This document shows, one piece after another, positions 1-64,000 of a stretch of 64,000 bases of DNA. Positions within the stretch are counted from its first letter, which is position 1. The number at the start of each line of letters is the position of its first letter. A program made the position numbers and the translations under genes. The DNA is from Alphaproteobacteria bacterium (GTDB lineage Bacteria > Pseudomonadota > Alphaproteobacteria > SMXP01), in NCBI GenBank assembly GCA_965248815.1, contig CBDFKK010000008.1:3061290-3125289 (forward strand), in the 5' to 3' direction. The notes below the pieces were generated by a model. The model had not been told where the DNA came from and made no database searches. It saw only the letters and a program-made list of their open reading frames with translations.

Positions 1-383
1 CTCTGATCGTACCAAAGCTCGAAAAGCCGGATTGCATGGGGCGCATCGATGTTGCTGACGACTTGTGAGTCGCCCACGACTTCCGCGCTCAACTCTTGGC
101 CATTGTTGTAAAGGCCGTAGGCGAAGAACGTACCGCCGGGCAAGCTAAATGCTTCTTCTGTATCGATTTCGAGCTGAAGATCGAGATTGTCGAGATAGCG
201 ATGATCCTTTTGGATGCCGCCTTTCGTATTCTGCCAAATCTCACCGGTATAGATGACATCAAGCGACACGCCAGGAATACAGCGAAGTAGCACTTCACAG
301 TCCTCGCCTTGCGCCAGGCTCGCGCTCGTCGACAGCCCTATCGCCGCTGCGCCGACCGCAAGACAGCTCCACAATTTGCTCAA
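1..383 (-). CDS. OprB-family carbohydrate-selective porin, N-terminal part; the gene continues beyond the window start
   Basis: Reverse-strand translation gives a signal peptide (SKLWSCLAVGAAAIGLSTSASLAQ) followed by DVIYTGEIWQNTKGGIQ...GTFFAYGLYNNG, which is typical of the OprB porin N-terminus. The putative TTG start is at 383-381. The plus-strand ORF 253-468 overlapping it has no recognisable motifs. Confidence 0.55.
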   Translation of the reverse strand, partial: MSKLWSCLAVGAAAIGLSTSASLAQGEDCEVLLRCIPGVSLDVIYTGEIWQNTKGGIQKDHRYLDNLDLQLEIDTEEAFSLPGGTFFAYGLYNNGQELSAEVVGDSQVVSNIDAPHAIRLFELWYDQ

Positions 384-464
384 CTTAGATTTCCCCCGCC
401 CCGCTAAGATCCTGTTGCAAGTTAGAATTAACAAGATTTTGGATTTAGACCAACCCCTTTCGGC

Positions 465-785
465 TTAGGGACTGCTCGCCGACTTCATTGAAGATCGCAC
501 AATGCGCCGCAATCGCTGGGGTTTGGAGCCTGGCACCCGCTCGATCATGCCCCGCGCCTCAAGATCCAACTTGACGCAAACCGTGTACCAATTTACCGAC
601 CCTTCGATGTGTTTTGGCAACACGCGCTTCACCGCCTTGGGCAATTCATTAAACGTAATGCCGTCTTTAGATTTTGGCACGACTTTGAGAATAGCCTTCT
701 TGTAGGCATCATATTTTGTCTTGGAAATGCGCGTACCGCCCGAGCCTTCGATGGGACTCCGAGTCTGAATTTTCTCCTCGGCCAT
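465..785 (-). CDS. conserved hypothetical protein (106 aa, basic)
   Basis: ORF with ATG start and TAA stop. It lies 4 bp downstream of the enoyl-CoA hydratase gene on the same strand. No recognisable catalytic motif. Confidence 0.4.
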   Translation of the reverse strand: MAEEKIQTRSPIEGSGGTRISKTKYDAYKKAILKVVPKSKDGITFNELPKAVKRVLPKHIEGSVNWYTVCVKLDLEARGMIERVPGSKPQRLRRIVRSSMKSASSP

Positions 786-788
786 TTT

Positions 789-1640
789 TTAGATGTCTTT
801 TCTTAACGGACCCAAATCTTCAAAGTATGGTGCGCGTTTCTGACCTTGGGCCCCGGCTGCTTCCATAATGTCACGGGGCTCGAACATCCCCGCCTGCCAG
901 GTCGCGATATGATCCAAGGCGTCGGCAATCGAATGGTCGCGCGCATAGTTGATCATTCTTTTTGACCCCGCGACCGCCAGAGGTGACTTCGCGGCAATCT
1001 CCGACGCGGTCGCCACGACCGCTTCCATCATTGCGTCGTGATCGGCATAAACTTCATTGACCAAACCAATAGACTTTGCGGTTTGCGCGTCCAGCCGGCG
1101 GCCCGTATAGGCGAGCTCGCGCACCCAACCTTGCGGGATCAAATGACATAGGCGAGGAAACGTTCCTACGTCCGCCGTCATACCGATGTTAATTTCTTGA
1201 ATGCAAAAGAACGCTTCGTCGGTGCAGTAGCGCAGGTCGCAGGCGGATACCAAGTCATCGCCGGCGCCAATGCAGCCACCTTGAACAGCAGCGATCACCG
1301 GCATGCGCGCATCGTCAAGACAATTGAATGTTTCTTGAAGATGAAGAACCAAGGTTCGAAATGCGTCGCGATCCCTTGCGCTGGCCGCATCTCCCGTTCC
1401 AGCCAGGCGCCCTATTAATTCGTTTTGCGAAAAAATATTGAGATCAATGCCCGCCGTAAAATGTTTGCCAAGCGATGAAATCACAATAACGCGCGCCTCA
1501 CCGCGTTCATCAATTTGTCGAACGGCTGTTGGCAATTCATCCCAGAATTCTCGGATCATTGTGTTGAAGACGTCCGGGCGGTTGAACTTCAGATGAGCGA
1601 TACTGTCGGCGATTGTGAGATCGAAGCAGTTGTAGGTCAT
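789..1640 (-). CDS. enoyl-CoA hydratase/isomerase (crotonase) family protein
   Basis: 283-aa ORF with crotonase-fold motifs (ISSLGKHFTAGIDL, AAVQGGCIGAGDDL). Confidence 0.8.
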   Translation of the reverse strand: MTYNCFDLTIADSIAHLKFNRPDVFNTMIREFWDELPTAVRQIDERGEARVIVISSLGKHFTAGIDLNIFSQNELIGRLAGTGDAASARDRDAFRTLVLHLQETFNCLDDARMPVIAAVQGGCIGAGDDLVSACDLRYCTDEAFFCIQEINIGMTADVGTFPRLCHLIPQGWVRELAYTGRRLDAQTAKSIGLVNEVYADHDAMMEAVVATASEIAAKSPLAVAGSKRMINYARDHSIADALDHIATWQAGMFEPRDIMEAAGAQGQKRAPYFEDLGPLRKDI

Positions 1641-1822
1641 AGCAGGCCTCTAAGATGGTGGAAGCCCTAGCAATAGCACGACAGGAGCAACGCCCAAACC
1701 CGACCCGATAGTGTGGCATCAGGCGCACAGCACGAAGCTTTAGCGCCTCCCAATTTCGCCGTTTGGTCGACTCTAGAACGGACGTAACCTATGATTTCAT
1801 CAGGGGTTGGGGAATTTAGTTC

Positions 1823-3046
1823 ATGCAGGAGACGGAACAATCGACTGAGTCGAGTGGCTCTGACGATTCGACGAGTCGCAAGAGGACGTCTCCCCTCAAG
1901 CGCTACGCATGGACGCTGTTGAGCGCGGTGGTGCGCCCGCGACACCTCCTAAAAAAAAACTACGATTCTGCGCTCGTTTTTGGTCCTGTTGTTCTTACGC
2001 TAATCACGCTTCTCGGCGCATCCCTGATTCAAATGGCACTCTGGCAAGAGGATCCGCTAGTTGCGGCGTTCGAATTTCCCGAGGGTCTCCTTTGGCCTGG
2101 CAAAACGATTAGTGACCTAAGAAGCGAGTTGGCGTTCCTACCGATTACGCCGATTATTCTAGTCGGCGTTATCATATCCGGTTCGATCCCGCTTTATTTT
2201 CTGCTCCGTTCATTCGCCAGTGAGAAATTATCGTTCTTCTCTTTCTTACGTGCTTATGTCTATTCGCAGATCATCATTGCTAATATCGGCATTGCGCTGC
2301 TTGCCGTGCGAATGGTTTCAAGCCACGAAGAGTTCAGACTCTTTGTCCTCGTCACAATATTAGCACTCAGCCTTATCATTGCTTTCGTTTACATCATCCC
2401 AGAATTTAGACGGCTTACTCAGGCCAATTTTATTGTCATCGCTGTCATTTACTTCACCTACAACTCAGTATTCACTTGGATAGTTGAACAGATTGTCCCA
2501 ATTAGGCCATTTAGCATTGAGCAAACTTCCATGCTGCCCAATTTGCATCCAGATGACATCGTTGCGGTGAATCGTTGGGCGTATTTATGGCGCAAACCAG
2601 CTCGAGGCGAGATCATGATTTTTCGCAAACCCGACGAGCCCGATCTATTCTGGGTAAAGCGGGTCGTCGGTTTGCCGGGCGAACGCGTCGCATTGAAAAA
2701 CGGCCTGGTCTACATCAACGAAGAAGTTGCAGACTATACACGCATTGAAGATTTTGTATTTGAGAACCGCGACGGCGAACGAATAAGAGCTGCGCAATAC
2801 ATTGAGATGTTACCTAACAATGCGCGCCACACGGTACTCGATCGTTTTACGAACGGGCGCGGTGACAACACCGTTACATTTGAAGTACCACCGGATCACT
2901 ATTTTGTTCTAGGAGATTACAGGGACAACAGTACCGATAGCCGCTTTTCACCCGGCTTCATTCCTGAAGACAAATTAGTCGGACCGGTATATTCCCGCAT
3001 ATTTCCGATTCGCCGGAAGACTTTCTTTCAACCTTCTCAAAGTTAA
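1823..3046 (+). CDS. lepB: signal peptidase I (S26 family) fused to an extended polytopic N-terminal membrane domain
   Basis: The C-terminal 170 aa carry SPase I boxes: SMLPNL (catalytic Ser), VKRVVGLPGE (catalytic Lys) and GDYRDNSTDSRF. The N-terminal ~230 aa are acidic then multi-helix hydrophobic. Local GC is visibly lower than the flanks. Confidence 0.7.
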   Translation: MQETEQSTESSGSDDSTSRKRTSPLKRYAWTLLSAVVRPRHLLKKNYDSALVFGPVVLTLITLLGASLIQMALWQEDPLVAAFEFPEGLLWPGKTISDLRSELAFLPITPIILVGVIISGSIPLYFLLRSFASEKLSFFSFLRAYVYSQIIIANIGIALLAVRMVSSHEEFRLFVLVTILALSLIIAFVYIIPEFRRLTQANFIVIAVIYFTYNSVFTWIVEQIVPIRPFSIEQTSMLPNLHPDDIVAVNRWAYLWRKPARGEIMIFRKPDEPDLFWVKRVVGLPGERVALKNGLVYINEEVADYTRIEDFVFENRDGERIRAAQYIEMLPNNARHTVLDRFTNGRGDNTVTFEVPPDHYFVLGDYRDNSTDSRFSPGFIPEDKLVGPVYSRIFPIRRKTFFQPSQS

Positions 3047-3232
3047 CGCCGACCGCGATCACCTGCCGCAGCGCATGTGCAACTTGTCGCATGCGTACAC
3101 GAGTCGCACCAGCGCGCACACGATGTCGCATCGACAAAAACTCGTCATCTTCCTACATCAAGGCCAAGCGTCCCGGGCAGTCTGTCGTTTCGTTCGGCAA
3201 GGCTAGGGCGCGTGAACGATGCGAGACGGACG

Positions 3233-3631
3233 ATGATTAAAGTTGCAACCAAATTTTTCAAAAAGTTGAAAGACACCCTCCCTAGCATGGCGACCATGGG
3301 GATAGATTTCGTTGCATATTTTCCGGCGTCCGAAAGCGACGGTCTGGAGGCCAAGAAGGCCTATTTACGTCACTATGTGAGTGAGCGTGGCAACGTCATT
3401 GCTGAATTCGAAGACTCCGTCGACCGTGTGCAAGGAGAACGGCCCGGGCTGCAGATGGCCAAAAACCTTTGCACCAGCCAAGGGGCAACCCTGATTATCG
3501 TCAAGCTCGACCGCGCCGGACGGGGCTCGGTACTCCTATTTGCGCCGCCCACTGAAGCATCCGCGCAAGCCCGCCGGGTCCGTGGCACATCTCGTTCCTT
3601 CGGTGTACCTCAGCTGTCCGCTGTGAGCTAG
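3233..3631 (+). pseudogene. serine recombinase (resolvase/invertase) catalytic-domain remnant; no HTH domain, catalytic Arg replaced
   Basis: GIDFVAYFPASESDG...ERPGLQMAKNL...ATLIIVKLDRAGRGS aligns to the resolvase N-domain (YxRVSTxxQ ... RPxL ... VxKLDRLGRS). The motif Arg is Pro here. The ORF ends after ~130 aa with no DNA-binding domain. Confidence 0.4.
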
Positions 3632-3734
3632 TAGCCGTCGAATTTCTGAATTCGAGGGCCCGCTGCCAGCTATGTCACCGTCGCCTTCTCACCTATGATC
3701 CCTCCGGCCGACAACGGGCGCGGAGCAAATTTTC

Positions 3735-4946
3735 TTGCAATCACAACTCACAGTCTTTGTTTGTGCCCTGGCGATCTTTGTCAATAATGGCTTCATTCTG
3801 GTCGGCCTAACGGCTTTTGACGTTTTCCTCTTGGACGAACTATCGGTGTCCGTCGCCGCTTTGAAGGCACGAGACGGCATTACATTATGGACCGTGGGAA
3901 TCGTAGCGCCGCTCGGCGGCTATATGGCCGACCGGTGGGGCGTGAAACCACTTTTTACATTCAGCCTGATCGTGCTTGCACTTTGCATGTATTTGTATTC
4001 ACTCGTCACTGACATCGTCCATGTCTACGCCATTCACGTAATGTTGGGGTTGGCGCAAGTCTTCGGGGGCTGGGTGGTTGCGCTGCTGCTCGTATCACGG
4101 TGGACGACGACCTATCGTGGCCTGGCGATCGGCACTGTGTTGGCGGGCTCAAGCTTGGGAAATGCATTATTGTCGCTCATCAACATCGAATTGCTCACAC
4201 ATGTCGATTGGCGTACGGCTTTCACGATCATCGCTTTAGTGCCGATCGTGCTCATTCCCGCCATCTTGTTTTTGCTTCGGGAGCAACCTGAAACCACGTT
4301 TAGCTCTGCAACTTCATCCGAAAATGCGATTCCGCCGAGCCATGACGGCGTTACGTTTCGCGACGCCATGCGCTCACCACAACTTTGGATGCTCGGGCTG
4401 ATCGCTACAGTGACGACATTCTCGGCATTGGGCGTCGCCACAAACGCCGTTCTATTTGGCACGACAGACTTAGGCCTATCGTTCGCCGCTGCTGGGCGAT
4501 TGGCTTTTGCGTTCTTTGTCGGATCTTTGTTTTCGCAGGTGGGGGGCGGCCTCCTTGCGGACCGGATTGGCGGTGAGCGCGTCTTAATCGCGTCAGTCGC
4601 CCTCATGGGCGTGGGCTGCTTCAGCTTCGCCAATACGGGGCCAGGGAGCGCGATTTATGTATCGTTTCTATTCGGTCTTGGTTGGGGCGGCACAATCGCC
4701 ATGATTCAATTTGTCGCCTCAGTCCGTTTCTTCGGCGCGGCGCTTGGGCGCATTCTCGCCATTCTCGTATTGCTCGAGACGACAGGCGGCGGCTTGGACC
4801 CCGCAGTGGTCGGCGCGTTTTTCGATCGGTTCGGCAATTACAGCGCTGGCTTCTTGTTAGCCGCCGGACTTTGTCTGGTCTCCCTTGGCACCGCCGTAGT
4901 TATGAGCCTCCTTCGCCAAAAAGGTCCGTCCCGCACGAATTCTTGA
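3735..4946 (+). CDS. MFS transporter
   Basis: 403 aa with about 12 hydrophobic helices. The MFS motif A (GGYMADRWGVKP) follows TM2. Confidence 0.8.
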   Translation: MQSQLTVFVCALAIFVNNGFILVGLTAFDVFLLDELSVSVAALKARDGITLWTVGIVAPLGGYMADRWGVKPLFTFSLIVLALCMYLYSLVTDIVHVYAIHVMLGLAQVFGGWVVALLLVSRWTTTYRGLAIGTVLAGSSLGNALLSLINIELLTHVDWRTAFTIIALVPIVLIPAILFLLREQPETTFSSATSSENAIPPSHDGVTFRDAMRSPQLWMLGLIATVTTFSALGVATNAVLFGTTDLGLSFAAAGRLAFAFFVGSLFSQVGGGLLADRIGGERVLIASVALMGVGCFSFANTGPGSAIYVSFLFGLGWGGTIAMIQFVASVRFFGAALGRILAILVLLETTGGGLDPAVVGAFFDRFGNYSAGFLLAAGLCLVSLGTAVVMSLLRQKGPSRTNS

Positions 4947-5027
4947 TCATCTGCCACTTTGTTTGCTGGCCGTGTATGACTATTTCGAAGAAACTTGCCA
5001 TGACCAATAAAGCCCCAGGAGACTCTC

Positions 5028-5312
5028 ATGCCCAAAGCTCTATTCAACGGCGCCGTCATTGCAGAAACCGATCACTTTGAAGAAGTCGAAGGCAACGTCT
5101 ATTTCCCGCCGGAGTCCGTAAACCGCGATCATGTCAAACCGTCTGAGACCACGAGCGTTTGCCCGTGGAAGGGCACAGCCAGCTACTACACCGTCGAAGT
5201 GAATGGCGAAAAAGCCGAGGACGCGGCCTGGTTCTATCCCGACCCCAAAGAGGCCGCCGCCAATATCAAAGATCATGTCGCCTTTTGGAAAGGCGTCAGC
5301 GTCGAGCGCTAA
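5028..5312 (+). CDS. DUF427 domain protein
   Basis: 94 aa with the CPWKGTASYY signature of DUF427. Confidence 0.7.
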   Translation: MPKALFNGAVIAETDHFEEVEGNVYFPPESVNRDHVKPSETTSVCPWKGTASYYTVEVNGEKAEDAAWFYPDPKEAAANIKDHVAFWKGVSVER

Positions 5313-5425
5313 GACGGCTATCGAAGTCCCTGCCCCAAAGAAGTCACAATAGCGCCCAAGGCCGGGCGCAATCGAAGCCTAGCGTCCTGTCCCAGGTTCA
5401 CCACAACTTGGGAGAGGAAGACCAA

Positions 5426-7216
5426 ATGTCAGTCAAGGGAGTAGACGTGACACCAGCCCCGCAACGCTCAGCGATGTGGGGCTTTATGACATCTGTAGCC
5501 GCGAGCGCGCTGTTATTTACGGCGGCCTGCACCGACAACGGCACACAGACGGGCGAAAAAGATGACGAGCGCGGCCGGACGCAAACTTCGCAAACAACAA
5601 GCGAAGAGAAGTTGATGGTCGATCTGCAGCCACCTCCCGCCAGGGAGTTAGAGGCAGACGGATCGGTGGCATTTAACGCTCCTATGTCCGGTCTTGCCTA
5701 TGATATGGCCGCTTCGGAGCCCCAAATGATGCCGCAGCCGATGCCTGGCGATATCGACCGGGACCGGTTCGAAGACTTTGAAGACAATCCTGTAAAAGTC
5801 GTGACGGAAGATCCCATTTCGACGTTTAGTGTCGACGTCGACACCGCGTCATATTCCGTCATGCGGCGACACTTGAATGACGGCGCACTTCCCGCGCGCG
5901 ACGCCATTCGGGTCGAGGAGCTGGTCAACTATTTCGACTATGACTATGAGCTCCCCGACTCGCGGACCGAGCCTTTCAAGACCAATGCGTTCCTCTATCA
6001 AACACCATGGAACGAGGGCACGCAGCTCCTCCACGTTGGCATCAAAGGTTTCGACGTCATTCCCGAAAACAAGCCCGACAGCAATCTTGTACTCTTGCTC
6101 GACGTGTCCGGCTCCATGGACTCCCCTGACAAATTGCCCTTGCTGAAAAAAGCCATGGGCATGTTGGTCAACGAAATGGACGCGGATGATACCGTCTCCA
6201 TTGTCGTTTATGCGGGCGCTGCAGGCACCGTGCTCGAGCCCACCAAAGGTTCGGACAAGGCCAAGATCATGGCCTCTCTCGACCGCTTGTCCGCCGGCGG
6301 ATCGACAGCTGGTGGTGAAGGCATTCGCCAAGCCTATGCCCTGGCCGAACAAAACTTCAAACAAGACACGGTCAATCGCGTGATCCTCGCGACCGACGGC
6401 GACTTCAATGTCGGGATCAACGACCCGGAGCGTCTGGAAGATTTCATTTCCGAAAAGCGCGACACCGGCGTGTTCTTGACGGTGCTAGGTTTCGGCCGCG
6501 GCAACTACAACGATGTGCTGATGCAAAAACTTGCCCAATCGGGCAACGGCAACGCCGCCTACATCGACTCGGTCAAGGAAGCCCAAAAAGTGTTGGTCGA
6601 TGAAATGTCGAGCACGCTCTTCCCCATTGCCAAGGACGTTAAAATCCAGGTCGAGTTTAATCCGGCTCAGGTCGCCGAATACAGGCTGATCGGCTACGAG
6701 ACCCGGATCCTCAACCGGGAAGACTTTAATAACGATCAAGTGGACGCCGGCGATATCGGCAGTGGTCATAGCGTCACGGCGATCTATGAAATCGTGCCGA
6801 CCGGCAGCGACGCCGGTTGGACCGAGCCATTGCGCTACGGCGGTGAGGCCACCGGCACGATGAGCGAAGACAAAAGTGGTGAAATCGCCTTTGTCCGTGT
6901 GCGCTAAAAGCTGCCCGATGAAGACGAAAGCAATCTCATCGAGACGGCGGTGATGCCCGAAGATGCCATCAACAGCATCGTTGAGGCACCGCAAGACGTT
7001 CAATTCGCAGCGGCGGTGGCGGCCTTCGGCCAAAAGCTCCGCGGCGGCAAATATCTCAACGATTGGGATTTTGATGCCATTGGCAATCTCGCCCAAAGCG
7101 CCAAGGGCGACGACCAATTTGGCTACCGGGCGGAGTTCACCCAGCTGGTGAGGTTGGCCAGGTCATCGTCCACCATGCCATCGCTCGAAATAAGCGAGGG
7201 CACGGTCACCCAATAA
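5426..7216 (+). pseudogene. YfbK-like von Willebrand factor A (VWA + DUF3520) protein interrupted by an in-frame TAA at 6905-6907
   Basis: RBS GGAGAGGAAG precedes the ATG at 5426. It has a signal peptide, the MIDAS motif LLLDVSGSMD and TDGDFNVG. The reading frame continues past the TAA (VRVR*KLPDEDESNLIETAVMPED...) for 103 more codons in the same frame (ORF 6950-7216). Confidence 0.6.
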
Positions 7217-7247
7217 CCCGTTCAAGGGAGGGGAACTGTATGAGTAG

Positions 7248-7280
7248 GCGGCGGGCTTCGGCCCGCCGCTTTTCCTTTGG
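7248..7280 (+). terminator. Rho-independent terminator downstream of the YfbK-like gene
   Basis: A 9-bp GC stem (GCGGCGGGC / GCCCGCCGC) with a TTCG loop, followed by TTTTCCTTT. Confidence 0.7.
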
Positions 7281-7440
7281 CGATCGCTACTTGATAAAAA
7301 GTGGAATCGAAAGCGCTGCAAGCACCAATATAACCAGCAGGATGGTATCCATTTGCCGTCCCTTCCTTTGCTACACGCCCCAAGTCTGGCGCCCTGCCGC
7401 CCTAGGGGCAAGCATAGGTCTGCTGCCCGTTAACAACTTG

Positions 7441-7530
7441 TCTCGTCATGATAACCTTAAACTATAAAAAGACTAATTATGATACTAGTCATATTTTATT
7501 ATATGATATATATCATAATTAGTTCGATTC
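7441..7530 (+). promoter_or_regulatory. AT-rich promoter/operator region with a perfect 16-bp palindrome (TATGATATATATCATA, 7501-7516) and repeated ATGATA half-sites; upstream of the TetR-TlpA-BNR operon
   Basis: A sharp AT-rich island in a high-GC context. The palindrome was verified by reverse-complementing it. It lies 43 bp upstream of the TetR start. Confidence 0.45.
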
Positions 7531-7558
7531 GGTCGTTTTTGGCTCTCCTAGGCGCATT

Positions 7559-8122
7559 GTGAGCTACACCCCCGCCCACAAAGAACGCACCCGTGCCCGC
7601 ATACTTGAGAGCGCTAGGCGCCTCCTGAAGGATCAAGGGCTCGCCGGCGTGAGCGTCGATGGCCTTATGGCCGAAGCTGGTCTCACACGAGGCGGCTTCT
7701 ACGCTCATTTCAAGTCCAAGGACGATTTGGTCGCGGCGGCGCTTGAGGATCCGGTTCTTGTAGGATTTTTGACCAAACACGAGGGCGAGCGGGAGCCGGC
7801 GCACTGGACCCGACTCGTCCTGGAGGAATATCTGGGATCCCTTCACCGCGACCGGCCGGGGACCGGCTGCCCCCTCGCCGCCTTTATTGGCGAGGCCTCC
7901 CACGCGGCCTCCGAAGTACAGGCCGCTTACGCCGCTCAAGTCAAACAAGCTGCAACGACCATATCCGCTCGCTTGCCCGGCAAGCCGAAAGAAACAGAAA
8001 AGGAAGCTCTGGGCATTTTGGCGCTGGTGATCGGCGGTGCAGCCCTTGCCCGGGCGGTCGATGACAAAGTGCTCTCGGATGCTATTCTAGCCGCCTGCCG
8101 CGAGGCGATTTCAGATTTATAG
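7559..8122 (+). CDS. TetR/AcrR family transcriptional regulator
   Basis: N-terminal HTH (RILESARRLLKDQGLAGVSVDGLMAEAGLTRGGFYAHFKSKDDLV). GTG start. Confidence 0.85.
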   Translation: MSYTPAHKERTRARILESARRLLKDQGLAGVSVDGLMAEAGLTRGGFYAHFKSKDDLVAAALEDPVLVGFLTKHEGEREPAHWTRLVLEEYLGSLHRDRPGTGCPLAAFIGEASHAASEVQAAYAAQVKQAATTISARLPGKPKETEKEALGILALVIGGAALARAVDDKVLSDAILAACREAISDL

Positions 8123-8130
8123 GGCCGCTC

Positions 8131-8676
8131 ATGAAAATTTTCAGCCAAACCTACATGTTGCTGGTGGTCACGCTGCTGGTCGCCGTGCCCATCGCAGACG
8201 CTAGAGCACAAGACAACGATCAAGAAATCGGTATCTTGGACCCAGGAATGGCCGAAGAAGGAGGAGCGGCCCCCGACTTCCGCCTCAAAGATTTGAATAT
8301 GAACTTGGTCCAACTCTCCCAGTTCCTCGGAACTCCAATCGTGCTCAACTTTTTCGCTTCTTGGTGCGGCCCCTGCATTATCGAGATGCCCTACATCCAA
8401 GCCGCGCATGATCAGGCTGCGGACAATGGCTATGTTGTCTTAGGTGTTGCCGTCGAAGACAGCCGGGGGGCCATCGAAGACATGATGGCAGGTGGAAGCT
8501 TTACTTATCCTGCTGTGATCGATGGCGACAGCAGCGTAAAGCTCGCATACCAGGTCGTCGGTCCGCCCTACACGTTTTTTATCGACCGGGACGGCATAAT
8601 CCAAACTGTGGTATCGGGCTCCCTTGAGCCGGAAACACTGGATTTGGAAATAGCTCAGTTACTCGAAACGGAGTAG
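8131..8676 (+). CDS. TlpA/ResA-like periplasmic thiol:disulfide oxidoreductase (thioredoxin fold)
   Basis: Signal peptide plus a WCGPC active site, with overall TlpA-like architecture. Confidence 0.8.
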   Translation: MKIFSQTYMLLVVTLLVAVPIADARAQDNDQEIGILDPGMAEEGGAAPDFRLKDLNMNLVQLSQFLGTPIVLNFFASWCGPCIIEMPYIQAAHDQAADNGYVVLGVAVEDSRGAIEDMMAGGSFTYPAVIDGDSSVKLAYQVVGPPYTFFIDRDGIIQTVVSGSLEPETLDLEIAQLLETE

Positions 8677-8711
8677 ACTAGGGCCAATCACAGCTTTGAA
8701 GGAGGTTTCCC

Positions 8712-10109
8712 ATGATCCGATCACTGACAGTAGCTACGCTATTGGCAGCAACATCGTTGAGTTGGTCGAGCGCACCTCAAGCTGAAGAGGTGTCAAAGGA
8801 TCCAATAGCTTTTGCCGATATCGTCAGCATCGGGACGATCGATAAGAATCCGGCAGACCAATATTTGCAGGCTACTCCTGACGGCGACGTGTTGATGACC
8901 TGGACGGAAGACGCCGAGGGCAAGCGCGCGCGTAACGCGTTCATTGCAACGGTTGACAGCCAGGGTGGTCTGGGCGATGCGCGTCAAATCAATGACGTGC
9001 CCGGTTCGGTACATTGGTACGGCGGCGACAATAGGCTGAAATATACAGTCGCGCCCGATGGTGGCATTACAGCTGTATATGCTTCTCCTCTTGACGGCTT
9101 CAAAACCGGCGTTGTGCTCACAACCCATGCCACGCCGAACGGCGAGTTCGAAGCTTCAAAGTGGCTCAACGACGACGACAATGATCCGCCAGTGGCCCAC
9201 GCGTTTGCTACGGTTGCCGCAAGCCCGGACGGTAAGATCTATGCAACATGGATCGACGGGCGCAATCGAACGTTCCTCGGCATGGGCGAGCCCGAGTCTA
9301 CCGCTGAAAAGCGCAAAGACATCAAGATGCGTGATCTCACTATTCCTGAATCGGTTATGCAGATGGGCCCGCGAGCGACGCGCAAATTTGCCGAAGAGAA
9401 TTCGCAGCTCTACATGGCCGTATCGGAGGATAGCGGGAAATCTTTCAGCACGAATTATCCGATTACAAATATTCAAGTCTGCGCTTGCTGCGTGCCCACC
9501 GTTTCGTTCCTCGATGATGGCGGCACGGTGATCGTGTCCTATCGCGAAGTCGGTGAGGGTTATCTACGAGATAATGTCGTGATCCGCTCGACCGACGGCG
9601 GCAAGACGTTCTCGACGCCCACATTCATTAGCGAAGACGGCTGGATTGCAAAGTTTTGTCCCCACGCCGGATCGTCAGTGATTGCCGCACAAAATGACCG
9701 GTTACAAAGCGTTTGGTTCACCGCCGGCAAGAAGGGCGAAGATGACGCGGGCATCTACTACACATATTCCGATGATGCCGGTGAAAGCTTTGCACCGCGC
9801 CAGCTTTTGGACCGCACGCCGGCACACACCGTTCTTCATGCTCAGGTCGTGGAAGATGAAAGCGGGAGGCTTTGGGCCGTTTGGGAAAACTTCCTCGAAG
9901 GCGATCAACGAAGACCTCAGATCTTCATGGCCCATCGTGCACCCGACGCGACGGAGTGGAGCGAAAAGTATCTTCTCAGCGAAGGCGGCGAGACCTCGAT
10001 GCTTCCCTCCTTGGCAACCGACGGCACGAATGTGTATGTCGCCTGGACGGAAAAGAAAGGCGAGACATCTACAGTGAAGTTGCGCACAGCGTCACTCGTC
10101 GGCAGCTAA
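8712..10109 (+). CDS. secreted BNR/Asp-box repeat protein (sialidase-like beta-propeller)
   Basis: Signal peptide and repeated S-x-D-x-G-K-[ST]-F-S motifs (SEDSGKSFS, STDGGKTFS). Confidence 0.65.
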   Translation: MIRSLTVATLLAATSLSWSSAPQAEEVSKDPIAFADIVSIGTIDKNPADQYLQATPDGDVLMTWTEDAEGKRARNAFIATVDSQGGLGDARQINDVPGSVHWYGGDNRLKYTVAPDGGITAVYASPLDGFKTGVVLTTHATPNGEFEASKWLNDDDNDPPVAHAFATVAASPDGKIYATWIDGRNRTFLGMGEPESTAEKRKDIKMRDLTIPESVMQMGPRATRKFAEENSQLYMAVSEDSGKSFSTNYPITNIQVCACCVPTVSFLDDGGTVIVSYREVGEGYLRDNVVIRSTDGGKTFSTPTFISEDGWIAKFCPHAGSSVIAAQNDRLQSVWFTAGKKGEDDAGIYYTYSDDAGESFAPRQLLDRTPAHTVLHAQVVEDESGRLWAVWENFLEGDQRRPQIFMAHRAPDATEWSEKYLLSEGGETSMLPSLATDGTNVYVAWTEKKGETSTVKLRTASLVGS

Positions 10110-10126
10110 CGTTCGACGTTCTCGGA

Positions 10127-11119
10127 CTAACCTAATTGCACAATCTCTTGCAGGCCGCCGCTGGCAGGGTTGCGCACAATGAAGCTTTGCCCATCTCCCA
10201 GGCCGGGCACGGAGATGTCCATCACTTCGGAATAGATTTGGCAATCGAGTTCCTTTGACGCACTTAAGGCCTTTGCGAGATCGTCAACGACACACTGCTG
10301 GGCGATGTAGCCAATATTTGGCGCGACAGCTACATCGGTCAGATCGATGCAGTCATAGTTGATGGGTTCCGACAGCGCGACTTTGCCGAACATGTGGTTG
10401 CCCTGAAGAAAGCGGATACGCGTGCGCGCATTTTCCGGCAAGCCCAAAAACTCGTTGGTGTCCGGCGTGGCGAGTTCATCGTCGAACATGACTCCCATGC
10501 CGAGCACGCGCTCATAAAAATCGGTTGCCGTTTTTAGATCTTTGACAATGTGCGCCGTCGTCACGACCGGTAAAAAGCCTTTTCCATTATGGCCGACAGA
10601 ATCCATGTAGGCGCGCATATCGCCGATCGTCGTTCCCGGATCACCTATTGCCAATTCAACCAAATTAATCGGCACGGAGTCATATCCGCTAAGCACGACC
10701 TCCGTCGGCGCACCGACGCTCGACTTCAAGTCATAATGCTTGGGTTCGGACCACGATTTACAGCCGTTTTCACCCAGGTATTTCGACGCCTTTTGTATGT
10801 CGGGCGTATAAAAATTCACGTTGCACAAGCCGAATGCCAAGAAACTGTGGACGGTCCAAATCTCCCTGCGATTGGCTGCGTTAAACTCCATCAAATAAAT
10901 GCGCCCAACATCAAGTCCGTTACTTTCCAACATCGCAACCTGAGCTTCGCTGCCAACCGGCAGGTGCCAATGTTTTTCGAAGGCTGAGCCTTTCATTGTG
11001 CCGCTTCCGATGATTTCGAAACCGACCACGTCTTTGTAAAAGCCAATTGACGCTTTGAGATCGCGGGCGCCTATGACGACAGCGGCTACGGGCGAACCGG
11101 ACGGCAAATTCTGGGACAT
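10127..11119 (-). CDS. two-domain VOC (glyoxalase/bleomycin-resistance/extradiol dioxygenase) family protein
   Basis: 330 aa with two betaalphabetabetabeta modules (VVIGARDLKASIGFYKDVVGFEI... and a second repeat). Confidence 0.7.
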   Translation of the reverse strand: MSQNLPSGSPVAAVVIGARDLKASIGFYKDVVGFEIIGSGTMKGSAFEKHWHLPVGSEAQVAMLESNGLDVGRIYLMEFNAANRREIWTVHSFLAFGLCNVNFYTPDIQKASKYLGENGCKSWSEPKHYDLKSSVGAPTEVVLSGYDSVPINLVELAIGDPGTTIGDMRAYMDSVGHNGKGFLPVVTTAHIVKDLKTATDFYERVLGMGVMFDDELATPDTNEFLGLPENARTRIRFLQGNHMFGKVALSEPINYDCIDLTDVAVAPNIGYIAQQCVVDDLAKALSASKELDCQIYSEVMDISVPGLGDGQSFIVRNPASGGLQEIVQLG

Positions 11120-11266
11120 TGGGATTCCTATATTTGTATCGCGAGAATAGGTTCAGGCAAGACCGTCATCTTAACAGGCACGCACGCGTCATACACGATC
11201 AAACTGAGGCTCTTGTCTTAACAAAAGAGATCTGCGATCAAACAGATCTCTGGTCGAGGAAACAAA

Positions 11267-12181
11267 ATGACGGCACCATTGGTTGAAACTTGTCGCGGCT
11301 TCGTCAACACGTGGGAATGCGATGAAAACGATCATTAAAATGTGCAGTTCTATTTTGCCAAAAAAAGTGAAGCCGACGCTCACTTCCGGCTTCACCTCGG
11401 TTTGCTGCCAGCCGATCGGACCGAGGACAAAACGCATGTGCGCGTTAGCCAAGATCATGTGCGCTTTCACGCCGAGCTGCGCGCCGCCGACACGTTTGCG
11501 ATAACGACAGGCATCGTCGGGATTGATGACACGACACTTAGTGTCTTTCACACCATGACCAAAAGCAACGGCGAGCTTGCGGCGACTATGGTCACGACCT
11601 GGGAGCACGTCGACGCTGATTCCGGCGCGCCGGCAATTTGGCCGGATGATGTCAAAGAACAAGCCGCACGCCGTCACGTCGATCTTCCTGATAACGCTCT
11701 GTGGCGCTCGGCGGACAGACGCGCGCCCTTTCCAGATATCAAACTTGACGAAGCCGAAATCCAAAATGCTCTCACGGTATATCGAGGACTCGTACACCCG
11801 GCAGAGTGCGACGGGCTAGGGCATATGACGCCGCGCTTCCACATTTCGCGCACGTCGGATGGGGCTGCTCATTTTTGGAATGCGTTCGGCTTCTATAGCG
11901 GCGATCTTCAAGAGCAAAATCGCGGGTCGGTCGTGCTCGAATACTTGCTCACCTATTGCCGTCCGTTTAAAGCCGGCGATCCCATTGAAGTTAAGTCGTT
12001 CATTCGATCCGTCGGCTCTAAGACGATTAGCTTTACGCACTTGCTATTTGATCGGAAGACCGGCCGATTGAACGCCATTGCCGATCCAACCGCCGTGCTG
12101 TTTGATCAGACAACGCGCAAAGCCATCGAACTCAGCACGGAGGAACGCGCGCGCTTCGAGCCCGGCATCCGACAGATTTGA
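11267..12181 (+). pseudogene. hotdog-fold acyl-CoA thioesterase (4HBT-like, double hotdog) interrupted by an in-frame TAA at 11336-11338
   Basis: RBS GAGGA precedes the ATG at 11267. The 23 codons MTAPLVETCRGFVNTWECDENDH contain the 4HBT catalytic D..GH motif, then TAA, then the same frame continues as NVQFYFAKK... (ORF 11342-12181, GTG start). The full motif expected is D..GH-x-NN..Y. Confidence 0.55.
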
Positions 12182-12190
12182 GTTCAAGGA

Positions 12191-12763
12191 TTGCTAATGA
12201 CTTCCAATGCTGAACAGCAATTTGCGGTAGAAGTTCTCGACTTCTTGCCCGATGAGGAAGTGGAACGCTTTTACTTTCCTGGCCCAAGCAAAGCCGGTGG
12301 CCACGATGGTGTGATCGTAAAACTCACCGGAGAAAATGAACGGCAATGGGTCGGCGTTTTTGCATTCGGAAATTATCCAAATACGGTATCGCGCTTTTGC
12401 GGTACGGTCTTAGGGCCAGAGAACGTCGTGATCATTGCCGAGGGACAAGGTTACTTCGTTTCCGCAAACAATCCAGAAAAGTACGGAGAAGTTGATTGCT
12501 TTCCCATTTTTGGAGTTCACCAATCTGCAAAGCACTCGATAATTTGCTTTCACGATCATGGCAGGTTTGTCGGATACGGTCGAAAAGGTCTAGCATGGAC
12601 AGCAGTACCTATCAGCACCGATGAAATTAAAGTTCATGCGGCAAGTGAAGATGAAATTGAAGGCCGTGCTTGGAGTGATTCCAAACAGCAATTCGTTGGA
12701 TTTGGAATTAATATCAAAGACGGAAAAACATCGATCAGCCATAAGTTCTTGATGGATGAATAG
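12191..12763 (+). CDS. hypothetical protein; lower-GC orphan ORF
   Basis: 190-aa ORF with GC clearly below the flanks. No recognisable motifs. Confidence 0.45.
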   Translation: MLMTSNAEQQFAVEVLDFLPDEEVERFYFPGPSKAGGHDGVIVKLTGENERQWVGVFAFGNYPNTVSRFCGTVLGPENVVIIAEGQGYFVSANNPEKYGEVDCFPIFGVHQSAKHSIICFHDHGRFVGYGRKGLAWTAVPISTDEIKVHAASEDEIEGRAWSDSKQQFVGFGINIKDGKTSISHKFLMDE

Positions 12764-12802
12764 TGAGGTCTTCATTACTCGCATAGGTCGTGAAGTTCTC
12801 GA

Positions 12803-13339
12803 TCAATCAAAACCTTCGCAGCACAAGCGGTAGACTTCCATCATGTGACGCACGTCTTGCGCAGCGCGGTGCGTGTGAGGCTCGTTTGTGTCGGCGATAA
12901 ATTCTGAACGCGCAATATCACGGGGCGATGAAATTGATTTGAGTAGAATTTGCAAGTCAGACAACTCGAACGTGGGCGAACGTTCGGCAGCGTCATAGAG
13001 CACGGTCAGCCAGAAACCGTCGTACGACGGTGCGTCGCTGTAAACGGTGGCACCAATGAGCTCGCCATCAAGTACGTCGCAAACCTCGCCGACCTCGTGC
13101 CCCTCGGCTTGCAGACAATCGATGGTGAACCCATGCATGCGCTCGGCGACGGGATTCCATTCAGCAAGCGCCCAAGCGTCGTGCGGTTTAATCAGCAGAG
13201 AGTGCGCCTCCTCGCCCGAGCGTGCCCATCCGATTTCAACCGGCCAGGAGCCCGGACCGAGGCCAGACGCTTCAAAATCGAGAAAGGCGATAGATCGGTC
13301 CATGGGTCCGCAACCTAACTGGCCCGGCCTCACAAGCAA
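12803..13339 (-). CDS. stand-alone DEDDh 3'-5' exonuclease (DnaQ/epsilon-like domain)
   Basis: Exo I motif FLDFEASGL, Exo II YSDAPSYD and Exo III HRAAQDVRH. The true start may be the Met at 13303. Confidence 0.7.
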   Translation of the reverse strand: MLVRPGQLGCGPMDRSIAFLDFEASGLGPGSWPVEIGWARSGEEAHSLLIKPHDAWALAEWNPVAERMHGFTIDCLQAEGHEVGEVCDVLDGELIGATVYSDAPSYDGFWLTVLYDAAERSPTFELSDLQILLKSISSPRDIARSEFIADTNEPHTHRAAQDVRHMMEVYRLCCEGFD

Positions 13340-13511
13340 GGTCGCCTCAAAACCGGGACTGATGGGGCTCCAATCTCGCTAGTTCGCTTCACCCAAAGCG
13401 CTCAAATTCTATCTATCGACGGAAACACCGGTAAAAACGCTCATAGAACCATATTTTCTTGATTATCTCTATTAATACTATTATTATCCATAACATATTT
13501 GGAGTTTGGTC

Positions 13512-13952
13512 GTGCGGGACTTTCGGACCATAGAAATCGATCTCGAAATCCACAAAGCCATCGAGGCCGAGCGGGCTGACTTTGCCGAACTCCCCAATGA
13601 CATCTTGAGGCGGCTCTTGGGACTAGGGCCCGCGCCACATGCGCGAAAATTGAATGACGTCGTCGAATTTGGCGGTCCAGGCGCGTGGAGCGGCAAGGGC
13701 GCGACGCTCGCCGCAGGCACCACGCTGCGCATGAGTTACAACGGCGAAAGCCACGAAGCCGTCATCGAGGACGGAAGGTGGCTCATCAACGGTCAAAAAT
13801 TCTCAAGCCCATCGGGCGCGGCATCGGCCCTCGCGCGCACGCGCGAGGGTAACAGCGTCAATTTGGACGGCTGGGAATATTGGTACTATTGCGTTCCGGG
13901 TACGGATGAATGGCGGCCATTGAAAGACCTAAAAAGAATTCGTCTTGCCTAG
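13512..13952 (+). CDS. hypothetical protein with a DUF4357/RAMA-like C-terminal domain
   Basis: C-terminal GQKFSSPSGAASALARTREGNSVNLDGWEYW resembles the DUF4357 signature (F.SPSAAA...NGW..W). RBS GGAG sits 7 nt upstream of the GTG at 13512. An AT-rich promoter region lies upstream. Confidence 0.45.
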   Translation: MRDFRTIEIDLEIHKAIEAERADFAELPNDILRRLLGLGPAPHARKLNDVVEFGGPGAWSGKGATLAAGTTLRMSYNGESHEAVIEDGRWLINGQKFSSPSGAASALARTREGNSVNLDGWEYWYYCVPGTDEWRPLKDLKRIRLA

Positions 13953-14027
13953 CGGAACGCGAAATTCAAAGCGGCGGAACCAGGAGGAAAAATCTAAGAC
14001 GACAAATTTCAAGCAAGGGAGGACTTT

Positions 14028-14435
14028 ATGAAATACGTCACACAGACTCTAGCTCCTGACGAGATTATTTTAGCCGTGGGCGTCTTTCCCTGGACTTACG
14101 ACTTTGTGTCGATCCTCTGGTTGTTAACCGTCTTAGGCGTGCCTGTCTTCATTGCCCGGCTCATTAAGAAGCGCACCACCGAATTGGCTGTGACTTCCAA
14201 GCGCTTTGTCTACAAGCGCGGGTTCATATCGCGCGTCACTGACGAATTCACGACCAATCGCATTCAGCACGTAAAAGTCACCCAAAGCTTGCTCGGCCGC
14301 CTCCTCAACTACGGCACGATCCACATTGAGGGATCGGATATCGGGGCCTTCGGCCTGCCTGTTATCGCCAGCCCCACCCGGTTTCGCAAGGCGCTCATCA
14401 TGTCCGGCAGCGGTCAAGGCGAACCCCCGCGCTAG
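14028..14435 (+). CDS. bacterial PH-domain (bPH_2/YdbS-like) membrane protein
   Basis: Two N-terminal TM helices followed by a ~80-aa PH-like domain. Strong RBS AAGGGAGG. Confidence 0.65.
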   Translation: MKYVTQTLAPDEIILAVGVFPWTYDFVSILWLLTVLGVPVFIARLIKKRTTELAVTSKRFVYKRGFISRVTDEFTTNRIQHVKVTQSLLGRLLNYGTIHIEGSDIGAFGLPVIASPTRFRKALIMSGSGQGEPPR

Positions 14436-14572
14436 GGCCGATTCAGATAGCAACCGGGGCTTGGCACGCGGTTTGCACCAGACCAAGGCATTATCCCCGT
14501 GGCGGTTCAAAAAGGCACGATGAGATGATCTCAATCGCGTCGTAGGACCGCAAAAACCGTGGAGAAGGTGTC

Positions 14573-14947
14573 GTGATGAGCCAAGATCCGACGGCGGTCG
14601 CTCTCGATTTTGTCGCGCGAATCAATACGCGCGATCCCGATCGACTGGCCGAACTGATGACACTCGACCATGAGTTTATTGATATGGCAGGCGGTGCTTC
14701 GCGCGGCAGAGAAACCATGCGCAAGGGCTGGATCGACTGCTTTCATATGTTCCCCGACTACCATGTGCACATCGATGACACATTGACGAAATCGCACAAG
14801 ATCATTTTCATGGGACGCTCAGAAGGCACTCTCTCAGATACCGGTCGCGATATGATGACCAAACAATATGGAGCCGTGCCTCCTGCGGATGAACTCCAAG
14901 GTGCAGCCATCTGGACCGCAATCGTTTGCGACGGCAAGGTTGCCTAA
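14573..14947 (+). CDS. NTF2-like/SnoaL-like (ketosteroid isomerase-like) protein
   Basis: 124 aa. The DFVARINTRDPDRLAELMTLDHEFID pattern is typical of SnoaL-like proteins. Confidence 0.6.
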   Translation: MMSQDPTAVALDFVARINTRDPDRLAELMTLDHEFIDMAGGASRGRETMRKGWIDCFHMFPDYHVHIDDTLTKSHKIIFMGRSEGTLSDTGRDMMTKQYGAVPPADELQGAAIWTAIVCDGKVA

Positions 14948-15119
14948 TGGCGAGTATACGACGACACGCCTTCGACGCGGCACACTCTCGGACTCGCGAC
15001 CGACGCTTCAAGACCCCTACAAGTTCAAGCCGTCAGGCGCTAGCGCGGACTCTCGCTAACCGGAATGACGCCGAAAGGTTCTACTCCGCGGCGGCTGCAG
15101 ACACCGTCTTCGGATTGAA

Positions 15120-17273
15120 TCAGCTGTAAAATGTGTCGTTCTTGTCCGCCATGTCGCGCAGCAATTTGTTGGGCGTAAAGCGCGGCCCGTACTTTTGCGC
15201 AAGACGATCGCATTCTTCGACGAAGTTGCGCGTGCCGATGGTATCGATGAACGACAACGTACCACCTGAATAGGGCGCAAAGCCCCAGCCTAAGATTGAT
15301 CCTACATCGCCGTCGCGTACGTCGGTGAGCACTTCTTCTTCAAAGCATCGCGCTGATTCAAGGGCTTGAATATAAAGAAAACGCTTTTTGAGCTCGTCAA
15401 CGTCCGGTTGTTCGGCCGCTTCTTTTGCGACATCCGACAGGCCCGGCCAAAGTGATTTCTTGCCGTCTTTGGGATAGTCGTAGAATCCCTTCCCGTTCTT
15501 CCGGCCTTTGCGCCCCAAGTCGACAACCATTTTTTCCATAATGCCGTCGGCGGGCGTGCCTTGATATTTGTCGCCCAAGTCTTCCTTGGTTTGCTTCATA
15601 ATGTGATAGCCGAGCTCGATCGACACTTCGTCGTTCATGGCGAGCGGTGCCACGGGCATGCCGGTCATCTTGCCGGAATTTTCAATGAGCGCGGGCGTTA
15701 CGCCCTCGGAAAGCATGATGATGCCTTCTTGAATAAAAGTGCTGAAAACGCGGGAGGTGTAGAAGCCTCGGCTATCGTTGACGACAATCGGAGTCTTCTT
15801 GATCTTCTTAACATAGTCGAGAGCCACGGCTGTGGCCTGATCGCCCGTCTCCTCCCCCGTAATGACTTCGACCAAGGGCATTTTGTCGACGGGCGAAAAG
15901 AAGTGAATTCCAATGAATTGCTTGGGGCGCTTGCTCTTCGTAGCCAATCCCGTAATCGGTAAGGTTGAAGTGTTCGATCCGAAGATCGCCGCTTCCGGAA
16001 TGACCTCTTCGGCTCTTGCGGTGACATCCGCCTTAATGTCTCGGTCCTCAAAGACAGCCTCAATAATGAGATCGGCACCTTCGAGCAAAGCATAGTCGGT
16101 CGTCGGCGTTATGCGCGCGAGCACTTCGTCTTTTTTGTCCGCCGGCATCTGGCCGCGTTTCACACGCTTATCGAGTAGCGGCACGGAGTAGTCTTTGCCT
16201 TTCTCGGCGCTCTCCTGATTCATGTCGATCAAAACGACATCGATGCCGACCATTGCGGACACGTATGCAATGCCTGCGCCCATCATACCGGCGCCCAACA
16301 CGCCTAGCTTTTTGACATCGGTCGTCGGCACACCCTGGGGCCGGCGCGCGCCTTTGTTGAGTTCCTGGGTCGACAGGAACAACGTGCGCAACATGTTCAT
16401 GGCTTCCGGGCCGAGCAACGTTTTCACGAAGTAGCGCGTCTCAATGCGGATCGCCGCATCCATGGGCACCAGCAATCCCTCGTAGACCGCACTCATGATG
16501 TGCTTCTGCGCAGGATAATTTCCATACGTGCGCGCGTGAAGCATGGCATTGCCGACAATGAACGTTTGCGCGCCCTCTTCGTCGTGAGGACCGCCGCCAG
16601 GAATTTTGAAGCCGCCCTTGTCCCAAGGTTGCTTGGCGACGCCTTCATCCTTTACCCAGCGCTTGGCCTCGCCGATGAGCTCGGCAACCGGAACAACTTG
16701 GTGAATTAGCTTTTGCTGCAGCGCCCGTTTGGGATCAAGGCTGCGTCCTTCCAACATCAAGGGCAGCGCATCACGGGTGCCAATCAAACGCGGCAGGCGC
16801 TGTGTGCCGCCACCGCCGGGCATGACACCGACGCGCGATTCCGGCAACCCGATCTGCGTTTTTGGATTATCACTCGCCACGCGGTAGTGACAGCCAAGCG
16901 TCACTTCAAATCCGCCGCCGAGCGCCGTTCCGTTGATGGCGGCTGCCACGGGCTTGCCACAAGTCTCCAAGTCGCGCAGCAGTCGGTTAAGATAGAAGGC
17001 TTTGTCGAATGCTTGGCGCAGACCGTCTTCGCCGGGATTGGCCCCGAGGCCGACGAGCGAGCCCAACTCTTCTAAATCCGCTCCGGCGCAAAATGCGTCT
17101 TTGCCGCTGGTAATCACGGCACCTTTGATGGCGTCATCAGACTTGATTTTTTCAATGAGGTCGCTGAGTTCGCTTAAAGACGACTCGCCAATCACATTCA
17201 TACTGCGGCCCGGCATGTCCCAGGTAATCAAGGCTACGCCGTCACCGTCAATGTCGATTGTGAAGTTATTCAT
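15120..17273 (-). CDS. fadB: fatty-acid oxidation complex alpha subunit (enoyl-CoA hydratase / 3-hydroxyacyl-CoA dehydrogenase)
   Basis: N-terminal crotonase domain and C-terminal NAD-binding 3HCDH domain (GVLGAGMMGAGIA). ATG at 17273. Confidence 0.85.
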   Translation of the reverse strand: MNNFTIDIDGDGVALITWDMPGRSMNVIGESSLSELSDLIEKIKSDDAIKGAVITSGKDAFCAGADLEELGSLVGLGANPGEDGLRQAFDKAFYLNRLLRDLETCGKPVAAAINGTALGGGFEVTLGCHYRVASDNPKTQIGLPESRVGVMPGGGGTQRLPRLIGTRDALPLMLEGRSLDPKRALQQKLIHQVVPVAELIGEAKRWVKDEGVAKQPWDKGGFKIPGGGPHDEEGAQTFIVGNAMLHARTYGNYPAQKHIMSAVYEGLLVPMDAAIRIETRYFVKTLLGPEAMNMLRTLFLSTQELNKGARRPQGVPTTDVKKLGVLGAGMMGAGIAYVSAMVGIDVVLIDMNQESAEKGKDYSVPLLDKRVKRGQMPADKKDEVLARITPTTDYALLEGADLIIEAVFEDRDIKADVTARAEEVIPEAAIFGSNTSTLPITGLATKSKRPKQFIGIHFFSPVDKMPLVEVITGEETGDQATAVALDYVKKIKKTPIVVNDSRGFYTSRVFSTFIQEGIIMLSEGVTPALIENSGKMTGMPVAPLAMNDEVSIELGYHIMKQTKEDLGDKYQGTPADGIMEKMVVDLGRKGRKNGKGFYDYPKDGKKSLWPGLSDVAKEAAEQPDVDELKKRFLYIQALESARCFEEEVLTDVRDGDVGSILGWGFAPYSGGTLSFIDTIGTRNFVEECDRLAQKYGPRFTPNKLLRDMADKNDTFYS

Positions 17274-17316
17274 TGTTTTCTCCGATCCATCCTCGGATGG
17301 ATGTTTTATTGAATCC

Positions 17317-18522
17317 TTAAACCCGTTCGACGATAGTCGCCGTGCCCATACCGGCGCCGACACACAAAAGCGCCATTGCCGTATTGACATCGCGGCGCTC
17401 CATTTCGTCGATCACCGTGCCCAAGATCATGGCGCCCGTCGCACCGAGCGGATGACCGAGCGCAATCGCACCACCATTGACGTTAAGTTTGTCGTGAGAG
17501 ACACCGAGTGCGTCTTTGAAACGCAGAACGACGGCGGCAAATGCTTCGTTGAGCTCAAAGAGATCGATGTCATCAACTTTCATGCCTGCGCGGTCGAGCA
17601 CTTTGCGTGCGACCTTTTCCGGACCCGTCAACATGATGGAGGGTTCTGACCCTATGGACGCAAAGGCCCTCAGTTTCGCGCGGGGCTTGAGGCCCATTGC
17701 ATCGCCCGTTTCCTTGTTACCAACTAAAATGGCGGCGGCCCCATCGACAATGCCCGATGAGTTTCCAGCATGATGAACGTGTTTAATTCTTTCCACTTCC
17801 GGATAGCGCTGTTGAATAACAGAATTAAAGCCAAAGTCGCCCAGGGCCTCGAATGACGGATTGAGGGAGGCTAAAGACTGCATAGTTGTGTCGGAGCGCA
17901 TATGTTCGTCGCGATCTAGAATGGTGACTCCCAATTGATCTTTCACCGGTACCACGGCGCCTTTGAAATAGTCTTTTTCCCACGACTCCGCTGCGCGCTT
18001 TTGGCTTTCGACGGCATAGGCATCGACGTCGTCGCGGCTATAGCCGTATTTAGTGGCAATCAAATCGGCGCTAATACCCTGAGGCACAAAGTAACTCTTG
18101 AAGGCAATTTCGGGATTACTAGGCCAAGCGCCGCCGTCCGACCCCATGGCAACCCGGCTCATGCTTTCTACCCCGCCGCCAATTGCCATGTCCGCTTCCC
18201 CAGACATGACTTTTGCAGCCGCCATGTTCGTTGCCTCCAGACCCGAGGCGCAGAAACGATTGATTTGAACACCCGCAACACTCTCGTCATATCCTGCATT
18301 CATCGCGGCAACCCGCGCAATGTCTTGGCCTTGTTCGTTGACCGGCGTGACGCAACCCATGACGACGTCATCGACACGCGTGGTGTCGAGGTCATTGCGG
18401 TCACGAACGGCTTCGAGAACTTGTGTCGTCAATTGAAGCGGCGTGATTTCATGAAGGCTGCCGCTTGCTTTTCCCCGTCCTCGCGGTGTTCGAACGTGAT
18501 CGTAAATATAACCGTCGGTCAT
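17317..18522 (-). CDS. fadA: acetyl-CoA C-acyltransferase (3-ketoacyl-CoA thiolase)
   Basis: Thiolase motifs (NRFCASGLEA, GAIALGHPLGATGA, the CVGAGMGTA active site). Confidence 0.85.
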   Translation of the reverse strand: MTDGYIYDHVRTPRGRGKASGSLHEITPLQLTTQVLEAVRDRNDLDTTRVDDVVMGCVTPVNEQGQDIARVAAMNAGYDESVAGVQINRFCASGLEATNMAAAKVMSGEADMAIGGGVESMSRVAMGSDGGAWPSNPEIAFKSYFVPQGISADLIATKYGYSRDDVDAYAVESQKRAAESWEKDYFKGAVVPVKDQLGVTILDRDEHMRSDTTMQSLASLNPSFEALGDFGFNSVIQQRYPEVERIKHVHHAGNSSGIVDGAAAILVGNKETGDAMGLKPRAKLRAFASIGSEPSIMLTGPEKVARKVLDRAGMKVDDIDLFELNEAFAAVVLRFKDALGVSHDKLNVNGGAIALGHPLGATGAMILGTVIDEMERRDVNTAMALLCVGAGMGTATIVERV

Positions 18523-18571
18523 GTGAATCTCCTTCCGTACCCTCGTGTGAGAGACGTGTTCGTGATCGATT

Positions 18572-19729
18572 TCAAAGCGAACGCGCGATTAAAAGCTTCA
18601 TAATCTCGTTGGTTCCCGCATAGATCCTTTGCACGCGCGCGTCGCGGTACATTTCCGCGATGGGATATTCATTCATGTAGCCATAACCGCCGTGAAGTTG
18701 CAGGCATTCATCAACGATTTTGCATTGAATATCGCTTACCCAATATTTCGCCATGGACGCAGTGACTGCGTCGAGGCGGCCGTCAATCAGCATTTCAATG
18801 CACCTTTGGACAAATACCTTGGCAATGGTTGCTTCTGTCTTGCATTCAGCCAATTTGAATTGCGTGTTCTGGAATTCTATGATGCGCTTACCGAATGCCT
18901 TGCGTTCCTTGACATAATTGATGGTTTCTTCCAGCGCGCGCTCCATCATGGCAACGCCATGCACCGCCACGTTGAGGCGCTCTTGGGGCAACTGCTCCAT
19001 CAATTGAACAAAGCCCTGCCCTTCTTCGGTGCCCAAGAGATTAGCCGTGGGCACGCGCACATTGTCAAAAAAGAGCTCGGACGTGTCCTGCGCCTTAAGA
19101 CCGATCTTGTCGAGATTTCGCCCGCGTTTGAACCCGTCGGCGTCGTCGGTCTCTACAATCATCAACGAGACGCCCTTTGAACCCTCGGATGGATCCGTCT
19201 TTGCCACCACGATGATCAGATTCGCCAATTGACCATTCGTGATAAACGTCTTTTGCCCGTTGATGACATATTGATTGCCGTCGAGCTTAGCCGTGGTTTT
19301 GACGCCTTGTAGATCAGAGCCTGTTCCCGGCTCGCTCATAGCAATCGCGCCAATGAGTTCACCGGTTGCAAGTTTGGGCAGCCAACGCTGCTTTTGATCC
19401 TCCGTGCCGTAGTGAGTGATGTAAGGCGCAACAATCGCGCTATGTAACGAAAGCCCAAGCCCGTCGATACCCAGCTTCGATTGCTGTTCCATTATCACGG
19501 ATTCATGTGCGTATGTACCGCCAGCACCGCCATACGCCTCAGGCGTGCTCGCCAGCAGCAAGCCAGCCTCGCCGGCTTTAAGCCAAGCTTCGCGATCGAC
19601 AATGCCCTGTTCATTCCATTTCTCAACATGGGGTAGACATTCGCGTTCAAAAAACTTACCGACCGCGTCGTAAAAGATTTCCAGGTCTTCCGTCATGTAC
19701 GACGGCTTATCGACTTGAAGCACGTTCAT
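18572..19729 (-). CDS. acyl-CoA dehydrogenase
   Basis: 385 aa with the ACAD fold. The C-terminus has YAGTNEIMKLLIARSL. Confidence 0.85.
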   Translation of the reverse strand: MNVLQVDKPSYMTEDLEIFYDAVGKFFERECLPHVEKWNEQGIVDREAWLKAGEAGLLLASTPEAYGGAGGTYAHESVIMEQQSKLGIDGLGLSLHSAIVAPYITHYGTEDQKQRWLPKLATGELIGAIAMSEPGTGSDLQGVKTTAKLDGNQYVINGQKTFITNGQLANLIIVVAKTDPSEGSKGVSLMIVETDDADGFKRGRNLDKIGLKAQDTSELFFDNVRVPTANLLGTEEGQGFVQLMEQLPQERLNVAVHGVAMMERALEETINYVKERKAFGKRIIEFQNTQFKLAECKTEATIAKVFVQRCIEMLIDGRLDAVTASMAKYWVSDIQCKIVDECLQLHGGYGYMNEYPIAEMYRDARVQRIYAGTNEIMKLLIARSL

Positions 19730-19759
19730 CGCATTTGCACCTTATGGAATTTTTCTGCG

Positions 19760-21550
19760 CTAAAACGCTTCAGCGTCAAGCGCCATCATCGACTCTGCAC
19801 CGACTTTAATTCTTGCTAAGTGAGTCGTCGTTTGGGGGAACACGCGTTCGACAAAGTATCGCGCCGTCTTGAGTTTGTTGCCATAAAATGGATCATCGCC
19901 CGCCCCGTTCGCCAATTTCGTGTGGGCGATCTTGGCCATGTGCGCCCACATGAATGTCAGACTCACGAGACCGAGCATATGCATATAGTCATTGGAGGCG
20001 GCGCCGGCGTTTTCAGGGTTCGACATGCCGTTTTGCATGAGCCAAATGTTGGCGTCTTCCAGATTCTGTTTGCCTTGCTTCAATGCCTCGACATAAAGCG
20101 ACAAGTCTTCGTCATTTTCGTTCTCTTTGACGTAGTCGCCGATCTCGCTAAGAAAAGCGAGTACCGCCCGCCCGCCGTTTGCCGGCAGTTTGCGGCCGAT
20201 TAAGTCGAGGGCCTGAATGCCGTTTGCGCCCTCATAGATCATGGCGATGCGCGCGTCCCGCACAAACTGTTCCATGCCGGTTTCACGGATATAGCCGTGC
20301 CCGCCATAGACCTGCTGAGCACTAACCGTATAGTCGAAGCCCTTGTCGGTGAAATAGCCTTTGATGACAGGCGTGAGCAAACTCATATAATCGTCAGACT
20401 TTTGCCGTTCGCCTTCGTCTTCCGCTTTTTCCGAAATGTCGCCGTGAAGTGCCGTCCATAACAAAAGCGCACGCGCGCCCTCATTAAACGCGCGCTGATC
20501 CATCAACATGCGACGAACATCCGGATGCACGATAATTGGATCAGCAGATTGGTCGGGCGATTTCGGCCCGGTTAGCGAACGGCCCTGAAGCCGTTCCTGA
20601 GCATAGGTGGCGGCATTTTGATAACTCACTTCAGATTGTGACATGCCTTGCATGCCGACGCCTAAGCGCGCTTCATTCATCATCGTGAACATGGCGCGCA
20701 TGCCTTTGTGTTCGTCTCCGATGAGATATCCGGTCGCGTCTTCGTAATTGAGCACGCAAGTCGAGTTACCGTGAATGCCCATTTTTTCTTCAAGGCTGCC
20801 GCATGAAACACCATTGCGCGCGCCGAGGCTACCATCATCATTGACGAGAAATTTAGGCACTACAAAGAGCGATATGCCCTTCGTGCCTTCCGGCGCGCCG
20901 GGAATGCGCGCGAGCACCAAGTGAATGATGTTGTCAGCCAAATCATGCTCGCCGGCGGAAATAAATATCTTGGTTCCGGTGATCTTGTAGCTGCCATCGT
21001 CTTGAGGTTCGGCCTTTGTTCGTAAGAGTCCTAAATCCGTGCCGCAATGAGGCTCGGTGAGATTCATGGTGCCACTCCACTTTCCCGACACCATGTTGGG
21101 CAAATATTTTTGTTTTTGCGCGTCCGAACCGTGCTTGTGGATCGCCGCATACGCGCCTGCTGTGAGACCTGGATACATGGCAAAAGACATGTTGGCCGAG
21201 CTCATCATTTCACTAACCGCCAGTCCCAAGACATGCGGTAAGCCCTGACCGCCGTATTCCGGATCTGACGTCAATCCTGTCCATCCCCCTTCTGCAAACG
21301 TGTTGTACGCGTCCCTAAACCCCGTCGGTGTCGATACGTCGCCGTCATTTAAGGTGCAACCTTCCCTGTCGCCGACTTCATTGAGGGGATGCAAGACTTC
21401 TTGGGCAATCTTTGCGCCCTCTTCCAAAATGGCTGAGATGAGATCAGGGGTGGCGTCAGCAAAGCCAGCCAGATTGGAATATTTTTCAACCTGCAAAACT
21501 TCGTTGAGCAGAAAATCCATGTCCCGCACGGGAGCGCTATAGGTAGTCAT
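19760..21550 (-). CDS. long-type acyl-CoA dehydrogenase with a C-terminal extension (FadE/AidB-like)
   Basis: 596 aa. A central ACAD domain plus a ~150-aa extra C-terminal domain. Confidence 0.8.
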
Positions 21551-22010
21551 CGTCTTTCACCATAGTCTTGAGGGGGCCGGCAAAGCCCGCCGCTGTGGTT
21601 ACAAGTTCGGCTTCACTTTGTTGCTGCTCTGATTTGTCTTTGATCAGTTGTTCAATGGTGGCACAGCCATCTTCCAGCTCATCGATCGCCGCATCGATGT
21701 CGCGTCGTTGCTGCTTCAAAGACTTGATCCGAGTACGGAATTTCTTGAGGGAGATAAGAAGCTGGGATTGAGGACCTCCGGGCTTGTCATACAGATCAAG
21801 CAATTCACGAATTTCGTCGAGGGAAAATCCAACCCGTTTGCCCCGCAAGATGAGCGACAGCCGCGCCCGTTCGCGCGAGCCATAAATACGGGTCTGGCCT
21901 CGCCGCTCAGGTTCTAAAAGACCTTTGTCCTCATAGAAGCGGAGCGTGCGCGCCGTGACGCCAAATTCTTTGGCCAATTCTCTGATGGAAAAGTTATTTT
22001 GTGACGACAT
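21537..22010 (-). CDS. MerR-family transcriptional regulator (LiuR-like) heading the beta-oxidation operon
   Basis: N-terminal MerR HTH ([26 protein letters not shown]) and a coiled-coil dimerisation helix. Overlaps the downstream ACAD start by 14 bp. Confidence 0.8.
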
Positions 22011-22061
22011 TTTTCCCAGAAATGCGTGGTAAACAGCAATCCAGTCTATACGTAATAGTTT

Positions 22062-22077
22062 ACGTTTACGTAAACGT
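22062..22077. promoter_or_regulatory. perfect 16-bp palindrome ACGTTTACGTAAACGT upstream of the MerR-acd-acd-fadA-fadB operon; candidate MerR/LiuR operator
   Basis: The palindrome was verified by reverse complement. It lies ~50 bp upstream of the merR start in an AT-rich leader. Confidence 0.45.
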
Positions 22078-22230
22078 CAATCTAATTAATTTGTTAGACG
22101 TCTTGGCCTCTGAGTGCTCACAACATTGTCACGGATTTGGCCAGATTTTTCGCGTTTCATTAGGGTGTTGGTAGGCTCGATCGCGATAGGATTTGGGCAT
22201 CCGCAAGCCACGATCCGCAGAGTAAAGAGT

Positions 22231-22872
22231 ATGAGTTGCGTTCAATTCCGGTACCGCGGCCCCGCAGCTGCCGTCTTGGTCCTTACCCTTGGATTGATGG
22301 TCGAGAGTTGCACGACAGTACCAACGTCATCACGCACGTCCGCCTCTCTTCCGCAAAGTTCAGCCAGCGCCTTCAGCCGGGCCTGTGTGCCGGCGAATTC
22401 GAAGTCCGCCACGGTGAGAGACCTCAAGGCCAAGATTCACGCCTACACAAATGCCAACCGTCGCCGTCACGGCGCTAGCGCGGTGAAACTCACATGTGAA
22501 CAGGGATTGACCCTGGTTGCAGATTCTCACAGCGATTGGATGGCCCAGGCCAAAAAGATGTCACACAGAGATAATCGCGGCCAAGTACCCTATGACCGTG
22601 TCATCGCCCACTACCCTTCGTATCAAGGTTCGATCGCTGAAAATCTTGGCGTCATTACGACAACTTATAGCGGTCCCGGATCGCGGACCCGGGCGGACAA
22701 CTATTCTTTTAATTCCGATGAAATGGCAAAAAACTTTGTAGACGGCTGGATGAACAGCCCGGGGCACCGAAAAAATTTACTCCATCCCCGGATGACGCAC
22801 TTGGGTGTGGGCGTTGCCCTGCGTGGCACGTCCATCTATGTCACTCAAGTGTTTGCCGATCCGGCGGAGTAA
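22231..22872 (+). CDS. CAP/SCP/PR-1-like secreted (probable lipo)protein
   Basis: Signal peptide with a Cys (LMVESC). The C-terminal GHRKNLLHP...HLGVGV matches the CAP-domain signature. Confidence 0.65.
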   Translation: MSCVQFRYRGPAAAVLVLTLGLMVESCTTVPTSSRTSASLPQSSASAFSRACVPANSKSATVRDLKAKIHAYTNANRRRHGASAVKLTCEQGLTLVADSHSDWMAQAKKMSHRDNRGQVPYDRVIAHYPSYQGSIAENLGVITTTYSGPGSRTRADNYSFNSDEMAKNFVDGWMNSPGHRKNLLHPRMTHLGVGVALRGTSIYVTQVFADPAE

Positions 22873-23130
22873 TTCGTTAACGATTTGTTACTGCGCCATA
22901 ACACATCGTTCGAACCTGCGGCTTCGCTTAAGTGTGCTTTGCGACGCCGCATTTAACTTCAATTAACCAATATTACTCAGGATGTGATTTGGGGGCAGCG
23001 CTGCCGCGCACGCTTGTGACGCGCACTCGAATGCGCCGCTGCATTACTACTAGGACTTGTGGAGACGAGGCTCGTCACCACGAGATGTGGTGTAGAGCCG
23101 AGAGTTTGTCGACGGGGAATTGAGTCGAGT

Positions 23131-24426
23131 ATGAAGCCGGGCGTCCCATGGAGTGTCAAAGGCGTCGAGCCTGACGCACGTGCCGTTGCAAAATTAGCGG
23201 CTCGCAAGTCCGGCATGACCCTTGGCCAATGGCTAAATCATGTAATTCGAGAAGTCGGTTCGCTTGAAGCTGGACTCGATGATGATGCCGTTGACGCCGA
23301 CACCTCACAAATTCAGCAACTGAATGCTCTATTGGAAAGTGGCGTTGACGCTGCCAAGGGCGGCCGCCGGGCTGAGGGATCCCCCCGTTCAGATTCCGAT
23401 ATCAACGCCGTACATACTGCACTTGCCGATATGGTCAAACGTTTCGAGAAGGCGCAGCAGAAGAGCTCAATGATATTGGACAATCTAGACAACACCATAA
23501 GCGGTGTTGCCGCCAGGCTGGACGCCGTCGACGACAGTGCGCCCGACAGATCGTCCGGTGAAGATCCGTTTACCATCGTTCAGGCCATGCAGGTCGAACT
23601 TTTGGACCGGATCAAGAGGCTGGAAGCCAGCGGTACGAGTTCGTCTGCAAATACGGCTCTAAAACCGATCGAAGATGCCTTAAGCAAGGTCGCCATTCAT
23701 ATTGAGCGCAACGAAAGAAACGCGCTCGAGGGACTGCAGGCGATGCAAGCCGCAATCAGTCGCTTGGTCGATCGCCTTAACTCCGACCAGTCAGATAAAG
23801 CGCAAACCGCAAAGACCGTTGAACTGGCTATTGAACGTTTGAGTACGCAGCTTCAACACCGCGACGAACTCTATCAACGCGATCAAGACACATTGGATCG
23901 GTCCCTCGACGGCGTGCGGGAACGGGTCGCGAAAATCGAGGAGGAAGCGCGCGACACATCAGAGTCAATCAGAGAAAAGCTCTACGATCTATCTGCATCG
24001 CTGGAGAATGCGGCGAGTGCCCCTTCTAGAGAGGACGAGACTGGAACGGGGCCTTTGGATACCGGCCGGCTCGACAGTTTAGAATCCGAACTTCGAGATC
24101 TGGGTCGCAAGCTGGATGATGCTGATGAACGATTTAACGGTGCAATTAACAAGCTCGGCGGAGAGTTGATCGCAATCCGCGTTCATTTGGATCAGGCCCA
24201 GGCCGACACCACTGAGGACATCCAACAGACTACCGAACTGCCCGGCGCGCAACCGCCGTCTGAGCCGCCCGAAGCAGAGACGCCTCCCGAGCCTGAACCG
24301 AGCCTGAAGAAGAAACGCCTACGGCCAAGCAAGCCGATGCGCCTGCGGATAACTCAAAACAAGCCTATTTCTCAGACGAAGATGACAGTGCTCAAGACGA
24401 CAGCGACGATGGCCGTCTCATCCTAA
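23131..24426 (+). CDS. podJ: PodJ-like polar localisation factor, N-terminal cytoplasmic coiled-coil part; frame broken by an 11-bp tandem duplication
   Basis: N-terminus MKPGVPWSVKGVEPDARAVAKLAARKSGMTLGQWLNHVI matches the conserved PodJ N-terminal box. Long coiled-coil. The last ~40 codons are out-of-frame junk after the duplication at 24287-24308. Confidence 0.5.
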   Translation: MKPGVPWSVKGVEPDARAVAKLAARKSGMTLGQWLNHVIREVGSLEAGLDDDAVDADTSQIQQLNALLESGVDAAKGGRRAEGSPRSDSDINAVHTALADMVKRFEKAQQKSSMILDNLDNTISGVAARLDAVDDSAPDRSSGEDPFTIVQAMQVELLDRIKRLEASGTSSSANTALKPIEDALSKVAIHIERNERNALEGLQAMQAAISRLVDRLNSDQSDKAQTAKTVELAIERLSTQLQHRDELYQRDQDTLDRSLDGVRERVAKIEEEARDTSESIREKLYDLSASLENAASAPSREDETGTGPLDTGRLDSLESELRDLGRKLDDADERFNGAINKLGGELIAIRVHLDQAQADTTEDIQQTTELPGAQPPSEPPEAETPPEPEPSLKKKRLRPSKPMRLRITQNKPISQTKMTVLKTTATMAVSS

Positions 24427-24431
24427 AAGAA

Positions 24432-25676
24432 GTGTTGGTCCCCAACAAAAATCAACCGAGCGAACAAGAGACTACCACAAAGAGTGACGAGTCATCGGTC
24501 GGCCAAAACGACGAGAGCAAAGAAACGGATGCCAACGCGCTTGTAGCACTCTTTAAAGGCGTTGCCCGAGAAGCTCGGGCATCAGTCAAGGGGTTCGAAA
24601 AAGCTGACAAACGCGAAAATGTCTTGGACGTACAAGATGAGCAAAGCGCCTGGCGTCAAACCTTTGTCAATGCAGGATTTTTGTTTGCGTTCTTTCTTAC
24701 CATGACCCTAGGGGCCGTGTTCCTCCTCAACGGCGAAACGGAAATTCCCGGCTTAGGCCGGCCTGACGTCGTATCCAGTTTGAATGAAGCCGCCAATGCA
24801 GCAAAGAGAAGTGTATCGTCGCTTTTCGGCGGTTCCGACGAGACAGCGGAAGGTGAGTCGACGGCGACACTTCCTGGGACAGGAATTGATCCTTCAGTCT
24901 CAGACACCGCGCCCGCAGAGTCTTTTGCCGTCGATGTCTCGATTGATGATGCTATCGACGCAGATACCGGCGCTCCCGATCTATCGGCTTCAACCACGTT
25001 CGAGCCTAGCGCCACGCGTCCCCTTACTGTCGACGCTACAGGCGATGGTTCCGCCGTTACTGCAATCGATTCTATTAGTACGTTGACCAGAGCAGCGCTC
25101 GCTGGGGATGCCTATGCGCAATATTTGTTAGGCGGCAGATATCTAAACGGAGACGGCGTCGAACTCGATTCCGCGCGCGGCGCTCTCTTGGTTCAGCAAG
25201 CCGCGACGACCGGGCTGCCGTCCGCCCAATACCGACTTGGTACATTGTTTGAACGCGGGGAGGGCGTACCGCGAGATCCCCTCAATGCGATCAAATGGTA
25301 CGAAAAGGCTGCGGTAGCGGGCGAAGTCAAGGCTATGCACAATCTCGCCGTACTCCACGCCGAAGGCTCCAGCATCCCTCAAGACTTTAGCATTGCATCG
25401 CGATGGTTCGAGGTCGCGGCCGAGCGGGGCTTAGCCGACTCTCAATTCAATCTCGGCATCCTTCGCCAAAAGGGTTTGGGAATTTCAAAGGACATGGTCG
25501 AGGCTTACAAGTGGTTTGCGCTGGCGGCCCGGGACGGGGACCAAGAAGCAGAACGTCAACGGCTTGCCGTCGAATCGCAATTGTCGCCCTCTGCGCTCAC
25601 TGAAGCCAGAAACCTCGTCGATCGTTGGGAGCCTTTGTCACTGACCACCGCGCCGATTCCTATTGAGAGTGAGTGA
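24432..25676 (+). CDS. podJ: PodJ-like C-terminal part (TM segment + periplasmic Sel1/TPR repeats); this reading frame is open from 24297
   Basis: An acidic linker, one TM helix and at least four Sel1 repeats (AQYRLGTLFERGEGVPRD, AMHNLAVLHAEG, SQFNLGILRQKGLGISKD, AYKWFALAARDG). Removing one copy of the 11-bp repeat fuses it in frame to 23131-24426. Confidence 0.5.
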   Translation: MLVPNKNQPSEQETTTKSDESSVGQNDESKETDANALVALFKGVAREARASVKGFEKADKRENVLDVQDEQSAWRQTFVNAGFLFAFFLTMTLGAVFLLNGETEIPGLGRPDVVSSLNEAANAAKRSVSSLFGGSDETAEGESTATLPGTGIDPSVSDTAPAESFAVDVSIDDAIDADTGAPDLSASTTFEPSATRPLTVDATGDGSAVTAIDSISTLTRAALAGDAYAQYLLGGRYLNGDGVELDSARGALLVQQAATTGLPSAQYRLGTLFERGEGVPRDPLNAIKWYEKAAVAGEVKAMHNLAVLHAEGSSIPQDFSIASRWFEVAAERGLADSQFNLGILRQKGLGISKDMVEAYKWFALAARDGDQEAERQRLAVESQLSPSALTEARNLVDRWEPLSLTTAPIPIESE

Positions 25677-25878
25677 CGCGGGATGAACCCTAAAATCGAA
25701 CTCGAAGATTGACCATTGAAAAGAAATCCGAGAATTCGATTTACGTCACAAATTCAGTTTCCCGTTTGTGTTCATCTTTATTGTGTCAGTGTGGTATCAC
25801 AGCTGAATGTTCGGTTATGCTCTGTATTGTCTGACTCGCTCAAAGGGTCATTCAATTTCACTTAATACGTCGTGAAAC

Positions 25879-26799
25879 ATGCAAATCTATCTCCCGATTG
25901 CTGAGCTGTCGGTCAACATATTTCTGTTGTTGGGTCTAGGCGGCGCTGTCGGTTTTCTTTCGGGCATGTTCGGAATCGGTGGTGGATTCCTCATGACGCC
26001 TCTCCTCATCTTTACCGGTATTCCACCGGCCGTAGCTGTCGCTAGCGAGGCCAACCAGATTGTCGCATCGTCGGTGTCCGGTGTAGCCGCCCACTGGAGG
26101 CGCCGGGCAGTCGATTTCAAAATGGGAAGCGTTTTGGTTGGCGGAGGAATCATCGGATCCGTGGTCGGCGTTTACGTCTTCCGGCTGGTACGGGAAATGG
26201 GTCAAATCGATTTGCTCATCTCTTTAAGTTACGTGATTTTTCTAGGCGTCATCGGCGCTCTGATGTTAAGAGAGAGCATCGGCGCCATCCGGCGCTCGAG
26301 AGCGGGCAAACCGTCCGGGCGCCGCAAGCCCGGTCAGCACTATTGGATACATGGTTTGCCGTTCCGCATGCGGTTTCCCCGATCCAAGCTCTACACGAGT
26401 TCGATACCGCCGGCATTTCTTGGCTTTCTAGTTGGTGTTTTGGCGGCCATCATGGGCGTCGGCGGAGGCTTTATTATGGTGCCGGCAATGATTTATCTGC
26501 TGCGCATGCCGACGAATGTCGTGGTTGGCACATCTCTTTTTCAGATTATTTTCATTACAGGCGTTACAACTATTCTACATGCGGTCACAAACCAAACCGT
26601 CGATGTACTGCTAGCACTGCTCTTACTAGTTGGCGGCGTCATTGGCGTGCAATTCGGCGCGCGCGCCGGACAAAAATTGAAAGGCGAAGAGCTTCGTGCT
26701 CTTTTAGCGATTCTCGTCCTTGGAGTTTCCCTGCGTTTGGCGTTCGGCTTGTTCATGACACCCGACGAGATGTTTACCGTGAGCGATATCCTCGAATGA
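25879..26799 (+). CDS. TSUP (TauE/SafE, DUF81) family transporter
   Basis: 306 aa with two internally repeated 4-TM halves, each carrying GGGF(L/I)M. Confidence 0.8.
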   Translation: MQIYLPIAELSVNIFLLLGLGGAVGFLSGMFGIGGGFLMTPLLIFTGIPPAVAVASEANQIVASSVSGVAAHWRRRAVDFKMGSVLVGGGIIGSVVGVYVFRLVREMGQIDLLISLSYVIFLGVIGALMLRESIGAIRRSRAGKPSGRRKPGQHYWIHGLPFRMRFPRSKLYTSSIPPAFLGFLVGVLAAIMGVGGGFIMVPAMIYLLRMPTNVVVGTSLFQIIFITGVTTILHAVTNQTVDVLLALLLLVGGVIGVQFGARAGQKLKGEELRALLAILVLGVSLRLAFGLFMTPDEMFTVSDILE

Positions 26800-27602
26800 C
26801 AATGAAATTCTCCGCACATGAGATTCTATTGGCGGTTTCGACGCTAGCGGCAACGTTGTTCATCAACGTTCGGCCGGTCATCGCCGACAATCTTGTCACT
26901 GACCTCTCCGAGAATCTCATTGCAATTACGTCGAACTTCACCGGCAAGCAAATTGTTTTCTTCGGAACCATAGACCGGGACGCAACGTCGTTGACGGAAA
27001 ATCCGGGTTTGGAAGGACCGCGCGATGTCATTGTCGTGATTCGAGGACCGCGCGAACCGATTACCGTGCGCCACAAAGAGCGCATATTCGGTGTTTGGGC
27101 CAACGTCGGTGGAATCGATTTCGACGGCGTACCGGGTTATTACTTTGTCGCCAGCAATCGCGACTTCGAAGCCACAGCTACTCGCGCGGTTTTTCTACGC
27201 CATCAAATCGGCGTTGAAAATTTGCGCATTACGCCGATGTCTGATGAGTTGGACCAAGAATCACTCGACGACTACAAAAGCGCAATCATTCGCAGCAAAC
27301 GCAAAGAAAACCTATTCATTGAAGAACCAGGCGGTGTGCAGTTTCTCGATGGAAACTTGTTTCGCGCCAACGTGGAAATTCCCGCCAATGTTCCGGTCGG
27401 CATTTACCGCACCGAGGTCTACTTGGTCCAAGGTGGCAATGTCGTCAGTGTACAAAGCAAACCGCTTTACATCGACAAGACCGGCATCGAACGCAATATT
27501 TATGAATTTGCCTACGACCGTCCGGCAAGCTATGGGATCGCCGCTGTGCTCTTTGCCCTAATGTCCGGCTGGGTCGCCTCATGGGTGTTTCGACAGAACT
27601 AG
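26796..27602 (+). CDS. TIGR02186-like conserved alphaproteobacterial protein, translationally coupled to the TSUP gene
   Basis: The ATG at 26796 overlaps the TSUP stop (ATGA). It has a signal peptide, a soluble domain and a C-terminal TM helix. DUF81 and TIGR02186 genes are typically adjacent. Confidence 0.6.
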   Translation: MTMKFSAHEILLAVSTLAATLFINVRPVIADNLVTDLSENLIAITSNFTGKQIVFFGTIDRDATSLTENPGLEGPRDVIVVIRGPREPITVRHKERIFGVWANVGGIDFDGVPGYYFVASNRDFEATATRAVFLRHQIGVENLRITPMSDELDQESLDDYKSAIIRSKRKENLFIEEPGGVQFLDGNLFRANVEIPANVPVGIYRTEVYLVQGGNVVSVQSKPLYIDKTGIERNIYEFAYDRPASYGIAAVLFALMSGWVASWVFRQN

Positions 27603-27780
27603 TCTTGGTTGTTCATCTCAGGAACAAACGCTTTTCGGACGATTCGCCTCATCCTACCTCGCTCACTTAGATTTGAAGTGAAGCTAGGGACGGAATGCAA
27701 GACTGGTCAGTTGCCCCCACTTTGAGAAGATGCTCTAGTGCACCAACAAGGTTTGAAAAACTCTTATTCATGGGAGCAAG

Positions 27781-28563
27781 ATGGTGGCGCGTTCAATTTT
27801 TGCAGCTCTTTCGGCTTTTGTTTTTGCAGCTTGTTTTGCCGTTTGGGATCAACCGGCGCTTGCGGGCGCACATGCCAGCGGTGATGATGCCGCCGACGTC
27901 ATTCAAAATGCATTGGATGACGAGCGCCGTCCCGCCGAAGACAAAGAACGGGATGCCAATAGGAAGCCCGGCGAAGTGATCGCCTTTGCGGGCACCAAGC
28001 CCGGCGATGTCATCGCGGACATTGCCTCTTCGGGCGGCTACTACACGCGCATATTGAGCGAAGTCGTCGGTGCCGAAGGCAAAGTGTACGCCTGGAATGC
28101 AACGGAGTTTGCAAGTTTCTTAGGTGACGTCAATCCCGCGGATGCCTTGGCGGAGACGTACGGTAATGTCGTCAGTCAAATGGAGTCTTTTAACGCGCCG
28201 ACATTTCCGGAGCCCCTCGACGCCGCTTACATCGTGATCAATTATCACGACGTGATCTGGGATCGGATTGGTGCGGATATTGACGCCATGAACACGTCTA
28301 TCTTGAACGCTTTAAAGCCGGGCGGCATCTTTTTGGTCGTCGATCATGCTGCTGAAGCCGGCTCGGGCATTCGCGATGTAGGCACGCTCCACCGCATCGA
28401 TCCGGCAATCGTCATGGAAGGTGTGCTGGCAGCGGGATTCGAATTTGATTCCGAAAGCGATATTTTGGCCCACCCAGAGGACGATCGCACTGTGGGCGTC
28501 TTTGACGCATCTATTCGCGGAAAAACGGACCGCTTCATTTATAAATTCCGCAAGCCTGAGTAG
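27781..28563 (+). CDS. secreted class I SAM-dependent methyltransferase (COG4798-like)
   Basis: Signal peptide, a glycine-rich SAM motif region (DIASSGGYYTRIL) and the acidic-loop FLVVDHAA. Confidence 0.65.
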   Translation: MVARSIFAALSAFVFAACFAVWDQPALAGAHASGDDAADVIQNALDDERRPAEDKERDANRKPGEVIAFAGTKPGDVIADIASSGGYYTRILSEVVGAEGKVYAWNATEFASFLGDVNPADALAETYGNVVSQMESFNAPTFPEPLDAAYIVINYHDVIWDRIGADIDAMNTSILNALKPGGIFLVVDHAAEAGSGIRDVGTLHRIDPAIVMEGVLAAGFEFDSESDILAHPEDDRTVGVFDASIRGKTDRFIYKFRKPE

Positions 28564-28749
28564 GTTTCTAACCTATAAGCTTTCGATTGGCGTGGCGCTT
28601 CGCCGCGGCTGCAAGGCCGTGCACCGGCACTAATGCCTTCATTGGCGGCCAAATTCGTTATCACTAGTGGGAGCAATCACCATGGGAACATGAAACCATT
28701 CGCGGCCGAATTGCCTATACATCCAAGAAACCTGAAATACTGAGACAAG

Positions 28750-29427
28750 GTGAGGGGCGGTGAGACTTTTATCTACACCAAACAGGTCGACGGCAGCCGC
28801 ACCCTCCGAGCCCACTGTGCGATTGACGAAAATTCACCCCGCGTCTTGCGCGACACGATTACATCCGTCGACGAAAACTGGAAGCCGATCCGCGGTCTTG
28901 TTTCACTTACGGTTGACGAAGAGCATGTGGGCTCGGCGTGGTACCGGTTCACGGACAAGCTTGCCGAATGCGAGGGCTTTACCGTCAAAGAAGGCCGAAT
29001 ATCGCAACGCATGGAGCTGACCCAACGGCCTAGCTTTTTTGGCACTCATCCGATTCAAGCCGACGCCATGCACACTTCATGTTACGACTTGAGCAAAGGT
29101 CCAGGAGAGCAAAAAATCTCGTCCTTCTTAATGTGTTCGTTCCATCACCGGGGCGCCGACGGACCCATACTTCTCAAACGTGACGGTATGGTGATGTGCT
29201 TTCTTGGCGAAGAGAAAGTCACCGTAGGGGCCGGTACGTTTGCCGCATATCACTTCAGGTACGGCACGAACACCGACGACGACTATCAAGGAACCGACAT
29301 TCATCCCCCCTATCACACCTGGACAACGGCGGATGGAGATTACGTCCTCCTCAAGGCACACTGCACCGGCTACATGCAGACCTACTATGAGTTAGTGAAA
29401 TACGAGAAGCAGAAGAACTTCTTCTAA
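28750..29427 (+). CDS. hypothetical protein
   Basis: 225-aa ORF with Cys/His-rich content. No recognisable motif. Confidence 0.45.
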   Translation: MRGGETFIYTKQVDGSRTLRAHCAIDENSPRVLRDTITSVDENWKPIRGLVSLTVDEEHVGSAWYRFTDKLAECEGFTVKEGRISQRMELTQRPSFFGTHPIQADAMHTSCYDLSKGPGEQKISSFLMCSFHHRGADGPILLKRDGMVMCFLGEEKVTVGAGTFAAYHFRYGTNTDDDYQGTDIHPPYHTWTTADGDYVLLKAHCTGYMQTYYELVKYEKQKNFF

Positions 29428-29595
29428 ATCTCAATCGCTACGCGACTTGGGGCTGCAGATCGAAACAAAGAGCCAAAAGCGATTCATGTAGTTTTGCGAC
29501 AGACACGGGATTGCCGCGCCGGTCATAGAAGAACTTTCTATTTGCGCGCGCCGCACCGGAAAACAGTGAGGCCGCGACCCGCATCCGGGGTTTTT

Positions 29596-30270
29596 TCACT
29601 GGCACGGGATCAGCTTCAGCGCTCCTTGGGCGCCCAAAAAATGCGCCATGTAGAGTTCTGCGTAGTTAACCTGACGATTGAGAGAGCGTTTGAGCAGGTT
29701 CGTGTTCTCTTTGGGGTATTGCGCCGCCAAAAACGTCGAAAGCTTCGGATCGAAGCGCAAATTGAGGATTTGTCTGGCGGTCGTAGAATCCTTTATCGTG
29801 CGCTTGCCTCTTGCATCCACCAGAATTTGTCGCGCTAACTCCAATTGGCCGTAACGGGCGCCATAGCGGTCGAACATATCCAGCCAAGTCTGTTCCACGA
29901 ATTGATAAAGTCCAGCAGCACTTGAAGTGCCGGCCTCGGCGACCGGATTGAACGAGCTCTCCCGTTCGGCCAGATGCTCGAGATAGCTATGCGCGACGCC
30001 CGTTTCAGCGGCGGCCTCACTAATGAATTGGTCGACAGCGGGGCGCGAAAACACAGAGAAAAAGGATCGGAGGCCCGTGGATGGCTGTTCTCCAGGTTCG
30101 GCCTGGCTGAATAGATCGCCGTTTCCCTCCTGGAACGCTTGGACCTCTTGTCCGACACGCTCGATCATGATTTTGGTCGCCCGGGAAACGGCAGATTGAC
30201 CGGCATCGGCGGTCAAAAAATCCCAAACAAGAATGCTACATACGACGAGAATGACAAGGTTCCGCAACAT
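29596..30270 (-). CDS. lytic transglycosylase (SLT domain) protein
   Basis: Signal peptide plus the catalytic region ERESSFNPVAEAGTSSAAGLYQFVEQTW (E-S ... GLYQ ... T motif). Confidence 0.7.
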   Translation of the reverse strand: MLRNLVILVVCSILVWDFLTADAGQSAVSRATKIMIERVGQEVQAFQEGNGDLFSQAEPGEQPSTGLRSFFSVFSRPAVDQFISEAAAETGVAHSYLEHLAERESSFNPVAEAGTSSAAGLYQFVEQTWLDMFDRYGARYGQLELARQILVDARGKRTIKDSTTARQILNLRFDPKLSTFLAAQYPKENTNLLKRSLNRQVNYAELYMAHFLGAQGALKLIPCQ

Positions 30271-30494
30271 GACTACGCACTTTCAAACTTCGCCTACATC
30301 GGCCGCCCTTAGGCGGAACATCCAAGGTTGCCTCTTCTCTTCCAAAATTAGGCGCCGAAACCTGAACTGTACATGAACGGTTGCAACCACTGCATCACTG
30401 CGGCGTGAGAACCGTCACGTGTGCGTGTGCATAGGGCCGGCCGCAAAGTTTTTTCGTAGCGGCTTCGCTATCAAGAGACACAGTTGAGGAAGGG

Positions 30495-31535
30495 TTAGTT
30501 CAGAGGCGCAACGCTTTGTTGGATGGACTCCTCCAACCAATCCGCAAACCGCGGGTGCACCATAAGCCCGGTGTCGTTGAAGATAACGCCGAACCCTTCA
30601 ACGTCCTTTTCGAGCTTTCGAAGGACGCCGGCTTCCGTCAAAACGGTTGTTGTTACGATCACGTCCTTGCCTTCGGCTTTTGCATCGCTGATCCAGCCCC
30701 GCAACCTGGCAACGTTCGCCTCGCGCATTTCGACCGGCGCGTCATCTTGAACGTTGGACACCTTGACGTCGTTAAAGCCAAACTTAGACTTTATCGCGGC
30801 CGCGTGACCCTCGAGAATTTCAATCTCTAAATCGTTATCCTCTTTTTCAGAGGGCCCATGACCCATGATAAGAACAAGTTCGTTGGCAGGGTCGGTACTC
30901 ACTGCCTTTGCGTGATCGCCCAAGATCTCACCCATGATCGGGTGATCCATGGGATTCGACGCCCAAACGTAATCTACGTTGCTGTCAATGCGCGGCACCT
31001 CAAGATAGGCAGGTTCGTCGATCGCGCCTAATGCAAACTGCCATTGTCTGACCATTGTCGAGTTTCTTGCCGTGCTCGCCTGCATCACAACAATAGTTTT
31101 CGCACCTTGTGATTCAAGGCTGTCGATTGCTGTTTGCAAGAATTCGGATGACATGATCCCAAGACCAAAACCATAAGCGGTTGGATAGGTCGCAATGGCT
31201 TGCTTAAAAGCATCCGTGAACTGCGTAAATCCTTCGCCGTGAAAACCGTGAGCCAAAACCAGCAAGCCTATATCGCCTTTCGTTTCCGGCGCGCTCAACG
31301 TACCGCTTTCATTTGTCAAGATCGCCATCATTTCTAAGATCTGTTCGTCCGAATAGTCGGCAAACTTCTTGATCTTGGCCCGCACTCCGTCCATCTGTTC
31401 CGCGGTCATTTCGGGCGGCGCCAATTCTTCCCCGTGGCTCGTGTGACCGCCGGCCTGAACTAAACTTGCTATTAGGACAAGACTAAGCGCGGCACCTGCG
31501 ACGAGTGACTTTAGGCGAAGATCAAACGGTACCAT
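30495..31535 (-). CDS. periplasmic CbiX/SirB-like chelatase-fold protein
   Basis: Signal peptide. Two CbiX-like half-domains, each with a His motif (LLVLAHGFHGEG and LIMGHGPSE). Confidence 0.5.
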   Translation of the reverse strand: MVPFDLRLKSLVAGAALSLVLIASLVQAGGHTSHGEELAPPEMTAEQMDGVRAKIKKFADYSDEQILEMMAILTNESGTLSAPETKGDIGLLVLAHGFHGEGFTQFTDAFKQAIATYPTAYGFGLGIMSSEFLQTAIDSLESQGAKTIVVMQASTARNSTMVRQWQFALGAIDEPAYLEVPRIDSNVDYVWASNPMDHPIMGEILGDHAKAVSTDPANELVLIMGHGPSEKEDNDLEIEILEGHAAAIKSKFGFNDVKVSNVQDDAPVEMREANVARLRGWISDAKAEGKDVIVTTTVLTEAGVLRKLEKDVEGFGVIFNDTGLMVHPRFADWLEESIQQSVAPLN

Positions 31536-31690
31536 GAGACTTCCTTTCGACTGGCAAAGCGTGCTGACAAGGCCGCTCGGTATTCGTTATCATACCATCA
31601 ATGGCAACGCCGCGGAGCTATTAGTCCATAAACAAGCATCTGAAACGCAGCCATAATGAATAAGAGCGAGGGCGATTAATACCCGCTCGA

Positions 31691-33793
31691 TCAAAAGCGC
31701 CCACGAATACTCAGCTTGAATTCCCGGCCCAATCGTCGATCGCGCAAGAGAACCGACTGCAGTGACGTTGAGACGCGCGGCCCGGAAAAAATCGAGCGAG
31801 TCCGCAGGCTTCCGGAATCGAGCAAATCGGTGCCGTCAAAGCGCACCGTCCAGCCCCAGGGAAGCCTGTACTCAATAAACGCGCCGAGTTTTCCGCCAAA
31901 TCTAAACGCGCGAATTTCGTCGATTTCCCTAATGTCCGTGGGACCATCCTTGAAGTACGAAATGCCGTAAAACACATTGAGCGGTGCTACGTCATGGCGC
32001 AGCTCCAGATTGATAGAGTGGTGACGTTCTCGACGAAAGGGGATCATCTCATTGGTGAAGGGATCAGTGACGCGCGACCATTGATGCTTGTACCCGACCT
32101 CTAAAATAGCGCCCGGAACCCCGAATTGATCGAATGCAACAGCCGCCTCAATTTCGAAGCCATATCGTTGGCCGTTGCCAATGTTCCCGGTGAAGTCAGT
32201 CGTTGCACCGGGAAGCGCGGTCTGACCGACAACGTCCTGCACAAAGTCGTAGAAAAGCCGAGTTCGAATCGAACTCTTGTCGTCACGCAATTGATGATCC
32301 CAAACCGCTTCAAGCGCCCACGTCTTGTCAGGCACAATTTGAGGGTTGCCTGAGTTCACCTGGTCGACGGCATCGTTGATGGAGGCGACAAAGTCCAGGA
32401 AATTCAGCTGTCCAACTTCCCGCTCGAATGAAATCTGAAGTTGGTCCCCGCTTGGTGACGGCGTATCGTGCATCGAAAGTAGGCTTGAAGAATTTGAACG
32501 TGCGGGCCTGATCAAGCCCCGCCCCCAATTGCGAGAGTTCCGAAATCTCATAAAATAGCCCCATTTCCAAATTGAGGCGATCAGTCGCTTGCCAGGTATC
32601 GACGATGAAAGCTTCCGCCCGCAACTCTTTTACGAACGATTGCGACAGCGGCAGATTAACTTCGACGAAGGTCCCCCCATATCTCTGAGTATTTGAAGAT
32701 CGGAATCGAGTGTGTTGCGGGCACCTTCAATACCCATTTCCAGCCCATGGCTTTTCGCGATCGGCCAATTGAAAGATCCGCGCAAAATCGTCTCGGTCTC
32801 TCGCGAGTCGGTCAACAATATCTCCGATACAATGGGCACATCTGAGATGAAGTCTCCCGAAAACTTTTCACGGTCGACTGTCCTGGCGTTATGAAGCCCC
32901 AACAGCTTGAAAACGGCGCCCGAATCGAACCCGTGCTCGTAGTCGCCGCCTATTTCCCATTCGTTTTCAGAAATCGCGTCGTCTTCGAAATCGTGGCGGT
33001 CGAAGACAAACATGCTGGGCGGAGAAGCTGAAAAAAATATGCCGTCTGTATCTTCCTCGCGGGCTCTATCGGTATAGATCCCGTTGATGCGTAAGACAGT
33101 ATCGTCGGAAAATTCTATGGTCGTGTCGCCAGACAACGATAAATTAGTTTGCTGATTGAATTCCTCGCCCACCTCCCGTTCGACTAGAACGGAGCCGGGG
33201 GTAAACGCGTCTTCGGTTTGGCGGCGCAGCTCTGTCAGAGGTTCGCCTTCGAGAGCCAATGCATAGTCGATCTTCTTCCAGCCGGAGGCAAAAGTGAGTT
33301 TGCCGCCGGGGCGCCAAACATTTCCTTGATTGCGGGTGTAAGAAAATTCCCAAGTCGCAGTCGTTCCGCCTACGTCTTCCTTGAGAACAATATTGACTTG
33401 CGTGTCGCTTGTACGATTGTCGGCATCACTCGACCCCGTTCGGAAGACTTCAATGCGTGCAACTTGGTCGGCGGCGATGCGCTGCAAGGCCTCGCGGCCA
33501 TCGCTTTCCTTTCCCGATACCCGGCGCCCATTGATCAATATGCGATCTTGATTGGTCCCAAAGCCGCGATTGTTCACAAAATCATTTTCAAGAATGAATG
33601 ATATGCCTGGAACGCGGTCGAGCATGTCCGCTGCTGTGACGGGAGAGAAATCCGCAAAGAACTCGCTAGAGTACACGTCTGTCGCGCCGTTGACATTGAT
33701 CGCTTCATCTTCGGCAGCACTCAAAGCGTCAATCAGCAGAAGCTGCGCGAATACGAATGCCGCCACCAATGACGCGCGCAGACAATTCCACAT
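31691..33793 (-). pseudogene. TonB-dependent receptor disrupted by two frameshifts at C/G homopolymers
   Basis: Signal peptide, plug domain and a C-terminal beta-barrel ending in the terminal Phe (KLSIRGRF). Three consecutive ORFs (32630-33880, 32328-32624, 31691-32551) read as one protein if the C6 run at 32672-32677 and the C4 run at 32456-32459 are each changed by 1 nt. Confidence 0.7.
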
Positions 33794-34046
33794 TAAGATT
33801 TCCAGCAATAACTTGAGCCGTATCTCGGCAAGATCCCCGACCTCTTTGGCCTGTATCGACGGGGCCGCGCGCCCGGTCAAGCAAAAATTGACTTTTGCCC
33901 TCCATGCAATTTGTCGCGCGCACCAATACGAGGACAGGCCCGCGTCCCCGAATCGATCCCATCACTACTTACTATGTTAGGCTTCAAGCGAGACGGCAAA
34001 TCAACGCGGTTGGACTTCGCTCAGCACCGCAAGCAACGAGAAGTTA

Positions 34047-35498
34047 ATGACCGACAACAAATTTGACCACCATCCAAGTTTTCCGGCAGGCAAAGCCGCA
34101 GTCCAAGGCCTACTCGTCGTTTTATTGGTCTGCCTGCAGGCGAATGCTCAGGATTTCGAGTTGCGCAAGGAGCTACTGGCGCGACCACTGGACCCTAACC
34201 TTGGGGGAGAAACGACAATCGTAAAAGACGATGAACGAGCTTTTGAACGGATCATCGCCAATGCAACAACAATGACAAAAGTATCTTTCAATGTGGGCCG
34301 TACGGTCTTTGAAACCGACTGGGAGGCCGCCCCCGGATTACAACCGGCGACGGACGGGTTAGGCCCCTTATTTCACCAAGACCAATGTTCTGACTGCCAC
34401 GAAAACAATGGGCGTGGTCGTCCGCCGGAGACTGAAGGCGGCCCCATGGAATCGATGCTCGTCAGGTTGAGTATTCCTGGGTCCAATAATCATGGCGGGC
34501 CAAATCCCATTCCACTTTACGGCGATCAATTGCAAGATCACGCCGTAGATGGCGTCCCGGCGGAGGGCCGGGCGGTGATGACCTGGACCGAGCAAGACGG
34601 AACTTATGGCGACGGCACGCCCTATTCATTGCGCAAACCCGAACTGACTTTCGCTGATTTGAGCTACGGCGAGATGCCGGCTAACGCGATGTCATCGGCA
34701 CGGGTAGGAAACCCCGTTATTGGTTTGGGGCTTCTCGAAGCGGTTCCCGACGTTACCCTTCATGCGCTAGCGGACCCCGAAGATCAGGACGGGGACGGGA
34801 TATCGGGGCGCGTCAATTTGGTTTGGGACGCGCCGACGGCGGAGATGGCTGTGGGCCGCTTTGGCTGGAAGGCAAATGTAGCAAGTCTCAAACATCAAAC
34901 TGCCGCAGCAGCACTCGGCGATATGGGCATTACCTCGCCGATATTCATGGAGGATCATTGCGACGAGGGACAGACCGCGTGCCAGCAAAAGGCGTTGGAC
35001 GTTGAGGACCACCCGCCAGAAGTTCGGCCGGAGCTTTTTGAACGATTGGTTCAATTCAACAAAGTCACCGCAGTTCCGGCGCAAAGAAACAGTGAAGACG
35101 CAGACGTGAAGAATGGCGAAGCGTTGTTTCGTGATATCGGTTGTAGCTCTTGCCATATGACAACACTCATGACGGGCGAAAGCGAACATTCTGAATTGTC
35201 CGACCAAGTTATTCATCCATTTACCGATCTTCTGCTCCATGACATGGGCGAAGGCTTGGCCGATGGCCGGCCCGACTTCGAAGCATCGGGCAGTGAATGG
35301 CGCACTCAACCTCTGTGGGGCATCGGCCTAACGAAGCGCGTCAGCGGATTTAGTCTATTCCTGCACGACGGCCGCGCCCGCAGCTTTGCCGAAGCGATAC
35401 TTTGGCATGGCGGCGAAGCAGAAGCGGCCCGTGAAAACTTTCGTGAATTAGGCGCTGAACAAAGAACTGCCTTGATCGACTTTCTAAATTCAATCTAG
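34047..35498 (+). CDS. DUF1111 di-heme cytochrome c peroxidase-like (thiol oxidoreductase) protein
   Basis: Signal peptide and two CxxCH heme sites (CSDCHEN, CSSCHMT), with DUF1111-like spacing. Confidence 0.7.
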   Translation: MTDNKFDHHPSFPAGKAAVQGLLVVLLVCLQANAQDFELRKELLARPLDPNLGGETTIVKDDERAFERIIANATTMTKVSFNVGRTVFETDWEAAPGLQPATDGLGPLFHQDQCSDCHENNGRGRPPETEGGPMESMLVRLSIPGSNNHGGPNPIPLYGDQLQDHAVDGVPAEGRAVMTWTEQDGTYGDGTPYSLRKPELTFADLSYGEMPANAMSSARVGNPVIGLGLLEAVPDVTLHALADPEDQDGDGISGRVNLVWDAPTAEMAVGRFGWKANVASLKHQTAAAALGDMGITSPIFMEDHCDEGQTACQQKALDVEDHPPEVRPELFERLVQFNKVTAVPAQRNSEDADVKNGEALFRDIGCSSCHMTTLMTGESEHSELSDQVIHPFTDLLLHDMGEGLADGRPDFEASGSEWRTQPLWGIGLTKRVSGFSLFLHDGRARSFAEAILWHGGEAEAARENFRELGAEQRTALIDFLNSI

Positions 35499-35531
35499 GA
35501 AGGATTGTTCCGCTTTGAAGGAGGACGAGAA

Positions 35532-36236
35532 ATGAAGCTATTCGGTAAGGCCATGTTCGCGGCATCACTTTTGGCCGCATCACCCGTGCTGTCACAAGCC
35601 TTTCTAGACCAAGAACTGTCAGAATCAGATCTCGAACAGTTCTTTGGACTGATTGAAGACGGTAAAATCTCAAAGGATAAAATGAGTGATCGATGCGCCG
35701 ATCAACAGGTTGCCTTTACGTTTCTGGGCCGCGATGTTCCGCATGACGGTGGTCCGAAGCGCGTTCTCTACAACGTTTCCCGCCAAGACACGTCTGTCGA
35801 CGGTCGCACGCTCCGCGCCAAACTCTTCAATGCTTCGTTCGGCGAATGGACTGGCTCCGTCTTCAAGGCCATGTGTCCCGGCATCTATTCGATATCCATC
35901 GACTTTGCGACAGACGACGTCGAGAACGCAGCCGACGATGTCTTTGTCCATCTGCATGTCAGACGCGCGGAAGAGGATCGGCCCGGACCTGCCGTCGTCA
36001 GCGCGGTAAAATTAGGCCCCGGCAATCGGGGCAATGGCCATGCTACGCTCGCAATTCCACTCCACATGGGCGACGAAGTATCAACCTGGTCGGAGGGAAA
36101 AGGTTCCGGCACAGCACGCCATTTTCATCAGATAACACTCACAGCGCACAAATTCGCCCATGTGGAAGACTATGTCGAAGAACTAGACATGGACGCTTGG
36201 AACGATGACATTGCCGCACTTGCCGCCATGCAATGA
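35532..36236 (+). CDS. secreted C1q-like (jelly-roll) domain protein
   Basis: RBS GGAGGA precedes the ATG at 35532. Signal peptide. The C-terminal region follows the C1q pattern (AFTF...LYNVSRQD...GEWTGSVFKAMCPGIYSISIDF...VHLHV...ATLAIPLHMGDEVSTW). Confidence 0.5.
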   Translation: MKLFGKAMFAASLLAASPVLSQAFLDQELSESDLEQFFGLIEDGKISKDKMSDRCADQQVAFTFLGRDVPHDGGPKRVLYNVSRQDTSVDGRTLRAKLFNASFGEWTGSVFKAMCPGIYSISIDFATDDVENAADDVFVHLHVRRAEEDRPGPAVVSAVKLGPGNRGNGHATLAIPLHMGDEVSTWSEGKGSGTARHFHQITLTAHKFAHVEDYVEELDMDAWNDDIAALAAMQ

Positions 36237-36293
36237 GCGAGACGAAGATATATTCGTGCAGCTTAGATGCAATCAATTCCCTTAGACAAAAGT

Positions 36294-36319
36294 GGCGGAC
36301 AAGAATTCTCTCGTCCGCC
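36294..36319. terminator. GC-rich hairpin (GGCGGAC-N12-GTCCGCC) between convergent genes; possible bidirectional terminator without a strong U-tract
   Basis: The inverted repeat was verified. It sits between the 3' ends of the C1q-like gene (+) and the hydrolase remnant (-). Confidence 0.3.
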
Positions 36320-36345
36320 CAGTCGTTGTGAAACCTCATAGCGTG

Positions 36346-36576
36346 CTAACTGCGATCGCCGTGTTTTGCCAAAAAGTCTTTGATCCGCGCCGCAATAAAG
36401 TCTCCGTCTTCCTCAAGCCCGAAGTGGCCCGTATTAAGGAGATGAAACTCGAGCGTTTCCAGATCACCTTTGTAGGGATGGGCGCCGTCCGCCGGAAAAA
36501 TGGTGTCGTTTTGACCCCATACCAAGATTGCCGGCGGTGATGTATTGGCGATTGCCACTGAAGTCTGCAAAAGCAA
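36346..36576 (-). pseudogene. alpha/beta-hydrolase C-terminal remnant (76 aa only)
   Basis: PAILVWGQNDTIFP...GHFGLEEDGDFIAARIKDFL is a typical alpha/beta-hydrolase C-terminus with the catalytic His. No space or frame remains for the rest of the fold. Confidence 0.5.
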
Positions 36577-36829
36577 GCGTGCGATCGTCTAAGATTTTTA
36601 GAAATCCTTTAGGCCCGCCGCGATGCTGAATGTAAGGCTGACCGTCTGCGCTCGCCGTGCCAAAGTAAAGTGAATCTCGCTGTTCAACGAAATATCTAAG
36701 GCGATCGGTGACCTGATCGGCCCATCCCTTGCCCTCTTCCATCCGGGCATAACCGTCACGAGAGCCGCGGCATACCTGCTGGGCTTTGACACTTGGCGTA
36801 AAGGCGATATCGCTGATGAATTCACTCAT
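36464..36829 (-). CDS. pyridoxamine 5'-phosphate oxidase-like (FMN-binding split-barrel) family protein, probably 3'-truncated
   Basis: MSEFISDIAF...YFGTASADGQPYIQHRGGPKGFLKILDDRTLAFADFSGNRQYITAGNL is PPOX-family like. The tail (GMGSKRHHFSGGRRPSLQR) overlaps the hydrolase remnant in another frame and looks non-native. Confidence 0.5.
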   Translation of the reverse strand: MSEFISDIAFTPSVKAQQVCRGSRDGYARMEEGKGWADQVTDRLRYFVEQRDSLYFGTASADGQPYIQHRGGPKGFLKILDDRTLAFADFSGNRQYITAGNLGMGSKRHHFSGGRRPSLQR

Positions 36830-36868
36830 TTTCTTGCGTCCTTGCATCAAATATCGTTATTCTGAAAT

Positions 36869-36892
36869 AGTAGATAGATCATTCTATCTACT
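36869..36892. promoter_or_regulatory. TetR-type operator: perfect 10-bp inverted repeat AGTAGATAGA-tcat-TCTATCTACT in the divergent promoter region
   Basis: Verified by reverse complement. It lies 88 bp upstream of the TetR start at 36980 and 40 bp upstream of the divergent PPOX-like gene. Confidence 0.5.
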
Positions 36893-36979
36893 GTGTCAAC
36901 TCCAAAATATATGGCTTGAATCCACTATTGAACCATACTAGATAGACGGATAGTTCAATCTATTTGAGAGACTTGGGAA

Positions 36980-37567
36980 ATGTCCGCTAAACGAGAGCAA
37001 TTGGTCGATACAGCATTGCGCCTTTTTTATCGCGACGGCTATCACGCTACTGGGATCGACAAGATCATTCAGGAAGCTGGCGTCGCTCGGGGCACCCTCT
37101 ACAAGCATTTCAAATCCAAGGACGATTTGATTCTCGCCGTCTTGAGACGCCGCGATGAAGAATTTCGCGCTTGGTTCAAAACATATGTCGAGCGAGCGGC
37201 ATCGGCACCGCAAGAAAAATTGCTGGCCCTGTTTGATGGCTTAGCGGAGTGGTTCGACGGCAAGGCCTTTCCCGGTCGAGCCTTTCACGGTTGCAGTTTC
37301 ATCAACGCGTCGGCCGAATATTCTCGCCTCAATGATCCCATTCACCGCGCAGCAGCGGAACACAAAGAGCTCATGTTCGAATACACACGAGACTTAGCTA
37401 CAGCAGCCGGATACGAAGAGCCGGACGAACTCGCGCGCGAACTGCTTTTGTTGAAAGAAGGGGCGATTGTGACGGCGCAAGTAACAGGCGATTTTGGCGC
37501 TGCGGCACGTGCGAAGAATATCGCCAAAACATTGTTGGAAAATACGCCCAAGGCCGCTTCTCACTAA
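36980..37567 (+). CDS. TetR/AcrR family transcriptional regulator
   Basis: HTH LFYRDGYHATGIDKIIQEAGVARGTLYKHFKSKDDLI. Confidence 0.85.
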   Translation: MSAKREQLVDTALRLFYRDGYHATGIDKIIQEAGVARGTLYKHFKSKDDLILAVLRRRDEEFRAWFKTYVERAASAPQEKLLALFDGLAEWFDGKAFPGRAFHGCSFINASAEYSRLNDPIHRAAAEHKELMFEYTRDLATAAGYEEPDELARELLLLKEGAIVTAQVTGDFGAAARAKNIAKTLLENTPKAASH

Positions 37568-37587
37568 GTACTACAAAGCACCGAAGT

Positions 37588-37971
37588 TTAGTCCTGGTTC
37601 CTGATCATATCTGCAACTTGAAACAACGGTTGCTTGATCATGTTTTTGACGTCGTCAGATGCGCTAACTTCCTCTAATGCGCGATCCATGCATGACAACC
37701 ATTGATCGCGCTCAGCAGATCCGATGGCGTACGGGCGATGGGGCTGGGTCAAACACATGCCGCCCGTCTTGTCGCTGTAGAGTGGCGGACCCCCTAGCCA
37801 GGCCGACATATAATTAAAAAACTTATTCTCGATCTCACTCAAGTCTTGCTTGTGCATCCGGCGAATATTCTTGGCGTCGCTTGACTGATCCATATCGCGA
37901 TAAAACGCCCGACACAGTCGTCTGACCCCGTCTTCACCGCCGAGCAATTCGTAAGGGACTTTTTGAGCCAT
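37588..37971 (-). CDS. glbO: group II truncated hemoglobin (2/2 Hb, GlbO-like)
   Basis: About 127 aa from MAQKVPYELLGGEDGVRRLCRAFY, with a trHbO-like fold pattern. The upstream in-frame extension lacks an RBS. Confidence 0.65.
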   Translation of the reverse strand: MAQKVPYELLGGEDGVRRLCRAFYRDMDQSSDAKNIRRMHKQDLSEIENKFFNYMSAWLGGPPLYSDKTGGMCLTQPHRPYAIGSAERDQWLSCMDRALEEVSASDDVKNMIKQPLFQVADMIRNQD

Positions 37972-38222
37972 AGAGCACTCCGAGCATTCCGTAAGTGAAC
38001 CGTGGTTCCTGTATATCATTCGCCGAATATCACAACTTGATCTGGCTCAAACGGAACGCCTCCTGGAAAATCCGGTATCAAACCCTATTTTTCCGCTGTT
38101 TAAGCATGGTTGTAGTTGGAGTCGAATACAGCCATTAACGCTGTTTCAGCAATACTTTTGGCCATGGTCTTGTTCTGTTTTAGACTTACCTCAACAACAC
38201 TCTCGATCACGAGAGATGAAAG

Positions 38223-38435
38223 GTGGGGACTCAAATGAGACTAATCGGATATTTGATATTGATCGGGATTAGCGCGGTAGTCGCCAGTTATTTTCCGCTA
38301 ACACCAATTCTTCCGCCCAAAGCCACTGTAATGACGGTGATTGAAGACAATGCGCCATTCCTTGCGGATTGGCTGCCTGAAGAGGAAGCAGAGAGGTGGT
38401 TCGGTTTGTTTGAACAACTTTCGGACTGCGGATAA
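38223..38435 (+). pseudogene. 5' fragment of a gene disrupted by the IS3-family insertion; its stop codon is supplied by the IS end
   Basis: The N-terminal TM helix ORF ends ...EQLSDCG-TAA, where the TAA lies inside the IS left inverted repeat (GATAAGTGGA). The frame resumes after the IS (see 39651-40165). Confidence 0.45.
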
Positions 38436-38452
38436 GTGGATTTCAGCCCCTG

Positions 38453-39283
38453 TTATGCCGCGACCGGGATTGGTTGCAGCACGTTGAAGTAAGCCTGATC
38501 GGGTGTCTGGCGGTCAAGCGATGAATGCGGTCTCTTGGTGTTATAAAAGACCAAATATTTGCCGAGGGCGGCTCGGGCTTGTGGAACATTGCCATAGGCA
38601 TGCAGATAGACCTCCTCGTATTTGACCGTGCGCCACAGCCGTTCAACAAAGACATTGTCCCGCCACGCTCCCTTGCCATCCATGCTGATGGCGATTTCAG
38701 CATCCTTCAGGATTTGTGTGAAAGCGATGGAGGTAAACTGCGAGCCCTGATCGGTGTTGAAGATGTCCGGCTTACCGTAACGGGCCAGTGCTTCTTCAAC
38801 GGCTTCAATGCAAAAGTCTGCTTCCAGTGTGATAGAGAGCCGCCAGGACAGGACACGCCGGCTGAACCAGTCAACCACTGCGGCCAGATAAACAAAGCCC
38901 CGTGCCATTGGAATGTAGGTGATATCCATCGCCCAGACCTGATTGGGTTGGGTGACCGGCAGCTTACGCAACAGATAGGGATAGATTTTGTGGCCCGGTG
39001 CAGGCTTGGACGTGTTCGGGCGGCGATAAATAGCCTCAAGCCCCATACGCTTCATCAGTGTTGTGACGTGCAGGCGGCCAACCTTGTATCCTTCACCAAG
39101 CAATAGTCCCTGCAGCATCCTGCTGCCTGCAAAGGGATAGTCGAGATGCAATTCATCAATCCGGCGCATCAGTGCCAGATCACCGACCGATACGGGACGG
39201 GGCTGATAATAGACGCTGCCCCGGCTGATCTTGAGCGCCTTGGCCTGACGGCTGAGCGAGAGTTTATGTTTGCGGTCGATCAT
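38453..39283 (-). CDS. IS3-family transposase OrfB (DDE integrase core)
   Basis: NQVWAMDITYIP...DQGSQFTS...VERLWRTVKYE are rve-domain motifs. The start ATG lies in the -1 frame relative to the orfA stop (AAGAAAATGA). Confidence 0.85.
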   Translation of the reverse strand: MIDRKHKLSLSRQAKALKISRGSVYYQPRPVSVGDLALMRRIDELHLDYPFAGSRMLQGLLLGEGYKVGRLHVTTLMKRMGLEAIYRRPNTSKPAPGHKIYPYLLRKLPVTQPNQVWAMDITYIPMARGFVYLAAVVDWFSRRVLSWRLSITLEADFCIEAVEEALARYGKPDIFNTDQGSQFTSIAFTQILKDAEIAISMDGKGAWRDNVFVERLWRTVKYEEVYLHAYGNVPQARAALGKYLVFYNTKRPHSSLDRQTPDQAYFNVLQPIPVAA

Positions 39284-39591
39284 TTTCTTGCGCTCGGCAA
39301 TCCCGCCTTGGTGAGCGCATCGCCTAAAAAATCATTCTCAAGCGTCAGCTCCCCAATCTTGGCATGGAGCCTCTTCACATCAACACGGGGTGCAGGCAGC
39401 GGTGATTTACCCTCCCGCCCAAAAACACCCGCTGCACCCTCAAGGAGCTGATCTTTCCATTGCTTGATCTGGTTAGGATGAACATCAAACTGCTGAGCGA
39501 GTTCTCCCAATGTCTGCTCACCGCGAACGGCCGCAAGGGCCACCTTCGACTTGAACGCAGGTGTATGATTGCGACGTGGTCGTCTTGCCAT
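39280..39591 (-). CDS. IS3-family transposase OrfA (HTH)
   Basis: MARRPRRNHTPAFKSKVALAAVRGEQTLGELAQQFDVHPNQIKQWK is the typical IS3 OrfA HTH. It has a leucine-zipper-like C-terminus. Confidence 0.8.
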   Translation of the reverse strand: MARRPRRNHTPAFKSKVALAAVRGEQTLGELAQQFDVHPNQIKQWKDQLLEGAAGVFGREGKSPLPAPRVDVKRLHAKIGELTLENDFLGDALTKAGLPSARK

Positions 39592-39650
39592 AGTGGATCT
39601 CCTGTTGCCGGCGATCATGCCGCCTACAGGCCAAAATTCCACTTATCTCA

Positions 39651-40165
39651 ACTGTGCAGATTTCCCGAGCCACCTCTCAGAACCGATTGCACAAAGCGAA
39701 GTTGAAGAGCTAGAAGCTGCGCCGCCGACAACCGAGGACACAACAACCGACGAACTAGCCCCGCAAATTTGGACGAAATTTGAAGTTTCCGAAATTATCG
39801 CATTGCTGAACGAAATGGACCTAACCACGGAAATTATCGACGTCGATGACGGTACGTCCTTCATACAAGCGACAAATTCGAACGGTCATAACTTTTTTGT
39901 GAATCCTAGGCTGTGTGGAGACGATGGCGGAGATTGCCTTGGCCTAAACACCTACAGCGTATTTGATACTGTTCCGACGGCTGAAAAACTGACCGCGTTG
40001 AACGAGCGATATGCCTATATGAAGTTTTATTCCTCGTCTGACAGCGAGCTGATCTTGCAGAAGTACTTTACCGCGGATTACGGCATTGCCCGCGAAAATG
40101 TCAAAGTGAATTTCATGACATATGTGGACATCTTGGACAGTTTCCAAGACGTTTTGAATGAGTGA
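39651..40165 (+). pseudogene. 3' fragment of the IS-disrupted gene (YbjN-like domain)
   Basis: The frame is continuous with the 38223 fragment once the IS plus a 2-3 bp target duplication is removed. It encodes an acidic linker then a ~130-aa domain of YbjN-like pattern (IWTKFEVSEIIALLNEMDL...ERYAYMKFY). Confidence 0.45.
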
Positions 40166-40176
40166 ATTCAAAGGGC

Positions 40177-40566
40177 TTAAGCCACCCGTGCGCCGTGCAA
40201 TACTTTGGCCAGATCGGGCGGCGAAAAATTAGGACCTTTGAGAACTTTGCCGTCTTCACGTAAGACCGGCTGTCCATCTTCGCCAAGTTTTGACATATTC
40301 GATGAGTGTACTTCGCTAAAGGCCTGTTCCTTTAAATGATGAAGACCGAACTCAAGGAATGTGCCATCCACTACATATTGAATGTCGCAAAGCGCGTCGA
40401 GCACCTCGACTAAGTCTCCTGCCTCTACGGCTTCGCGCAATTCACGCACTTCTTCTTCGAGAATAGATAAGCGCATTTCCGCTCTACCCTTGGGCAGCGA
40501 CGGTGCATCGACGACGGGTACTTTGAAATGCTGATGCCATGATTTGACGAGCGCGAGCGTATCCAT
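40177..40566 (-). CDS. MazG-like nucleotide pyrophosphohydrolase family protein
   Basis: The EEVRELREAVEAGDLVEVLDALCDIQYVVDG pattern (E..E..EA..D.L) matches the MazG/HisE-like all-alpha NTP-PPase fold. Start at the Met at 40566. Confidence 0.55.
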   Translation of the reverse strand: MDTLALVKSWHQHFKVPVVDAPSLPKGRAEMRLSILEEEVRELREAVEAGDLVEVLDALCDIQYVVDGTFLEFGLHHLKEQAFSEVHSSNMSKLGEDGQPVLREDGKVLKGPNFSPPDLAKVLHGARVA

Positions 40567-40637
40567 TTGACGTTTCCCTTTTGTTGTTTGTTGGACTGAT
40601 GACTGAACACGCACAAGAGCGTTGCAACAGTACTCAA

Positions 40638-41369
40638 TTACCGATCGGGCGAAAGACTGGAAGATTCAACTGGATATACGCGATCGCGGCCGAGCATCCA
40701 GGCCACGAACCCATTGTCGAAATGAGGCCGGTAGGCCTCATCGAGCACATTGAGCCCGCCCGTATAGGCGCCCATAGCCGGCATAATGAGATTGATGCCG
40801 TCGGTTACAAAACAGCGCCGGCGCACACTGCGCCCGTCGCGTCGCACTTTCGCGCATGGATGGTAATGACCGGTGACTTGGCCTGGCAAAGGCAGCGGCA
40901 ATACTTCATGTCGGAACGTCAGCCGACCGATTTGAATTTCCTCGGCGATCGTGCCGCCGAAATCCTCAGGCAACGCTTCATCGTGATTGCCGAGGATCCA
41001 CGTCCAGTCATGTGCCGCAACGAGACTTTTCAAAACGACTAAGTCATCATCGTCCAACCGGGCATGGGCCTCGCCGTCGTGAAAGCTATCGCCCAGCGCA
41101 ACGACGCGAGCCGGCTGCCGGCGCGCGCAAACTTCTCCGAGGACCCGAAGTGTCGAGCGCGTGTCATAGGGCGGCAGCACCAGACCATGGCGCGCATAGG
41201 AAGATCCCTTTTCCAAGTGGAGATCAGAAACGACAAGCACGCTCTCATCCGGCCAGTAAAGCGCGCCGCTCCAGTCGGGAACGACGAGAGCGCCGTTGAC
41301 GTCAAAAGCCGTGACGTCTTTATCGTCTTGAGCTAAGGCGTGGGTCGTCAAGGCGAGTGGCCTCCGCAA
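40638..41369 (-). CDS. pdeM: ligase-associated DNA damage response endonuclease PdeM (metallophosphoesterase)
   Basis: Calcineurin-like motifs SDLHLEKG, GDSFHD and GNHD. Lies in a conserved cluster with the Lhr-like helicase, MBL exonuclease and ligase. Confidence 0.75.
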   Translation of the reverse strand: MRRPLALTTHALAQDDKDVTAFDVNGALVVPDWSGALYWPDESVLVVSDLHLEKGSSYARHGLVLPPYDTRSTLRVLGEVCARRQPARVVALGDSFHDGEAHARLDDDDLVVLKSLVAAHDWTWILGNHDEALPEDFGGTIAEEIQIGRLTFRHEVLPLPLPGQVTGHYHPCAKVRRDGRSVRRRCFVTDGINLIMPAMGAYTGGLNVLDEAYRPHFDNGFVAWMLGRDRVYPVESSSLSPDR

Positions 41370-43938
41370 TCAAGTCTTCCGCCGCATCGGCGAGAATGGC
41401 GTCACTGGCCTCACCATGCACAGATTCGCGCCCAATCTCCAGAAGAACGGGCACCGCGAGCGGAGATACCCGTGTCAGCCGCGCCACGATAATGTTGTTC
41501 TTGATCCGTTTAAGGAGCTGGCCCAAGCGCGCAATATCCAAAAGCCCTGTGGCCGCATCTTGTTGAGTGGCGCGGAGCAAGATGTGATTAGGCTCGTGTT
41601 CGCGCAAGACGTCGTAAATCAAGTCAGACGAAAATGTCACTTGGCGACCCGACTTTTCCTGTCCCGGATAGCGCCGCTGAATAAGTCCGGCAATGATGGC
41701 GCAGTTACGGAACGTGCGTTTGAGTAAATTCGATTCCGCAAGCCAAGCGTCGAGATCGTCGCCCATCATGTCTTCGTCAAACAATTCGCCAAGGTCAATT
41801 TTGCTTAGGTCCCGCAAACCCCAAATCGCCAGCGCATATTCGCTTGCGACAAAGCCGAGCGGCCGCATGCGCATGCGCTCAAGCCGGCGCGACAACAACA
41901 TGCCGAGACTTTGGTGAACCAGCCGCCCGTCGAAGGGATAGCAAACCATGAAATATTTGCCCGAGCGCGGAAAGGTTTCCACGAGCAGTTCATGGGGCTT
42001 GGGCAAGAGCGAGCGCATGTCTTGAATGGCCAGCCATTCGGTAACCGGCGCCGGCAATTGCTTCCAGTTCTTAGGCGAACTTAGCATTTGGCGCACGCGG
42101 CCAGCTAAATATGTCGACAACGGAAACTTACCACCTTGATAGGACGGTACTTTGGGCGACTCTTCCGCTGCGCGGGTCACGATGGCCGCATTTTCGTGCA
42201 TAGCCTCAAAGCGCAACACTTCACCCGATAACAGAAATGTGTCGTCGGGCATGAGTTGCTCGACGAACCACTCTTCGACTTCGCCCAGCTTGCGCCCGCT
42301 CCGTGCGCCCGCCGGCTGACGGGATACTTTGCACACCAAGCGCACGTCGACCATGGGTGCTTCGACAATCGTGCCGACATTGAGGCGGTACTGTTGCGCA
42401 ACGCGGGGGTTGGCGACTTGAAAGCGTCCACGGTCATTGAGCCGAATGCGTTTGTAGCGTTCATATTGCCGCAGCGCATAGCCACCGGTGGACACAAAGT
42501 CGACAACCTGATTGAAATTGTCGCGCGTGACGTGGGTGTAAGGCGCCGCAGACCTTACTTCGGTATACAGTTCATCGGGATTGAAGGGTTCGGCACAGGC
42601 CATGCCCAGTACATGCTGCGCCAACACGTCGAGCCCTCCTTGGCGCGGCGGATTGCCATCGAGCACACCTTCGTGGACGGCATCTCGCGCGGCTTTGCAC
42701 TCCAACACTTCAAAGCGGTTCGCTGGCACCAAAAGCGCGCGGCTCGGCTCATCCAAACGATGATTGGAGCGGCCAATGCGCTGAGTCAACCGGCTAGCCC
42801 CTTTTGGCGCGCCAACAGTGATAACCAGATCGACTTCGCCCCAGTCAACGCCCAAATCGAGGGTCGACGTACATACGACCGCTTGGAGCGAGCCTGCAAT
42901 CATGGCCGCTTCCACTTTACGGCGCTGCTCGACGGCCAGGGATCCGTGATGCAACGCAATGGCAAGCCCGTCATCGTTGATGCGCCACAGCTCTTGGAAA
43001 ATCATTTCCGCTTGACTGCGTGTATTGACGAAGATGAGTGCCGTGCGCGCCTTACGAATGGCCTCGTAGACTTCCGGCAATGCATGACGCGCGGTGTGGC
43101 CCGACCAAGGAATATGCTCTTCCGACGCCAAAATTCTAAGTTCGGGCGTCGCGCCCGGTTCGCCAATGATGAGCGACGACAATCGCTCACGAGGCGCTAA
43201 CTCTTGGCTTTCAAGCTTCGGAGTTTTTGTCACACTCAGATCACATTGCGGCACCAAATAGCGGCGCAGATATTCCGGCTCGGCAACAGTCGCCGACAGG
43301 CCGATGCGCCGCACTTCCGGTGCCAAACGAGACAACCGCGCCAGCGCCAACGCAAGCAATTCGCCGCGCTTTGAATTGATGAGTGAGTGGAGCTCGTCGA
43401 TGATGATGTAACGCAAAGATTTAAAAAAACGACTCGAGTCCCGGTAAGCCAACAGAAGCGCCACTTGTTCCGGCGTCGTCATCAAAATATCTGGCGGCGA
43501 GCGGCGTTGGCGCTGACGGCGCCCGGGCGGCGTGTCGCCTGTGCGGGTTTCCACCTCAATGCCTAATTGCATTTCCCGGACCGGTGTTTCCACATTGCGC
43601 GCCACATCGACCGCGAGCGCCTTCAAAGGAGAGATGTAAAGCGTATGGAGGCGCGGCGCGCGCATCCCCGCTTTGGCCCGCGGCCGATCGGCTAGTTCAA
43701 TGAGACTTGGCAAGAACCCCGCGAGAGTCTTGCCCCCACCCGTTGGTGCGATGAGCAACGCCGACTCGCCGCGCCCCGCCCGTTCTACCAACTCGAGCTG
43801 ATGGCGCCTTGGCCGCCAGCCGCGGTCAGCGAACCAGTCTGCAAAGACTGAGGGCAGCTCGGTTTGTGGCTCGATTGCTCTGGCGCCGCGTTCATCCATG
43901 AGGTCACTATAGTGAATGCTAAGACGCCGCATGCCCAA
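41320..43938 (-). CDS. ligase-associated DNA damage response DEXH-box helicase (Lhr-like)
   Basis: Walker A APTGGGKT, DEAH-like IIDELHS, and helicase C-terminal plus Lhr-specific winged-helix regions. Confidence 0.8.
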   Translation of the reverse strand: MGMRRLSIHYSDLMDERGARAIEPQTELPSVFADWFADRGWRPRRHQLELVERAGRGESALLIAPTGGGKTLAGFLPSLIELADRPRAKAGMRAPRLHTLYISPLKALAVDVARNVETPVREMQLGIEVETRTGDTPPGRRQRQRRSPPDILMTTPEQVALLLAYRDSSRFFKSLRYIIIDELHSLINSKRGELLALALARLSRLAPEVRRIGLSATVAEPEYLRRYLVPQCDLSVTKTPKLESQELAPRERLSSLIIGEPGATPELRILASEEHIPWSGHTARHALPEVYEAIRKARTALIFVNTRSQAEMIFQELWRINDDGLAIALHHGSLAVEQRRKVEAAMIAGSLQAVVCTSTLDLGVDWGEVDLVITVGAPKGASRLTQRIGRSNHRLDEPSRALLVPANRFEVLECKAARDAVHEGVLDGNPPRQGGLDVLAQHVLGMACAEPFNPDELYTEVRSAAPYTHVTRDNFNQVVDFVSTGGYALRQYERYKRIRLNDRGRFQVANPRVAQQYRLNVGTIVEAPMVDVRLVCKVSRQPAGARSGRKLGEVEEWFVEQLMPDDTFLLSGEVLRFEAMHENAAIVTRAAEESPKVPSYQGGKFPLSTYLAGRVRQMLSSPKNWKQLPAPVTEWLAIQDMRSLLPKPHELLVETFPRSGKYFMVCYPFDGRLVHQSLGMLLSRRLERMRMRPLGFVASEYALAIWGLRDLSKIDLGELFDEDMMGDDLDAWLAESNLLKRTFRNCAIIAGLIQRRYPGQEKSGRQVTFSSDLIYDVLREHEPNHILLRATQQDAATGLLDIARLGQLLKRIKNNIIVARLTRVSPLAVPVLLEIGRESVHGEASDAILADAAEDLIAEATRLDDPRLSSRR

Positions 43939-44070
43939 ATCCAGCGGTGCGATTACTCACCCCCTCAGCCGTCCCCCGCATTGCTCAGGACTGCGTTCTT
44001 CATTCAGGAGAAAAGGTTGGCGTGAGAGGGTCGTCTCGCGGTCAGCAGCGGCTTATGTCAGAGTTGTTTC

Positions 44071-45102
44071 ATGACAATAGCACCGGAAGACTTACTGAGA
44101 CCGACGCCCGCAGGGCTTTATTGCCCTCCGGGGGATTTCTATGTCGATCCAGTACGTGCGGTCGACCGCGCCGTCATCACTCACGGTCACGGGGACCATG
44201 CCCGCGCCGGCCATAGAAAAGTCATCGCAACCAAAGAAACCCTGGCCATCATGGCCGCGCGCTATGGCGAAGATTTTGCCCGCACTCGGACTGCTGCCTC
44301 TTATGGTGAAACGACGAAGATCAATGGTGTCAGTGTCCGACTTGTGCCCGCAGGCCACATTTTGGGAAGCGCGCAAGTGGTTTTGGAAAAGAACGGCACG
44401 CGCATTGTCGTGTCCGGCGACTACAAGCGCCGCCCTGATTCCACGTGCGATCCCTTCGAGCCGATCCCATGCGACATCTATGTGACGGAAGCAACATTCG
44501 GCTTGCCGGTCTTTCGCCACCCGCTCGATACAGAAGAAATCGACAAACTGTTGACCTCGGTCAAAACGTTTCCGGAGCGCACGCATCTTGTCGGGGTGTA
44601 CGCTCTAGGCAAAGCGCAACGTGTGATCAGTCTCATCCGCCAGGCTGGTTACGATGCACCGCTTTATTATCATGGCGCCGCCGAGAAACTATGCCGTCTG
44701 TACGAGAGTTTCGGCATTGACCTCGGTGACTTGCGCCCGGTCAAAGACGAAACGGAAGACGCCCTCAAAGGTCAAATCGTGATCGCACCGCCGTCTGCGC
44801 TCAACGATCGTTGGTCGCGCCGCCTTGGCGATACCATCACCGCGTTCGCGTCGGGCTGGATGCGCGTGCGTGCCCGCGCGCGCCAGCGCGGCGTCGAATT
44901 ACCCCTCGTCATTTCGGACCACGCAGATTGGGACGAGCTCACATCAACGATCATGGAGATCGCGCCCGGCGAACTTTGGGTCACTCACGGGCAGGAAGAC
45001 GCCCTTGTGCATTTTGCCAAGACACAAAGCATTGCGGCAAAGCCGTTGAGCCTCGTCGGCTACGATGAAGACGGCGGCGATACTGAGCTGGAGGCCTCAT
45101 GA
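44071..45102 (+). CDS. ligase-associated DNA damage response exonuclease (MBL fold / beta-CASP-like)
   Basis: HxHxDH motif ITHGHGDHAR. Overlaps the ligase start by 4 bp. Confidence 0.75.
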   Translation: MTIAPEDLLRPTPAGLYCPPGDFYVDPVRAVDRAVITHGHGDHARAGHRKVIATKETLAIMAARYGEDFARTRTAASYGETTKINGVSVRLVPAGHILGSAQVVLEKNGTRIVVSGDYKRRPDSTCDPFEPIPCDIYVTEATFGLPVFRHPLDTEEIDKLLTSVKTFPERTHLVGVYALGKAQRVISLIRQAGYDAPLYYHGAAEKLCRLYESFGIDLGDLRPVKDETEDALKGQIVIAPPSALNDRWSRRLGDTITAFASGWMRVRARARQRGVELPLVISDHADWDELTSTIMEIAPGELWVTHGQEDALVHFAKTQSIAAKPLSLVGYDEDGGDTELEAS

Positions 45103-46691
45103 ACCGCTTCGCCGCTTTGCTCGACCGTCTTGCCTATCAGCCTCAGAGAAACGAAAAGCTCCGCCTTCTGAGAGCTTATTTCACGGAGACAAAAGATCCG
45201 AACCGGGGCTACGCCCTGGCCGCGCTCACCGGCGCGTTAGACTTCGCCCATGCCAAGCCGGCGCTCCTGCGCGGACTTGTGCAAGAGCGCGTCGACCCTG
45301 TGCTGTTCGAGCTCTCTTACGACTATGTCGGCGATTTGGCGGAGACGACCGCGCTCATTTGGCCGGTGCAGCACGGCGCAAATCGAAGCATCACCCTGAG
45401 CGAACTGGTCGACACGCTGGGTCAAACCGGTAAAGCCGAATTGCCGCAGTTGATCGCTCACTGGCTTGACGGTCTCGACGCCAATGGACGTTGGGCACTG
45501 ATTAAATTTCTCACCGGCGGCCTGCGCGTCGGCGTCTCGGCGCGACTAGCAAAGACGGCTGTCGCAGGACTGGGCGACGTCTCGGTCTCCGACATTGAGG
45601 AGCTTTGGCACGGATTAGAGCCACCCTATGAAGACTTATTTGGGTGGGTTGAAGGCAAGGGCCCAAAACCCACACCCCAAATTGATGCGCCCTTTCGCCC
45701 AGTCATGCTGGCACATGCACTGGAAGATGCCGATCTTGAGAAGCTCGATCCGTCCGACTTTCGCGCCGAATGGAAGTGGGATGGCATCCGCATTCAAGCG
45801 GCAGCACATGGCGAGATGCGGCGGCTCTATAGCCGCTCGGGCGAAGACATCTCTAAAGCATTTCCCGACCTTCTGGAAACCATGACATTCGACGCCACGC
45901 TCGATGGTGAGCTGCTCGTCATGCGCGAGGGAGTCGTTGCGCCGTTCGGAGATCTACAAAAACGCCTCAACCGCAAAACCGTTTCCAAGAAACTTATGGC
46001 GAGTCATCCTGTCGGCGTGCTTGCTTATGATCTCTTAAACGTCGACGGCGAGGATCTACGCCCCCTGCCCTTCGACAACCGCCGAAAAAAGTTGGAAAGT
46101 TGGATTTCAACGCATGCACTACCGTCCTTTGATCTTTCACCGATCATCGATTTTCAATCCTGGGAAGAATTGGCCGAGAAACGACGCGAACCCGCAGAAC
46201 ATGGCGTCGAAGGCGTCATGATCAAGCTGGGGGCTAGCCCCTATATGGCCGGACGCAAAAAAGGCCCTTGGTTCAAATGGAAACGCGATCCGTTTTTAGT
46301 CGACGCCGTTTTGCTTTACGCCCAACGCGGCCACGGCAAACGTTCTTCGTTTTATTCTGATTACACGTTTGGTGTTTGGCGCAGCGGCGAAGACGGCGAC
46401 GAACTCGTGCCCGTGGGCAAAGCCTATTTCGGATTTACGGATGAAGAACTGAAGCGCATCGACAAATTCGTGCGCGATAATACTGTCAATCGGTTCGGTC
46501 CAGTACGCGAAGTCAGCCATGACGCCGACCATGGACTTGTGCTCGAAGTGGCGTTCGAAGGGCTTAACCGGTCAACGAGGCACAAATCAGGCCTGGCCAT
46601 GCGCTTTCCCCGGGTTCACCGATTGCGCTGGGATAAGCCTCCGGCGGAAGCAGATAGCATCGAAGCGCTTGAAGCACTGCTGCCCAACTAG
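45099..46691 (+). CDS. ATP-dependent DNA ligase (cisplatin-damage-response / LigC-like)
   Basis: Adenylation motif with Lys in EWKWDGIRIQ and an OB-fold domain. 530 aa. Confidence 0.85.
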   Translation: MNRFAALLDRLAYQPQRNEKLRLLRAYFTETKDPNRGYALAALTGALDFAHAKPALLRGLVQERVDPVLFELSYDYVGDLAETTALIWPVQHGANRSITLSELVDTLGQTGKAELPQLIAHWLDGLDANGRWALIKFLTGGLRVGVSARLAKTAVAGLGDVSVSDIEELWHGLEPPYEDLFGWVEGKGPKPTPQIDAPFRPVMLAHALEDADLEKLDPSDFRAEWKWDGIRIQAAAHGEMRRLYSRSGEDISKAFPDLLETMTFDATLDGELLVMREGVVAPFGDLQKRLNRKTVSKKLMASHPVGVLAYDLLNVDGEDLRPLPFDNRRKKLESWISTHALPSFDLSPIIDFQSWEELAEKRREPAEHGVEGVMIKLGASPYMAGRKKGPWFKWKRDPFLVDAVLLYAQRGHGKRSSFYSDYTFGVWRSGEDGDELVPVGKAYFGFTDEELKRIDKFVRDNTVNRFGPVREVSHDADHGLVLEVAFEGLNRSTRHKSGLAMRFPRVHRLRWDKPPAEADSIEALEALLPN

Positions 46692-46833
46692 CATTTCGCT
46701 ATTCTGTAGACGGATTATATTGACGTTTCACTATTGAATTTAAGGCGAAATCAACTCACCTAAAACTGATTAGACCTGGCGAGAGATTTAAGCCAGCATG
46801 TTTACGCTCGATTCGTGATTTAGGCATACAACT

Positions 46834-47466
46834 TTGAGTATGAATCGCCAAACCTCTATGACAGACCTTCGATCCAAACCGATGACCAACGGCGCCGGAC
46901 TGCTGTGGTCACTCGGCGCGTTTGCGATATTTGTTCTCCTCCTAGTTGTCGTGACTTATCTTTGGTCAAACTTCAGTTCTCAGTCGGCCAGCACCGCCGA
47001 TGATTTAACGATGACGTTTAGATCGATGGGGACATGGGCGGTACTTGCGTCGATGGGCCTTATGATCGTGTGTGCGCTGACGCCGATGCCTGCGGAAATT
47101 CCCGCCATGGTCAACGGCATGGTTTTCGGCCCCTTAGGCGGAACATTGGTGACTTGGGCTGGCGCACTCGTCGGCGCTTTGCTCGCGTTCGGATTGGCGC
47201 GCTATCTCGGGCGACCGGCAATCGAGCGACTGGTGGCGCCGCGGCATCGCGCGCGTTTCGATTCATTCACCGAAGGAGGGTATGGGGCCGGCGCATTGCT
47301 CGTAGCGCGTTGCATTTCTTTGGTGCCCTTTTTCGTCCTCAATCTAGCGGGCGGTCTATCGGCCATGCGGCTGTGGACCTTCACATGGGTGACGGCCCTC
47401 GGCATCATCCCTCTGACCATCTTGCTGGTCTATTTTGGCGTTCAACTCGAAGCCTTCTTTTTTTAG
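46834..47466 (+). CDS. TVP38/TMEM64 (DedA/SNARE-associated) family membrane protein
   Basis: VLNLAGG and a G-rich re-entrant loop pattern. Confidence 0.7.
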   Translation: MSMNRQTSMTDLRSKPMTNGAGLLWSLGAFAIFVLLLVVVTYLWSNFSSQSASTADDLTMTFRSMGTWAVLASMGLMIVCALTPMPAEIPAMVNGMVFGPLGGTLVTWAGALVGALLAFGLARYLGRPAIERLVAPRHRARFDSFTEGGYGAGALLVARCISLVPFFVLNLAGGLSAMRLWTFTWVTALGIIPLTILLVYFGVQLEAFFF

Positions 47467-47477
47467 GAAAACTTCCC

Positions 47478-47984
47478 CTACCAAAATTCCGTTCCGGGCG
47501 CGCCTTTGAACGGGCCAACAATTTCTGCCGTGCGCCAGCCACCATAAAAGTCGCCGGCTTGTGCGATGACTTGCTCGTCATCGACAAAACACGCATCCAT
47601 CAATTGTGGATAGAAAGACATGTAGTTGCGAATAGCGGCAAATCTCGCCGTTGGATTGGGATAGGACCATGCCGCGCCGCGCACGTGTCTGTCGCCTACC
47701 CTCACTGACCAATATTCAGCTTGGCCTTTCCATTCACAGAAACTCCGGCGCGTCGAAGGTTCAAGAGCGATCATGTCAATGTCGGCTTGAGGAATGTAAT
47801 ATCCCGGCGGGTGACTTGTTTCGCACAGTCGATAGCCTTTGGTTGTGTCGGCGATGACTTCGCCGCCGAATTTGACACGCAAGCGGCGCTGAGTGGGCTC
47901 ACACAGAGGCGGCCGTGGATAGTCCCACACCGATTCCTGACCCGGGCCCGGCTCAATTCGATCTCTTGTCATCCTGTTCTCCAC
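47478..47984 (-). CDS. DUF427 domain protein (second copy in the window, extended form)
   Basis: CEWKGQAEYWSV matches the DUF427 signature. Confidence 0.65.
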   Translation of the reverse strand: MENRMTRDRIEPGPGQESVWDYPRPPLCEPTQRRLRVKFGGEVIADTTKGYRLCETSHPPGYYIPQADIDMIALEPSTRRSFCEWKGQAEYWSVRVGDRHVRGAAWSYPNPTARFAAIRNYMSFYPQLMDACFVDDEQVIAQAGDFYGGWRTAEIVGPFKGAPGTEFW

Positions 47985-48046
47985 TGACGCTGCCCATGTT
48001 ATACGCAGCAGCGCCTCAATTGGCTCAACGACAAGCGCAAGCCCAA

Positions 48047-49381
48047 ATGACAGACATTAGCCACAGAAAAGTCTGGACCATCGCCTGGCCCATGGTCATC
48101 TCCAATATCTCAACGCCCCTGTTGGGACTCGTGGACACCGCCGTGATCGGCCAATTGGAGTCGGCATCTTACTTAGGCGCGATCGCCCTCGGTGTTCTTC
48201 TATTCAATTTTTTATATTTGGGTCTCGGCTTTTTACGCATGGGCACAACAGCGTTTACAGCCCAAGCTTTCGGAGCTGGCGACGATGCAGAAGTCGATGC
48301 CGGCCTTGGCCGCGCTGTCATTGTGGGCTTGAGCTTAGGTCTCGTCATGATCGCAGTACAACTGCCCATCGCGGCCGGCGCCTTTTGGCTTTTAGAGGGA
48401 AGCGCACAGGTCGAGTCGCTGGCGCGCAATTACTTGGCGATCCGCATTTGGGGGGCGCCCGCCGCGCTGACGGTTTTTGTTTTCGTCGGTTGGTTCATTG
48501 GGTTACAAAAAACAAAGCTGGCACTGGCGCTGCAAGTCTGGCTCAACGCAGTGAACATTATTCTCGATGTTTTCTTCGTGATGGGCCTCGGCTGGGACGT
48601 TGACGGTGTCGCCTACGGAACACTGATCGCCGAATGGAGCACGGTCTTGGTCGGCGCTGCATTGGTCTGGCGCGAACTTGCGGTGAGACAAGGAAAGCGC
48701 CCCTCCGCCAACTGGTCCCGGATGCTCGACGTTCCTGCCTTGCGCCGTATGCTGAGTGTCAACGGCGACATCTTCATCCGTACTATTTGTCTCGTCTTTG
48801 CCTTTAGCTGGTTTACCGCTCAAGGGGCAAAGGCGGGCGATACCATCCTTGCGGCCAACTACGTTCTGATGCAATTCATCATGTTTGCCTCATTCTTTCT
48901 GGACGGCTTCGCTTTTGCCGCGGAAACTTTGGTCGGCAGCGCCATTGGCGCGCAAAAGCGAAAGCAACTCACCGACTCCGTTTTGATTTCGACCCGCATT
49001 GCCGGCGGGACTGCATTCGTTTTGACGATCTTGTTTATCGCCTTCGGCGGATTCGTTATCGATACGCTCACCACAGCACCGGACGTGCGCGCAGAAGCGC
49101 GCAACTATTTGCTCTGGGCAGCGTCAATTCCCATTGTCGCCGTTTGGTGTTTTCAACTGGACGGCATTTTCATCGGCGCGACCCGGGGCGCGGATCTGCG
49201 CAACATGATGGTGATTTCGTTGGCCGTATATCTAGCGTTCTGGTATGCGCTCACCCCGGTTGGCAATCACGGCCTATGGGCCGCGTTCATCGCGTTTTTC
49301 ATCGCACGGGGCATTACCCTCGGTTTGCGCTACCAGGCTTTGGTGCGCGAGTCGGTGCCGGCATCTGCTCAAGCCAGCTAG
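48047..49381 (+). CDS. MATE family efflux transporter (DinF-like)
   Basis: 12 TM segments with the N-terminal motif WPMVISNISTPLLGLVDTAVIG. Confidence 0.8.
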   Translation: MTDISHRKVWTIAWPMVISNISTPLLGLVDTAVIGQLESASYLGAIALGVLLFNFLYLGLGFLRMGTTAFTAQAFGAGDDAEVDAGLGRAVIVGLSLGLVMIAVQLPIAAGAFWLLEGSAQVESLARNYLAIRIWGAPAALTVFVFVGWFIGLQKTKLALALQVWLNAVNIILDVFFVMGLGWDVDGVAYGTLIAEWSTVLVGAALVWRELAVRQGKRPSANWSRMLDVPALRRMLSVNGDIFIRTICLVFAFSWFTAQGAKAGDTILAANYVLMQFIMFASFFLDGFAFAAETLVGSAIGAQKRKQLTDSVLISTRIAGGTAFVLTILFIAFGGFVIDTLTTAPDVRAEARNYLLWAASIPIVAVWCFQLDGIFIGATRGADLRNMMVISLAVYLAFWYALTPVGNHGLWAAFIAFFIARGITLGLRYQALVRESVPASAQAS

Positions 49382-49725
49382 AGAATGTTGAGAACGGCTT
49401 CAGGCGGGCGGCCGATCGCCGCCTTGGCTCCCGACACGACAATGGGACGCTCGATCAAAATGGGATGGTCGACCATTACTTTGATCAACTTAGCCCGACT
49501 TAAACTTTCATCGGCAAGATCGTTTTCTTTGTAGGGCGCTTCTTTTCGGCGCATTGCCTCACGGGGCTCGAGCTTGAGCTTTTTCAAAATGTCATCGAGC
49601 TCGCTCGCACTTGGCGGCGTTTGCAGATACTCGACAATCTTAGGCTCGACGCCTTTGCTTCGCAGTAGCTCCAGCGTCTGTCGGGATTTCGAATAGCGCG
49701 GATTGTGAAAGATGGTAACCGCCAT
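49378..49725 (-). CDS. ArsC (R773-type, glutaredoxin-family) homolog lacking the catalytic cysteine
   Basis: IFHNPRYSKSRQTLELL...HPILIERPIVV aligns with ArsC IYHNPACGTSRNTLEMI...HPILINRPIVV. The nucleophilic Cys is Tyr here. Confidence 0.7.
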   Translation of the reverse strand: MAVTIFHNPRYSKSRQTLELLRSKGVEPKIVEYLQTPPSASELDDILKKLKLEPREAMRRKEAPYKENDLADESLSRAKLIKVMVDHPILIERPIVVSGAKAAIGRPPEAVLNIL

Positions 49726-49744
49726 CAGAGTCTCTCCATTGTTC

Positions 49745-50812
49745 TTACGAAAGGGCCGTGCCGACGGCCTCATTCACGCTCTTGAAACCGTCGCGCGCTA
49801 GGCAGTCCGCAAGGTCTTTCTTTATTTGTTGTATCAAATCCGGTCCTTGATAAGTCAAGGCCGAATAGAGCTGAACCAGCGATGCGCCGGATCTAATTTT
49901 TTCATAGGCCTGTTCGCCGGACGAGACGCCACCTACACCAATGAGCGCGACGCGGCCTTCCGTGGCGCGATAGAATTCGCGCAATACCGCTGTCGAGGGT
50001 TCAAACAGAGGCGCGCCTGACAGGCCGCCGCCTTCGCGCGCATGCGGACCGCGCAGGCCTGTCCGATGTCCGACCGTTGTGTTGCTCACAATCAATGCCT
50101 CGACGCCGCGAGACATCACTGTTTCCGAAATGTCATCAATGTCTTGAGATCCCAAGTCCGGCGCAACCTTGATAACCAGCGGGGTGGGCGAAGCTCCCGC
50201 CACACTCAGTTGCGCGCGCACATCCATGAGCGCGCCAAGCAATTCGTCAAGGGCCGTTTTGTCTTGCAGCGATCTCAAACCGGGCGTGTTCGGCGAAGAT
50301 ATGTTTACGGTTACATAATCCGCCAGCGCGTGTAGGCGGCGAAAGCCTTCGACATAGTCCGCGACCCAATCGGTCGACGATTTATTAGCACCGACATTGG
50401 CCCCGACGATGCCGGGGCGCCCGGATCGTTGTTTAAGCCGTAGCTCTGCGGCATCGAGTCCTTTGTTGTTGAACCCAAGTCGATTAACAATGGCCCTGTC
50501 CTCTTCGAGGCGAAAAATGCGTGGCCGCGGGTTACCGTCTTGAGGCAAAGGTGTGATGGTGCCGACTTCCGCAAAGCCGAAACCCATCGCAATCATCGCG
50601 TCCGGCACTTCGGCGTTCTTGTCAAAGCCCGCAGCAAGGCCAAGAGGATTGGGAAAGTCCAGACCAAAAACTTGAACCGTCAAAATTGCAGGACCCGGCC
50701 CGCGAGATTTGGCACCCAGTCCCATCGTCAGTGCACGAATGGTCAGGCTATGAGCCGTTTCGGGAGAGAATTGCCGCAACAAAGGCAGACCAATCCCATA
50801 GAGGCTCATCAA
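49745..50812 (-). CDS. pyrD: dihydroorotate dehydrogenase (quinone), class 2
   Basis: N-terminal membrane-association helix plus a TIM-barrel with the catalytic Ser region. 355 aa. Confidence 0.85.
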   Translation of the reverse strand: MMSLYGIGLPLLRQFSPETAHSLTIRALTMGLGAKSRGPGPAILTVQVFGLDFPNPLGLAAGFDKNAEVPDAMIAMGFGFAEVGTITPLPQDGNPRPRIFRLEEDRAIVNRLGFNNKGLDAAELRLKQRSGRPGIVGANVGANKSSTDWVADYVEGFRRLHALADYVTVNISSPNTPGLRSLQDKTALDELLGALMDVRAQLSVAGASPTPLVIKVAPDLGSQDIDDISETVMSRGVEALIVSNTTVGHRTGLRGPHAREGGGLSGAPLFEPSTAVLREFYRATEGRVALIGVGGVSSGEQAYEKIRSGASLVQLYSALTYQGPDLIQQIKKDLADCLARDGFKSVNEAVGTALS

Positions 50813-51168
50813 TCGTCCCCGCCTAAGTGGGAGGGAAATTGATGCAAACCGTCCTGCCCCAAGGGAAGAGGATGCACCGCGGTCACGGCACTCGTGGGAA
50901 GCACGCCGTAGAGATGAGGAAACAAGGCGCCGCCGCGCGATTCTTCCCAGCGCAACGGATCTTTCAAGAGCCGCGTATCGACCTCCAGCAAATATAGATC
51001 GTTCGCATTTGCAAAATATTTGGCGGCAGTTTCGCGCACCTGAGCCGCTGTTGAGAAATGGATAAAACCATCAGCCTCGTCAGCCGGCGAGCCCTCAAAA
51101 ACGTTTTTGAAGAGCGCTGCCGACCATTCGGCGACGGAGCAGATTTTGAAAATGATCTTATCGGTCAC
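50809..51168 (-). CDS. DUF952 domain protein
   Basis: GFIHFSTAAQVRETAAKYF...LYLLEVD...LRWEESRGGALFPHLYG is the DUF952 signature. The probable GTG start is at 51168; the long upstream in-frame extension lacks a start signal. Confidence 0.55.
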   Translation of the reverse strand: MTDKIIFKICSVAEWSAALFKNVFEGSPADEADGFIHFSTAAQVRETAAKYFANANDLYLLEVDTRLLKDPLRWEESRGGALFPHLYGVLPTSAVTAVHPLPLGQDGLHQFPSHLGGDD

Positions 51169-51217
51169 AGTGCCGGGTATAAGCCGCAAGCCGGGCGGAG
51201 GCAAGCCGCGACGATAG

Positions 51218-52024
51218 CTAATATAAGCTCTTTTGAAGCTTACAGAGTTTCTTGATGCGCTTTTTTTCGCCGGACCGAACGGCGTCCAGCAGCTCCAGCG
51301 CCCGCGCCGCCATGACTCCAGAGAAAGCGTCAGACGGTACAAGCTCTTCGATCGGGGCAAGAACGTCGCGCGCCCGGACCACATGCTCTTCCTTGCCCAG
51401 CGCTGCTAGCTGCAAGCCAAACTGATGTCGAATGGCGATGTTGCCCGGATCGACTTTCAAGGCGGCTTCGTAATAATCAATGCCTGTTTGCTCGTCAGCC
51501 TGATAAAGCCATTCAGCACTTTTTCGCCCGGCCCGATCGACGATTTCCAAATGCCAACCGCCCAGCACCGACAGCACCCAGGAATTTTCCGGCGCTACCG
51601 AGAATGCGCGATCCAAATGCTCCTTGCCGTCTCTAGCATATCCCCGGAAGTGAGCCCTGAGCCGTCCCGTGTGCCGACCAATCAACCCAAGAGACAAAGC
51701 CAGTTGAATGTTGCCTTCTACGTGATCGGGATCGAGGGAAATCGCCGCGCGCGCCGCCTGCTCAGCGCGCTCAACGTAGTCCAGAACACTTTTGTCCCGC
51801 GGCCCCGTAGTCGCAGCCGACAACAAAGACCGCGCCGCATAAGCAAACGCATCAGCCGTACCGATCGCTTCTGCTTGTCTGGCTGCCTCAATAAATGAGC
51901 CGCCGATATAAAGCGCCGCAACGTCGTCGAGAGGCTCGGCAGCCGACAGGTTCGGGAAAAGCATCACGGCAATGAAGACTACCGCAAGCAATTGCTGAGC
52001 TCGTTTGGATCGGGAGATCCACAT
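51218..52024 (-). CDS. secreted TPR-like repeat protein (hypothetical)
   Basis: Signal peptide and an alpha-helical repeat pattern. Confidence 0.45.
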   Translation of the reverse strand: MWISRSKRAQQLLAVVFIAVMLFPNLSAAEPLDDVAALYIGGSFIEAARQAEAIGTADAFAYAARSLLSAATTGPRDKSVLDYVERAEQAARAAISLDPDHVEGNIQLALSLGLIGRHTGRLRAHFRGYARDGKEHLDRAFSVAPENSWVLSVLGGWHLEIVDRAGRKSAEWLYQADEQTGIDYYEAALKVDPGNIAIRHQFGLQLAALGKEEHVVRARDVLAPIEELVPSDAFSGVMAARALELLDAVRSGEKKRIKKLCKLQKSLY

Positions 52025-52131
52025 CAGGGGGCATGGCCCTATGAAATTCAGCCAACCGAGCGCTTACATTTCTCGGCACACGCCGCAAACCTAGCAGAAA
52101 TCTGATTGCAAAATCCGTCAAGTCGCCGTGA

Positions 52132-53709
52132 TCAGGCGTTTTCGGCAAGTGCCTTGCGAATGAGACCCACGGTTTCCGGGATGCCATAGATCGCGACAAA
52201 AGACCCAAATCGTGGTCCCTGACTTTGGCCGAGCAATACTTCGTAGAGGGCCTTGAACCAATCACGGAGATTCTCGAAGGATTGCTCTTTCCCAACCGCG
52301 AATACTTCGGTTTGGATCGCTTCGGCCGTCGTTTCTCCGGCCCGCTCCAACGCTTCCAATCTAAGAGCAAGGTCTTCGAGGGCTGCTCGTTCTTCGTTCG
52401 TCGGCGCTCGGAAGTTCTTCGACGGCTTCACAAAATCATCAAAATAATTGATGGCGTAACCAACAAGCCGATCAAGTGTAGGATTGTTCTCGGGGCTGAC
52501 ATCCGAAACATAGCGTTCGATGAATCCCCAGAGAGTTTCCTTGTCGTGTGCGTTACTGGCACTCACAAGGTTTAAGAGGATTGCAAAACTTATCGGCACT
52601 TGTTCCTGCGGTACTTTCCCTGAGTGAATGTGCCAGACGGGATTAGCCGCTTGTTCTTCCGGCGATTGCTCCGGGTATTTTCCAAGAAACGTCAAATACT
52701 CATCGACGGCCTTGGGGATCACATCGAAATAAAGGCGTTTGGCCTTGCGCGGGCTTTGAAACATGTAAAGTGCAAGACTTTCCGGTGTGGCATAGCGCAG
52801 CCATTCTTCGACCGCGATGCCATTGCCTTTCGACTTCGAAATCTTCTCGCTGTTTTGATCGAGAAACAATTCGAATATGAAACTTTGCGGCGGCGATCTT
52901 CCGATCGCTTTGCAAATTTGCGAGGACAATTTGACGGACTCGATGAGATCCTTGCCAGCCATTTCGTAGTTGACGCTAAGCGCTGCCCAACGCATGGCCC
53001 AATCAGCTTTCCATTGCAACTTGCAATGACCGCCAGTCACCTTGGTTTCGCGGCGCTCACCGTCTTCGCGCTCGTAAACGATCGTACCGTCGTTCGCATT
53101 GACTTCAACCACGGGCACTTGAAGCACGTGGCCCGTATCTGGGCAGATCGGCAAGAACGGCGAATATGTTTTGCGCCGCTCGGGACCGAGCGTGGGCAAA
53201 ACGATGTTGAGCACTTTGTCGTAATGACTAAGAACTTCTAGAAGGGTTTCATCAAACAGACCGGACTTGTAGCACTCGGTCGCACTTCTGAAGTCGTACT
53301 CGAATTCGAATTCATCCAAAAAAGAGCGGAGCCGCGCATTGTTGTGGTGAGCGAAACTTTCGTGGGTACCAAAAGGATCAGGCACAGATGTCAGAGGTTT
53401 GTTGAGATATTCTTGGAGCATCTCCTGATTAGGCAAGTTAGTAGGCACCCGCCGCATGCCGTCCATATCATCTGAAAATGCGATCAGCCTCGTCGGCCGG
53501 TCGGACAACAAAGAAAAAGCGTGCCGAACCATGGTCGTGCGCGCCACTTCGCCGAACGTGCCGATATGCGGCAGGCCGGACGGGCCGTATCCGGTTTGGA
53601 AAACGACTTCTTTGTCTCCCCCACTTGCGCCAAGCCGTGTCACGAGCTGGCGCGCCTGGTCGAACGGCCATGCTTTGCTTGCTCCAGCGATGTCTCGGTC
53701 AATTGCCAT
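52132..53709 (-). CDS. lysK: lysine--tRNA ligase, class I
   Basis: HIGH-type motif PHIGT and KMSKS-like KISKSKGNG. 525 aa, typical of archaeal-type LysRS-I found in alphaproteobacteria. Confidence 0.85.
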   Translation of the reverse strand: MAIDRDIAGASKAWPFDQARQLVTRLGASGGDKEVVFQTGYGPSGLPHIGTFGEVARTTMVRHAFSLLSDRPTRLIAFSDDMDGMRRVPTNLPNQEMLQEYLNKPLTSVPDPFGTHESFAHHNNARLRSFLDEFEFEYDFRSATECYKSGLFDETLLEVLSHYDKVLNIVLPTLGPERRKTYSPFLPICPDTGHVLQVPVVEVNANDGTIVYEREDGERRETKVTGGHCKLQWKADWAMRWAALSVNYEMAGKDLIESVKLSSQICKAIGRSPPQSFIFELFLDQNSEKISKSKGNGIAVEEWLRYATPESLALYMFQSPRKAKRLYFDVIPKAVDEYLTFLGKYPEQSPEEQAANPVWHIHSGKVPQEQVPISFAILLNLVSASNAHDKETLWGFIERYVSDVSPENNPTLDRLVGYAINYFDDFVKPSKNFRAPTNEERAALEDLALRLEALERAGETTAEAIQTEVFAVGKEQSFENLRDWFKALYEVLLGQSQGPRFGSFVAIYGIPETVGLIRKALAENA

Positions 53710-53857
53710 CGAAATATTCAGAGTCCATCAAAACTATGGGCGGAAATCGCCCACTAAGCGCGCAACGTAGGGTGAGGGCGTGGTGAGGTCAACGCAGCCA
53801 GGCCGCTTGGAGCGAGACCGTGGTTGTGGCGCCGAACGCGCGCCCTATACTTCGGCG

Positions 53858-56755
53858 ATGTCGAACGATTCCTTCGTATCGGAAAGTACGCCCGACGCCT
53901 CTTTTCTAAAGGACGTGGTCGCCCTCGCCGCGAGTACAACGAAAGCTGTTTCGCTCTCAGCCGAGGGCGAGCTCCGCGACTTGGATCGACGACAAGCGGC
54001 TCAGGTGCTGACCGAGCAACCCGTCATCGTCTGCCATCACGTTTTGACGGCGCGCCGGCTTGGGCTTAATGCGCAGCCGCGGCGGTCTAACTTGTTCGAC
54101 GTGCTTGAACTTTTTGCCTTTGTTCGTCCCGCCGAGTTTTGCGTGCCGACACCGGCGGGTGTCGCATCGGCTTTGGGATTTCCTACGCCGCATGGATTAG
54201 AGGGCAATGCCGAAGCCATTCAAAAGGCAACTCACGAACTCCTCGATGAGCTATTGCTGTTTGATCCAGTTCAGGCCCTTGAGGCTTACACAGCGGCCGC
54301 GGACATGGGTCGAGGCGGTTGGTCTTGGACGCCCATTGTCCTGTCCGGTTTGCATGTCGAGAATCCCGATGAACGGTCATTGCCTAGCACTGTTCGCGAG
54401 ATGCTCGCGGGCCTGCCGGAATGGGAAGAACTTGCACCTCCAGGAGCGGCCGGTTCCGAGCCAGTTTTGTCGGAAGAAATCAGCCAGCGCCTCTCCTTGC
54501 TATTGCGTGGCGGAAAAGAAGCAGACCTCAATGAACAGAGAGACCAGCAACTTGACTATGCGCAAGCTGTCGGTGAAGTTTTTGCGCCGCGCGCACGTGC
54601 AGGCGAACCCCACATCGTGCTCGCTGAAGCCGGAACCGGGATCGGCAAGACCCTCGGCTATTTAGCGCCTGCGAGTCTTTGGGCCGAAAAGAACGGCCCC
54701 GGCCTTTGGATTTCGACCTATACCAAAAACTTGCAACGGCAAATCGATCAAGAGCTCGATCGGCTTTTCCCCGATCGTAACATCAAAGCCAAGCGCGCCG
54801 TCATCCGCAAAGGGCGAGAAAACTATCTTTGCTTGTTGAACCTTCAGGAGCAGGCCGGCAGCTTCGATGCCGTGGCGCTCGGCCTGATATCGCGATGGGT
54901 AAGTGCCAGCCGCGACGGCGATATGATCGGCGGCGATTTCCCCGCCTGGCTCGGATCGCTCGTGACGCGCACATCTGCCGCTCGACATCCGTCCGACAGG
55001 GTATCATTGGGAGCGGGTCTCACAGACCGGCGCGGTGAATGCATTTATTCGGCGTGTTCTTACTATCGCAAGTGCTTTATTGAAAAAGCCGTCCGCAAGT
55101 CGAGGCATGCGGATCTCGTCGTTGCCAATCATGCCCTCGTCATGGTGCAAGCAGCACTTGAGCAGGCGTCCAACCAAGCGCGAACGGCACCCGCCGAATC
55201 CAAAAAGAAATCAGAAAAGCTGCCGCCTCGTCCCTATCCTGGGCCCGCACGACTCATCTTCGATGAGGGCCATCACTTGTTTGACGCAGCTGACTCGGCT
55301 TTTTCAGCTCATTTGACAGGCTTAGAAGCCGCTGAGCTACGCCGCTGGATTCGAGGTCCCGAGGCACGCCGCCAGCGCGGTCGCAGTTTAGAAGATCGTG
55401 TCGGCGACCTTATCGAAGATAGTCCAGAAGCCACAGCTTCGCTAAAAGCCGTGCGACGCGGTGCGCTTGTTTTGCCAGGAGCAGGTTGGGCCAGCAGACT
55501 TGCTGCGAACCAACCCGCAGGACCCATGGAAGACTTTCTCGCGCTCGTCTTTCAACAAGTGTTGGCGCGGAACGATGAAGACGCCTACTCAACTTATGAC
55601 CAAGAGACCTCGCCCTGGCCGGTCATTGATGGAGTGTTAGAAGCCGCGCACATCTTGGAAGACGCACTTGGAGAAATTGCAAGACCGTTCGCCAAACTGG
55701 CACGTCTGTTGCGCGATCTTATCGACAACCAAACGGCAGAGCTTGAGGCACAAACCAAGGGGCGGATCGATGCAGTTGCGCGCGGGCTGGAACGCCGGGC
55801 CCAACTCCAGTTGCCCGCATGGCAGGACATGTTGCGGCGCCTACCCGAAGGGCCGGAAGAGGCTTTTGTAGATTGGTTTTCGATCCACAGGGCTTTCGGG
55901 CGTTTGTTCGATTTAGGCATGCATCGCCATTGGATTGATCCAACTATTCCCTTTGCAAGGGCCGTGATCGAACCGGCTCATGGCGTTTTGGTGACGTCAG
56001 CAACCTTGCGGGACGTGGTTCCAGAACATGTCGAAACCATTGAACCCGAATCGTCACTGACTGATTGGCAAAGCGCTGAAGTACGCACCGGCGCCGTACA
56101 TCTGCCTTTGCCGGCAAAGCGTGTGTACTTCGCTTCTCCGTTCGACTACGCCAAGCAAACGCAAATCATTGTCGTCAACGACGTACCACGCAATGACACG
56201 CGCGCGGTCGCAGCTGCGTATCGCGAAATGTTCTTAGCCAGCGGTGGCGGCGCCTTAGGATTGTTTACGGCCATCAAGCGCTTGCGTCTTGTCCATGAGT
56301 CGATCGCCGGGGATTTGGACTCATCAGGCTTGACGCTTTATGCGCAGCACGTTGATCCCATTGATACTGGAACACTGGTCGACATGTTTCGTTCGGAACA
56401 AGACTCATGCTTGCTCGGAACCGACGCAGTCAGAGATGGTGTCGACGTGCCGGGACAAGCGCTTCGCTTGATCGTCTTTGATCGAGTTCCATGGCCGCGT
56501 CCAGATATTCTTCACAAAGCCCGCAAGAAACATTTTGGAGGCTCCAAATACGACGATCTGATCACGCGGTTGCGGATGAAGCAGGCCTACGGCCGTCTCA
56601 TCCGTCGCAATGATGATCGCGGCATTTTCATCATGCTCGATTCGCGCACGCCAACACGGTTGACGACTGCTTTTCCCGAACAGGTTGAGGTCCAGCGCCT
56701 CAACCTCAACGAGGCTGTTAGCAGCGTTTCGGAGTTTTTCTCCGGGGCGGATTGA
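53858..56755 (+). CDS. DinG/Rad3-family ATP-dependent DNA helicase with an Fe-S cluster domain
   Basis: Walker A AEAGTGIGKT, DEAH box IFDEGHHL and four Cys (CLLNL...CIYSACSYYRKC) in the Fe-S insert. The ATG at 53858 is preferred over the longer ORF. Confidence 0.7.
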   Translation: MSNDSFVSESTPDASFLKDVVALAASTTKAVSLSAEGELRDLDRRQAAQVLTEQPVIVCHHVLTARRLGLNAQPRRSNLFDVLELFAFVRPAEFCVPTPAGVASALGFPTPHGLEGNAEAIQKATHELLDELLLFDPVQALEAYTAAADMGRGGWSWTPIVLSGLHVENPDERSLPSTVREMLAGLPEWEELAPPGAAGSEPVLSEEISQRLSLLLRGGKEADLNEQRDQQLDYAQAVGEVFAPRARAGEPHIVLAEAGTGIGKTLGYLAPASLWAEKNGPGLWISTYTKNLQRQIDQELDRLFPDRNIKAKRAVIRKGRENYLCLLNLQEQAGSFDAVALGLISRWVSASRDGDMIGGDFPAWLGSLVTRTSAARHPSDRVSLGAGLTDRRGECIYSACSYYRKCFIEKAVRKSRHADLVVANHALVMVQAALEQASNQARTAPAESKKKSEKLPPRPYPGPARLIFDEGHHLFDAADSAFSAHLTGLEAAELRRWIRGPEARRQRGRSLEDRVGDLIEDSPEATASLKAVRRGALVLPGAGWASRLAANQPAGPMEDFLALVFQQVLARNDEDAYSTYDQETSPWPVIDGVLEAAHILEDALGEIARPFAKLARLLRDLIDNQTAELEAQTKGRIDAVARGLERRAQLQLPAWQDMLRRLPEGPEEAFVDWFSIHRAFGRLFDLGMHRHWIDPTIPFARAVIEPAHGVLVTSATLRDVVPEHVETIEPESSLTDWQSAEVRTGAVHLPLPAKRVYFASPFDYAKQTQIIVVNDVPRNDTRAVAAAYREMFLASGGGALGLFTAIKRLRLVHESIAGDLDSSGLTLYAQHVDPIDTGTLVDMFRSEQDSCLLGTDAVRDGVDVPGQALRLIVFDRVPWPRPDILHKARKKHFGGSKYDDLITRLRMKQAYGRLIRRNDDRGIFIMLDSRTPTRLTTAFPEQVEVQRLNLNEAVSSVSEFFSGAD

Positions 56756-56850
56756 GAGAAGCCTTGAATTCCCAAGTTTTCACAACTACTTGCATCTTCA
56801 ATGCTTTCCTCTAAGAATGCGCGCGCAGCACGCCACAAAGGACTCACTGA

Positions 56851-57264
56851 ATGTCTGAAACCATCAGCCACCACGCCGCTTTAATCTACACAATGGTCGT
56901 AGTAGCCGCAGCCGACGGAAGCATGAGCGATGCGGAATTCTCTACGATCGGAGATATCGTAAAAAAATATCCTGTCTTTGACGATTTCGATGGGGATCGT
57001 CTGGTGAACATTGCTGAAGAATGCGGTCAGATCATGTCGGAGGATGGAGGTCTGCAAGCAGTCCTTGGTCTTGTCAAAGAGGCAATTCCTGAAAAGCTTG
57101 CGGAAACCGCTTATGCAGTGGCGGTGGATGTAGCAGCGGCGGATTCAAGAGTCCCGCAGGAACAACTACGCGTCTTGGAAATACTGCGCGATACGCTGGA
57201 CATCGATAGGCTTTTTGCGGGTGCCATCGAACGCGCGGCGCGCGCAAGACACATGAGGGCATAA
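56851..57264 (+). CDS. TerB-like (tellurite-resistance TerB family) domain protein
   Basis: AALIYTMVVVAAADGSMSDAEFSTIGDIV is a TerB-type helix with conserved acidic positions. Confidence 0.6.
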   Translation: MSETISHHAALIYTMVVVAAADGSMSDAEFSTIGDIVKKYPVFDDFDGDRLVNIAEECGQIMSEDGGLQAVLGLVKEAIPEKLAETAYAVAVDVAAADSRVPQEQLRVLEILRDTLDIDRLFAGAIERAARARHMRA

Positions 57265-57317
57265 CTAACCGTCGTCAAAAGCCACGCCTTGCTGAGCTCG
57301 TTAATGCGCCACAACAC

Positions 57318-57857
57318 TTGAAGAAAAGAATGAAGATAGTTCTTGTGCTACGCCATGCAAAAGCAAAACGCTCTCATAGCTCAGGGACAGATCATGCGCG
57401 CCGCCTCAATACACGCGGGCGCGATTCGTCTTTGCGCATCGGCGTATACATGCACGATCAGGGATACAATCCAGACATAACAATTACTTCGTCCTCCGCG
57501 CGCACTATAGAAACGTCACAAGGTATCGCAGAGGCGTTTGGCGGTGAATTAAAGGTCTTGTCGGAAGACGCGCTCTATCTTGCCGACCCGGATCGACTAT
57601 TGAAGACATGCCAAGCGCTTGACAATGCACTGGCATCAGTTCTCCTCATCGGTCACAACCCTGGCATGCACGAATTCGCATTATCGCTTGTGAAAAATCG
57701 GGAAGATCCACTTGTTCGAAAACTTCTTGGATCATTTCCAACATGCGCGTTGGCTGCATTTCGCTTTGACACCGATTATTGGACGGGCGTCGCGCCGGCA
57801 GAGGGTCATTTGCTGGACGTCGTGTTTCCTCGCGAAGTGTCGGAAAACCACACTTAG
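57318..57857 (+). CDS. histidine phosphatase superfamily protein (SixA-like)
   Basis: VLRHAKA (RHG-type motif) and LIGHNPGM. Confidence 0.65.
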   Translation: MKKRMKIVLVLRHAKAKRSHSSGTDHARRLNTRGRDSSLRIGVYMHDQGYNPDITITSSSARTIETSQGIAEAFGGELKVLSEDALYLADPDRLLKTCQALDNALASVLLIGHNPGMHEFALSLVKNREDPLVRKLLGSFPTCALAAFRFDTDYWTGVAPAEGHLLDVVFPREVSENHT

Positions 57858-57860
57858 TTT

Positions 57861-58490
57861 TTACGGCCCATCATTGCGGTTGCGCTTGGATACAGCTTCG
57901 TTGACTTCTCGTTGATCGCGCCAAGCCTTCAAGTCAGACCAGCCATAGCCCATTTCTCTTAAGTCCTCACCCCAGTAACGAGACATGCGCTCGGCTGCGA
58001 GTTGACCACCAATAGCCGTATAGAAATGCCGATTTGGATTGTCAGCCAGCGCCCAAATGATCGCCGAATTCATATTGATCGAAATAAGCTGGTCGAAAAG
58101 CTTTCGAATGAGCGTGCGCCCAACTCCACGATCGATGAAATTCGGAGCGACATAGAGCGCATAAACCTCGGCGCGATATGACATCTGCCAGTCCCGCGAC
58201 GGGCCGCCATCGCCAAATCCTACAATACCGGCTGTGTCATGTTCCGCCACCAAGATTGTGCCGCTCTTGGAGGACGAGGCCAAAACGGCGCCAACCCTAT
58301 GGTGCCAGGATCGCATGAGACGGTTTGCGGATAGGCCGAGCAAAACGCGATTGGGCAAAACGCCTGCATAAGTCTCGCGCCACGACTCGACGTAGACTTC
58401 GGCGATGCCGCGGGCATCCTTTAAAGCAGCTGACCGTACTTCAATCACCTCTCGCGCTCCCAATCCGCTCAAGTCTAGTCCAAAGCGCAC
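57861..58490 (-). CDS. GNAT family N-acetyltransferase
   Basis: Acetyl-CoA binding motif VAPNFIDRGVGRTLIRKL. Confidence 0.7.
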   Translation of the reverse strand: MRFGLDLSGLGAREVIEVRSAALKDARGIAEVYVESWRETYAGVLPNRVLLGLSANRLMRSWHHRVGAVLASSSKSGTILVAEHDTAGIVGFGDGGPSRDWQMSYRAEVYALYVAPNFIDRGVGRTLIRKLFDQLISINMNSAIIWALADNPNRHFYTAIGGQLAAERMSRYWGEDLREMGYGWSDLKAWRDQREVNEAVSKRNRNDGP

Positions 58491-58559
58491 GGCAATAAAA
58501 ATGGCAGACGCGCCGCGCGCGCCTGCCAGTGAGAGGGAAAACGGCTTTTAGAATAACTC

Positions 58560-60209
58560 TTAATAGAGACCTAAAGTCTGCATGGTTGAAGGACCGGCAA
58601 TGCCATCGACCTCCAGATTTTCTTCTGATTGCACGGCTTCGACGGCATCCTCAACGTCGCTTGAGTAGACACCGTCAATGGGACCGTCATAGGCTCCAGC
58701 CTCTTTGAGGGCTTCTTGTAGGCGCTCAACTTCAAATCCTTTATCGCCGTTTTGCAGCAAATATAGGCCGCGCTTGCCTTTTTGAGCATTGTAGAGCCGC
58801 TGCTTCGTGCTTTTAAGATACGAGCTGCGCTGCTCAGGGGCGGCAGAGGCAACCGACATTTGGTCGCGCTCTACGCGCAACGCCTCGATTTTGTTGTCTA
58901 ATCTTTGGTCGTTGAGAACCGAGTTATCGGCTTCAACGTCTTCGGCCAAAGACGCCATCATCTCATCAGCCACTTCGAAATTGCCGGCTTCATATTGAGA
59001 GATGGCAGCCGTATGGAGCCGCTCCGCCTCGAAGAGGCGCGCCTCAACAAGTACTTCATTGTTAGTGGCAGCAGCAGCCCTGTTTTTGTCATCTGTCAGC
59101 TCAACGGTCACTCTCGAGATGAATTCTTCAACAAGCCCTGTTTCCGCCTCTTTGTAGGTAAAGGAGATCTCACCAATGCCTACGTTGCCACTGTGATCTT
59201 CGAATAAGCCCTCTTCCGGCTCAATTCTGAGCAACAGTGACCGTTTTTCGCCGGCGTAGAAGTCTTCCATATCAAAATCCGACGACCCAGGCTCTTCTGC
59301 AGAGCCGAAACTGACGACTTGAACGTCCTTGATGCCCTGCGCCGCTGAGAATTCGAAACGAACGTCCTTGGCGACAGTCGTAAAAAGCGTTCGTAATTCT
59401 TGCTCGAAAATGCGTGCCATCTGGTTGGGGTGTTCGATGTAGTAGTATGTACCGCCAGCATATTCCGCGATGGCTTGCATTAAGTCCTCGTCATAATCGC
59501 GTCCGAGACCCATGGTCGAAATACGGACGCCGTCTTTTTTCGCGGCCCGAACTAGCCGACGAATTTCTCGAGGATCCGTAACCCCTTGATTTGCTAAGCC
59601 ATCCGACAGCAGGAGCACGCGGCTGATGGTTTTATCACTCTCAATATCGTCCAAACGATCTTGAACCTCATCCACTCCTCTCATCATCCCGCCCACGAGG
59701 TTAGTCGAACCGCGGGGCTCAAGGGCATCGATAAGCCGCTTAATGGGATAGGTAGATTCGACTCGGGCGGACGGCCACATCACCGTGATTTGGTCGTCAT
59801 ATTCCACAATGGAGAGATAGTCCTTGCCGGACAGACGGTCGACGGCCATTTTTGCCGCCTTTTTGAGGTATTCGATCTTGCCAGTATCCTCCATCGAGCC
59901 GGAGCGATCCAAAACCAATGAGAGATTAAGTGGCGGACGTCTTTCGGGATACCGATGAAGAACCTCCATTGCCTCAAACCGCACCAACACAAAGATGGGT
60001 TCGGTTTGACCGCTCAACACGACGGGCCGATCAATTTCGACAAGTGGGGTCACCGATTGCACGGGCTTGGCATTTGCCGTCTCTATGACATTGCCGGCAG
60101 CAAAGAAACTCGCCACCCCCAATGCCAAGCCTGCTACAAATCCGCGCTTTCTAAGGCTTTGTGATCTAAGCGTCTGATTTTGTCCGTTCATGGAGTTCTC
60201 CTGACTCAT
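58560..60209 (-). CDS. VWA domain protein with a C-terminal peptidoglycan-binding domain
   Basis: Signal/TM region, MIDAS LVLDRSGSM...LLSDGLAN, and the C-terminal PG_binding_1-like LQEALKEAGAYDGPIDGVYS...GIAGPSTMQ. Confidence 0.75.
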   Translation of the reverse strand: MSQENSMNGQNQTLRSQSLRKRGFVAGLALGVASFFAAGNVIETANAKPVQSVTPLVEIDRPVVLSGQTEPIFVLVRFEAMEVLHRYPERRPPLNLSLVLDRSGSMEDTGKIEYLKKAAKMAVDRLSGKDYLSIVEYDDQITVMWPSARVESTYPIKRLIDALEPRGSTNLVGGMMRGVDEVQDRLDDIESDKTISRVLLLSDGLANQGVTDPREIRRLVRAAKKDGVRISTMGLGRDYDEDLMQAIAEYAGGTYYYIEHPNQMARIFEQELRTLFTTVAKDVRFEFSAAQGIKDVQVVSFGSAEEPGSSDFDMEDFYAGEKRSLLLRIEPEEGLFEDHSGNVGIGEISFTYKEAETGLVEEFISRVTVELTDDKNRAAAATNNEVLVEARLFEAERLHTAAISQYEAGNFEVADEMMASLAEDVEADNSVLNDQRLDNKIEALRVERDQMSVASAAPEQRSSYLKSTKQRLYNAQKGKRGLYLLQNGDKGFEVERLQEALKEAGAYDGPIDGVYSSDVEDAVEAVQSEENLEVDGIAGPSTMQTLGLY

Positions 60210-60700
60210 AGCAGCGGTTCTGACCTAAATTTGCGGCCGCAGATTCATTGTTTCGTGAAACAAGCGCAAGCTAGGCGCCGAATGTGGCGCCCCTATGCGA
60301 GGAATGAGGCATGAATGTGACTTCGACAACGAGTTCGGCGTTTAACGAACGCGATTGAATTAATACGCACACGCACCATAGACGTCATGGACACCAAAGT
60401 GACGATTTCGCCACTTGCACAACATTTTTTTAAGCCGAATTGAAGAAGTGAACAAACAACTCTTAAAAGAGGCCGAATCGGCTGATACATTTGAGAATCG
60501 GCTGTGTCTTCACATTGAAAAGACAATGCTGCGCTGCAACCACGCATGCGCAGCGGGGATTCTTGGGGTCAACTACCAAGTCACCTCGGTCCTAATGTCG
60601 CCAAAGTTCATTGGCAACATTAGGTAAATAAGCACGACCAAAAACAAAGGTCGGCGCAACTATGTCAAAAAGGGGAAGACGAAACGTGAAGTGTGCCTAT

Positions 60701-60715
60701 TGGGCATTGTTTTGC
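60701..60715 (+). promoter_or_regulatory. candidate sigma-54 (-24/-12) promoter TGGGCA-N5-TTGC upstream of prkA
   Basis: GG and GC are spaced as in the consensus TGGCAC-N5-TTGC. It lies ~130 bp upstream of the prkA ATG within a 640-bp leader. Confidence 0.3.
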
Positions 60716-60847
60716 GCGCTAACCACGGTTCGCCAAACCAAATGTTGGGAGCTGCGTATAGATTTAAGAGATCTTTATGGATTGACGCCTAAGTTTACTA
60801 TGATGATCTAAAGCGCATACTTGTCATACCTAAGCGAGATTATTGCC

Positions 60848-62782
60848 ATGGAAGTGTTTGACGCTTTTTCGAAATCCTACAGTCGCGAAAAACATGAGAC
60901 GATGAGTCTAAGAGACTATCTCTTGGCTTGCCGCGACGATCCTATGATGTACGCCTCGTCGGCGGAGCGCCTGATCAATGCGATCGGTGAACCGGAATAT
61001 GTTGACACAAGCAAAGATCAACGACTCTCGCGCGTCTTTTTCAATCGTACGATCAAACGTTACAAATCGTTCTCCAATTTCTACGGCATGGAAGATACGA
61101 TTGAGCGGATCGTCGGCTATTTCACCTATGCCGCCCAAGGTTTGGAAGAGCGACGTCAAATTCTGTATCTCTTGGGGCCCGTCGGCGGCGGCAAGTCTTC
61201 GCTTGCGGAACGCTTGAAGGAGTTGATGGAAGTCAACCCGATCTATGCACTCAAAGCAGGCGATCAAATCAGTCCCGTTTTTGAATCCCCCCTCGGGCTT
61301 TTCCGCTCGGAGGAAATGGAAGACTTGCTTGAAGAAAAATATGGCATCGAACGGCGGCGACTAATCGGCATAATGTCACCGTGGGCCTTCAAGCGATTGG
61401 ACGAATTCAATGGTGACATTTCCAAATTTGAAGTCGTCCGGCTTTATCCCTCAAAGCTCCGCCAAATCGGAATTTGCAAGACCGAACCGGGCGATGAAAA
61501 CAACCAAGACATTTCCGCCCTTGTCGGTAAAGTCGACATCAGAAAGTTAGAGCACTACAGCCAAGATGATCCCGACGTATATAGTTTCTCCGGCGGCTTG
61601 TGCCGTGCCAACCAAGGCCTTCTCGAATTTGTCGAGATGTTCAAGGCACCCATCAAAGTGTTGCATCCGTTGCTCACGGCCACCCAAGAAAGCAACTATA
61701 TAGGTACTGAAGCTCTTGGACCGATCCCATTCCAAGGACTCGTGCTCGCGCACTCCAACGAATCTGAGTGGCAGCTCTTCAAGAACAATAAGAACAACGA
61801 AGCGTTCTTGGATCGCATTTCAGTCATCAAGGTGCCTTACTGTCTCCGGGCGACCGAAGAGTCCGCGATCTACCACAAGCTGTTGAAGGGGAGCGAGCTT
61901 GGCAACGCGACATGCGCGCCCGAGACATTGGAAATGTTGGCGCGCTTTTCAGTCATGACGCGTCTCAAGGAGCATGAAAACTCAGGTCTGTTTTCCAAGA
62001 TGCGTGTCTACGATGGTGACAAGCTCAAAGATACGGACCCCAAGGCCAAATCCGTTCAAGAGTATCGGGACGCGGCCGGTGTCGATGAAGGAATGAATGG
62101 AATCAGCACCAGATTTGCATTCAAAGTTCTGTCTGCGACGTTTAACTACGATACCGAGGAACTGGCCGCCGATCCTGTACATCTTATGTACATTCTTGAA
62201 CAAGCGATCCGCCGCGAACAATTTCCGGAAGAGATTGAAAAGCGCTATTTGGACTTTATAAAGTCCGAGCTCAGCCAGCGCTATGCAGAATTCATAGGAA
62301 ATGAGATTCAAAAGGCCTATCTCGAGTCCTATGGTGAATACGGCCAAAACTTGTTTGATCGCTACATCTCATATGCCGACGCTTGGATCGAGGATCAAGA
62401 TCACAAAGATTCGGACACCGGCCAGCTCCTCGACCGACAAGCGATTGATGCGGAATTGTCCAAAATTGAAAAGCCCGCTGGTATTGCGAACCCCAAAGAT
62501 TTCCGAAATGAGGTGGTTAAGTTTGCTCTTAGAGCTCGCGCCGACAATAGCGGCACAAATCCACCGTGGACATCCTATGAAAAGCTCCGCAACGTCATTG
62601 AAAAACGCATGTTCAGCCAAGTTGAAGATCTGCTACCGGTGATCAGTTTCGAATCCAAGAAAGACAGCAATACTGAACAGAAACACAAGGAGTTCGTCGA
62701 AAGGATGTTGTCCCGGAAGTACACTGAACGGCAGGTCCGACGTCTTGTCGAGTGGTACATGCGTGTCGATAAGGCAGGCTAA
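60848..62782 (+). CDS. prkA: PrkA family serine protein kinase
   Basis: Walker A GPVGGGKSS and strong overall PrkA/YeaG pattern. Start at MEVFDAF, analogous to the YeaG N-terminus. Confidence 0.85.
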   Translation: MEVFDAFSKSYSREKHETMSLRDYLLACRDDPMMYASSAERLINAIGEPEYVDTSKDQRLSRVFFNRTIKRYKSFSNFYGMEDTIERIVGYFTYAAQGLEERRQILYLLGPVGGGKSSLAERLKELMEVNPIYALKAGDQISPVFESPLGLFRSEEMEDLLEEKYGIERRRLIGIMSPWAFKRLDEFNGDISKFEVVRLYPSKLRQIGICKTEPGDENNQDISALVGKVDIRKLEHYSQDDPDVYSFSGGLCRANQGLLEFVEMFKAPIKVLHPLLTATQESNYIGTEALGPIPFQGLVLAHSNESEWQLFKNNKNNEAFLDRISVIKVPYCLRATEESAIYHKLLKGSELGNATCAPETLEMLARFSVMTRLKEHENSGLFSKMRVYDGDKLKDTDPKAKSVQEYRDAAGVDEGMNGISTRFAFKVLSATFNYDTEELAADPVHLMYILEQAIRREQFPEEIEKRYLDFIKSELSQRYAEFIGNEIQKAYLESYGEYGQNLFDRYISYADAWIEDQDHKDSDTGQLLDRQAIDAELSKIEKPAGIANPKDFRNEVVKFALRARADNSGTNPPWTSYEKLRNVIEKRMFSQVEDLLPVISFESKKDSNTEQKHKEFVERMLSRKYTERQVRRLVEWYMRVDKAG

Positions 62783-62841
62783 AGGCCGAATTCGGCGCAC
62801 GCGAGAACGGTCCGAGTAGGCGTCATGAGAATGGCTTTTGA

Positions 62842-64000
62842 ATGACCTATTTCATCGATCGACGCCTTAATCCGAAAGGAAAGAGTATCGGTAACCGGCA
62901 GCGGTTTATTAAGCGTGCGCGGGCGCAAATTAAAGAAGCTGTTCAGAAGTCGTTGAAGGACCGCACCGTTTCGGATTTCGAAAGCGAACAAGAAATCACA
63001 ATTCCTACCAAAGGAACCGAGGAACCACGGTTTCGCTTATCCAGTTCAGGCGGTACCCGAGATGGCATTCATCCCGGCAACAAAGAATTCGTCGAAGGCG
63101 ACGAGATTAAAAAGAAGCGTTCTGGCAGCGGCAACGGATCGGGCAAAGAAGCCAGCGATAGCGGTGAAGGCGAGGACAGCTTCCAATTTACGCTAACGCA
63201 AGAAGAAATCCTCGACCTCTTTTTTGAGGACCTCGAACTGCCCAACCTCGTCAAAACGTCCCTAAAGGAAATCAAGCGAACTAAATATAAGCGCGCTGGC
63301 CTTACAACCGGAGGCACACCAAACAATATCAACTTGTTGCGGACCATGCGCAATTCCTATGGCCGGCGTATTGCGCTGAAACGCCCTAGCAGCGGAGATG
63401 TTGCATTGCTTCGAGATGAATTATTCATGCTGGAGCGAAAAGCTGAGCCGTCACCGAAGGAGAACGCCCGCAAACAACAGCTTATCGAACAAATTGCGCG
63501 CCTAGAAGCCAAACGACGAGGCGTTCCCTACATCGATCCGATCGATGTCCGCTACAATGCCTTTGAGCCCACACCCATTCAGACCAGCCAAGCCGTCATG
63601 TTCTGTCTCATGGACGTGTCGGGCTCCATGGGCGAACGCGAGAAAGATCTAGCAAAGAGATTCTACATTCTTTTGCACCTCTTTCTCAAAAGACGATATG
63701 AAAAAGTCGATATCGTCTTTATCCGGCATACACATGAAGCGCAAGAAGTCGATGAACAAACTTTTTTCTACAGTCGGCAGAGCGGAGGTACAATCGTCAG
63801 CACGGCTCTAGAAGAAATGTTGACCATCACAGAAGATAGATACGTTACCAGCGATTGGAATATCTACGTCGCGCAAGCCTCCGACGGTTACACGCAATCG
63901 GGCGACGCCCAATACTGTGTCGATCTGTTGATCGAAAAAATCATGCCGATCAGCCAGTATTATGCCTATATCGAGATTCTAGATGAGCGGGAAAAGGAAG
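62842..64000 (+). CDS. yeaH: YeaH/YhbH (DUF444, UPF0229) protein, 3'-partial at the window end
   Basis: MTYFIDRRLNPKGKSIGNRQRF N-terminus and the VWA-like MIDAS DVSGSMG. The ORF has no stop inside the window, so it is absent from the ORF track. Confidence 0.8.
   Translation, partial: MTYFIDRRLNPKGKSIGNRQRFIKRARAQIKEAVQKSLKDRTVSDFESEQEITIPTKGTEEPRFRLSSSGGTRDGIHPGNKEFVEGDEIKKKRSGSGNGSGKEASDSGEGEDSFQFTLTQEEILDLFFEDLELPNLVKTSLKEIKRTKYKRAGLTTGGTPNNINLLRTMRNSYGRRIALKRPSSGDVALLRDELFMLERKAEPSPKENARKQQLIEQIARLEAKRRGVPYIDPIDVRYNAFEPTPIQTSQAVMFCLMDVSGSMGEREKDLAKRFYILLHLFLKRRYEKVDIVFIRHTHEAQEVDEQTFFYSRQSGGTIVSTALEEMLTITEDRYVTSDWNIYVAQASDGYTQSGDAQYCVDLLIEKIMPISQYYAYIEILDEREKE

Follow-up and report, generated by a model that had tools for sequence, protein, structure and literature searches.

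This locus raises the question of why so many genes in one short region of a bacterial chromosome are interrupted. Our analysis of the window, by which we mean the whole 64-kb stretch of DNA, revealed seven lesion loci, of which five are genes that were broken recently and two are older remnants; the six disrupted genes and the resolvase remnant listed in the initial annotation are all present in the sequence, with two small clarifications. The disrupted loci make up approximately 7 of approximately 58 (~12%) and occupy ~14% of the window, compared with 72% for intact ORFs; gene packing is ~86% with pseudogenes counted. For this window, which was chosen post hoc, the binomial probability of at least 7 disrupted loci is 0.0017 if the background pseudogene fraction is assumed to be 3%, and 0.025 at 5%, and a density above background is suggestive only. 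The other window genes, among them every gene shared with relatives, revealed no further lesions, and the housekeeping and metabolic genes are all intact. We consider it rather probable that the lesions are genuine, independent loss-of-function mutations, reflecting the ordinary bacterial decay of genes that are dispensable to the lineage.

The PodJ-like polarity-factor gene (23131..25676, forward strand) encodes an N-terminal coiled-coil part, a transmembrane segment, and Sel1 repeats. It is frameshifted in a Pro/Glu-rich linker by an exact 11-bp tandem duplication, CCGAGCCTGAA, with copies at 24287-24297 and 24298-24308. With the duplication present, the N-terminal frame ends at the TAA at 24424-24426, and removal of one copy turns 23131-25676 into a single 844-codon ORF. 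In the outgroup L002 the gene is intact, and both halves match its 747-aa ORF. Duplication by slippage would have broken this gene. A GTG codon, from which the C-terminal part could restart, lies at 24432.

The TonB-dependent receptor gene (31691..33793, reverse strand; Pfam matches to plug and barrel) carries two single-base indels in G runs, and such indels would account for its inactivation. The first is a one-base loss at 32673-32678 (G6 versus an expected G7; C6 on the forward strand), and the second is a one-base gain at 32446-32449 (G4 versus an expected G3), which restores the frame. The indels lie 227 nt apart and, being of opposite sign, cancel in frame. Three-frame translation and tblastn with the intact orthologue of the relative L001 showed that the ~76 codons between them match the orthologue in the other frame only, and the uncorrected frame meets a premature TAA at 32630-32632. 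The sequences of the closest homologues at the two sites are RDMGGGFVEV and TKRDQLQ. When one G is added and one removed, the product has 700 aa, exactly as many as the orthologue; the receptor is intact at ~700 aa in four relatives. The product called in the source genome is a 387-aa truncation (P0003). The second indel is no more than would be expected after the gene was already dead.

Two further genes on the forward strand are interrupted by nonsense codons, each by what would be one Tyr-to-TAA transversion. In the YfbK-like lipoprotein gene (5426..7216; vWF_A, VWA, and YfbK_C domains), the in-frame TAA at 6905-6907 (local context CGC TAA AAG) falls on position 99 of the 184-position Pfam YfbK_C profile, of which positions 1-98 are matched upstream of the stop and 100-182 downstream. 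More than 100 full-length homologues were found, and Tyr occupies the stop site in ~103 of 114, all of ~570-600 aa. The product called in the source genome is a 493-aa truncation (P0123). In the double-hotdog (4HBT_2) thioesterase gene (11267..12181), identified by Pfam matches, the in-frame TAA at 11336-11338 is codon 24, immediately 3' of the WECDENDH motif. The intact 305-aa orthologue of L001 aligns from 11279 to 12178 with 66% identity; its codon at this site is TAC (Tyr; DENDH-Y-NVQF). The natural end of the gene is the TGA at 12179-12181, and the downstream ORF (12191-12763) is a separate gene.

The four single-base lesions, namely the two receptor indels and the two TAY-to-TAA changes, raise the possibility that some or all of them arose as consensus errors during long-read or metagenome-based assembly. 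The source assembly is a single 3.2-Mb contig, and the relative is represented by a “ctg...c”-style long-read metagenome contig. G and C homopolymers are the classic site of consensus errors, and the proximity and opposite sign of the receptor indels resemble a local low-quality patch. Moreover, both substitutions convert TAY-AA to TAAAA and thereby create an A4 run; the chance of both nonsense codons deriving from Tyr is ~0.05, and their shared origin and context could be a sign of a context-specific miscall. Artefacts make up many of the pseudogenes in databases, and the occurrence of internal stops follows assembly quality (Cooley and Wright 2024, PMC11017572); that study attributes homopolymer single-base indels and isolated internal stops, as seen here, to errors.

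In contrast to such artefacts, the only two indels of the window fall within 230 nt of one gene, and 134 homopolymers of at least 5 bases in intact ORFs, including five G/C runs of 6, are free of frameshifts. A G3-to-G4 error is also atypical. Since only 3.7% of random coding substitutions generate stops, two nonsense errors would imply ~55 substitution errors against two indels, the reverse of the pattern in long-read assemblies, whose residual errors are indel-dominated according to the Polypolish paper. Comparison of the long-read chromosome of the relative with a separately produced short-read assembly of that species showed a single difference over 22 kb, an intergenic gap, and no coding indel. 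A single lesion, as found in three of the four affected genes, is the state of most real bacterial pseudogenes (PMC11017572). The initial annotation had proposed systematic homopolymer and point errors as an alternative; given the 134 clean runs and the ~55 implied substitutions, this is unlikely as a general explanation, and we doubt that the four single-base lesions are artefacts. If they were, the insertion sequence, the 11-bp duplication, and the old remnants alone would be real, and the density would not be unusual.

A different possibility is that the genes are still expressed by non-standard decoding, through a UAA-as-Tyr suppressor tRNA, programmed frameshifting or phase variation at the G runs of the receptor, or a two-polypeptide PodJ. 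Both in-frame TAAs indeed stand in place of Tyr, the sequence at the first receptor shift, G_GGG_GGA, has the form of a -1 slippery heptamer, slippage on which would give the orthologue-like MGGTFVEV, and the GTG at 24432 offers a possible restart. However, TAA is the commonest terminator of the window, used by 20 of the 47 intact ORFs, and in at least three genes (for a thiolase and proteins of 227 and 346 aa) it stands exactly at the C-terminus of the orthologue. On these grounds recoding, which the initial annotation had called unlikely, is rejected. No tRNA gene is present within the 64-kb window. For the second receptor shift, a +1 event would be required at CGG_G, and no recognizable signal is present there. 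Phase-variable TonB-dependent receptors with poly-G tracts are known from the contingency loci of Neisseria, Haemophilus, and Campylobacter. The window likewise contains an outer-membrane receptor ORF switched off by a one-base change in an intragenic G tract, but this tract has only 6-7 bases and the second shift lies in G3/G4, runs that are short for contingency loci. Furthermore, L001 reads RDTGRRFF at the first site, which a long G run cannot encode; therefore, the tract is not conserved. The initial annotation had also asked whether the lesions are conserved in relatives as functional split genes: we looked for split versions and found none for any broken gene in the relatives, whose full-length genes are intact. 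We regard continued expression as very improbable.

The gene for a membrane-anchored YbjN-family protein would have been broken by IS3 transposition. Its 5' part (38235..38390, forward strand; MRLIGYL...FLADWLPEEEA) is cut off by the insertion sequence, and 7 full-length homologues share the conserved N-terminal 48 residues. The 3' part (39680..40165, forward strand) encodes an acidic linker and the YbjN domain (positions 4-125 of the 126 of Pfam YbjN), and lacks its own start codon outside the insertion sequence. Joined in frame, the parts give a 213-aa product that is covered 100% by homologues of 202-233 aa, seven of which span the insertion junction. Between them lies a complete IS3-family element of 1289 bp (38391..39679, reverse strand; rve, HTH_21, and HTH_Tnp_1 domains, NCBIfam transpos_IS3), with terminal inverted repeats at 38391-38404 and 39665-39678. 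It resembles IS3-family elements with -1 frameshifted orfA and orfB, having an HTH orfA (39642 to 39280), a DDE (rve) orfB (39283 to 38453), and a T_TTT_TTA slippery site in the overlap, and matches elements on Rhizobium plasmids end to end with 76% identity. In contrast to the IS3-family norm, its ends show no clean target-site duplication, the best pair being GAAGC versus GAACC. It is the only IS copy in the 64 kb.

Two loci would represent older debris. At 36349..36829 (reverse strand), Pfam matches and reading frames reveal a fusion of two remnants: the N-terminal half of a PPOX-class gene product (36829 to 36524), matching positions 2-50 of the 120 of PNPOx_N, adjoins, in a different reading frame, the C-terminal 60-odd residues of an alpha/beta hydrolase (36537 to 36349; Abhydrolase_1 positions 199-244 of 245). 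We read this fusion as the scar of a deletion. The resolvase (serine recombinase) remnant at 3296..3526 (forward strand, within the ORF 3077-3631) matches positions 13-77 of the 145 of Pfam Resolvase. In its translation, which was inspected, the catalytic domain breaks off after roughly the first half, with neither the E-helix nor the HTH present, and plasmid recombinase genes match it with 32-38% identity over ~95 aa only.

The lesions are mixed in kind, and the 11-bp duplication, the IS insertion, and the deletion fusion are not typical of consensus errors. Repair restores products of orthologous length, as in the receptor (700 aa versus 700 aa). From these observations we infer that the lesions are probably real in the organism and abolish function, with relaxed rather than positive selection as the likely driver. 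Five genes, those for the PodJ-like protein, the receptor, the thioesterase, the YfbK-like VWA lipoprotein, and the anchored YbjN, would then be young pseudogenes, each with one lesion or two and each broken by a different everyday route of mutation. The pattern resembles the normal continuing loss of genes that are dispensable and does not point to a new mechanism.

The initial annotation had interpreted the pattern as early reductive decay, and its suggestion of relaxed selection fits our data, whereas host restriction and a genome-wide syndrome go beyond the evidence of one window with one IS and normal packing. Under a Sodalis-like or Shigella-like scenario, recent host restriction would have freshly inactivated at least 10% of genes across the genome. 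The proportion of disrupted window loci, most of them young, would suit this, as would an intact and hence potentially active IS3 and the smaller sister genomes that have lost the same genes. Envelope and surface functions are often shed on host adaptation, and the affected genes are mostly of these kinds. The young pseudogenes of Sodalis, Shigella, Salmonella Typhi, and Mycobacterium leprae likewise show nonsense, frameshift, IS, and deletion lesions in genes whose counterparts in relatives are intact, and those of niche-restricted bacteria mostly carry a single lesion, with surface and uptake functions over-represented. In contrast to such bacteria, the core genes here are intact. The GC content (49-59%) is unremarkable. 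A 3.2-Mb genome next to 2.79-Mb relatives whose gene order is compact and intact has the look of streamlining, not of bottleneck-driven collapse. In addition, the DNA around the PPOX/hydrolase fusion, the IS3-split YbjN gene, and the PodJ-like gene has no aligned counterpart in L001, and the resolvase remnant lies beyond the end of the L001 locus; these regions hold 4 of the 7 lesions, and clustering of debris is expected there. Genome-wide reduction after host restriction is a reading to which we give little credence.

Ordinary loss of dispensable genes, the reading that we prefer, is consistent with the relatives. No conspecific sequence (at least 95%) was found in the protein database; the nearest relatives show ~80% amino-acid identity and have a 2.79-Mb chromosome. 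The tree is ((L001, L016), window), L002. The outgroup L002 retains the MerR-CAP-PodJ block, which L001, L016, and L017 have lost together with the segment containing YbjN and PPOX. Among the database matches, none of the YfbK or YbjN homologues came from the 2.79-Mb contig. PodJ and YbjN have been deleted in the sister clade, and YfbK probably as well. Selection has thus probably been relaxed on these genes, most of them envelope-associated, in a lineage that would be shedding DNA. The part of the window from 10 to 57 kb collapses to 20 kb in the nearest relatives with gene order kept, and most of the broken genes are absent there, as in the streamlining by deletion of free-living and marine alphaproteobacteria. 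In contrast to a finished deletion, the window genome still carries the dead genes, which correspond to the intermediate pseudogene step.

Our analysis located in the sequence every gene disruption that the initial annotation had claimed. The TonB-dependent receptor, thioesterase, YfbK-like, PodJ-like and YbjN genes showed homology over their whole length to intact full-length genes elsewhere, and the disabling lesions (frameshift, internal stop, insertion or truncation) lay within conserved regions, as in pseudogenes. Five different kinds of lesion were found among the disrupted loci. We looked for the same lesions as functional split genes conserved in relatives and rejected this idea, as the relatives carry intact full-length genes instead. 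In our view the window probably belongs to a lineage that is losing DNA, in which dispensable envelope and accessory genes have become pseudogenes by ordinary means, most of them recently.

When species representatives were scanned with the Alph_Pro_TM protein, none carried the window itself. The scan identified one relative at 80% identity (L001, on the 2.79-Mb chromosome OZ243948.1) and another at 62% (L002); L016, a Logan contig, and L017, in which the L001 species was assembled from short reads, came from protein look-ups. The tree obtained from orthologue identities was ((L001, L016), window), L002. The 47 kb of the window at 10134-57517 were colinear with only about 20 kb of L001 (1024-20573), and gene order was kept there as well as in L016, L017 and L018, a further locus of this sister clade. 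Four blocks were missing in L001, L016 and L017: MerR-CAP-PodJ, the region from DHOR to YbjN, an Lhr/ligase cluster, and a DinG-like helicase. The compressed loci also lacked an acyl-CoA dehydrogenase, DUF952/TPR, and TerB beside the DinG-like helicase. The protein matches to YfbK and to YbjN included none from the 2.79-Mb contig; the receptor and the thioesterase were kept and intact there. Apart from the broken genes, all genes common to the window and L001 or L002 were intact in the window. A literature search with the accession numbers of the relatives found no habitat information.

The PodJ-like gene contains a perfect tandem pair of CCGAGCCTGAA at 24287-24297 and 24298-24308, detected by a repeat search. 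Removal of one copy of the 11-mer converted two overlapping ORFs into a single 844-codon ORF, and both halves matched an intact 747-aa ORF of L002. The repaired product has a PodJ-type architecture, namely a cytoplasmic coiled-coil N-terminal part (the coiled coil being judged by eye), one TM segment and periplasmic Sel1/TPR repeats; the Sel1 repeats were matched and the hydrophobic segment FLFAFFLTMTLGAVFLL was present, and no PG_binding domain was matched in Pfam or NCBIfam. "PodJ-like" is used here only as a label for the predicted product. The outgroup L002 retains MerR-CAP-PodJ at the corresponding place; therefore, the PodJ gene is ancestral, was deleted in the sister clade, and was independently frameshifted in the window genome.

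The receptor gene (31691-33793, minus strand) encodes Plug and TonB_dep_Rec_b-barrel domains, and its repaired product ends in the terminal aromatic residue F, as expected of a TonB-dependent receptor. Three-frame translation and tblastn with the intact 700-aa L001 orthologue revealed that the codons from about 32675 to 32450 are conserved only in a second frame. This frame is entered at a G6 run, where the closest homologues read RDMGGGFVEV, implying the loss of one base from an inferred G7, and is left at a G4 run, where homologues read TKRDQLQ, implying the gain of one base. Repair of both sites gave a product of exactly 700 aa. Unrepaired, the frame stops at TAA 32630-32632, and the product called in the source genome is a 387-aa stump. 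The protein collection lists truncated products of this genome on a contig of 3,199,972 bp.

Of the two receptor indels (32446-32678, minus strand), one is a loss and the other a gain; they are separated by 227 nt, and the frame is hence restored downstream. This pairing may be due to chance or to a local consensus problem. Compensation by the second indel was ruled out: the wrong frame meets a TAA 15 codons past the first shift, and since the conserved codons GTA AAA necessarily give rise to this TAA, the receptor could not be rescued by the second indel. The first shift sits on G_GGG_GGA, formally a -1 slippery heptamer. Programmed frameshifting was nevertheless judged unlikely, since the second site would need an unsupported +1 event and the orthologues lack both shifts. 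Phase-variable contingency loci have a long homopolymeric tract, usually of at least 7-8, within the ORF or its promoter, and its length varies among cells or strains. The receptor has G6 (inferred G7) at the first site and G4 at the second. At the first site the L001 protein reads RDTGRRFF, which is not encodable by a long G run.

Two genes are interrupted by in-frame TAA codons, the only two in the window. The YfbK-like gene has the vWF_A, VWA and YfbK_C architecture of a YfbK-type VWA protein; its Pfam YfbK_C match extends to position 98 before the TAA at 6905-6907 and resumes from position 100 after it. Of 114 homologues, all full length, about 103 have Tyr at the interrupted position. The L001 orthologue of the thioesterase aligns across the TAA at 11336-11338 and has TAC there. 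We also considered the terminal TGA of the thioesterase as a lesion, given the same-frame ORF 12182-12763 downstream of it. This was rejected: both thioesterases end at the same residue, and thus the TGA is a natural stop. At both nonsense codons a conserved Tyr was lost and TAAAA was created (TAY-AA to TAA-AA); under uniform substitution the chance that both TAAs come from Tyr is about 0.05. The thioesterase change is C-to-A if the ancestor of the window also had TAC, and would fit either oxidative-damage mutagenesis or a context-specific miscall.

TAA terminates 20 of the 47 intact ORFs, including lepB and the enoyl-CoA hydratase gene, and for the thiolase, a 227-aa protein and a 346-aa protein it falls where the L001 orthologue ends. 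Terminator usage and orthologue C-termini thus reject reassignment of UAA as a sense codon, in agreement with the initial annotation, which had considered recoding unlikely.

The four single-base lesions, namely the two receptor indels and the two TAA codons, may alternatively be sequencing or assembly errors. The initial annotation had offered systematic homopolymer and point errors as an explanation. The homopolymer part is unlikely: no frameshift accompanies the homopolymers in the intact ORFs, of which 134 are at least 5 bases long and 381 are 4 bases long, and the disrupted loci show five kinds of lesion. Error is possible at the four single bases, where both receptor indels lie in G runs and cancel each other and both substitutions yield the same TAAAA. 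However, stops arise from only 3.7% of random coding substitutions, so that two nonsense errors would imply about 55 miscalled bases. The window has only two single-base indels, both within the receptor gene. Residual long-read assembly errors are mostly homopolymer-length errors, according to the abstract of the Polypolish paper, and about 55 substitutions against two indels is the reverse of that pattern. Furthermore, the short-read L017 and the long-read L018, both of the L001 species, were 99.6% identical over 22 kb, with 86 substitutions and just one intergenic 1-base gap, a point in favour of real mutations. The gap sits in the spacer occupied by MerR-CAP-PodJ in the window and L002. No homologue of the receptor, YfbK or YbjN at 95% or more from another sample was found in the protein collections. 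If the four lesions are errors, they serve as a quality flag on the assembly.

The remaining lesions involve larger changes. The 1289-bp element in the YbjN gene is of the IS3 family, with terminal inverted repeats and intact orfA (HTH) and orfB (DDE/rve) in the 0 and -1 frames connected by a T_TTT_TTA slippery site, and it matched annotated IS3-family copies of Rhizobium end to end. The inverted repeats mismatch at one terminal base. A target-site duplication of 3-5 bp was sought in the flanks (38385-38390 and 39680-39684); the sequences there, GAAGC and GAACC, are not exact repeats of each other. Joined in frame, the two parts of the split gene encode a 213-aa YbjN-family protein, which seven YbjN homologues (202-233 aa) cover fully, with a strongly conserved N-terminal anchor. 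At the PPOX/hydrolase scar, the first half of PNPOx_N is followed, in another frame, by the final 45 positions of an alpha/beta-hydrolase profile. What is left of the resolvase matches just positions 13-77 of the 145 in its profile.

To map the genes, every long ORF was translated and scanned against Pfam and NCBIfam. The window is ordinary alphaproteobacterial chromosome with a GC content of 49-59%; it encodes fatty-acid oxidation proteins (FadB, thiolase and two acyl-CoA dehydrogenases), PyrD, class-I LysRS, a DinG-like helicase, PrkA and DUF444. No tRNA was found by a tRNA scan of the window, and an Rfam scan gave no match. About 50 loci are intact and seven disrupted. The binomial P for 7 of about 58 loci was 0.0017 at a background of 3% and 0.025 at 5%, both fractions being assumed and the window having been chosen for its odd look. 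Gene debris tends to gather in flexible DNA, and four of the seven lesions are so placed: the resolvase lies past the L001 locus, and the other three in DNA without an aligned L001 counterpart. The excess of lesions is therefore suggestive but not established. Three further candidates, ORFs 27781-28563 and 28750-29427, the DUF952/TPR pair, and 46834-47984, were rejected as frameshifts and proved to be separate intact genes.

The initial annotation had also raised early reductive decay, through recent host restriction or relaxed selection. In host-restricted reductive genomes, the genome-wide pseudogene fraction is well over a few percent, IS elements have expanded and coding density is falling; the figures for the window only are seven disrupted loci among about 58, a single IS and 72% intact coding. 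Host restriction extends beyond the pseudogenisation reading and is unsupported. We regard it as unlikely that the lesions are a real, coherent set marking a 3.2-Mb alphaproteobacterium that has only just begun to change its lifestyle. In that case, cell-polarity and envelope genes (PodJ-like, the TonB-dependent receptor, the YfbK lipoprotein and the anchored YbjN) would be silenced one after another, the 2.79-Mb sister clade, with the same genes deleted, would represent the end state, and the two together would record, as a natural time series, how genome reduction begins in an uncultured lineage. Still less likely is a Tyr-inserting ochre suppressor by which both Tyr-to-TAA sites are tolerated.

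Under the preferred reading of ordinary pseudogenisation, real lesions would provide a small, clean example of bacterial gene loss, in which dispensable genes are lost by several unrelated mutational routes and completed deletions are visible in sister genomes. Real or error, the lesions leave current understanding as before, all within known biology. If the lesions are real, the window would be of use mainly as a pointer to a whole-genome pseudogene census of the lineage.

Several other features were observed. A conserved 346-aa secreted protein (30495-31535, minus strand), for which Pfam and NCBIfam gave no match, adjoins the receptor directly downstream in the window, L001, L016, L017 and L018. 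The window copy is intact and shares 74-76% identity with those of the relatives; this protein and the receptor may function together. The 407-aa product of the signal peptidase I (S26) gene (1823-3046) is unusual in that some 215 additional N-terminal residues, among them several hydrophobic segments, precede its catalytic domain. A DNA-repair cluster at 40638-46691, comprising a metallophosphoesterase, an Lhr-type helicase (872 aa), a metallo-beta-lactamase-fold exonuclease and an ATP-dependent DNA ligase, is missing at all four related loci (L001, L002, L016 and L017). Segment 12191-15000, without an L001 counterpart, may be an island remnant; it holds ORFs of unknown kind, a bPH_2 protein, a SnoaL-like protein and, at 13506-13952, a small protein with SeqA_N and RAMA (restriction-enzyme/methylase-associated) domains.

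Follow-up and report, generated by a model that had tools for sequence, protein, structure and literature searches.

Why does the gene of a PodJ-like polarity factor lie in two pieces in this alphaproteobacterial genome? In the window, the whole 64-kb stretch of DNA that was analysed, an N-terminal and a C-terminal open reading frame follow each other in different frames. An earlier note ascribed the split to an 11-bp tandem duplication and offered two alternatives: a fresh pseudogenisation or a reversible slipped-strand switch. The best explanation is that a very recent 11-bp duplication in the linker DNA broke a single-gene PodJ-family scaffold, which likely left a nascent pseudogene. It is an ordinary young frameshift mutation and not a new kind of genetic switch.

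The duplication and the change of reading frame

Direct reading and a script located a perfect tandem pair of CCGAGCCTGAA at 24287-24308, with copies that are 100% identical. TRF reported the same interval (period 11, 2.0 copies, 100% matches). It is the sole perfect tandem repeat with a unit of at least 9 nt in the whole 64 kb, and about 0.015 tandem pairs of an 11-mer are expected by chance (64000 x 4^-11). ORF1 runs in frame 1 from an ATG at 23131 to a TAA at 24424-24426, and ORF2 occupies 24432-25676 in frame 0. A TGA at 24294-24296 lies within copy 1 and frame 0 is open directly after it; the change of frame thus coincides with the duplication. Removal of either copy yields a single 844-codon ORF with the junction ...PPEPEEETPTAKQADAPADNSKQAYFSDEDDSAQDD... 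The perfect repeat, the different frames of the two ORFs and the continuous linker after deletion of one copy had all been described from the sequence before, and they were reproduced here. Coordinates are collected in Table 1.

Table 1. Parts of the split gene and their positions in the window
Feature	Position	Strand	Remarks
Native N-terminal coding part, 389 codons, frame 1	23131..24297	+	Start MKPGVPWSVKG matches P0001-P0003
Conserved N-terminal motif, residues 1-46	23131-23268	+	Within the native N-terminal part
Predicted coiled-coil helices, residues ~88-362	23392-24216	+	AF2 helices of the orthologue
Older diverged direct repeat GCCCGAAGCAGAGACGCCT / GCCTGAAGAAGAAACGCCT, 84% identical	24267..24320	+	Brackets the new duplication
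Copy 1 of the 11-bp unit CCGAGCCTGAA	24287..24297	+	Direct reading, script, TRF
Copy 2 of CCGAGCCTGAA; +11 nt, shifts the frame	24298..24308	+	Not in orthologue L001
Out-of-frame ORF1 tail, 42 aa, PSLKKKRLRPSKPMRLRITQNKPISQTKMTVLKTTATMAVSS, then TAA 24424-24426	24298..24426	+	
Native downstream part, 455 codons and stop, frame 0	24309..25676	+	Stop-free in the restored frame
GTG, first possible ORF2 start, 5 nt past the ORF1 stop	24432..24434	+	No recognisable Shine-Dalgarno sequence
Transmembrane helix	24663-24728	+	Hydrophobicity; AF2
Sel1 solenoid	about 25074-25625	+	Within the native downstream part

The break is positioned about 25-27 residues into a disordered linker. The out-of-frame tail of ORF1 contains 11 K/R and 0 D/E, whereas the native frame gives an acidic sequence there, with 13 D/E. 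The native downstream part encodes the remaining acidic disordered linker, the transmembrane (TM) helix, a periplasmic spacer and the Sel1 solenoid. The GTG at 24432 is the only plausible site for termination-reinitiation. Scans for sigma-70 promoters and terminators gave background levels only. An independent, well-initiated ORF2 was considered and found little support, as its sole start has no Shine-Dalgarno sequence and the promoter scan stayed at background.

The tandem repeat is perfect in one register only and is thus an 11-bp repeat without flanking microhomology. Microhomology slippage was rejected as its origin: the nearest GCCT/GCCT pair predicts a 9-bp, not an 11-bp, duplication. 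The missing microhomology is atypical for simple replication slippage and counts against the best explanation. The older direct repeat around the duplication has a spacing of 35 nt (24 + 11) and is a single unit in L001. The pattern implies that 24 bp of this Pro/Glu tract had been duplicated in frame before. With an older duplication already in the disordered segment, the tract is prone to indels.

Family assignment and the intact gene

The protein is PodJ-like because both halves of the fused translation are collinear with a Caulobacter PodJ. Residues 1-355 aligned with residues 1-370 of PodJ from Caulobacter sp. (BLASTP, E=2e-24), and the Sel1 region shared 41% identity with it (BLASTP, E=2e-28). 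The N-terminal motif xPWSVKGIxPxAR…GMTLGEWLN is present as MKPGVPWSVKGVEPDAR…SGMTLGQWLN. Its residues P6, W7, S8, V9, K10, G11, L31, G32, W34, L35 and N36 are invariant or nearly so in 17 family members, including annotated PodJL and PodJS. The N-terminal half was recognised by no model in Pfam or NCBIfam. PF28217, which is listed for some matches, is 'FAM81B', a coiled-coil family.

In its AF2 model, the orthologue forms five long helices (H88-139, H146-167, H178-218, H223-296 and H309-362), which are putative coiled coils. Residues 361-500 of the orthologue P0001 have a pLDDT <50 and no secondary structure in the AF2 model; 36 D/E and 12 P are found in the 146-aa linker of the window protein. 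Only one segment, at fused residues 508-529, is strongly hydrophobic, with its peak AGFLFAFFLTMTLGAVFLL at residues 511-529 (Kyte-Doolittle 2.2), and the TM helix of P0001 spans 497-524 in the AF2 model. Sel1 repeats were found in three stretches of the C-terminal half (Pfam PF08238, E=9e-34), and the Sel1 solenoid is modelled with a pLDDT of 96-98. The identity proposed in the earlier note, a PodJ-like protein with a coiled-coil N-terminal ORF and a C-terminal ORF with TM and Sel1 repeats, is borne out by these alignments, models and profile matches.

Caulobacter crescentus PodJ (PodJL/PodJS) has the same order of coiled coils, disordered charged linker, single TM and periplasmic Sel1/TPR repeats, and the PWSVKG…GMTLGxWLN motif is common to both proteins; its architecture was taken from PMC8980812. 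Caulobacter PodJ is larger, with ~975 aa versus 844 aa, and the identity amounts to 27% for the N-terminal and 41% for the Sel1 part. It has a C-terminal PG_binding_1 domain, unlike the window protein, and only the window gene is frameshifted. A search for this peptidoglycan-binding domain (PF01471) gave no match in the window protein, P0001 or P0002; it was found in P0017 and P0008. The window protein stops ~25 residues past the last Sel1 repeat. The domain is also absent from many matches annotated as PodJL, which indicates a difference between subfamilies. Judged by its sequence, the protein is a PodJ-family member without the peptidoglycan-binding domain of canonical PodJL.

The ancestral state is a single gene. 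The repaired 844-aa protein and an intact 836-aa orthologue share 85% identity over 100% of the length. In the relative L001, 3.6 kb of DNA are 86% identical to the window, and the sole internal indel is 35 bp at 24271-24305: the duplicated 11-bp arrangement is absent from L001, and so are the flanking 24 bp. As the intact orthologue differs at the break only by an indel that includes the 11 bp, the duplication caused the split, in line with the first interpretation of the locus. The nearest relatives, L001 and L101, both have a single gene, and GCA_028280675.1 has an intact 757-aa single gene in the same position. Synteny is conserved, with FadJ-thiolase-ACAD-ACAD-MerR on one side of the podJ-like gene and TauE-Alph_Pro_TM on the other. 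Among the 150 best relatives of the N-terminal domain in the representative library, 106 have a length of at least 650 aa. A scan of genome contigs for conspecific alleles returned distant Sel1 proteins only. In a metagenome scan for close relatives, generic Sel1 patterns dominated and nothing exceeded 48% identity.

Short matches in the representative library that comprise the N-terminal part only were considered as natural two-gene forms. Those inspected, L104 apart, were fragments or had lesions elsewhere. P0077 and P0312 are contig-end fragments. An in-frame TAG (L102), a frameshift (L105) and deletions (L099) are located at other positions, and L104 is also N-only. None of the inspected short relatives shares the junction of the window. 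Relatives with two genes and the same junction, which the earlier note had named as the finding that would speak against it, were not found among them; the other disrupted cases break elsewhere.

Age of the lesion and rival explanations

The lesion is young, as indicated by identical copies, a stop-free downstream frame, an omega of 0.16 and the lack of lineage-specific relaxation. In comparison with the orthologue (dS ~0.5), omega is 0.11 upstream and 0.16 downstream of the break; it is 0.067 in the Sel1 part. Polarised amino-acid changes downstream numbered 16 on the window lineage and 12 on the L001 lineage, and upstream 18 and 14 (Fisher p=1). There was no excess of amino-acid change on the window lineage. 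Up to ~0.07 neutral substitutions per site, but no more, would agree (P>0.05) with the survival of 455 downstream codons without a stop. Unrelaxed downstream constraint is equally expected of a still-functional ORF2.

The consequences for the protein may be outlined as follows. The protein of the intact gene (844 aa) starts with the PWSVKG motif domain, followed by coiled coils and a Pro/Glu/acidic linker; a single TM helix then leads to the Sel1 solenoid in the periplasm. The 11-bp tandem duplication arose very recently within the DNA for the disordered cytoplasmic linker. The extra 11 nt shift the frame, so that translation from the normal start would yield a soluble 431-aa product. This product would consist of the coiled-coil scaffold with a 42-aa basic nonsense tail; it would be without the membrane anchor, the periplasmic domain and the bulk of the linker. 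The 414-codon ORF2, without a Shine-Dalgarno sequence, would be synthesised at a low level at most, by reinitiation at the GTG 5 nt past the stop. In Caulobacter PodJ, CC1-3 are involved in pole accumulation, the intrinsically disordered region binds PleC, and the TM and periplasmic domains modulate signalling (PMC8980812); CC4-6 bind PopZ (PMC10127582). By analogy, self-assembly and PopZ binding may persist in the N-terminal piece, but it would no longer recruit partners through the linker, be tethered to the membrane or act in the periplasm. PleC and PopZ are not encoded within the window. The analogy spans ~27-41% identity and a reference protein with an extra peptidoglycan-binding domain. 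Function would likely be lost in part or completely, and the gene would be a nascent pseudogene.

The locus resembles ordinary young small-indel pseudogenes: the ORF is intact apart from a single disabling lesion, the promoter region is preserved, decay has not set in, and a relative has an intact orthologue. It is particular only in that its target is a polarity scaffold and that the 11-bp duplication is clean. Of the two alternatives offered at the outset, a fresh pseudogenisation is favoured by the identical copies, the stop-free downstream frame, the omega of 0.16 and the absence of lineage-specific relaxation. The reversible switch is mechanically possible, but nothing specific speaks for it: there are two copies only, and the duplicated unit is not in the orthologue.

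The sequence record is a single deposit, and a locally repetitive tract can confuse consensus polishing. The duplication could be an artefact of assembly, consensus calling or cloning; it could also be a variant that was present in a minority or acquired in culture and entered the consensus. In either case, the real gene would be intact. This is unlikely. An exact 11-bp tandem duplication is not a usual error of common platforms, which typically produce 1-bp homopolymer indels, and the site has no homopolymer of 5 or more. The 431-aa ORF1 is located on one unbroken 3.2-Mb contig. No other gene of the 64 kb is frameshifted: 87% of the window is taken up by ~57 ORFs, among which the adjacent same-strand pairs tested all gave independent full-length domain matches. 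With no other broken gene among these ORFs, a systematic indel error is unlikely. The fresh frameshift, with a loss or change of function, is probably real in the organism.

A functional two-piece PodJ is doubtful as well. The split would be tolerated or fixed, and both halves would be made, ORF2 by termination-reinitiation at GTG 24432. The scaffold and the membrane/periplasmic Sel1 module would act separately, comparable to podJ1/podJ2 of Sinorhizobium meliloti Rm1021. The ORF1 stop and the GTG are only 5 nt apart, but the GTG is not preceded by a Shine-Dalgarno sequence. In Caulobacter, the cytoplasmic and periplasmic PodJ domains each reach the pole alone, and soluble PodJ(1-635) still recruits PleC; ORF1, however, is without nearly all of the linker, the part that binds PleC in Caulobacter (PMC8980812). 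The downstream half has no relaxed constraint, yet identical copies and the absence of a lineage-specific signal equally fit extreme youth. S. meliloti strains have podJ1 and podJ2 (SMc02231) and S. medicae a single podJ, Smed_0147. Against a two-piece protein here, the gene is single in L001 and L101, and the junction occurs in none of the relatives inspected.

A reversible ON/OFF switch, in which gain and loss of 11 bp by slipped-strand mispairing toggles PodJ expression, is highly improbable. The unit is not a multiple of 3, the copies are perfect, and the precise loss of one would restore the gene. The downstream frame is fully kept and the tract was duplicated before. However, there are two copies only. 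Slippage at an 11-bp repeat of two copies is expected to be rare, which argues against a switch. L001 has neither the duplicated unit nor the flanking 24 bp, and family members have no conserved repeat tract. Every fresh tandem duplication looks alike before decay. A conserved or many-copy tract, the feature of contingency loci, was not present: the tract has 2.0 copies, and 35 bp are lacking in L001. Within-ORF reversible tandem duplication is documented (Waite et al. 2001 via PMC11163986). In cap3A of Streptococcus pneumoniae, a perfect duplication within the ORF, whose unit length likewise cannot be divided by 3, switches the gene off, and its precise loss would restore it. Reversibility and a high frequency were measured for cap3A, whereas the duplication here is known from one allele and its tract is not conserved. 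A cap3A-type switch that acts on polarity instead of a surface antigen, turning the scaffold off and on or between one and two pieces within a population, is very hard to credit; if it existed, cells of one population would differ in motility, adhesion or the development of polar organelles.

Programmed -1 ribosomal frameshifting or transcriptional slippage, which would restore the full-length protein from the two-copy allele, is effectively refuted: the direction from ORF1 to ORF2 (-1) would be suitable and the duplication is followed by AAG AAG AAA, a Lys-rich run, but there is no in-frame X XXY YYZ heptamer at 24290-24430, no homopolymer of 5 or more and no local structure (folding z=0.5, 133/200 shuffles fold as well), and the orthologues are single ORFs that need no frameshifting.

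Precedents and meaning of a broken podJ

A search for literature naming both PodJ and a frameshift returned nothing relevant. A split podJ has a precedent in a viable, studied bacterium: the PodJ homologue of S. meliloti Rm1021 comprises two adjacent ORFs, podJ1/podJ2 (SMc02230/SMc02231), and the N-terminal ORF is still functional, whereas the sister species S. medicae has one gene. Fields and colleagues are said to have described this split into two adjacent ORFs in 2012. S. meliloti is a distant organism, and the present split was caused by a clean duplication of 11 bp, located in the linker ahead of the TM. Besides S. meliloti, three metagenomic cases of disrupted podJ genes were found in this analysis. 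With this precedent and the recurrence in public data, the view of the earlier note that either of its alternatives would be notable was overstated.

The window allele, the drastically reduced gene of L099, the other broken podJ genes and S. meliloti together suggest that alphaproteobacteria have lost or remodelled PodJ several times. Some lineages are reported to have no PodJ altogether, which fits repeated loss (PMC10127582). For annotation, the two ORFs should be joined into a single gene that is marked as frameshifted. The case adds a little to what is known of how polarity modules evolve and is not a new mechanism. If the allele is real, the strain would carry a naturally occurring truncation in the linker of a PodJ-family scaffold, by which the part for coiled-coil self-assembly and PopZ binding is separated from linker, membrane anchor and periplasmic Sel1 module.

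A duplicated 11-mer and the change of frame

The podJ-like gene is interrupted by a perfect tandem duplication of CCGAGCCTGAA, seen by direct reading and in a repeat scan. No other perfect tandem duplication in the 64-kb window has a unit of at least 9 nt; about 0.015 such 11-mer duplications are expected by chance, according to our arithmetic. The repeat lacks flanking microhomology, because it matches perfectly in one register only. A TGA lies within copy 1 and frame 0 is open immediately past it; therefore, the frame change coincides with the duplication. Deletion of either copy yields a single 844-codon ORF with the junction ...PPEPEEETPTAKQADAPADNSKQAYFSDEDDSAQDD.... The description in the earlier note, identical copies, halves in different frames and a continuous linker once one copy is removed, was reproduced in all parts. 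The duplication is located at residue 389 of this fused protein, about 25 residues inside the disordered linker.

Only one further perfect short tandem repeat occurs in the window, AAAGTTGG, and it is not disruptive: the 530-aa ORF that contains it (45099-46691) stays in frame across it. This ORF and the overlapping ORF next to it presumably encode the exonuclease and ATP-dependent ligase of the DNA-damage-response cluster. Three same-frame adjacent gene pairs, separated by a stop and 1-3 codons, do not look like read-through or nonsense-split genes, to judge from the members with Pfam matches, which show independent full-length domains.

Features of the window, of the AlphaFold2 model of the intact orthologue P0001 and of related loci
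Feature	Position	Frame, strand or pLDDT	Remarks
ORF1	ATG 23131 to TAA 24424-24426	frame 1	coiled-coil half
ORF2	24432-25676	frame 0	TM and Sel1 half
11-bp copies	24287-24297, 24298-24308		CCGAGCCTGAA
TGA	24294-24296		in copy 1
Older direct repeat	24267-24320		GCCCGAAGCAGAGACGCCT vs GCCTGAAGAAGAAACGCCT, 19 nt, 84% identical, spacing 35
CAP/YkwD-like (SCP) gene	22114-22872		252 aa
Non-coding element	22955-23010		TTCAATTAACCAATATTACTCAGGATGTGATTTGGGGGCAGCGCTGCCGCGCACGC, 55 nt, ~120-175 nt upstream of podJ-like start
GANTC (GAGTC)	23119-23123		just 5' of ATG
Ligase-associated DNA-damage-response cluster	40177-46691		predicted complete
Lhr-like DEXH helicase	41320-43938	minus	TIGR04121, full length; with small ORFs
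Divergent overlapping ORFs	44071-45102, 45099-46691
Short tandem repeat	46088-46104		AAAGTTGG x2.1
Adjacent pair	465-1640	minus	DUF6958 / ECH_1
Adjacent pair	11342-12763	plus	4HBT_2 / no match
Adjacent pair	34047-36236	plus	DHOR / no match
Small N-terminal helical domain	P0001 14-46	~80-89
Long helices	P0001 88-362	~55-75
Disordered linker	P0001 361-500	<50
TM helix	P0001 497-524
Sel1 solenoid	P0001 637-820	96-98
Short podJ-like gene	L099 66-1325		JGI 3300048637, Ga0496633_0010870; 419 aa
Caulobacter-like podJ	L102 1472-3319		ENA ERZ941560, anaerobic digester metagenome
podJ homologue	L105 437-2277		ENA ERZ1066119, 3.8x coverage
podJ-like N-terminal ORF P0204	L104 86-1168		ENA ERZ28612967, 1179-bp contig; 360 aa

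A PodJ-family protein encoded ancestrally by one gene

The gene had been called PodJ-like, with a C-terminal TM and Sel1 half. Both assignments hold. A Caulobacter protein with the annotation 'Localization factor PodJS' (P0017) was matched twice, and collinearly, in BLASTP: residues 1-355 pair with 1-370 of P0017 (27% identity, E=2e-24), a stretch that contains the near-invariant PWSVKG…GMTLGxWLN motif, and the Sel1 regions pair at 41% identity (E=2e-28). The N-terminal half has no matching model in Pfam or NCBIfam. The C-terminal half contains Sel1 repeats (PF08238, E=9e-34), and a TM helix is present in the P0001 model. Caulobacter PodJ comprises six coiled coils, a charged IDR, a TM helix and periplasmic TPR and PG-binding domains (PMC8980812). 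The domain order is alike except for PG_binding_1, which Pfam detected neither in the window protein nor in its closest relatives.

Sequence comparisons show that the gene is ancestrally single. The orthologue P0001 (836 aa, Logan assembly of SRR27456852) shares 85% identity over 100% of the repaired protein in a protein search, and its locus L001 is 86% identical to the window DNA across ~3.6 kb. GCA_028280675.1 has an intact single 757-aa gene at the same position. The native N-terminal half has 1141 relatives at E<=1e-3 in a representative library of 1.84 billion proteins; among the best 150 of these, 106 are at least 650 aa long. Synteny is kept in more distant relatives, with FadJ-thiolase-ACAD-ACAD-MerR upstream and TauE and Alph_Pro_TM downstream. 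The organism is an alphaproteobacterium with no close named relative; the best named matches of a neighbouring helicase are from Rhizomicrobium, Rhodoligotrophos and Parvibaculum (63-68% identity).

The sole internal indel between L001 and the window measures 35 bp (24271-24305), of which 11 bp are the new duplication and 24 bp belong to an older, in-frame, diverged one. The latter encodes PEAETPPE / PEEETPTA and is missing from L001; its direct repeat, with a spacing of 24+11, flanks the new duplication. The Pro/Glu-coding tract had therefore duplicated previously, and the linker sequence is prone to duplication.

In the window and L001, the MerR gene and podJ are separated by the CAP/YkwD-like gene, which the more distant syntenic loci L100 and L101 lack at the corresponding position. 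The TTCAATTAACCAATATTACTCAGGATGTGATTTGGGGGCAGCGCTGCCGCGCACGC element is 100% identical in L001 and mostly kept in the far more distant L099. The element may act in cell-cycle regulation or belong to a 5' UTR; TTAACCAAT within it resembles the CtrA half-site TTAACCAT.

Age of the lesion and competing explanations

The findings are best explained by a genuine and very young frameshift, through which a PodJ-family scaffold is truncated or split. The two copies are identical, and the restored frame runs through all 455 downstream codons without a stop, which in simulations fits (P>0.05) up to ~0.07 neutral substitutions per site. Against L001, dN/dS is 0.11 upstream, 0.16 downstream and 0.067 in Sel1, at a dS of ~0.5. 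Amino acid differences polarised by three outgroups gave no sign of relaxed constraint on the window lineage: derived changes number 18 in the window lineage and 14 in L001 upstream, and 16 and 12 downstream (Fisher p=1). The non-coding region upstream of the gene is intact. Identical copies, open frame and constraint indicate that the lesion is very recent or that the downstream ORF is still selected; the fresh lesion proposed in the earlier note agrees with this.

Continued selection would suit a functional two-piece PodJ, which is possible. The stop-N5-GTG arrangement is in its favour, as is Sinorhizobium meliloti, where podJ is reportedly split into podJ1 and podJ2. Disruption of podJ is recurrent, and other short or disrupted genes were inspected for the same junction. 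In L099, syntenic and ~50% identical, the first ~21 codons (PWSVKG motif), ~130 codons of the coiled-coil part and all of the periplasmic Sel1 domain are missing; 14 nt separate the podJ-like stop from the start of TauE. L102 has an in-frame TAG within the coiled-coil region (…EALEKLSV*IALITERLADR…), after which the frame is open to the contig end. L105 is frameshifted in the coiled-coil region after …QQVEHRTADA, possibly a sequencing error because of low coverage. P0077 and P0312 were dismissed as mere contig-end fragments. None of these five shares the window junction, so a two-gene architecture is not conserved at this position; relatives with two separate genes divided there had been named as the refuting case. 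In L104, the translation closes with …QRVAKFKV* at a genuine stop 11 nt from the contig end and continues in no frame, which points either to truncation of the gene or to an error at the contig end.

That the duplication is an artefact, not real in the organism, is improbable. The truncated 431-aa ORF1 is recorded in NCBI/ENA from one 3,199,972-bp contig. The window has ~57 ORFs, which account for 87% of its length, and no other split gene was found among them. Neighbours are full length against family models or orthologues, and every tested adjacent same-strand pair consists of independent full-length domains. The site is without a homopolymer, and an exact 11-bp duplication is atypical as a platform error.

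The reversible switch suggested in the earlier note stands only as a mechanism: precise loss of one copy is a mechanically possible reversion, and PMC11163986 documents duplication-based phase variation inside an ORF for pneumococcal cap3A. The sequences do not support a dedicated phase-variation tract, as the copy number is only 2 and the unit is missing in L001. Programmed frameshifting to a full-length protein is effectively excluded by single-ORF homologues and a site without slippery heptamer, homopolymer or structure.

Expected consequences for a polarity scaffold

Some alphaproteobacteria wholly lack a PodJ homologue (PMC10127582), and the reduced sequence of L099 suggests PodJ decay or streamlining in the clade. 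In the frameshifted gene, the ORF1 product retains the N-terminal motif and all coiled coils, followed by a 42-aa out-of-frame tail that is strongly basic (11 K/R, 0 D/E) and stands in place of an acidic native stretch. The sole possible start of ORF2 is a GTG (V431 of the fused protein), 5 nt past the ORF1 stop, and no Shine-Dalgarno sequence was found before it. Independent production of ORF2 would need inefficient reinitiation. In Caulobacter PodJ, CC1-3 direct accumulation at the pole, CC4-6 are the binding region for PopZ and the IDR is that for PleC, and the TM segment and periplasmic portion tune signalling (PMC8980812; PMC10127582). By analogy, the N-terminal fragment may still assemble, but recruitment through the linker, tethering to the membrane and the periplasmic functions should be lost to it.
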